From Sarea resinae (Eukaryota): a stretch of DNA of 28,838 bases. The DNA lies in the NCBI GenBank assembly GCA_026026165.1, contig JAPEUD010000090.1:62001-90838 (forward strand), in the 5' to 3' direction. The notes below the pieces were generated by a model, which was not told where the DNA came from, ran no database searches, and was given only the letters and a program-made list of their open reading frames with translations. Within the stretch, counting starts at the first letter, position 1, and each line of letters starts with the position of its first letter. A program made the translations under genes and the position numbers. Positions 1 through 28,838 of this stretch are shown here, piece by piece.

Positions 1-860
1 CCCGTGCTACCCCCCAAGAGCCCTCGGAGCTCACCGGGAGTTCTGCCGGATGTTTGGCATATGACAGAGTAGCGCATCAATTGGCCGACTCCGATCAGAG
101 GGAGGCTCACGGGTGCAGAGAGGAGATATTCCAAGTCAGGTCGACTCTCCGGATTCTGTAACCATCCCAGAAAATCGAGACCTTTCGGATACAGTTCATT
201 GACTCTCGAATCACACGAAAGTGACCGCAAGTCCGCCGAGAGTGGTACGAGGAGATCATCGAGGAACCCTGGATACGTATCATATGTCTCTTCCAATTCT
301 TCAAAGTAGCTCTCTGCGCCTTGGCCATTGAAGATGGCGAAAAGCTGGGCTTTGCCCTCTGCCGCATCTCGGAAGAGGGCCGTCTCATGCTGCGACAACG
401 GGCGATGAATCATTTGACACGATCTATAATAGGATTTGAGCACGGCTTGCTTCCTATCCTTGCTTCCTGGCAAAGTTGCGACCACAGTGTGAAGGTCGGC
501 GTCGCGAAGGAAAACCTCTTCAAGCTCGCAGAGAAGGCATTCGAGGATCTTGTTAAAAGATAGTTGGCGATCTTCATCCTCCTCGATTTCGGCTCTTGAC
601 GTGACTTCATCCACAAACTTCGAAAACAACTCCAATTCCGACAGGGGTTCCTGCCCCGAAAGAGACCCCGCGCGGTATAATCTGAGATCAGAAGTAAACG
701 AATTCTCAATTTCGGAAATGTGAGCAAAGATCGACTCGCGGACAAAGAAGGAAAAGTGTGTTTCGCCATGTTGTAAAGTCAATAATCGGTCGGACGATGG
801 ACGCGGTACAGAGATTCGAGTCTGCCAGGATGAGCCTGGAGAGGAGCTTCCTGTGCGCAT
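1..860 (-). CDS. Fatty acid synthase beta subunit (Fas1/FasB-type), 5' part only; the gene continues beyond the left edge of the window
   Basis: Manual translation from the ATG at 860 (AAA ATG context) gives 286 stop-free codons to the window edge: MRTGSSSPG...RLLTLQHGETHFSFFV...ELEEVFLRDADLHTVV...ALFRDAAEGKAQLFAIFNGQGAESYFEELEETY...GLDFLGWLQNPESRPDLEYLLSAPVSLPLIGVGQLMRY...PGELRGLLGGSTG. This matches the fungal FAS beta N-terminus and acetyltransferase domain (IFGGQG, YFEEL, PVSxPLIG, and GxTG immediately before the catalytic HSQG). It is missing from the ORF track because it has no stop codon inside the window. Confidence 0.93.
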   Translation of the reverse strand, partial: MRTGSSSPGSSWQTRISVPRPSSDRLLTLQHGETHFSFFVRESIFAHISEIENSFTSDLRLYRAGSLSGQEPLSELELFSKFVDEVTSRAEIEEDEDRQLSFNKILECLLCELEEVFLRDADLHTVVATLPGSKDRKQAVLKSYYRSCQMIHRPLSQHETALFRDAAEGKAQLFAIFNGQGAESYFEELEETYDTYPGFLDDLLVPLSADLRSLSCDSRVNELYPKGLDFLGWLQNPESRPDLEYLLSAPVSLPLIGVGQLMRYSVICQTSGRTPGELRGLLGGST

Positions 861-1498
861 TTTGGTAAAAGCCTTCAAGAAAATGCTTGAGATACACAGT
901 TCGAGTCAAATGAAATCAAGAATTGCAAGAAGGCCATCACTCAGATCGATATGGCTGGCCCGTCGCATGGAGGTAATGTCATTGATACGGTATTGATTGA
1001 TGCAGTACCGCTATGTTAGTAAAGTTGAGAGACCAATATCAAACAAGCTTCAGTATGCGAGCCAAACAATGTCTAGGCCGTACAAAACACAAAAGGAAAG
1101 TTGCGCTGACCAAAGACACAGCCGTGTCTAATTTGGTCTTGCAGAGCCACACATGTGGCCGATGTAAGCCAATGGCCAAGGGCCCCAAAAAGCATTTCGG
1201 CTGACGCGAATTAGGTACAGTAATCGTCGGATCGCCTAGGCCGCATAGACCGCTATGAAGTCAAGAACATCAACAATCCTCAAGACCGCATGTTGGCGTA
1301 GTGGTGCAGATCTTACGGATCGCACATCCAAATGGCTTTCATCGACCATTGCGGCGAGTTATCTCAGCACTAGGTACAGGACACTGAGCATACAACTGTA
1401 GGAGATGATCATCTGTCATCTCTTGTCCATCAGCTATCGATCGTTGCCCGCAGGTGCTAGGATGAACTTACCATGAAAAGTCGAAGACGACTGCTGGG

Positions 1499-1546
1499 GA
1501 AGCCAACGCCGAAGCCAACGCCGAAGCCAACGCCGAAGCCAACGCC
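1499..1546 (+). repeat. 12-bp tandem repeat (GAAGCCAACGCC)x4
   Basis: Four exact copies starting at 1499, 1511, 1523 and 1535, in the intergenic region upstream of FAS beta. Confidence 0.9.
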
Positions 1547-1760
1547 AAATTCGCCAGCAGCGGTGGGAGCATCGAACAGCTGCCTATGCGTTAGCTGCCA
1601 ACAAGCTCTCATGTCTAGATGAAGGTTAGTCTCGGAGAAGATGATCCCTCGATTGAGGAGCCCATCATCGCACGTAGACTTTGCGCGTAACATCATCGAT
1701 GTCCTCCTCCCGTATGATCAATTGCCGTTTCCGAAGGAAGAGAGGTGCCATGATAGGCGT

Positions 1761-1792
1761 TGATGATGATGATGGTGATGATGATGATGATG
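1761..1792 (+). repeat. (TGA/GAT)n microsatellite
   Basis: tgatgatgatgatggtgatgatgatgatgatg is directly visible. Confidence 0.85.
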
Positions 1793-2555
1793 TTGGTAAG
1801 AGGGTAAGAAGGTAAGAGGCCGTAAGCATCATACATGTAAGGACCAACCTGTTCCCGCAAAGTAGTTCGTTTGTACCTCATAAGCGAGACAACAGACCAT
1901 AACTACCTACCTTGGGTACCTATGTATGTAAGGTAATGGAATTTCATCATCACATTCGGTTCAACATTATTCCGATGGTCAATGCGATAGCACAGTGGAG
2001 GGGCTTGATGATTGATACACCGCGACCGATCAAGTCCTGAGCTGTTAGAAATCAAAATGCCAGCTATAGATTATCTTTGGGATATTTATAGGATATTTAT
2101 GTTATAAATCCTTATGATAATTCGATATTAGAGTCTCGCGACTGGCCATTCTAGGTTGGAAATAAATTGTGCTCAAAAATAATTTCAAATCCGATTCTCA
2201 AATCCGATAGGACTGACCTGCCCCCAGAAATATGTCAAAGTGGCGGGTGCCGTATCGAATCTTGAATGAATCGGATGTATAGAAAGACACTCCTTGATAT
2301 TGGGGCAGATGTAACATCAATCGAACAGCTAAGTATAACATTTCTCTGACATAGGGTAGAATCATTGCGCTTGATCTTCTTGTATGACAAGAAACGGCAG
2401 CCCGAATGCCGTGCTCATTGATTATTAGCACGATTTAAAATGACAATGCAATGCTATTCACGCAATTTGACAAAGACTCCGCAATCCAGGACTCCACCGA
2501 TTGCAATGCAAATTCCGATCATTCCCAATGGCCCATTTTCGGGATCAAGTTCCCA

Positions 2556-5500
2556 TCAGTTGGCAGCTGATGCTGGGCCTGAAGTATCTCTATTGTGATT
2601 TTGAATCCGAGAAGTCGGATTGAGTAGTACTTCAAGCTCCATCTCGCTGGGAAAAGGGGGATGGGTCTTCGCTTGAAACAAACTGTTGGTGATGAGCCCA
2701 TGGTGAAAATATTCATATGCACGCTTTTGCCGTTTCTCAACCTTCGTAGAGTACTCTTCATAGACCTCCTGACCCACAGTCGCAAAAAGATAACGTGGAT
2801 GCACGCAGATAGCTTGCGCACCTTTCTGTCCAAATCCAAAGGAGGTCAGAGAGACAGCTTTGATACCGGTTGTCTGAATACTACGGTTCGGAAACAGGAT
2901 GAAATCGTACTTCCGGAGGTCGCTGTCGATGTTGTCTCCGTTCCTATTCCCTGGCACTAGGCCCGTAGTAAGGCTTTGAAGGCACCCATTCAACATCCAA
3001 GCGCCAGCAGCTCCCTTTGGATGGCCTGTCAGATACTTTTGAAATACTCCTAATATAGTGTTGCCCTTTGCACGTCCAAGATGAGAAAGCTGACGCTGCA
3101 TGACATCGCATTCATTCTTCTCGTTTAGCCTTGTCGAGGTCCCGTGGAAGGATGCTACGTCGAGGTCGTCAATCGTCAAGCCCCAAGTCGCTAAAGCACC
3201 TCTGATTGGCGAAATTCGGGGATCATTCTTCCAGAAGGAGTTTCCGAGAGCATCCTGAGCTTCACGCTCTTGGCGACGGGCTTGGTTCTCGATCTGGAGG
3301 ATGGATTCCCGCCGATAGTCAGATAAATCGGCCTTGTGGTCCTCGGATTGCAGTCGTGCGAGATCATCCATAATATGTTCTAATGCTGCCTCCTTCTCTT
3401 CTCGAATCTGAGCTCTCCGAAACTCGAGGCGTTTTTTGCGATTTTGTATGTTCAGCATTGGCGAGGGGAACGGCTTCGAGGGTGACTCGCGCGACTGAGA
3501 TAAGATTCCCTTTCCTGGAGCCGGAACGGAGCGGCCAACCTTATCACTAGCAGTGCTGGTGAGGGCGACAACGCCATAGATTGGTAAGCCCATATCTAGT
3601 GCAAGCCGAGCCGAAGTCAGGACCTGCAGCCCGCAGCCATGAGATTCCATGAAGCCACTCCTTGTCGAAGTAGCAGGTCGGGACATCTCTTTCGGTGTGC
3701 GGCCACGGGCAAATTCATCGACGCTGTTGCTTGTTGCATTCATGTTGGCAAATTCATAGGACGGGTCCTCTCCGAAATCATCATAACCTCCGACGAGACA
3801 GAATTTCGCTTTCCCAGTGACGATTGTATCATGGCCGAGGTCGAGTGATTCGATCGAGGTTGCGCATGCTCCAACCGGGGTTCTTATTGGACCACTGGAG
3901 GAAAGCAGTAGCATGTTGACCCAGGCACTCACGACATTAATAAACGTCTCTTGCAGGACATCTTTTTGGACATCTCTTTCAAGGAAGCGATCTCTGTGCA
4001 TCTTCCTAAGGGATGATATACCTCCCAGGCCCGAGCCAATGCAATTACCCACCTCTGAGACATGTATGTACTGGTAAAGCTCATAGGGATCCGTGATGCC
4101 GGCCGAAAGGAGCGCTTCTACCGTGGTAACCAGCACGTAAAGGCATACCGGATCCACCTGGGAAATAATGTCTTCGGGAATTCCATAAGTTCGAGCGTTC
4201 CATCCTGTCGGGATCTGGCCGGCGACAAGGCGATTGAATTTCATGGCTTTCGGAATCATCAGTCTGGCTCCTTTCTTGAGGCGGGCCATGTATTGACCCT
4301 CGTCATCCTTGGATAGATAGAGTTTATCACCGTGTTCAAGTCTCATCTGGTTCGCCGTCTGCTCGGGAACTTGAATAGGATCCAGATCTTGTTGAATGAT
4401 GATCTCGTGCAAGAACTGTTTCCGCCGAGGATCGTACCCTTCGAAAAGATTCGGTTCAATCAAACGTATTCCTGAATGATCGAGAATATGCTTTTCATAT
4501 TTCTGTTTGATGTCTTTGTCGGATATTGGTTCCTTGGTAGTCGCATCAATCCATCCGGCATGCTGAGTTCCATTGAGTAACCCGACATGATGTGTAATCA
4601 GTCCCATTACCCAAGCCAATTCAATGCATCCCTCCAGAGAGAATTCTCCGAATGCTTCCATTTCCCATCGGGTTCGGGAACTACCATATGGCCCAACCTC
4701 TGCAAATCCAGTAATGACAACAACGCGCTCGAGGTCCACCATGTCTTTCATCGTCTCCGCCAATGGTGCTATCTCTGCTTGATAGTTTGGCAGCGGCGGA
4801 AAGTCGAACTTGAAATCGGCACGAAGAGGGAGCTCTTCGGAAAGACTTGATTCACTAGATGCGTTGTTTGCGGTGAAACATTTCTTCTCCGTAGATTGCT
4901 CTTGCAAGAGGCTACGTCGGAGTTCGCTCGTATCTTGTATGTGCTTTCGAATATCGCCTACTACCTGCTTTAGACCAGGAATCTTGTCCATGGCCCCGTT
5001 CAAATCGGCGTAGACGGGTTCGTGCTGGCTTAGGAGTGCGAGGGTTGGGCTCATAAGACAGATTATACCAAAAGCCATTTCTTGCTGGGAGAATGTTCTG
5101 ACTCCTAGCCTTTCCATACCTTCGGATACCACGTCATTGCTAGTCATGAGGCCTGTTCCTCGAGTCCAGCCAATCACAACACCACATATAGAGAGATATT
5201 CTCCCCAATTTTCGGAATACCAGCGGTTGAAAAGCGTCTCAAGTCCTGCTTTGGACTCGGAATAAAGCCCATCACCACCAAAATCACCATGATTAGGCGA
5301 TAATGGAAGTACTATTTGCGTTGGGCGGGTACGATAGCGTCGCCTCTGTTTTTGCGCCTTGACTGCTCCAAGAAGACGGAGCGTGTTAGTCAACATAATG
5401 CGATGAGCCAATTCGGACCTGGAATCCAGATCATCGATCTCATGACCATTTTCGGAAATTGCAGCAAACGGAAGGATATGATCCAGATCCCATCCGAGTC

Positions 5501-7616
5501 CTTTAGTATCGTAGATGTATTCGGCCAGAGAGTCAATATCTTGAGAGCTCCCTTGATTGAATGGGACAACGGCAAGGCTCGATCCCGGAGCACCATGTTC
5601 AGAATAGATAGATTGGTAGTGGTTGACAACTTCGCTTGAGTAGTGACTGGTCGTCACGAGAACTTTGGCACCTCCAGCGAGGATTCCGTGGAGCACCTCG
5701 GCTCCAATAGATCGAGATCCAGCGCCGGTGATCAAGACAGTCTTACCTTTGAACGATGTTCCGCTCTTTTGAACCTGATCCATCGTTCTCCGAAGAACCT
5801 CTGTCAAAGATCGACTGTATTGCCATCCACGAGAACCTCTTCGCTTCAGATGGAGGAGAGGCTCGGCTGAAAGAGTGCTCGAGTCCGGTTTGCGCGATGG
5901 CAACGAATCCTGGATGTCCTCAGCAAGGGAACCAAGATCTGGATTGTTTCTCCGTGGTATCTCCGCATACGAGATATTTCCTTTGACATCGATGGACGTA
6001 CAAGGTGCGATCATCCGATATGAAGCTCGGAAGAGGGGGTCAGCTTGAGTCGAGGCTTTGCAAATCTCCGCGAGTCCTTGGAGAGCCTTCGATGAACGAT
6101 GTTGTGGCCCAAGCTTTATGATCATGTAGTTGAGAACATCTAGCACTCTAGAATCGGCGCGATTGATTATCCGTCCACGCGCAAGTGAGGCACCCCAGAG
6201 CCATAACGTTGATTCGCGATCTCCGTTTTCTGGACAGCGCAAGACATACTTTTGGAGAAACAATACGAGATCTTGTAGAACCCAGTTCCAACATGAGTCG
6301 TATGTCCTGACTTTCATGGCGTCAAAATGTGGCCTGATACCTGTGGCATATGCCTCGCCATGTTCTATATTCCACTGATCAAGATCGTTTTCAAGTCGTG
6401 AGACCATTTCTTCGTGAACCTTCCGTAAGGACCTCTCACCGGCATGAAGATCGACTTGAAGGTGTGATGCGTAGGCCTCAAAGAGTTTTTCCGAAAGTGC
6501 CCTCTGATCTTTGGTGAAGCTTTTGATAACCTCGGGATCCATGACAACGCCGGCCGACGCAGCTCCACCTGCAGCAGTCACAGGAATACTGACACGCACA
6601 CCTGCTCGGACGGCATAGCTCTCAACGACACCATCAAGGAAAGCCTTAGCATCGATTTCTGCTCCTAGGCGCACAGAAGGCTGCATGGTGACGGCTAGTA
6701 GAAGGATACCATCCTGACGTCCTGGACCAAAGCCCCATCGCATGCTTAGGTGGTTCCGGATCGATATGAGATTGAAACCGCCGGGCATCTTGGATGATTG
6801 CATCCGATCTATCAATGTAGATGAGACTTTACCCATCCGGCCGTCGAATGAAGCACTGAGGCTGTGACACAATTCATCGAAACTTGCCTCTTCCGCCTTT
6901 TCCGGCACCGAACCAAACTCAGTGCTCAAGTCCCCGATGATCTCATTTTCGAGCGTTGAACGACCTATCCAGCATGAAGATTAGCGCTCATATACGCATA
7001 CTTGGAAGTGGTCGGGTTTTGACTAACCACCGGCGAGGCTTTTGATTGTTTTCTCTGGCAAAACGGCAGAGACGGAAATTTTGAGCTTATGAGCGATGAT
7101 GGTGACGGCGATCTCTCCGGCCGAGATAGCACAATCGGGCACTTGAACTGCAGGTCCATGGGGTCTAGCCTCGGGTGACAACTGCTCGGGCGGCGAACTT
7201 GAGACTCCCGCATCATTGTCCGTTTGTCCGATGGCGGTGAGCACTGATGTTTCGGGTGCGCCAGTAATTTCTTCGGCAGCATCCTCTAAATCGTAGTATA
7301 TCTCATTTGTATTCTTCTTCAAGGAGAGAAGCTCCCTCCGCAACGAGTGTGCCGCATCGTAGGTTTTATATTTGGTCGATAGTGTTCTTCGTAGCATAGT
7401 TGTCAAAGTATCCGCTGGTCCGACCTCGATGATCCTCTCGCAGCGCTTCTCGCCCAACAGAATATCTTGCGTCTTGATCCATTGAACTGGAGAGGCGAAC
7501 TGATAACTAGGGCTGGATGTCAGTCAAACTCTAGTCTCGCCGAAGAGCACTCACGCCATGAGCTCCACGAGCAAAGCATGGGCCAGCTCTTGCCTGACTT
7601 CCCGCCGTACCCTCAT
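2556..7616 (-). CDS. Fatty acid synthase alpha subunit (Fas2/FasA-type; ACP-KR-KS, no PPT domain), ~1649 aa, 3 exons
   Basis: Exons 7616-7555, 7506-7028 and 6964-2556 total 4950 nt in frame, with GT..AG introns of 48 and 63 nt. Motifs: N-terminus [35 protein letters not shown]; ACP motif LAGGRSTLENEIIGDL; KR motifs VLITGAGSRSIG and YSESK; KS catalytic motifs PVGACATS, SFHGTST, LTGHPKGAA and SFGFGQKG. The protein ends at LLNPTSRI...AAN* with no PPT domain. Confidence 0.96.
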
Positions 7617-9540
7617 CTTTGCCTTTTGTCGATTCCCAGACCCGGATGAAAAAAAAGACGCAGCGTTCGGAAACGGGATGGTTTTAACGAAGGTAAGAAA
7701 GCTTTAACGAGTATTGCTTCGTCATTGAGAGCTATGCTACCTTGGCTCTCGCGGTCGGCACGCCTAAGATTCAAGCAAGTTCAGATAGTTCAGATCCTCG
7801 TTCAAGAATGTCAGTAGATCGTATGTTAGCTTTGAAGATGGAAGACCAGCAAGCGCAAGCAAGCCATTCTTCGAGAAAGCTGATTGCTACGTGCAGTTCG
7901 ATCAACGCAAAGGCTCCAGCCGTGGATACGGGATCCAGGACCAACATGCCACTGAAGGTACGCACAGAAGCCCTAGGAGAAGGCGGAAAGCTCCACTGTG
8001 GCTGAAGCTAGATCTAGATCCGCTGCTCCAAGGCTACATGACGGTGAGCCTACGAGCAGCGCAAGAGTTCCACGCTTGCTGCTGAGCTAAGTCGAGCTAA
8101 CATGAATGGTAAGTATCGATGTTATCTTACCAACCACGGTCATTATTCCAAGCATGTCTCAATAGAGGATGAAGCCTGGCGTATGTCATGATCATGGTGG
8201 GATTCCATCAGCATCGTACTGATGCTGACAAGATCCCAAGGCATGACCCAGACGGGTTCCCTGATGATGGATCGGTGGGATTGGATGAAGGCTACAGGTC
8301 GGCTTGAGGGCCATCATTGTCATTGTCGTGCCTGCCGATGGCGAATCCAAGCCGAATATCATGTATGCCCGAGAACGAGGATGGCAACCAGGTGGGGAAT
8401 CTCCTTGCTATTCGCCGGTCCCCATTCGCCATTCCAGTTCATCTTGTCGTCTTCAGTAGCGGAAGTAGCGGGATGAAGACACGACATACATCACAGTCAC
8501 AATTGTCACTGATCGAATCGGGAGAGGTGTGAGCAGAGCATGGAAGTGAGAGGTAGGATGAAATGGATGGCTGGATCCATCCATCGCCGGTTGTGGTTCC
8601 TGTATGGAAGGCACGTGAGGCGGGGGATAAGACAGACCTTACCGATCTTCGGTATCGGGAACGATGACGGTTGGATCTCCTAGGTACCTAGTACCTATCC
8701 TAAGGTAAGGCACCCTACCTAAGTACCTAGGTACCTAGACGGGCACCTTGCTAACCTTTGAAGGTCTTCCCGTAGGACGATCGTCCTTACCCCGAACGCA
8801 CCCTCCCTACTGCGTACATGCACGTCAGACACAGGGATTCAGACAGACATCAGACGCCGAGGGTAGATCATTCTTCATTCTTCATTCTTCATAACGTGCA
8901 ACGCGAGGCTCAAATAGCTGCTTACCAAGAGCCTCACCCTCAAGGCACACACCAGGTCACTAGCTAGTTCAGCGCTGCATATCGAATAGCTACTATACCT
9001 ACTATCATCCACGTAGCAACTGGATTGATGTGGTCCGTCTTACGGTCCGGCTTGGTGCCTGCAGCTCCTGCAGCTCCACGAGGATCAATGTCATCGGAAC
9101 ACCAGAGAGATCACCGACGATAGGACCATGGCGCATGGCCGCATGGCTAACCTTGCAGAGAGGGGCCAAGAAACCCAGGAGTTCAGATTACCAGGTGGTT
9201 GGACCATCGATCATGGCCCCGGGATCGCTGTTGCAATTCTATGTTGCAACTGGTCAGCTTTGTGGGACGATTACTTTCCAGGCTGAGAAGAATATCAACA
9301 GATGTGGAGGGTAGATGCGTCAGATCATCCCGCGCACGTTCCCGTCATACCTCTGTAAACGTTGTATTGACGCGCTTCTGCACTTACCTGTCTGGATGAG
9401 CTGTATATGCTGTTCTATCCGGCACGGAGCGCACCGCGAAGTCGAGCAAGCAACGGTTGATTAGTATATCATTTCAGATCTATCTCTCCCGCTTCTATAC
9501 AACCAGAAACTGTTTTGCGTTGTTTGGAAATCGGAAAAAG
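7617..9540. promoter_or_regulatory. Divergent (bidirectional) promoter region between FAS alpha and the P450
   Basis: Head-to-head start codons at 7616 (-) and 9541 (+). There is no credible CDS in between. The region contains repeated CTTACC/GGTAAG hexamers and short palindromes. Confidence 0.6.
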
Positions 9541-11457
9541 ATGGCCGTTAACGATATATTATTTGTGCTCGGCCGAGCAGCTTCGCTGTTTTTGATTGTC
9601 TTTGGCGTCACGGTAAGTCTGATGAGCCCTTGAATTGCCTGACTATTCAATCGCATCTGCCTCATCATCAAAATTTCTAGCTAATATCAAAATCTAGATC
9701 TTGGTAGTCTGCACTTATAGACTCAATCTTCACCCCCTCGCAAAATTTCCGGGTCCGCGGCTGGCCAAATTGACAAATCTGTACTCTGCGTACCATGCTT
9801 GGAAGGGGGATCTACATCTTGACGTATGGAGATGCCACGAGAAATACGGTAGGGACTGTGCTAGACCTTGAACGGCGGAGCTTTGACAGGATCCTGATCT
9901 CTGACTGCATCTACAGGTGATTATGTGAGATATGCCCCAAATGGCCTCTTGGTAAACAACGTCGCGGGCTTACGTGGTAAGAGCAACTTAATCACCAATA
10001 CATTTTTCCTTCTCTACAGCGGACTGTATGCTAATCTGGCAGCTGCACATGATAGATGTTTATGGTCATGGAAGAAATTTCAAAAAGTCCAAAAAGTATT
10101 CTGCAATGATGCATAGGGCCCCCAACACACTTACCACAATCGACAAAAAGGCACATGGTCGAAAACGCAGAGTTATAAGCCAGGGGTTCTCTGATTCCGC
10201 AATGCGAAGCTACGAAGACATTGTACTTTCCCATGTTCGGAAATTTTGCGCCCAGCTCTACCGGGTCAATGGCGAGAAGAGGATTGCCAACCCTGGATGG
10301 TCTGTCGCTATAGATATGGCAAAGTGGTGTAAGTGTCCCATCTGAGAATGAGGTGGCCTTGGAAGAAGCTCACAAGCTCGTCATAGGTGACTTCTTGACC
10401 TTTGATATCATGTCGGACGTTGTCTTTGGGGTTGCATATAACACATTGGAGAATAATCGCTATCGATTTGTACCAGAGGCCATCGAAGCCTCTAATGTCC
10501 GAGTGGGCGTCATCGCCCAGGCTCCTGAGATGAAATTATGGAGGCTTGACAAGCGGCTGTTTCCTCAAGCGATTAAAGCTCGGAACAGATTCATTTCCTT
10601 TGTCGACGAAATGCTCCGAGACGGAATCAAGGCTACCAGCACCAAGAAGGGAAGAATCATGTCTCTTCTCATGGATGCCAAAGACCCTGAGACGGACACT
10701 ATTATCAGGAAGTCGGAGCTCGGTGCGGAGACTGCAACTCTCATTGTCGCTGGTACGAATATGGCTACAGTTCATACTCCGGAGGCTGACTCTTCTAGGA
10801 ACTGATACTACGTCAACTGCAATTGCTAGTATGTTCTTCTATCTAACGCACAACCCCAAGGCATATACCAGACTTGCTCAGGAAATTCGAAGCACTTTCG
10901 GTTCTAACGAGGACATTCATTTGGGGCAACGGCTCAACTCTTGTACCTACCTACGGGCATGCATTGATGAAAGTATGCGCATGTCACCTTCTGTAGGCGG
11001 TGCGCTGTGGCGGGAAGCAGATGCTGGTGGAGCCATTGTGGACGGGCAAGTTATTGCAGCTGGTTGCGACGTCGGAACGGGCATCTATAGTATTCACCAC
11101 AATCCCGAGTATTACCCCTGCCCCTTTGACTTTGTTCCGGAGCGCTGGTTGAGTGAGGAAGCTTCGAGTATTCATGGTGAGGTTGATCTTGCACACGCAG
11201 CCCTGAACCCCTTCTCCTTTGGTCCTCGAGGGTGTATTGGCAAAGGTCTGGCTTATATGGAGATGGTGCTCACCTGGGCTCATGTTCTCTGGTCTTTTGA
11301 GTTCAAAGCGGCGGATGGACCGGAGGGACAAATTGGGGAAGGCCAGCCTGGTGCCGAACACGGTAGACATAGGACTGGGGAGTACCAGCTGGAAGATCGC
11401 CTAACGAGCGCCAAACATGGACCCTACATCCAGTTTTACCCTCGCGCAGTGCAGTAA
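9541..11457 (+). CDS. Cytochrome P450 monooxygenase, ~526 aa, 6 exons
   Basis: Exons 9541-9612, 9698-9848, 9917-9976, 10056-10328, 10387-10752 and 10799-11457 total 1581 nt in frame. Motifs: N-terminal membrane anchor; [28 protein letters not shown]-helix AGTDTT; ExxR (DESMR); PERW; heme-binding [10 protein letters not shown]. Confidence 0.96.
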
Positions 11458-12623
11458 TCGCCTGTGATCGAAGTCTTTGAGTTGGAGAGTGAGACGATTT
11501 GGTTGAATATCAATACTACTTTCGGCATATTGCGATCTACAATTGAGGTGATGGGCGTATGTCCTCGAGGGTCGTTGTAGCAACTCAGGGCTTGGAGTGC
11601 CTTTGCGATATTGTCTTTGTATCAATACCTTCTTGCGGCAGCGTGCACACTCATTACAATTCGCTACAAGCAAAGGCGTGCGTTGGAGCTTTATCTGGTT
11701 GGATAGTAGAGTAGAAGGCGGCCAAAGAGACACCAGAACGAGCATATTCAGTCATCATGTTCCTTTTCACTGCCTATGGATAATAGATGGGCAGGCTTAG
11801 ACTTTCCGCAATAAGATTTCCCCGATTACAATTGAGGCTGTTCTTGAAAGAATCCGCTTGGGTATTACTAACGAAGCCCCACGGCTGTTCCGCACACAGT
11901 CTGTGGCAATCGCCGAGACATGCCTCAGCCTGGCCGAACAGCTTTCCACCCTCCCCCCCCCCTCCCCCCCGTTACCTCCAGCCATTCCCAACCTGGTTCC
12001 CCGGATTTCAGGCTTACTGTGCCTAGCGGGGAGGTGTGCAGGCTGGGTATTTTGTCTCGGGCCACCCTTGACTGCCCTGCACACCCGTGTCACATCTGAC
12101 AGTCCAGAATATCAGCAACAACAGAGGCGGTGATCACCTCAAGTTGGCGTTCAATGACGCCCAATTGGTAAGGTGTTTCCCCTTCTACTTGTCCCCGCGA
12201 ATTTCGCGTTCATGCCCAGGACCATGGGTCACACCCAGGGTGAACCATACTACCATGCTTGCTGTCGTGCTACCATGCTGCCTCGCGCGGCGACACGGAA
12301 CTTACTGTTGACCGGGTTGCCAACAGGAATAGTAACAGCGTCGTAATATTATCATTTCGAGACGGCAGCACTGATGATGAACTTTTTTTCATCCGTTGTT
12401 GGTGCAGGCGACTAAACCAATCTTTGGCTACGCCTCAAGGCAGCGTCTGACATCTGTTGCTTAGCTGACGATGATGATGCCATATTTGGTAGCTCATGAA
12501 TTCCTGGGAATAGTACGACTTCACTTATGGTTGCGCGAATGGAATAATAAACCTTTCGTTCTGTCAGGACCGACAAGTCACCTCTTCTTCTGCGTTTTTG
12601 CTGACACTCCAGTCAATCTCGAC

Positions 12624-14099
12624 ATGGAAAAGAAGCGTACGCAAGCACTTCGTATGCCTGCATGAACACCATACTGCCCATAGAGCTTCACTGCCCTGAT
12701 CTATAGGATTGCGATTGATACTGTCGTCATCGCAGAGGAAAATGCTATCCTCAGACGCAACCAGCCGCCGCAGGATCCAGAACCGGATTGCCCAGCAGAA
12801 CTATCGTGAGCAACTTGAGTTTTCATTTGGTCCCCTCAATCTATCTGTTACGTGAGCGTGATCGTCGAGTATGCGCTTACATACTGGCAGGCAAAAGGAT
12901 CAAACAGCAACGTGGCGAAGACAATGGAGAAGCAAGCAACGCGTCTTCGAGCTCGTCAATTGCTTCCGCTCCCGCTATGAAACCTTCCTCTCAATCGAAA
13001 GGAACTGGGCAGTCTAAGACGGAGAAGACAAAATTGCGAGGAGGGCCAAGTACCACCTCAAAAAAACGACAGCCCACGCGGACTGCATCGCCGACCCATA
13101 TTGTGTCACCGCCTTATGTTGAAGGTGATCCTGTTTGTACTCATCACCACTATCTCAGAGAGCCTACAATACTTCAGAGTAATGCCGCATGGGCTCAATC
13201 ATATCCTACACCGGAACAAAAACCTGGCCCGCTCTCTGTGAATGGTATTGGGCATCCACAACAACAGCAGCTTGCATCCCCAATACCATTCAATCGCTCT
13301 CATTTCCCATTGGAAGGTCACACATTCGGGGACGATAGCTTCGCGAATTTGCCACAAACGTTCTTCGCAGAGACCGGTGGCCTACTTACACCGACCTTGG
13401 ACTATACAGCGTTGATGGGAGAGGACATGCAAATGGCAGAGATTCGACAAGACGCAAGATTGCCGGTGAGCGTCACTGTTTAGCACGAGTTTCCAATTTC
13501 TCTCACTGAATTTCTTGAATATATAGTCATCAGTCGCCGCAGAGATGCCCAAATCAGCCATTACCAGTAGCAGCAGTAACGAACGGCCAGAAGACGGCCG
13601 GACTGCTCTTCATAAGGCGGCCTTCTATGGACACAAGCTCGTTGTCAATGTGCTCCTAGAGAAGGGCGCTGATATTGATGCTAGAAGCTCTGATGAGTTG
13701 ACGGCACTTCACCTTGCAGCGCGAAAGGGAAACGAAAGTGTCGTGAGGCTTCTGGTAGAAAAAGGTGCTGATCTGGATGCCAGAGACATTACTGGGAGAT
13801 CGTCGTTACACCTTGCAGCCGATCAAGGCCATTACGCAATTGTACAATATCTTCTCGACAAGGGCGTAGACATTGACTTGGCGGACGTCTTTGGAAATAC
13901 GATGCTTCATCTAGCATCGGAACAGGGGAATGCAGCTGTTGCGCAAATGTTATTGGAAGAGGGTGCCGATGTCCACGCTAAAGACAATTCCGGAAGGACA
14001 GCACTTCATCGAGCGGCAGAGCGTGGACACGAGGGAATAGTGCGCCTGCTATTGGAGAGAGGGGCAGATATTAACGCAGATACAGGTGACGAACGATGA
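12624..14099 (+). CDS. bZIP-basic-region / ankyrin-repeat transcription factor (TOXE/APS2-like 'bANK' cluster regulator)
   Basis: The basic region SRRRIQNRIAQQNYR|KRIKQQ is split by intron 12806-12890, and no heptad leucine zipper follows it. After intron 13466-13526 come five ankyrin repeats (GRTALHKAA, ELTALHLAA, GRSSLHLAA, GNTMLHLAS, GRTALHRAA). The start is uncertain: ATG 12742 gives ~403 aa, while ATG 12624 with an extra intron 12652-12706 gives ~424 aa. Confidence 0.88.
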
Positions 14100-15807
14100 C
14101 ATTGGCCAATTCTCTGGATGCTGGTTGATCTTCTTCTTGGTGCATACATGTGCATACGGACTGTTTTATTTACTTCGGTGCTGTTTAATCTTCATGTCGT
14201 TCTCTCCGCGCGGAATGCCCGATCAAAATGTTGAAATACTCCTTGTAAGAGAGGTAGATCCGGCTCGAGCTTTGCCCGCTCGAATTCAAGCGCATGGATA
14301 AGACGTCAATGCTAAAGTGCAACAGCGTGTGAGGAAGTCCATTGAGTCAGCCAGCATACTTTGAGGATTAGAGATTTATTCAATTTGTTTCCCGCGGCTT
14401 CTCAGAGCCAACTAAAGGCTGCGGAGCAAGTCACTCTGTAGGCTTCAGTTCAAAGTACATACATTGGTATACTACAGTATGCGTCTCTCTCGGAGGTTGC
14501 GGCACCTTCGGGCAGCGGTCCTTGTGGCGTTCCAGCTCGTAAAACTAATTACATTTCGACTGCTTGACTATAAGCAGCCTTTGAAATTTCACGCTTTTCC
14601 CTTTCAGCTGAGCTGGATTCGGGCGGAAGGCGATTCTACCGTCCTACAGCCCAATATCCGAAGAAGCTCGCTATGTCTTTGCATAACATGGTTACAATCC
14701 TTACGGTCCTTGTAGTCCTTACGTCTCAATCCACTCCCCAGGGACTTCACCAGTCGCAGATGGTGTGAAGCCACAAGATCGCAACTGTCGAATGAGGGCT
14801 GGGATGATAGAGAGAGCATTCTGCTCAGTCAGATACTGGGATCCCAGCTGCCCGACTTTGTTGCCCTCGGTTTAGTGAAGCCGATTTCAAATCATTACTC
14901 AATACATTGACCTCTGTCAGGGACCCATCTCCCCTTGTTTTTAAAACAAGGCATTATTGCACCTCCCTCAAGTTACCGCCGGGGATCACAGACGCGAGCT
15001 TCTGAGTCGCTTGCCGATGCCCTCGTACCCTCGTGTTATGGTCGACTATGTTGAGCTCGTTTTCCAAGACTCTTGCCCTCATCAGAACAGTGCTGCAGCT
15101 CGCTGTGGCCATTCCGAGGTCATCCTCAGCTTTTCGCCAAACACCACGATCCTGACAGGGAACATCAGAGAGCCATGCAGCCGAGCACTTGCTCGCACAT
15201 GTTGATGCAAGTGTTCAGATTTTCACATTACGTAGGGCACCGGAGAGAATGCCATGGCAAGTTTGCAGGCCGGGCTGAGTCAACGATCGGAATAACTCTG
15301 CACGGGGTAGGAGCTGCCTCATTGGTACACATGGCGCTGTTCTTGGGCGAATTCAAGTTTGAGCACCTCAGCTTCCTTGCGCGAGGATCGCGATTCTCGA
15401 TTCTCATGACCCTGACGCCTTCACTCTGTAGATGTCGCAATGGTCGTGATGTCTCCGCGAGTGGAGAATCCCCGCTACTATGCAGCTTATTCTACGTGTA
15501 TTCGGTCATGGACCCCTCGCATCGTGCCAAGGGCGGAACGATCCCTAGCCGATCGCCAGGGATCTGAGACGGCGACGCCAACAGAGGGGCTGTCGGTCAC
15601 TAACCCTCTTCAGCGACTGATGAGCGGTCCGACCATCGTACAACCGGTACTAAGCCGCACATGGCGCGATCTCCTTTGACTCCTCCCCCATCTTGATCTT
15701 CGCCTCGTCTGACTCTAGCGACCCCGCTCCCGCCTGCTGGGACGTTTTAGAATCATGCCTTACAAAGTACGTACTGGTGCTGCACAACGAAGGTAAGGAG
15801 GCTTAGC

Positions 15808-15833
15808 AACAACAACAACAACAACAAAACAAC
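15808..15833 (+). repeat. (AAC)n microsatellite
   Basis: aacaacaacaacaacaacaaaacaac is directly visible. Confidence 0.8.
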
Positions 15834-17833
15834 GAATGGTAGACAGCTATGCTGGTGCATGCTGGTGAATGCGCCCTTCTCCGGCAGGGCAACTCTGCAG
15901 CTCAGCCTCATCTCCCCGCCATCGTTCTCTCAGATTTGTTAAAATGAGTGAGTCGTTGGGTATTATGGCTGGTTCACGTATTTCCCTTACGCACGGTCCT
16001 CACAGATCTCTCTAGTGACAAGAGTACCAACGATGCTACCTTGAGCCACCGCTAGAATTTGACTTTCTGCTCGTTCGTTGCTGCCTGTCATAGGCCCCGC
16101 TGATTCTGACCGTCCTATCGGTCCGATGTATTGTCCGGAGGCCAATGTGAATGTGCCAGCCGCTCTTTTCCTCAATTGGGAGCCCTCTATGGAAGGATCC
16201 GTACCTGCTCATCCGCTAGTAAGCCATTTTTCTCGAGTTACACCTAACATTCATTACCCCTCTTCTCGAAGGGATAGACGGATCCACCCGATCAGGCTCT
16301 TTAGACGTCACATGCACGATCACGTTTACGTGCAGCATAAGCAACTCCACAGAAATGCTTATTGGACCATCACCGCAGGCGAGCAAGGTAGGGACATCGT
16401 ACCTCCGTGGCGCGGAAGACGCTTAGGGAGCCGCCCCTTGGCGTGAGGGCCACCGCCCAGCGCCCTCGCCCGGTCGGACGCCTCGCCCGCTCCGTACCTG
16501 CGCGGAGAAAAAAGAACGAGTGAGTGGGTGGTGGGTGAGCGAATATGAATGCAGAGGCGGGCGTGCTTGGTTGATCACTCCTCTTTGGCTGAGTGGTTAG
16601 CGAGTCAGGTGTGCAGCAGATGACACGAGGACACGAGGACACGAGGAGCTGAAGCTGAAGCTTGGCCGAACGGCCGAGGGGCAGAGACACTCAGATTACA
16701 TGCACCTAAATCTTCTACGCAGCACGATGCCACGAGATTGGTGTTTGTAGTCTCATTCTTGCTTTCTTTGGAGACTTTCTTGGACAACAACTGCTACTTG
16801 GTTTGCACGTGTACTACCCTCTAGGCATCAGGATGCTCCCAGACAAGTGATGACCTCACTCTCCTCACCGATTACTTCCCTCCCCAACTCGTCTGTTGCA
16901 GTAATCTCGAACCTTTTACCTTGTTGTGGCCCATCGAGTCGAGTCTCACCTTGTCTGCTCTTCTCCCATCCATTCCCTGCCTCCACGTGCCAGATGTCGT
17001 CGCCCCTTACTTCGCGCTTTCTTCCTTCCGTTGTTCAATGAGTTACAGACCGACCAAGAGCCGAGATTATGTTTTACTTTTCTTACACAGACACCGCGCG
17101 CTGATTCTGAGATCCTTTCTGCTAGATGTTGGCTGTATGTGTTGGTATGTAGCGGACTCGACCTTTGTGTTTGCGCTCTTTTCTGTCTGTATGCAACGTA
17201 AGTAAGAGCGGCAAGGGAGCTGACGCCATTCCCATTCCTTGTTATCAGTCCTCTATGGCTGAATTGCCCCGCACCGCGTCGCACCGGCCTGGTGTAGGCT
17301 CATTGAGAGCGGGGCTATCGTGCGCGTCATGGGAAACAAGGCTGAGTAGAGACGCGGTTGAGTTGGACTTGCGTTCTTTTTCAGCGTCTGCCTGCGTTCC
17401 TTTGTCTATTCTGGCATATTTCGAGATTTTACTTTCGTAAAACATCAGAGTTACCCTTGTTCAGGAGACGAGCAAGGCTGAACGTTCATTCAGTTGGGAT
17501 TGAGGTCATTGTTAGTTGTCTGCTGTAGCCTGTTGTTTCTGTGGACGACTTTCTAGTGCGGGCTTTCAGAAGTAATAGGTTTTAAGGCTCAGGAAATTGC
17601 TGTTTCGAGGACTTCCAAGGTAATTCCTACTTTTAGAGTGCTAGATTTTGTTCGAAAGGTCCTCTGTTGAGCTGTTTGAAGATAATACTATGATATATGA
17701 AATAAAATCGACCTATAAAATGAACACACTAATATTTGTCCTTCGCGATGCCAGATTCACACTAGCTTCACATAATATCGTATAATCGTCCATCTGTAGT
17801 TGTAAAGAAAAGGAAGGGAGAAAAATCAAAAAA

Positions 17834-20800
17834 TCAAGCAAATATCTGGTTCGCCACGCTCCAGTACTCCAGAATCGACTGCCACGTCTCCTGATCCTCC
17901 CTGCTGCCGCTGCGTTCCGCCATGCCACCCACACTATTGCTATCCTCGGACCGCTGGGAGCCCGGACGCGAAATCCGCTTCCTTGACCCCGCCTTCTCTG
18001 ACTGCTCTGTTTGCGCCGTGCGCGATGAGAAGGCCCGAGAAAGGCGTTTTCGCGCGGTAGTCGAGCGCGATCGTGACGACCTGCGCGCCGAATCGGCACC
18101 AATGCAATCGGTTTCATCATCGGTGCCATCACCATCGCCATCATGATCATCGTCATCATGATCATCGTCTCTGTGGTACCGACGAGCCCCTCGCGTCGCC
18201 CGTCTCTTTGCGGCCCGCTTGACGCGCGCCTCTTCCTCGAGCCGCACCTTCTCGAGCGAAGAATCCCAGTCCTGCCCCCCACTGCTTGACGCATAGAGGG
18301 TTTTGAAGATGGAATTCTGGCGCGCCAGCAGATCGAGCGGATTTCCGATCTCGACGAGCGCGCCGTGCTCCATTACCAGCACGATGTCAAAGTCGAGGAT
18401 GGTGTCGAGCCGATGCGCGATCGCAATCACAGTGTGTGCAGCAAAGTCCTCGCGAATGATCCGCTGCATCAGCCCGTCCGTCAGCGCATCCACGTTGCTC
18501 GTGGCCTCGTCCAGCACCAGGATCTTGGATTGCCGCCGCAGCAGCGATTTCGCGAGACAAAGGAGCTGCCGCTGCCCGTGCGAGACCAGGTCTTCGCTGA
18601 TGGGCGCGTCTAGCCCGCCTTTTGAAACGAGCGTGGCCCAGAGCTGTACTCTTTCCAGCGCGCCAGTGATTGCTTCGTCCGGGTATAGCGAGTCCGGGTC
18701 GATATTCTCGCGCACACTGCCTTCGAAGAGGTAGGGCTCTTGCGGGAGCCCGATCAGCTTCTCGCGCACCTCTTGGCGCGGCACTGTCGAGATGTCGACG
18801 TCGTCGACGATGATACTGCCTGTTTCGAGCTCGACTAGCCGGAAGAGCGTTGATACGAGGGAGCTTTTGCCGCTGTTTTGGTAGATTAGTACATTGGAGA
18901 TGTTTTGCGGGTGGAATGATATTCACTGACCTGCCACTCCGACCACATATTCCCACTTTCTGTCCCGGTCCGATCTTGGCCGAGAACATCTTCAGCGCGA
19001 GCTCAGCGGTAGGTCTGTCGTAGCAGAGTATTAGCCATGAGACAAATGTAGCGTGTCGCTGGGATAGACTCACTTGTATCGCGCAGACACGTCTCGAAAC
19101 TCAATGGCGCCACTGGACGGCCATTCAGGAGGCGGTCTGTATGTCTCCGCGGGCAGATTTTCAGACGGAGTAGAGCTAAAGGTCTTAATTCTCGAGACAG
19201 CCCCCATGGACGTTTCAAGCAGCGTCCAATTAGTGATGAGAGCCTTGAGCGACTCATTAAAGGACACGACGTTGACAAGGGCCATGCCGATAAAGCCGGC
19301 TCCGATCTTACCCTGCGTGGCGACGGCGATTCCCACAAGCACAACCGCGAAACCGGCGACGCTTAGGTCGAGGACCAGATTGAGCCAGCGCTGGACGCAC
19401 CAGAGGAGATAGTACGGCCTTTGCGATGCGTTCAGAAGTTCGTCGTTTCGGGCCATGTATTCTTTCTCCCATCCGTAGGAGCGAATAGTAGCGAGACCAC
19501 TGAGCGTCTCCAGGAAGTGAGAAAACAGCGGTGATTTAGCTTCAATGTCCATGAGTCGTAGCTGGCGAGACGTCCGCAGGTAGAATTTCTGGACGAAGAA
19601 GAACACGATGCCAGACGCCGGAATGATTGCAGCGATGTACCTTGCCGATACAGATATGATGATCAGCTGTGACAGGGAGATCAACAAGGCTGTTTGCAAG
19701 GGTCAGTAGAAATCTCGAGAACCAAACAATAGAGAAGCTCACCAAGAGACGTGTTGAGCACGGCTAACGGCAATTCCATGTCAACGAGCTCCAAGTCCTG
19801 GCTGAATCTGGAATTCGGTCAGCTCGGTCTCTAAGGAGCAGCGAGTCCAGCCTACCTATTTGTCGTCTTTCCCAGATCTGTTTCCGAAAAGAAGGACATG
19901 GGAGCACTAGCCAAGCAATTGTGCTCAGTAAAGGTTTCGTGCAAGCCAATTGTAGGGGCCTTACCTCAGTACAGTTCTGAGCAGCGTCGCGTGAAACCTG
20001 CGAGCCGTTCGAGAGACCATACTAGTCATCAAGAACCTAACGACAGTTAAACGACCACTATTAGAATGAGAGGGAGTGACTTGCCAGCATGAGAGCATCA
20101 AGAAGATGACGGCCAATACGCCAAGAAACCAGTATATCCCGAGGTATTTGGTGACGTGTTGATTTGGGACCCTATCGTTGGCTTTAGACCACCACATGAC
20201 CCAAACAGCTATACAGTTCGCAATTAGAAAGAACCAAATATTCCGTGGATTACATACTTGGAAACGAGAACAGAAAGGTGAACACGGCCATCAGAGCATA
20301 GAACACCGTCCAGTTCATGTAACCAATAGTCTGAATATAGTACTTGTACACAGTAAAGTCTCCGACTCGTCTGTCTCCAGTCGCAGCCACTTCTCGGTCG
20401 ACTGGTATTGCAGGTCCTTTTTCCGTTTGATCTTCTCTTTGCACGCGCGAGCGTTCGGCGATCTGGTTTCGGATGGCCAGACTCTGCACATATCCATCTG
20501 CGGAACCGAGCTTCGCAAAGTTGCCTTGCTCGACGATCCGACCATCGGATCCCAAAGCAATGATATGGTCTGCAAAGGACAACCGATGCACTGCTATCAT
20601 TCAGCGTCTCGTACAAAGACTTGGAAGGATCTGAAATCGTACCTGCATTTGTAGCCAAGATGACCGTTGTCTCGCTTTTCCGGAAAAGACCCTCTTCTCC
20701 GAAGAGTTCCGCAAATATGTGATCTTCGGTAATTGGATCCAACCCGCTGAGCACATCATCTAGGAGGACGAGATCTTGTCTCGAATACAGCGCTCGCGCA

Positions 20801-23397
20801 AGTGACTGAGCACTGTATCAGCTCTGGTTCGAATCGTTGCCGATGACATTTCTACTCACTATGCGCTGCTTCTGTCCTCCACTCAGCGTTGAGCCCTTGC
20901 TTCCGACCAAGGTTTCGTCTCCTTGTGGGAATTGGAGAAGATCAGGCTCGAGAGCGCAAGCATGAACGACGGCTCGATACCATTGCAAATCGTAGTAAGA
21001 CTCGCCGAGGATATTTTGCCGTACCGTATCATTTGTGAGCCAGGGAGTTTGGCCACAGTAAGCAGCTTCCGAGAAGTCGATCTCGATGCTGCCTCGAATG
21101 GAGGGTATCTCTCCCAGGAAAGCTCTCAAGAGGGTAGATTTGCCGCTGCCGACCGGGCCGATGATCATCGTCAGCCGATGGCGTTCGACAGTGAGACTGA
21201 GACCTCCCAGGATAGGGCGGTCCTTATTATCCCAGCTGATATCTGCATCATGAGTGCGAATGCAGACTTTTTCGGACGAGTTCAAGTCGTCCGAATCTAC
21301 AGAGACTCTCAACCAAGATCGATCGTGATTGACCGGCTCGGGGGGATCCGCTCTTTCGGGACTGAAACCACCAGGTGTAAACATGGTGAGTGTTCTATTG
21401 TCGTCTTTTCCGGCTGCCGCGAGGAACTTTCGGATTCGCTCAATACTACCAATAGCCGTCATCATACCCGTTGACGCCTCAACAACAGTTCCCACGGGCG
21501 TCGCTAGTAAAGTAAACAGCGTAAGTGATGTGAACGCCTTGACAGTTCCCAGAGAGTCTGTGCCATTCTTCACGGAAAGTGCAGAGTATATTGTGAACGC
21601 GATGACTGGCGAGATTGAAGTGCTCAGGTGGGCTGCTCGACGTTAGCAAAGAAGAGCTGGGATAAATGGGCTCTCATACATAAGCCGACGACTGCGATCA
21701 GCAACTCTCTGAACTTCTGAGATGCTTTGATCTCTCTCAACCTCAAGTTTTGTATGACGTTTTCAAGGCGTTCACTCAAGCCAGACATTTTGACACCCTT
21801 CATGCTCCCGAGCATTGTCGCGGTCATGCTGACACGCTTCTGTATTGCTTCGATCCATATCTTTTGTCGATTCCCTGCCAAGCCGGCTATGTAGACCGCG
21901 ATCGCAGTACAACCTGTCGCGTCCGACAAGTTAGGTCGGAACCATCCATCTCTAGAGTTGAACATACCAAATGATACTATAATGGGAGCAATGCTCGCAA
22001 TCTCGAGTTGTCTCCACAGCAGCCAAAGTGCAAGAGCGATTTCTATCACCGAGGCCCACGTATCATGCATATAGCGCAATCCCGTCCCGATACGCTCAAT
22101 ATCCGCGCTCATTAGAGTAATTGGTGCGGAATCCTCGAGCGCGCCAATGCTTAGATGCATCGTCTTTTGATATATCATGCTGACAAGGGCTCCTCTCAGC
22201 ATGGTAATGGTCCGGTACGCTTTGTGTTGCGCTTGGGCGGTTGTAATCTGCCAGAGTCAGTGAGACCCAATATTTGGAGTAGCGTACTAACAGCGATACC
22301 AATGTACACGATGGCGTATGCCGCGATTAATCCGTATCCTTTATTTTTCGAGTTTGAATCCACAGGGCTCCCGATGAGTCTCACAGTTGCGCCAGTCAGG
22401 AACGGCTGCGCGAACGTGAAGCCGATCTGACACATGCGTGGGAGAACTCCGGAGATGAGAATCCATTTGTATTCTTTGACGGCAAGTCCAAGAAGACTAT
22501 GGGATTTTTTCTTATTGGAAACTAGAGAATGATCAGCATGGACGGACGGAATATGAAAGAGGAGTGTACGTCGACTCCATCGTAATATCAGGCCCGTATC
22601 AACCGCGTTCGACGAAGAAAGTGCCTCATCCAGCGAGAACAGATCGTTGAGAGCGAGGTCTTTTCGAGAACCCTCGAGTAAGAGCGGATTCAACCACCAG
22701 AAGAGTATCCGGTTGTAGACCGAGCTCGTCACTTCGGAGGGGCTATCCGAGAACTCGACCCTCAATATTCTCCGCTTCTCTATGGATTCTAGAAATAGGA
22801 TCCATACTCGCAGCACGACTGTCACGGTAAACAGCGCCGCTATCGCCCCTTCGCCTTGTGTCTTCCATAACGTTCTCGTTCTTGGAATGTCCAATACAAT
22901 CGAGAAAAAAAGGTATGAGCCGATGATGGTTGACGGGCGAATCGAACGCGTATGTTCGAGTTCGGAGAGATATAAGAGGCTGACTACGGCCAAGAAGCTT
23001 AGAACTGCGGAAGCCGTGGACGTCCGTGTCTTCGGGGTCGACGGTCTCCCCAGCACTCCTATCAATGCTAGTTGAATGACAGCTAGTATGGCCGCACTCG
23101 TCTTTTCTCATCAGTCTACCTGGCACATTGGTTTAGGGCGGCAAAATTCACCAACTTCAGCCAATACAGCACCTCTCGATTGACCTTTGTTCTCTCCTTG
23201 AATAAGACAAAGCTTCTGAGCAGCGCGGCGATGAGAAACAACCCATTGGGCGCAATGGAGAGGAAGGTTTCTTCGAACAAGAGCGTGAAGTCGAAGCCTC
23301 CAAGACAGTACTTTTCTTGCGGCCCAAAGGAATCTTCTACAGCAATGGTGCAAGACGCCGAGCGAGGAAGCAGACGTGCTGAATCAAGGAGGTGCAT
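17834..23397 (-). CDS. ABC transporter, ABCC/MRP subfamily (TMD0-TMD1-NBD1-TMD2-NBD2), ~1613 aa, 15 exons
   Basis: Exons read by eye: 23397-23152, 23101-22570, 22521-22292, 22247-21968, 21913-21680, 21632-20860, 20805-20643, 20590-20258, 20208-20085, 20036-19965, 19906-19856, 19807-19743, 19689-19074, 19014-18931 and 18872-17834, totalling 4842 nt in frame. Motifs: N-terminal FGP...FDFTLLFEE; LEHTRSIRPS; FWWLNPL; NBD1 GPVGSGKS, LSGGQKQR, LVLLDD; FYLRTSRQLRLMDIEAKSPL; NBD2 GRSGSGKSS, SHGQRQL, ILVLDEATS, IAHRL. Confidence 0.94.
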
Positions 23398-24396
23398 GAT
23401 GAAGGGCCGAGGCGAATCTCTCGGGACACCATGATGTGTTGATGGGCAGAAGTAAGAATCAATTTGTGGCAGCTACCAATATGGAGGAAAGTTCTCATGA
23501 TGAGGTGCAAGGTGCAAGATGGATGAGGCCGACCGAGTGAGCTCGCGTCACCTCACAATGGCATTCTAAAAACATTCTTTGCCGGCATAGCATCAAGGCG
23601 ATGATTCCGGTTGGTGCTAATAATAAGCCGACCTGCATTGTCGGACCTTTCCGTCGCTGATCGAGTTGTCGCTGTTGGCTTTGAGAATGCATCCGCCTCG
23701 ACCTGAGGGGTCTTGCGGCAACAGAGGTATCACAGGTGATTGCTGTCATACAAGCTCAGCCCTGTGGTTTTCCATTATAGTTGTGCCCGACTTGTGCGTG
23801 TCAGCGTCAGCAGTCAGCAGTATGATCCCTGATGCGACGAGAGCACTGTAAGCAACCGGACACGGTCCAACATTGACATGAGTGGCGATGCAGTGACTTG
23901 CATCGAGGTAAGCAACTCCGCGAGGATCTATGATCAGATAAGGTAAGCGAAAGATCTCCGCGCGCGGATGATCAACATCGCCTACACCGCTCGGGCGACT
24001 ATCAGATCTTGCAAGAACGGCAGTATGTAAACAAAAGGTGGTGCCAGAGGAAAAGGATTAGCAGCTCACCTCAACGACACCCCCTCATCGACAGGCGTTT
24101 CGTCGAAAAGACATGGCTCCGCGCCGCAGTAGATGAAGGATCGCTATGACAGGCTCTATAAGCAACAATGACATTCCTGGTGGGGAACTTGTTCTGCAGC
24201 GAATCTTGAGGATGTTGGTGACAGGCGCAGTGAAGGTTGAATTGCCCACGTCGCGTCCCATTGCTCTGCCAATAACTCGCGATGGAGCATCAATGGTGAA
24301 TGCCAGTCGTTTCGTCTCTTCCTTTTCTTGCCCTAGATTCACACGCACTTTGATCCGACTTCTATCACCGCAAATCCGCCGTCACCTACAACCTTT

Positions 24397-24448
24397 CCAC
24401 CATCATCACCATCACCATCGACCATCACCATCGACCATCACCATCATC
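24397..24448 (+). repeat. (CAC/CAT)n low-complexity tract
   Basis: ccaccatcatcaccatcaccatcgaccatcaccatcgaccatcaccatcatc, just upstream of the next gene. Confidence 0.7.
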
Positions 24449-24528
24449 TGTAAGTAGCACGAGCATCAACATCTAGGCATTGAATAACGAGAGGAATAGA
24501 GATCGCAAGATCATCCAGCTCCTTCACG

Positions 24529-25258
24529 ATGACCACCGCGGCCATCACTCCGACCTTCCCGGCCGCCATGACAATGGCGCTGAAGACCCAGTTCACCGCC
24601 GAAGAGTTCTACCAAGGTGAGAACCACAATCCCTTCGCTAGTATGCCTTGTACTCATTCGTATCTCAGCCTTGGGCGATCTCGACAATGAAATCCTTGAG
24701 TCGAAAAATCTCAAGGAGGTTCTTCCCATCAAGCTGATCTGCGGTGGAGGCTTTGTGGCCATTTCTCACCTTCGACTTCGTGAGACCACGGATGATATCA
24801 ATTTCATCCTTGATCCCCAGGTCAAGGGACAGACCAAAATCCGGGCCAAACTGCGACGTGCCATCGAAAACGTCGCCGCCTACCGTGGTCTCACGCGCGA
24901 ATGGCTTAATTCTAGGATGGAAGTCTTCGCGGTCGGTAACACCAAGATGCATTTGTTCCGCGATTCCCTTGACCAAAATGTCATACTTTGGCAAGGCAAG
25001 AACTTGGTCCTCTACGCTGTCAAGTGGGAGTGGTCTCTCGCTCGCAAGCTGAAGCGCATTGGGTCATCTAATCGCTCCATCGACTTGGATGACGCGGTCG
25101 CAATCCTGAGGAAGATGGTCGATGAGAAGGGCGGCCCGCTCCAGCGATCCACAGTCAAGGACCTCGACCAGATCGTCTACACCCCGATTGAAGATTCCGT
25201 CCTCGATCGCGTAGCCTTGGCATACAACTTGACGTACGGCACTCCGGGGATCGTCTGA
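24529..25258 (+). CDS. Uncharacterised fungal protein with nucleotidyltransferase-fold-like (AbiEii/DUF1814-like) motifs, ~212-225 aa, 2 exons
   Basis: Exon 1 starts at ATG 24529 or 24568 (in frame) and ends at 24616 (..TQFTAEEFYQ). Intron 24617-24668 is GTGAGA..CTCAT..CAG, and exon 2 is 24669-25258. Motifs: LICGGGFVA...RETTDDINFI, WLN, WEWSLARKLKRI...RSIDLDDAVAIL. The family assignment is from motif recall only. Confidence 0.75.
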
Positions 25259-26990
25259 ATTCGCAGGGACTTGAGGTTTTGACACTTTGGGCGAGGGTTT
25301 AGGGCGACTAGGTTCCTCCTTTGAAGATCTACATCCATTCGTTCCTCGCGTTCCTCGTTCCTCGTTCCTCTTTCCTACTTCTTGACCACGCATCCACTTT
25401 CATCACTCCCTTTCTGTTGGAGACCTACGTCAAGCACCTTTGTGATAGTCTCATTTCGCTTCGACGCAGAGTATCACGCCAGTCCTAGCACGTTATCTAG
25501 AGAAGTGCAATCAGCACGTTCAAGACTTGTACTCTGCTACGCTCCCTAGTGATGCCACTCAGCTATCTTATGCAATTAGCTTCTACGTGCTTTATGACTG
25601 ATCTAATGGCTTTAGCCAGTGCTGCCTCTTCTAAGGGCTATCATTCTGAAGTCGCCATCATTCCATGCGCAGGAAAGTTACTCTAAGTTTATGCTTAGAT
25701 ACCCCCCCAAGCCCACGGCAGCAACATGGTCGAAGCCATACCCTTAGATTCTATCTACGTCTTGTAGCTCAAAAGCTACTTCTACCCTGATGCCTCAGCT
25801 CCAGTGCTGTAGCGCCACCCAGCTTTGGGCACAGCAAGTGGCTCCCTCTAGGCCTCGTACTAGGATGACCACATACAAACCCTGAGGAGCCTCAGTAACG
25901 TAACAGACTAAATTCCGATACAGGCCTGCACCCCCTCCACCCCCCTTCCTGTAAAGGATATTGGCACTCCCGCTTGGACTTGCTGGAGGGCTATAATTCG
26001 GAGCTCTATTGCCCCTACTAGGGTTCCTCCCCACCTCCTCCCGGTGTACCTCTCCCCTGCTGCTCTGGCTGTGGCCTCTACATTTGTATGCCGCCTGGCC
26101 CGAGATTTCCGGAATGCCTCTGTATCACCACGATAAAAACGTGGGAGGCCTGGGCTCCTCTCTGTATGAGGCTTTGGTTCAGAAGTGACCCCTTCTAATG
26201 CATCCCTTGCCTTTTCATCCGCTTCCTCGGCCTTGATGGCCATATGTTCGCCGACGTTGTCACCCTCTGGATTCTATTCTCGCGCGCAGACAGCGGCAGT
26301 GGAGTTCTTGACTGACCGACTCGTAGCTCTTCTGGCATCCTTGGCTTCAGGCGAGGAAGAGAGCCTGATTGTTTCTCTATTCGCTGCCCGTCCTTTTAAC
26401 CTTCTTTGGTGACGGACCGTAGGCTTGCGAAAAAGTTGCGACCGATGCTGCGAAGGAGCGCCAAAGTTATCAATTCGATCTTGAAGAGCGCCACGGTCGA
26501 CAGGGGAGCAAGGCGAGGCGGCACGGGGAAAGCGGCACGGGCGCAGGTGGAGCAGGCGGAGAGGCGGAGAGGCGGATGCGGAGAGGCGATGCAGAGAGGC
26601 GGAGCAGGGGACGGGCGACGGGCGACGCGATCGTCCTCTCTGCCGCGCTACACCCATCGTTTACGATCTGGAATTCCTCTGTCACTTGCCCGCGCTCTTA
26701 ATCACGACATCTAACTTTCTGTGCGGGCCAAGTCTAACTACTACACTTCTACCATCTGTGCTCAATATTAACACTTCGATGGACGCTTCTACTACATAAC
26801 CCAGATAACGAACAGACACGGACCACGGTAAATTCCGATCGTCATCACCATCATCAACATGACAACCATACTGCAACCATCATCAACACCATCAACGCCA
26901 TCATCAGTCGTATTATTACTATCATCGACAAGCAGCACAATAGCACAGAGAAAGCAGCACAGTCGGAGGCGGAGGCGAAGCAGGGGACGC

Positions 26991-27726
26991 TCATCTGCCG
27001 ACTGCGTGTCTCCCTCTGGCTAAGGCCTTTCGGTCAGCTCCCGCGATGCTCGCCTCTTGTCTGGCGACTTTCGCGTCTTCGAAGACGGCCTTTATCAGAG
27101 TCCCCACGCGCGAGATGGGACCCGCAGAGCCAAGGCACAAGGCCAGATGCCGGAGTGGGACATGCACATACTCGTGCCATGCAAGGTCCTCCGCCCTTGG
27201 CATCGTGGATGCCGCTAGGAAGGCTCGGCTCACGACGAAAATGATCATCGTGTCATGCTGCCGCAGGCCTGCGAGTTCTGACCATGCCAGACTGTTAATT
27301 GAGAGGCTCTCAAATCCCCTCACGATGATATTGAGCTGGCCAGGCTCTTGGACCGCCTTACCTAGCGGGGCAAACAACTGGAATTTCCGATTCGCAGGCA
27401 GAGGCGTTGGCCCTGCGAAGTCCGATGCTAGCCTCTTGTCTTGCGGTCATCCCCTCCTCGAAGAGGCCCTTTAGCAAAGTTCTGACGCGCGAGATAGGCG
27501 CCACAGATCCAAAACACGCAGCAAGATGCTTAAGCGGCACGTGGACATAGTCGTGCCAGGCTAACTGTTCTGCCCCTGGAACTCCGCATCCTTCTGCTAG
27601 CCACTCCCGGCTCACAACAAAGATTACCATAATCTCCTCTTCCCGGGCAACAAGGCCCGCGAGCTCGGACCATGCAACGGTGTCGACAGAGAGGCCATCG
27701 TAGCCCCTTACAAGGATATTAACCGC
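26991..27726 (-). pseudogene. Two tandem copies of an unknown ~100-aa protein domain in different frames (pseudogene or two small paralogous genes)
   Basis: Copy A (~27726-27423): NILVRGYDGLSVDTVAWSELAGL..IMVIFVVSREWL..LAWHDYVHVPLKHLAACFGSVAPISRVRTLLKGLFEE..ARQEASI. Copy B (~27345-27040): NIIVRGFESLSINSLAWSELAGL..TMIIFVVSRAFL..LAWHEYVHVPLRHLALCLGSAGPISRVGTLIKAVFED..ARQEASI. A stop at 27358-27360 and a frame change separate them. Confidence 0.55.
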
Positions 27727-28034
27727 CTAACCACATTGCAGCGGGCGATCCCACTAGGATCGAGGAGACGTACCAGGTACGTACCCCGACCGCCTGGCCC
27801 CTGATTGGCCCGCCCTGCCAGCAGAAAGTAGGATCAAGCAGAGTAGGATCGAGCAATTGCCACCGCGTCGAAATCGCCTCCTGACGCCGCCAGCCGCATC
27901 TCCGACCCTCGAGGAGCCGCCTTTCTATGGCACTCGATCGATCATCTCCTACCGTTGATGCCGTTCGGGCCCGCTCAACTCTCTAGGGTTGCTCGACCTC
28001 AGTTGGGGCTACCTTCCACTTGTACCCTGACTGC

Positions 28035-28384
28035 ATCGCTGCTGAGCGACCGAGCGAGCGAGCGAGCGGGCGCGCCCCGGGTAACCCCCGGTGGTAGCCC
28101 CAGGTAACTCTCAGTGGCCATAGCTACTTTTTTCGAAATGGCAACCGAGCGACTAACTAACCAGTCGAGCGCGCCCCGGGTAACCCCTCGTGGCACCTCG
28201 AGGGAAGCAAGCCTTAGTGGCATCCTGACCGCATAGCTAGTCGCCATCCTATCTGATGCAGCTGTTCAACGATTGAACTTCTGGACAGTCCAGCAGAAAA
28301 ACCTCTCTCTAGGCTGCGGGCGCTTTCTGAGTATAGCCCTGCTGCTGAATCGCGACCGACTGACTGACCGACCGATTGAGCGCG
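28035..28384. repeat. Degenerate subtelomeric repeat modules (tetramer microsatellite + GCGCGCCCCRGGTAACCCC)
   Basis: GCGCGCCCCRGGTAACCCC occurs at ~28070, ~28169 and ~28380. Each copy is preceded by a GAGC/ACTA/GACT-type tetramer run. Confidence 0.75.
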
Positions 28385-28697
28385 CCCCAGGTAACCCCCC
28401 GTGGCATCCCCGGGTAACCCCCCGTGGCATCCCCGGGTAACCCCCCGTGGCATCCCCGGGTAACCCCCCGTGGCATCCCCAGGTAACCCCCCGTGGCATC
28501 CCCGGGTAACCCCCCGTGGCATCCCCGGGTAACCCCCCGTGGCATCCCCGGGTAACCCCCCGTGGCATCCCCAGGTAACCCCCCGTGGCATCCCCGGGTA
28601 ACCCCCCGTGGCATCCCCGGGTAACCCCCCGTGGCATCCCCGGGTAACCCCCCGTGGCATCCCCGGGTAACCCCCCGTGGCATCCCCGGGTAACCCC
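28385..28697 (+). repeat. Subtelomeric 23-bp minisatellite (GGTAACCCCCCGTGGCATCCCCG), ~13.5 copies
   Basis: GGTAA recurs every 23 nt from 28390 to 28689, and the copies are nearly identical. Confidence 0.95.
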
Positions 28698-28713
28698 GCG
28701 AACCCCCCTAACC

Positions 28714-28838
28714 TTAGGGTTAGGGTTAGGGTTAGGGTTAGGGTTAGGGTTAGGGTTAGGGTTAGGGTTAGGGTTAGGGTTAGGGTTAGGGTTAGGGTTA
28801 GGGTTAGGGTTAGGGTTAGGGTTAGGGTTAGGGTTAGG
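28714..28838 (+). repeat. Telomere (TTAGGG)n, right chromosome end
   Basis: 20 perfect TTAGGG copies plus TTAGG run to the end of the window, with the G-rich strand oriented 5'->3' toward the end. Confidence 0.98.

Follow-up and report, generated by a model that had tools for sequence, protein, structure and literature searches.

The dedicated fatty acid synthases (FASs) of fungi supply unusual building blocks for toxins and drug leads, e.g. the HDAC-inhibiting cyclic tetrapeptides. The locus described here raises the question of which product is served by a FAS pair that lies next to a cytochrome P450, a bANK-type regulator and an ABCC transporter close to a telomere of Sarea resinae, a resin-dwelling fungus of a barely studied lineage. 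The window (the whole stretch of DNA that was analysed, 28,838 nucleotides) was identified by an exact protein match as the telomeric end of a 90.8-kb S. resinae contig from a metagenome-assembled genome. The locus probably belongs to a natural-product pathway that has yet to be characterised and the core enzyme of which is encoded outside the window.

Gene content of the telomeric locus

Five genes were found in the window (Table 1), including the 5' end of a FAS beta gene and those coding for FAS alpha, a P450, a bANK-type regulator and an ABCC transporter. A preliminary description of the same DNA had listed this contiguous set with a partial FAS beta, and all of its members are present where they had been placed and look intact, the reading of ORFs, splice sites and motifs having revealed unbroken reading frames and catalytic motifs in all five genes. 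The telomere was said to lie about 5 kb from the end of the cluster, and the distance from the ABCC start to the (TTAGGG)n repeat is indeed 5.3 kb. The ATG of the ABCC gene is also the exact end coordinate given for the cluster in that description, while two details given below, namely the tandem orientation of the FAS genes and the missing PPT domain of FAS alpha, were absent from it.

Pfam scans of all ORFs of at least 45 aa yielded no matches in the gaps between the genes, and in the divergent promoter region between FAS alpha and the P450 no such ORF matched any family at E<=0.01. The same type of scan gave neither an NRPS or aminotransferase gene nor any further enzyme gene in the window, and likewise no citrate synthase, dehydratase or decarboxylase. 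A search of sequencing runs detected the DNA of the window only in its probable source run, and no RNA run containing it was listed.

Table 1. Features of the window, with coordinates counted from its first nucleotide
Feature	Position	Strand	Remarks
FAS beta, 5' part, ~286 codons	1..860	-	ATG at 860; continues past the left window edge
FAS alpha, 3 exons, 1649 aa	2556..7616	-	Exon map, Pfam, 100% protein match
FAS alpha–P450 intergenic (promoter) region, 1.9 kb, divergent	7617..9541	.	No Pfam-matching ORF
Cytochrome P450, ~6 exons	9542..11457	+	ATG 9542, stop 11457; divergent from FAS alpha
bANK-type regulator, 3 exons, 403 aa	12742..14099	+	P0123, M1819_007264 [Sarea resinae]
ABCC (MRP-type) transporter, long	17834..23397	-	ATG 23397, stop 17834
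Telomere repeat (TTAGGG)x20.8	28714..28838	+	Window end

The FAS genes and their relatives

The product of the partial FAS beta gene matches Pfam FAS_N (E 1.3e-22) and aligns with the N-terminus (residues 5-283) of Chaetomium FAS beta (E 1.9e-57). The FAS alpha gene is arranged head to tail with it, both being on the minus strand and not divergent. Its exons (7616-7554, 7505-7026 and 6962-2559, with the stop at 2556) encode a protein that is a 100% match to M1819_007262 of S. resinae (P0003), scores 1913 bits against Chaetomium FAS alpha and exhibits the FAS2-type domain order ACP, helical, KR and KS, with Pfam matches to PF18325, PF18314, adh_short (weak) and PF00109/PF02801. A C-terminal PPT domain (PF01648) was not detected in this protein by the Pfam scan, and no ORF of at least 45 aa in the region downstream of the gene (900-2600) matched ACPS.

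The FAS pair is distinct from the housekeeping FAS. A second FAS alpha of the same organism (P0045, 1871 aa) carries PF01648, runs ~155 residues past the aligned end of the window protein and groups among named housekeeping FAS2 proteins in the trees; hence, as had been proposed, the pair is a dedicated paralogue and not the sole FAS of the genome. The window FAS alpha was placed apart from these, in a clade comprising 24-25 rows, with a support of 98 in the FastTree tree and an SH-aLRT value of 99 in the IQ-TREE tree. At E<=1e-5, PF01648 is missing in 20 of the 23 other members of this specialised clade, and the only three carriers sit in a small subclade outside of which the window FAS alpha falls; a number of PPT-less rows from elsewhere in the tree derive from incomplete records and were left out of the count. 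The locus thereby adds a data point to a pattern of which a narrow literature search returned no statement, namely that specialised FAS alpha subunits are marked by the loss of their built-in PPT domain. Across KR-KS the window FAS alpha is 61% identical to the housekeeping copy. At G1250, M1251 and F1279, the chain-length gatekeepers of the yeast ketosynthase, the alignment reads G-L...F in the window protein and G-I...F in the housekeeping one; a short-chain signature of the KS pocket is not obvious from these positions, and little weight is given to them.

The nearest relative of the window FAS alpha is an uncharacterised protein of Calycina marina (KAG9244844.1, P0125), joined to it with a support of 98 and 92 in the two trees. 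It is of comparable length (1662 aa) and likewise PPT-less, yet shares only 51% identity over the full length. With this relative being uncharacterised and so distant, and with the best non-self matches 51-56% identical, none of the characterised clusters comes close to the locus, which agrees with the preliminary description. No FAS alpha relative above 56% identity was found among 1.84 billion representative proteins, and the product is therefore probably not a known compound. Together with the Calycina protein, the window FAS alpha falls outside the group formed by the other members of the specialised clade, among them a row (P0159) for which a near-identical record bears the name 'Fatty acid synthase apf5' and the gene model of which includes a P450 domain; hence it is orthologous to no named enzyme. 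Look-ups of cluster members for 30 representatives returned organism names and no characterised enzyme, a literature search gave no mention of FAVG1_08646, and among the publications found for S. resinae and genome, judged by title and abstract, none dealt with gene clusters.

A metagenome scan with the window FAS alpha led to eight loci of 40-58% identity. FAS ORFs were scanned in five of these (L001, L002, L005, L006 and L007; L003, L004 and L008 were left out), and PF01648 was present in the FAS alpha ORFs of all five. Housekeeping genes (Sec7 family, Stm1, Pex24, MCM5) lie downstream of FAS alpha in every scanned locus, and the upstream neighbours in L001, L002, L005 and L006 are either of housekeeping type or ORFs with no Pfam match. 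None of the loci qualifies as an orthologous cluster, the scanned ones carrying both PF01648 and housekeeping neighbours.

The regulator, the P450 and the transporter

The regulator displays an architecture of the bANK type, as had been proposed, in that a putative basic region at the N-terminus is combined with five ankyrin repeats. A bZIP-like basic region (RRRIQNRIAQQNYRKRIKQQR) with N-x7-R spacing and without a leucine zipper is followed by a Ser-rich low-complexity middle region and by the C-terminal repeats (Pfam Ank, five stretches, E 2e-49); the basic region matches bZIP_Maf (E 0.02) and bZIP_2 (E 0.039) only below the Pfam cutoff. The likeness to ToxE and Aps2 is one of domain architecture, and whereas the known bANK members contain three to four ankyrin repeats (four in ToxE), the Sarea protein contains five. 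For its middle region no relative was found in 5.8 billion proteins; the search with the middle exon gave no match in the 'longer' length class and only the regulator itself in the 'near' class. The Apf2 box (TGACGTGA) occurs once in the window against 1.03 matches expected, and this single match is located inside the FAS beta coding sequence, not in the promoters. The window contains no copy of the ToxE box (ATCTCNCGNA), and when the four promoter regions were scanned for k-mers, no convincing shared motif emerged.

The P450 was identified by a Pfam p450 match on its last exon (E 6e-45), and its I-helix (AGTDTTS), ExxR (ESMR) and heme motifs as well as its GT-AG introns are intact. The ABCC gene is interrupted by many short GT-AG introns with canonical splice sites and encodes a TMD0-like N-terminus, two TMD-NBD halves and a low-complexity C-terminal tail of ~150 aa. 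In agreement with this architecture, Pfam reports ABC_tran twice, ABC_membrane and, weakly, TMD0_ABC (E 2.6e-4 and 0.014), Walker A, signature and Walker B motifs were found in both nucleotide-binding domains, and the top PDB matches of both NBD pieces are all ABCC proteins. An ESM Atlas search returned generic ascomycete ankyrin and P450 clusters only.

Possible products and known systems

The locus may represent that portion of a secondary-metabolite cluster which faces the telomere, the cluster being centred on a specialised FAS and the product being, tentatively, an NRPS peptide with a fatty amino acid. This is the most likely reading, although held at somewhat less than even confidence, the chief reason being that all bANK regulators characterised to date have NRPS clusters under their control: this is described for ToxE, Aps2 and Apf2 (PMC4109984) and for the bANK-like FGM4 (PMC6389888). 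In the clusters of the former three, a 2-amino fatty acid is provided with the help of a FAS subunit encoded there (PMC4109984), and the peptides of the gramillin (NRPS8) and aspercryptin (atn) clusters, the latter with two transaminases (PMC8262921), are described as containing 2-aminodecanoic and related acids (PMC10967133, PMC8262921). The APF cluster is situated at the extreme end of a chromosome, and the P450 Apf7 is proposed to oxidise a fatty acid to a 2-oxo acid there (PMC4109984). Its FAS alpha gene, APF5, measures 4995 bp (PMC4109984), which is consistent with a PPT-less product such as the window FAS alpha with its 4950-bp coding sequence. While these features of APF, the bANK–NRPS link and the 'apf5'-named record in the FAS alpha clade speak for a fatty-amino-acid peptide, the lack of an NRPS or aminotransferase gene in the window, the position of FAS alpha outside the branch of that record, the middle region of the regulator with no relative found, the absence of the ToxE box, an Apf2 box that occurs only within FAS beta coding sequence and an exporter of ABCC and not MFS type speak against it.

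What the window shows are the gene content, the paralogy of the FAS pair and the loss of the PPT domain, whereas the NRPS and the chemistry of such a peptide pathway are inferred. The bANK protein would switch on the adjacent genes, and the FAS would make a dedicated, probably medium-chain acyl chain; as FAS alpha lacks a PPT domain, priming of its carrier domain would be carried out in trans by the cell's general (Sfp-type) phosphopantetheinyl transferase. The P450 would oxidise the chain. A transaminase would then most likely convert the resulting acid to a 2-amino fatty acid, which an NRPS would incorporate into a peptide, the genes for these two enzymes presumably lying further left on the contig. 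The ABCC pump would export the product.

It is doubtful that the FAS pair gives a short or medium acyl starter to a non-reducing PKS, linked or unlinked, in the manner of HexA/HexB, with the P450 tailoring the polyketide. Starter supply by FAS alpha/beta pairs is described for aflatoxin-type clusters and, in a member of the Helotiales, for the xylindein cluster (PMC11877519); the source of the nearest FAS alpha relative is a fungus of that order, too. In lichen fungi a FAS pair beside a P450 has been proposed to serve an unlinked PKS (PMC8533459). Like the pairs for aflatoxin and xylindein, the Sarea genes form a dedicated alpha/beta pair within a putative secondary-metabolite cluster. However, XLNfas2 of the xylindein cluster retains its PPT domain (PMC11877519) and the HexA homologue of Pseudevernia measures 5619 bp (PMC8533459), whereas the window FAS alpha is PPT-less and lies outside the subclade with the only three PF01648 carriers of its clade. 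The HexA and HexB genes are moreover divergent (PMC8533459), unlike the tandem genes of Sarea, and none of the characterised bANK regulators (PMC4109984, PMC6389888) is known to belong to a PKS cluster. A citrate synthase encoded upstream, condensing the FAS product with oxaloacetate to an alkylcitrate and leading to a sporothriolide or oryzine-type compound, appears quite unlikely. Clusters for alkylcitric acid, sporothriolide and oryzines do combine dedicated FAS subunit genes with a citrate synthase (10.1101/714071, PMC8162735, PMC6162547, PMC11877519), but the abstracts of three of these reports name no bANK regulator for them (10.1101/714071, PMC8162735, PMC6162547), and citrate synthase, dehydratase and decarboxylase are all missing from the window.

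Also unlikely is a self-contained set of five genes with no NRPS or PKS, in which the P450 would hydroxylate or oxidise a FAS-made fatty acid and the ABCC pump would secrete the free lipid, all under bANK control. The product might then be a secreted medium-chain oxidised lipid serving as a surfactant, solubiliser or signal for life on conifer resin. On paper such a pathway is complete, synthase, tailoring enzyme, regulator and exporter all being present and contiguous, and the telomere side of the cluster contains no further enzyme gene; its left boundary, however, lies beyond the window, as FAS beta crosses the left edge. The Ustilago cellobiose lipid clusters likewise contain a FAS, a P450 and an ABC pump, but in addition glycosyl- and acyltransferases, which are absent from the window. 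The bANK regulators have so far been linked to NRPS clusters (PMC4109984, PMC6389888); a self-contained set, if true, would provide the first one from a cluster without an NRPS and would establish FAS-only clusters of fungi as a new class. That the five genes are chance neighbours, the FAS pair being a redundant or decaying copy from primary metabolism with no pathway of its own, is highly improbable: the 61% identity to the housekeeping copy over KR-KS and the lack of a listed RNA run would be compatible with it, but the five intact reading frames with their catalytic motifs, the PPT loss common to a whole clade of specialised enzymes and the adjoining regulator and exporter, typical of clusters, argue to the contrary.

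Both the HC-toxin and the apicidin clusters export through MFS pumps. The clusters for apicidin and apicidin F (APS, APF), in the latter of which APF11 is the MFS exporter, share with the Sarea locus a bANK regulator, a dedicated FAS alpha, P450s and the chromosome-end position (PMC4109984), a likeness of gene content. They contain FAS alpha only, together with an NRPS and an aminotransferase, whereas the Sarea window contains both FAS subunits, an ABCC exporter and neither core gene. HC-toxin TOX2 of Cochliobolus carbonum resembles the locus in its dedicated FAS subunit (TOXC, FAS beta) and in the founding bANK protein ToxE, encoded by TOXE (PMC4109984), and differs from it in the type of exporter. 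A cluster of the HC-toxin/apicidin type would have a four-module NRPS and a branched-chain aminotransferase beside its FAS and bANK genes, neither of which lies in the window. The preliminary description had read the locus as a bANK regulator of this group joined to an ABCC exporter as in the aspercryptin cluster, and hence as a possible source of a fatty-amino-acid NRPS product. The dedicated FAS, the bANK-type architecture and the lack of a close characterised cluster uphold this interpretation in part; it is weakened by the aspercryptin regulator, which is of the Zn2Cys6 and not of the bANK type (PMC8395729). Nor is the pairing of a bANK regulator with an ABC exporter new, since the fusaoctaxin cluster fg3_54 of Fusarium graminearum already combines the bANK-like FGM4 with the ABC transporter FGM5 and the P450 FGM1 (PMC6389888). 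That cluster is unlike the Sarea locus in having two NRPSs, no FAS genes and a product without a fatty amino acid. Beside these systems, the Sarea locus represents an intact, orphan example of a dedicated fungal FAS.

Gene content of the chromosome end

In the FAS alpha gene, the large exon encodes a sequence 100% identical to M1819_007262 of Sarea resinae, a hypothetical protein of 1649 aa from a MAG. The regulator corresponds to M1819_007264, and since both genes lie on one 90,838-bp contig, the window represents its telomeric 28.8 kb, with ∼62 kb of the contig situated to the left. At its right end, where a 23-base satellite directly adjoins the telomere repeat, the window reaches the genuine end of a filamentous-fungal chromosome. 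A degenerate relic of the same satellite is found 270 bases further inward.

Features of the window, with the evidence for each
Feature	Position	Strand	Evidence or remark
FAS beta	start 860, continues past left edge	minus	domain match, translation
12-base repeat GAAGCCAACGCC	1499-1546		perfect, 4 copies
FAS alpha	7616 to 2556	minus	exon map, three exons
P450	ATG 9542	divergent from FAS alpha	I-helix, ExxR and heme-binding motifs intact; canonical introns
Regulator, 403 aa	12742-14099		domain scan, exon map
ABCC gene	23397 to 17834	minus	ORF pieces, splice sites, motifs, structure matches
ABCC extension	17837-18290	minus	∼150 residues
15-base tandem repeat	18133-18169		within ABCC extension
DUF7582	24584-25258	plus	E 1.5e-8
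Adjacent ORF pair	26994-27446, 27361-27726	minus	overlapping frames
Satellite relic	28074-28117		1.9 copies
23-base satellite CCCCGGGTAACCCCCCGTGGCAT	28385-28697		13.6 copies, 98% match
Telomere repeat (TTAGGG)x20.8	final 125 bases		repeat reading

All five genes named in the preliminary description (FAS beta, FAS alpha, P450, regulator, ABCC transporter) were recovered, and the ABCC start coincides with the right-hand limit set there for the cluster. FAS alpha lies upstream of FAS beta on the same strand, the two being arranged head to tail; the 1.7 kb that separate the FAS alpha stop from the FAS beta start contain the 12-base repeat. The regulator carries an N-terminal bZIP-like basic stretch with N-x7-R spacing and no leucine zipper, followed by a low-complexity middle part and five ankyrin repeats. 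By architecture it resembles the bANK class, which includes ToxE and Aps2. The reading frame of the ABCC gene shifts many times and is interrupted by a single stop, always inside short GT-AG introns; Walker A, signature and Walker B are kept in both nucleotide-binding domains, and the top solved-structure matches are ABCC proteins without exception. The frame runs past the end of the solved ABCC proteins into a low-complexity, Asp/His/Ser/Arg-rich extension, which could be a real tail or reflect an unrecognised intron or stop.

A Pfam scan of all 207 ORFs of at least 45 aa outside the five genes revealed no additional enzyme gene; the sole family past its Pfam cutoff was DUF7582, on the telomere side of the ABCC gene. 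Coding signal is absent from 7617-9541. The 3.6-kb stretch from the regulator to the ABCC 3' end (14100-17700), unusually long for a compact cluster, has neither coding signal, Pfam match nor protein-like ORF, and its G+C content is slightly raised (0.54 at 15-17 kb). The adjacent ORF pair matches no Pfam family in the scan; ∼100-aa stretches of the two are 61% identical (E 2e-43), and they look like a tandemly duplicated subtelomeric unit.

A dedicated FAS pair

The same organism encodes a second FAS alpha, M1819_001668 (P0045; 1871 aa), which bears a C-terminal phosphopantetheinyl transferase (PPT) domain, PF01648. The window FAS alpha lacks this domain and stops where the ketosynthase region ends; no PPT remnant was detected downstream by Pfam scan of ORFs of at least 45 aa. 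When its last 1200 residues were searched against 1.84 billion representative proteins, the best matches were 55-56% identical. In a FastTree tree of 78 rows (71 tabulated representatives, the window FAS alpha and six named housekeeping proteins), P0045 groups with the housekeeping enzymes. The window protein belongs to another clade, of 24 rows (support 98), where its sister (98) is P0125, an uncharacterised protein of Calycina marina (KAG9244844.1) with 51% identity over the full length. IQ-TREE, run on a 40-row subset, agrees: the clade (25 rows) is recovered at 99, and the window FAS alpha and P0125 pair at 92 as its first branch.

Within the 24-row clade, PF01648 is found at E<=1e-5 in just three of the other 23 proteins. 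Short contigs are the source of some clade members, but eleven that lack PPT are named NCBI records whose contigs measure at least 16 kb. Hence, PPT loss is the rule of a specialised clade and not a defect of the window protein. The FAS pair is therefore dedicated and distinct from the housekeeping FAS, as had been proposed: it is not the only FAS of the genome, and neither its best matches nor the uncharacterised P0125 indicate high identity to a characterised cluster.

One PPT-less FAS alpha model, P0159 of Colletotrichum higginsianum (2343 aa), carries a full P450 domain N-terminally. This may be a genuine fusion or a model that joins two neighbouring genes; in both cases, P450 and specialised FAS alpha are directly adjacent there too. 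A record near-identical to P0159 bears the name “Fatty acid synthase apf5”.

Probable product

Pathway regulators described for NRPS clusters with a FAS subunit gene of their own include ToxE (HC-toxin), Aps2 (apicidin) and Apf2 of apicidin F (PMC4109984), and the fusaoctaxin cluster combines the bANK-like FGM4 with two NRPSs, a P450 and an ABC transporter (PMC6389888). The apicidin F cluster, located at a chromosome's far end, includes a FAS alpha gene of 4995 bp; according to the proposed route, the fatty acid is oxidised by a P450, and the resulting 2-oxo acid is the substrate of a transaminase (PMC4109984); 2-amino fatty acids are also reported from gramillins (PMC10967133) and aspercryptins (PMC8262921). 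Because of these clusters and products, taken together with the bANK architecture, the NRPS product containing a fatty amino acid suggested in the preliminary description would be the single most likely reading. Since no feature of the window itself indicates a peptide, this preference is tentative and falls somewhat short of an even chance.

That the FAS pair instead supplies a starter to a polyketide synthase is unlikely, and has been weakened by three observations: XLNfas2 of the xylindein cluster is described as retaining its PPT (PMC11877519), which the window FAS alpha lacks; HexA/HexB pairs of the aflatoxin type are described as divergent (PMC8533459), whereas the present genes run head to tail; and the window protein is not part of the subclade to which all three PPT carriers of its clade belong. 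A self-contained oxidised-lipid pathway appears still less probable, and an alkylcitrate-type pathway is the most doubtful of these alternatives.

Relation to known clusters

Telomere-proximal loci that combine a dedicated FAS, a bANK regulator, a P450 and an exporter are a known kind. The pairing of a bANK regulator with an ABC exporter, put forward earlier as a new combination, is not one, as the fusaoctaxin cluster is described as having both (PMC6389888) and shares a P450 with the present locus as well. Among papers on the S. resinae genome, judged by title and abstract, none on its gene clusters was found. Compared with the known clusters, the locus is new in three respects: it comes from another lineage, that of a resin-dwelling fungus whose class placement is uncertain; its FAS alpha is an orphan; and its FAS alpha and FAS beta genes stand in tandem.
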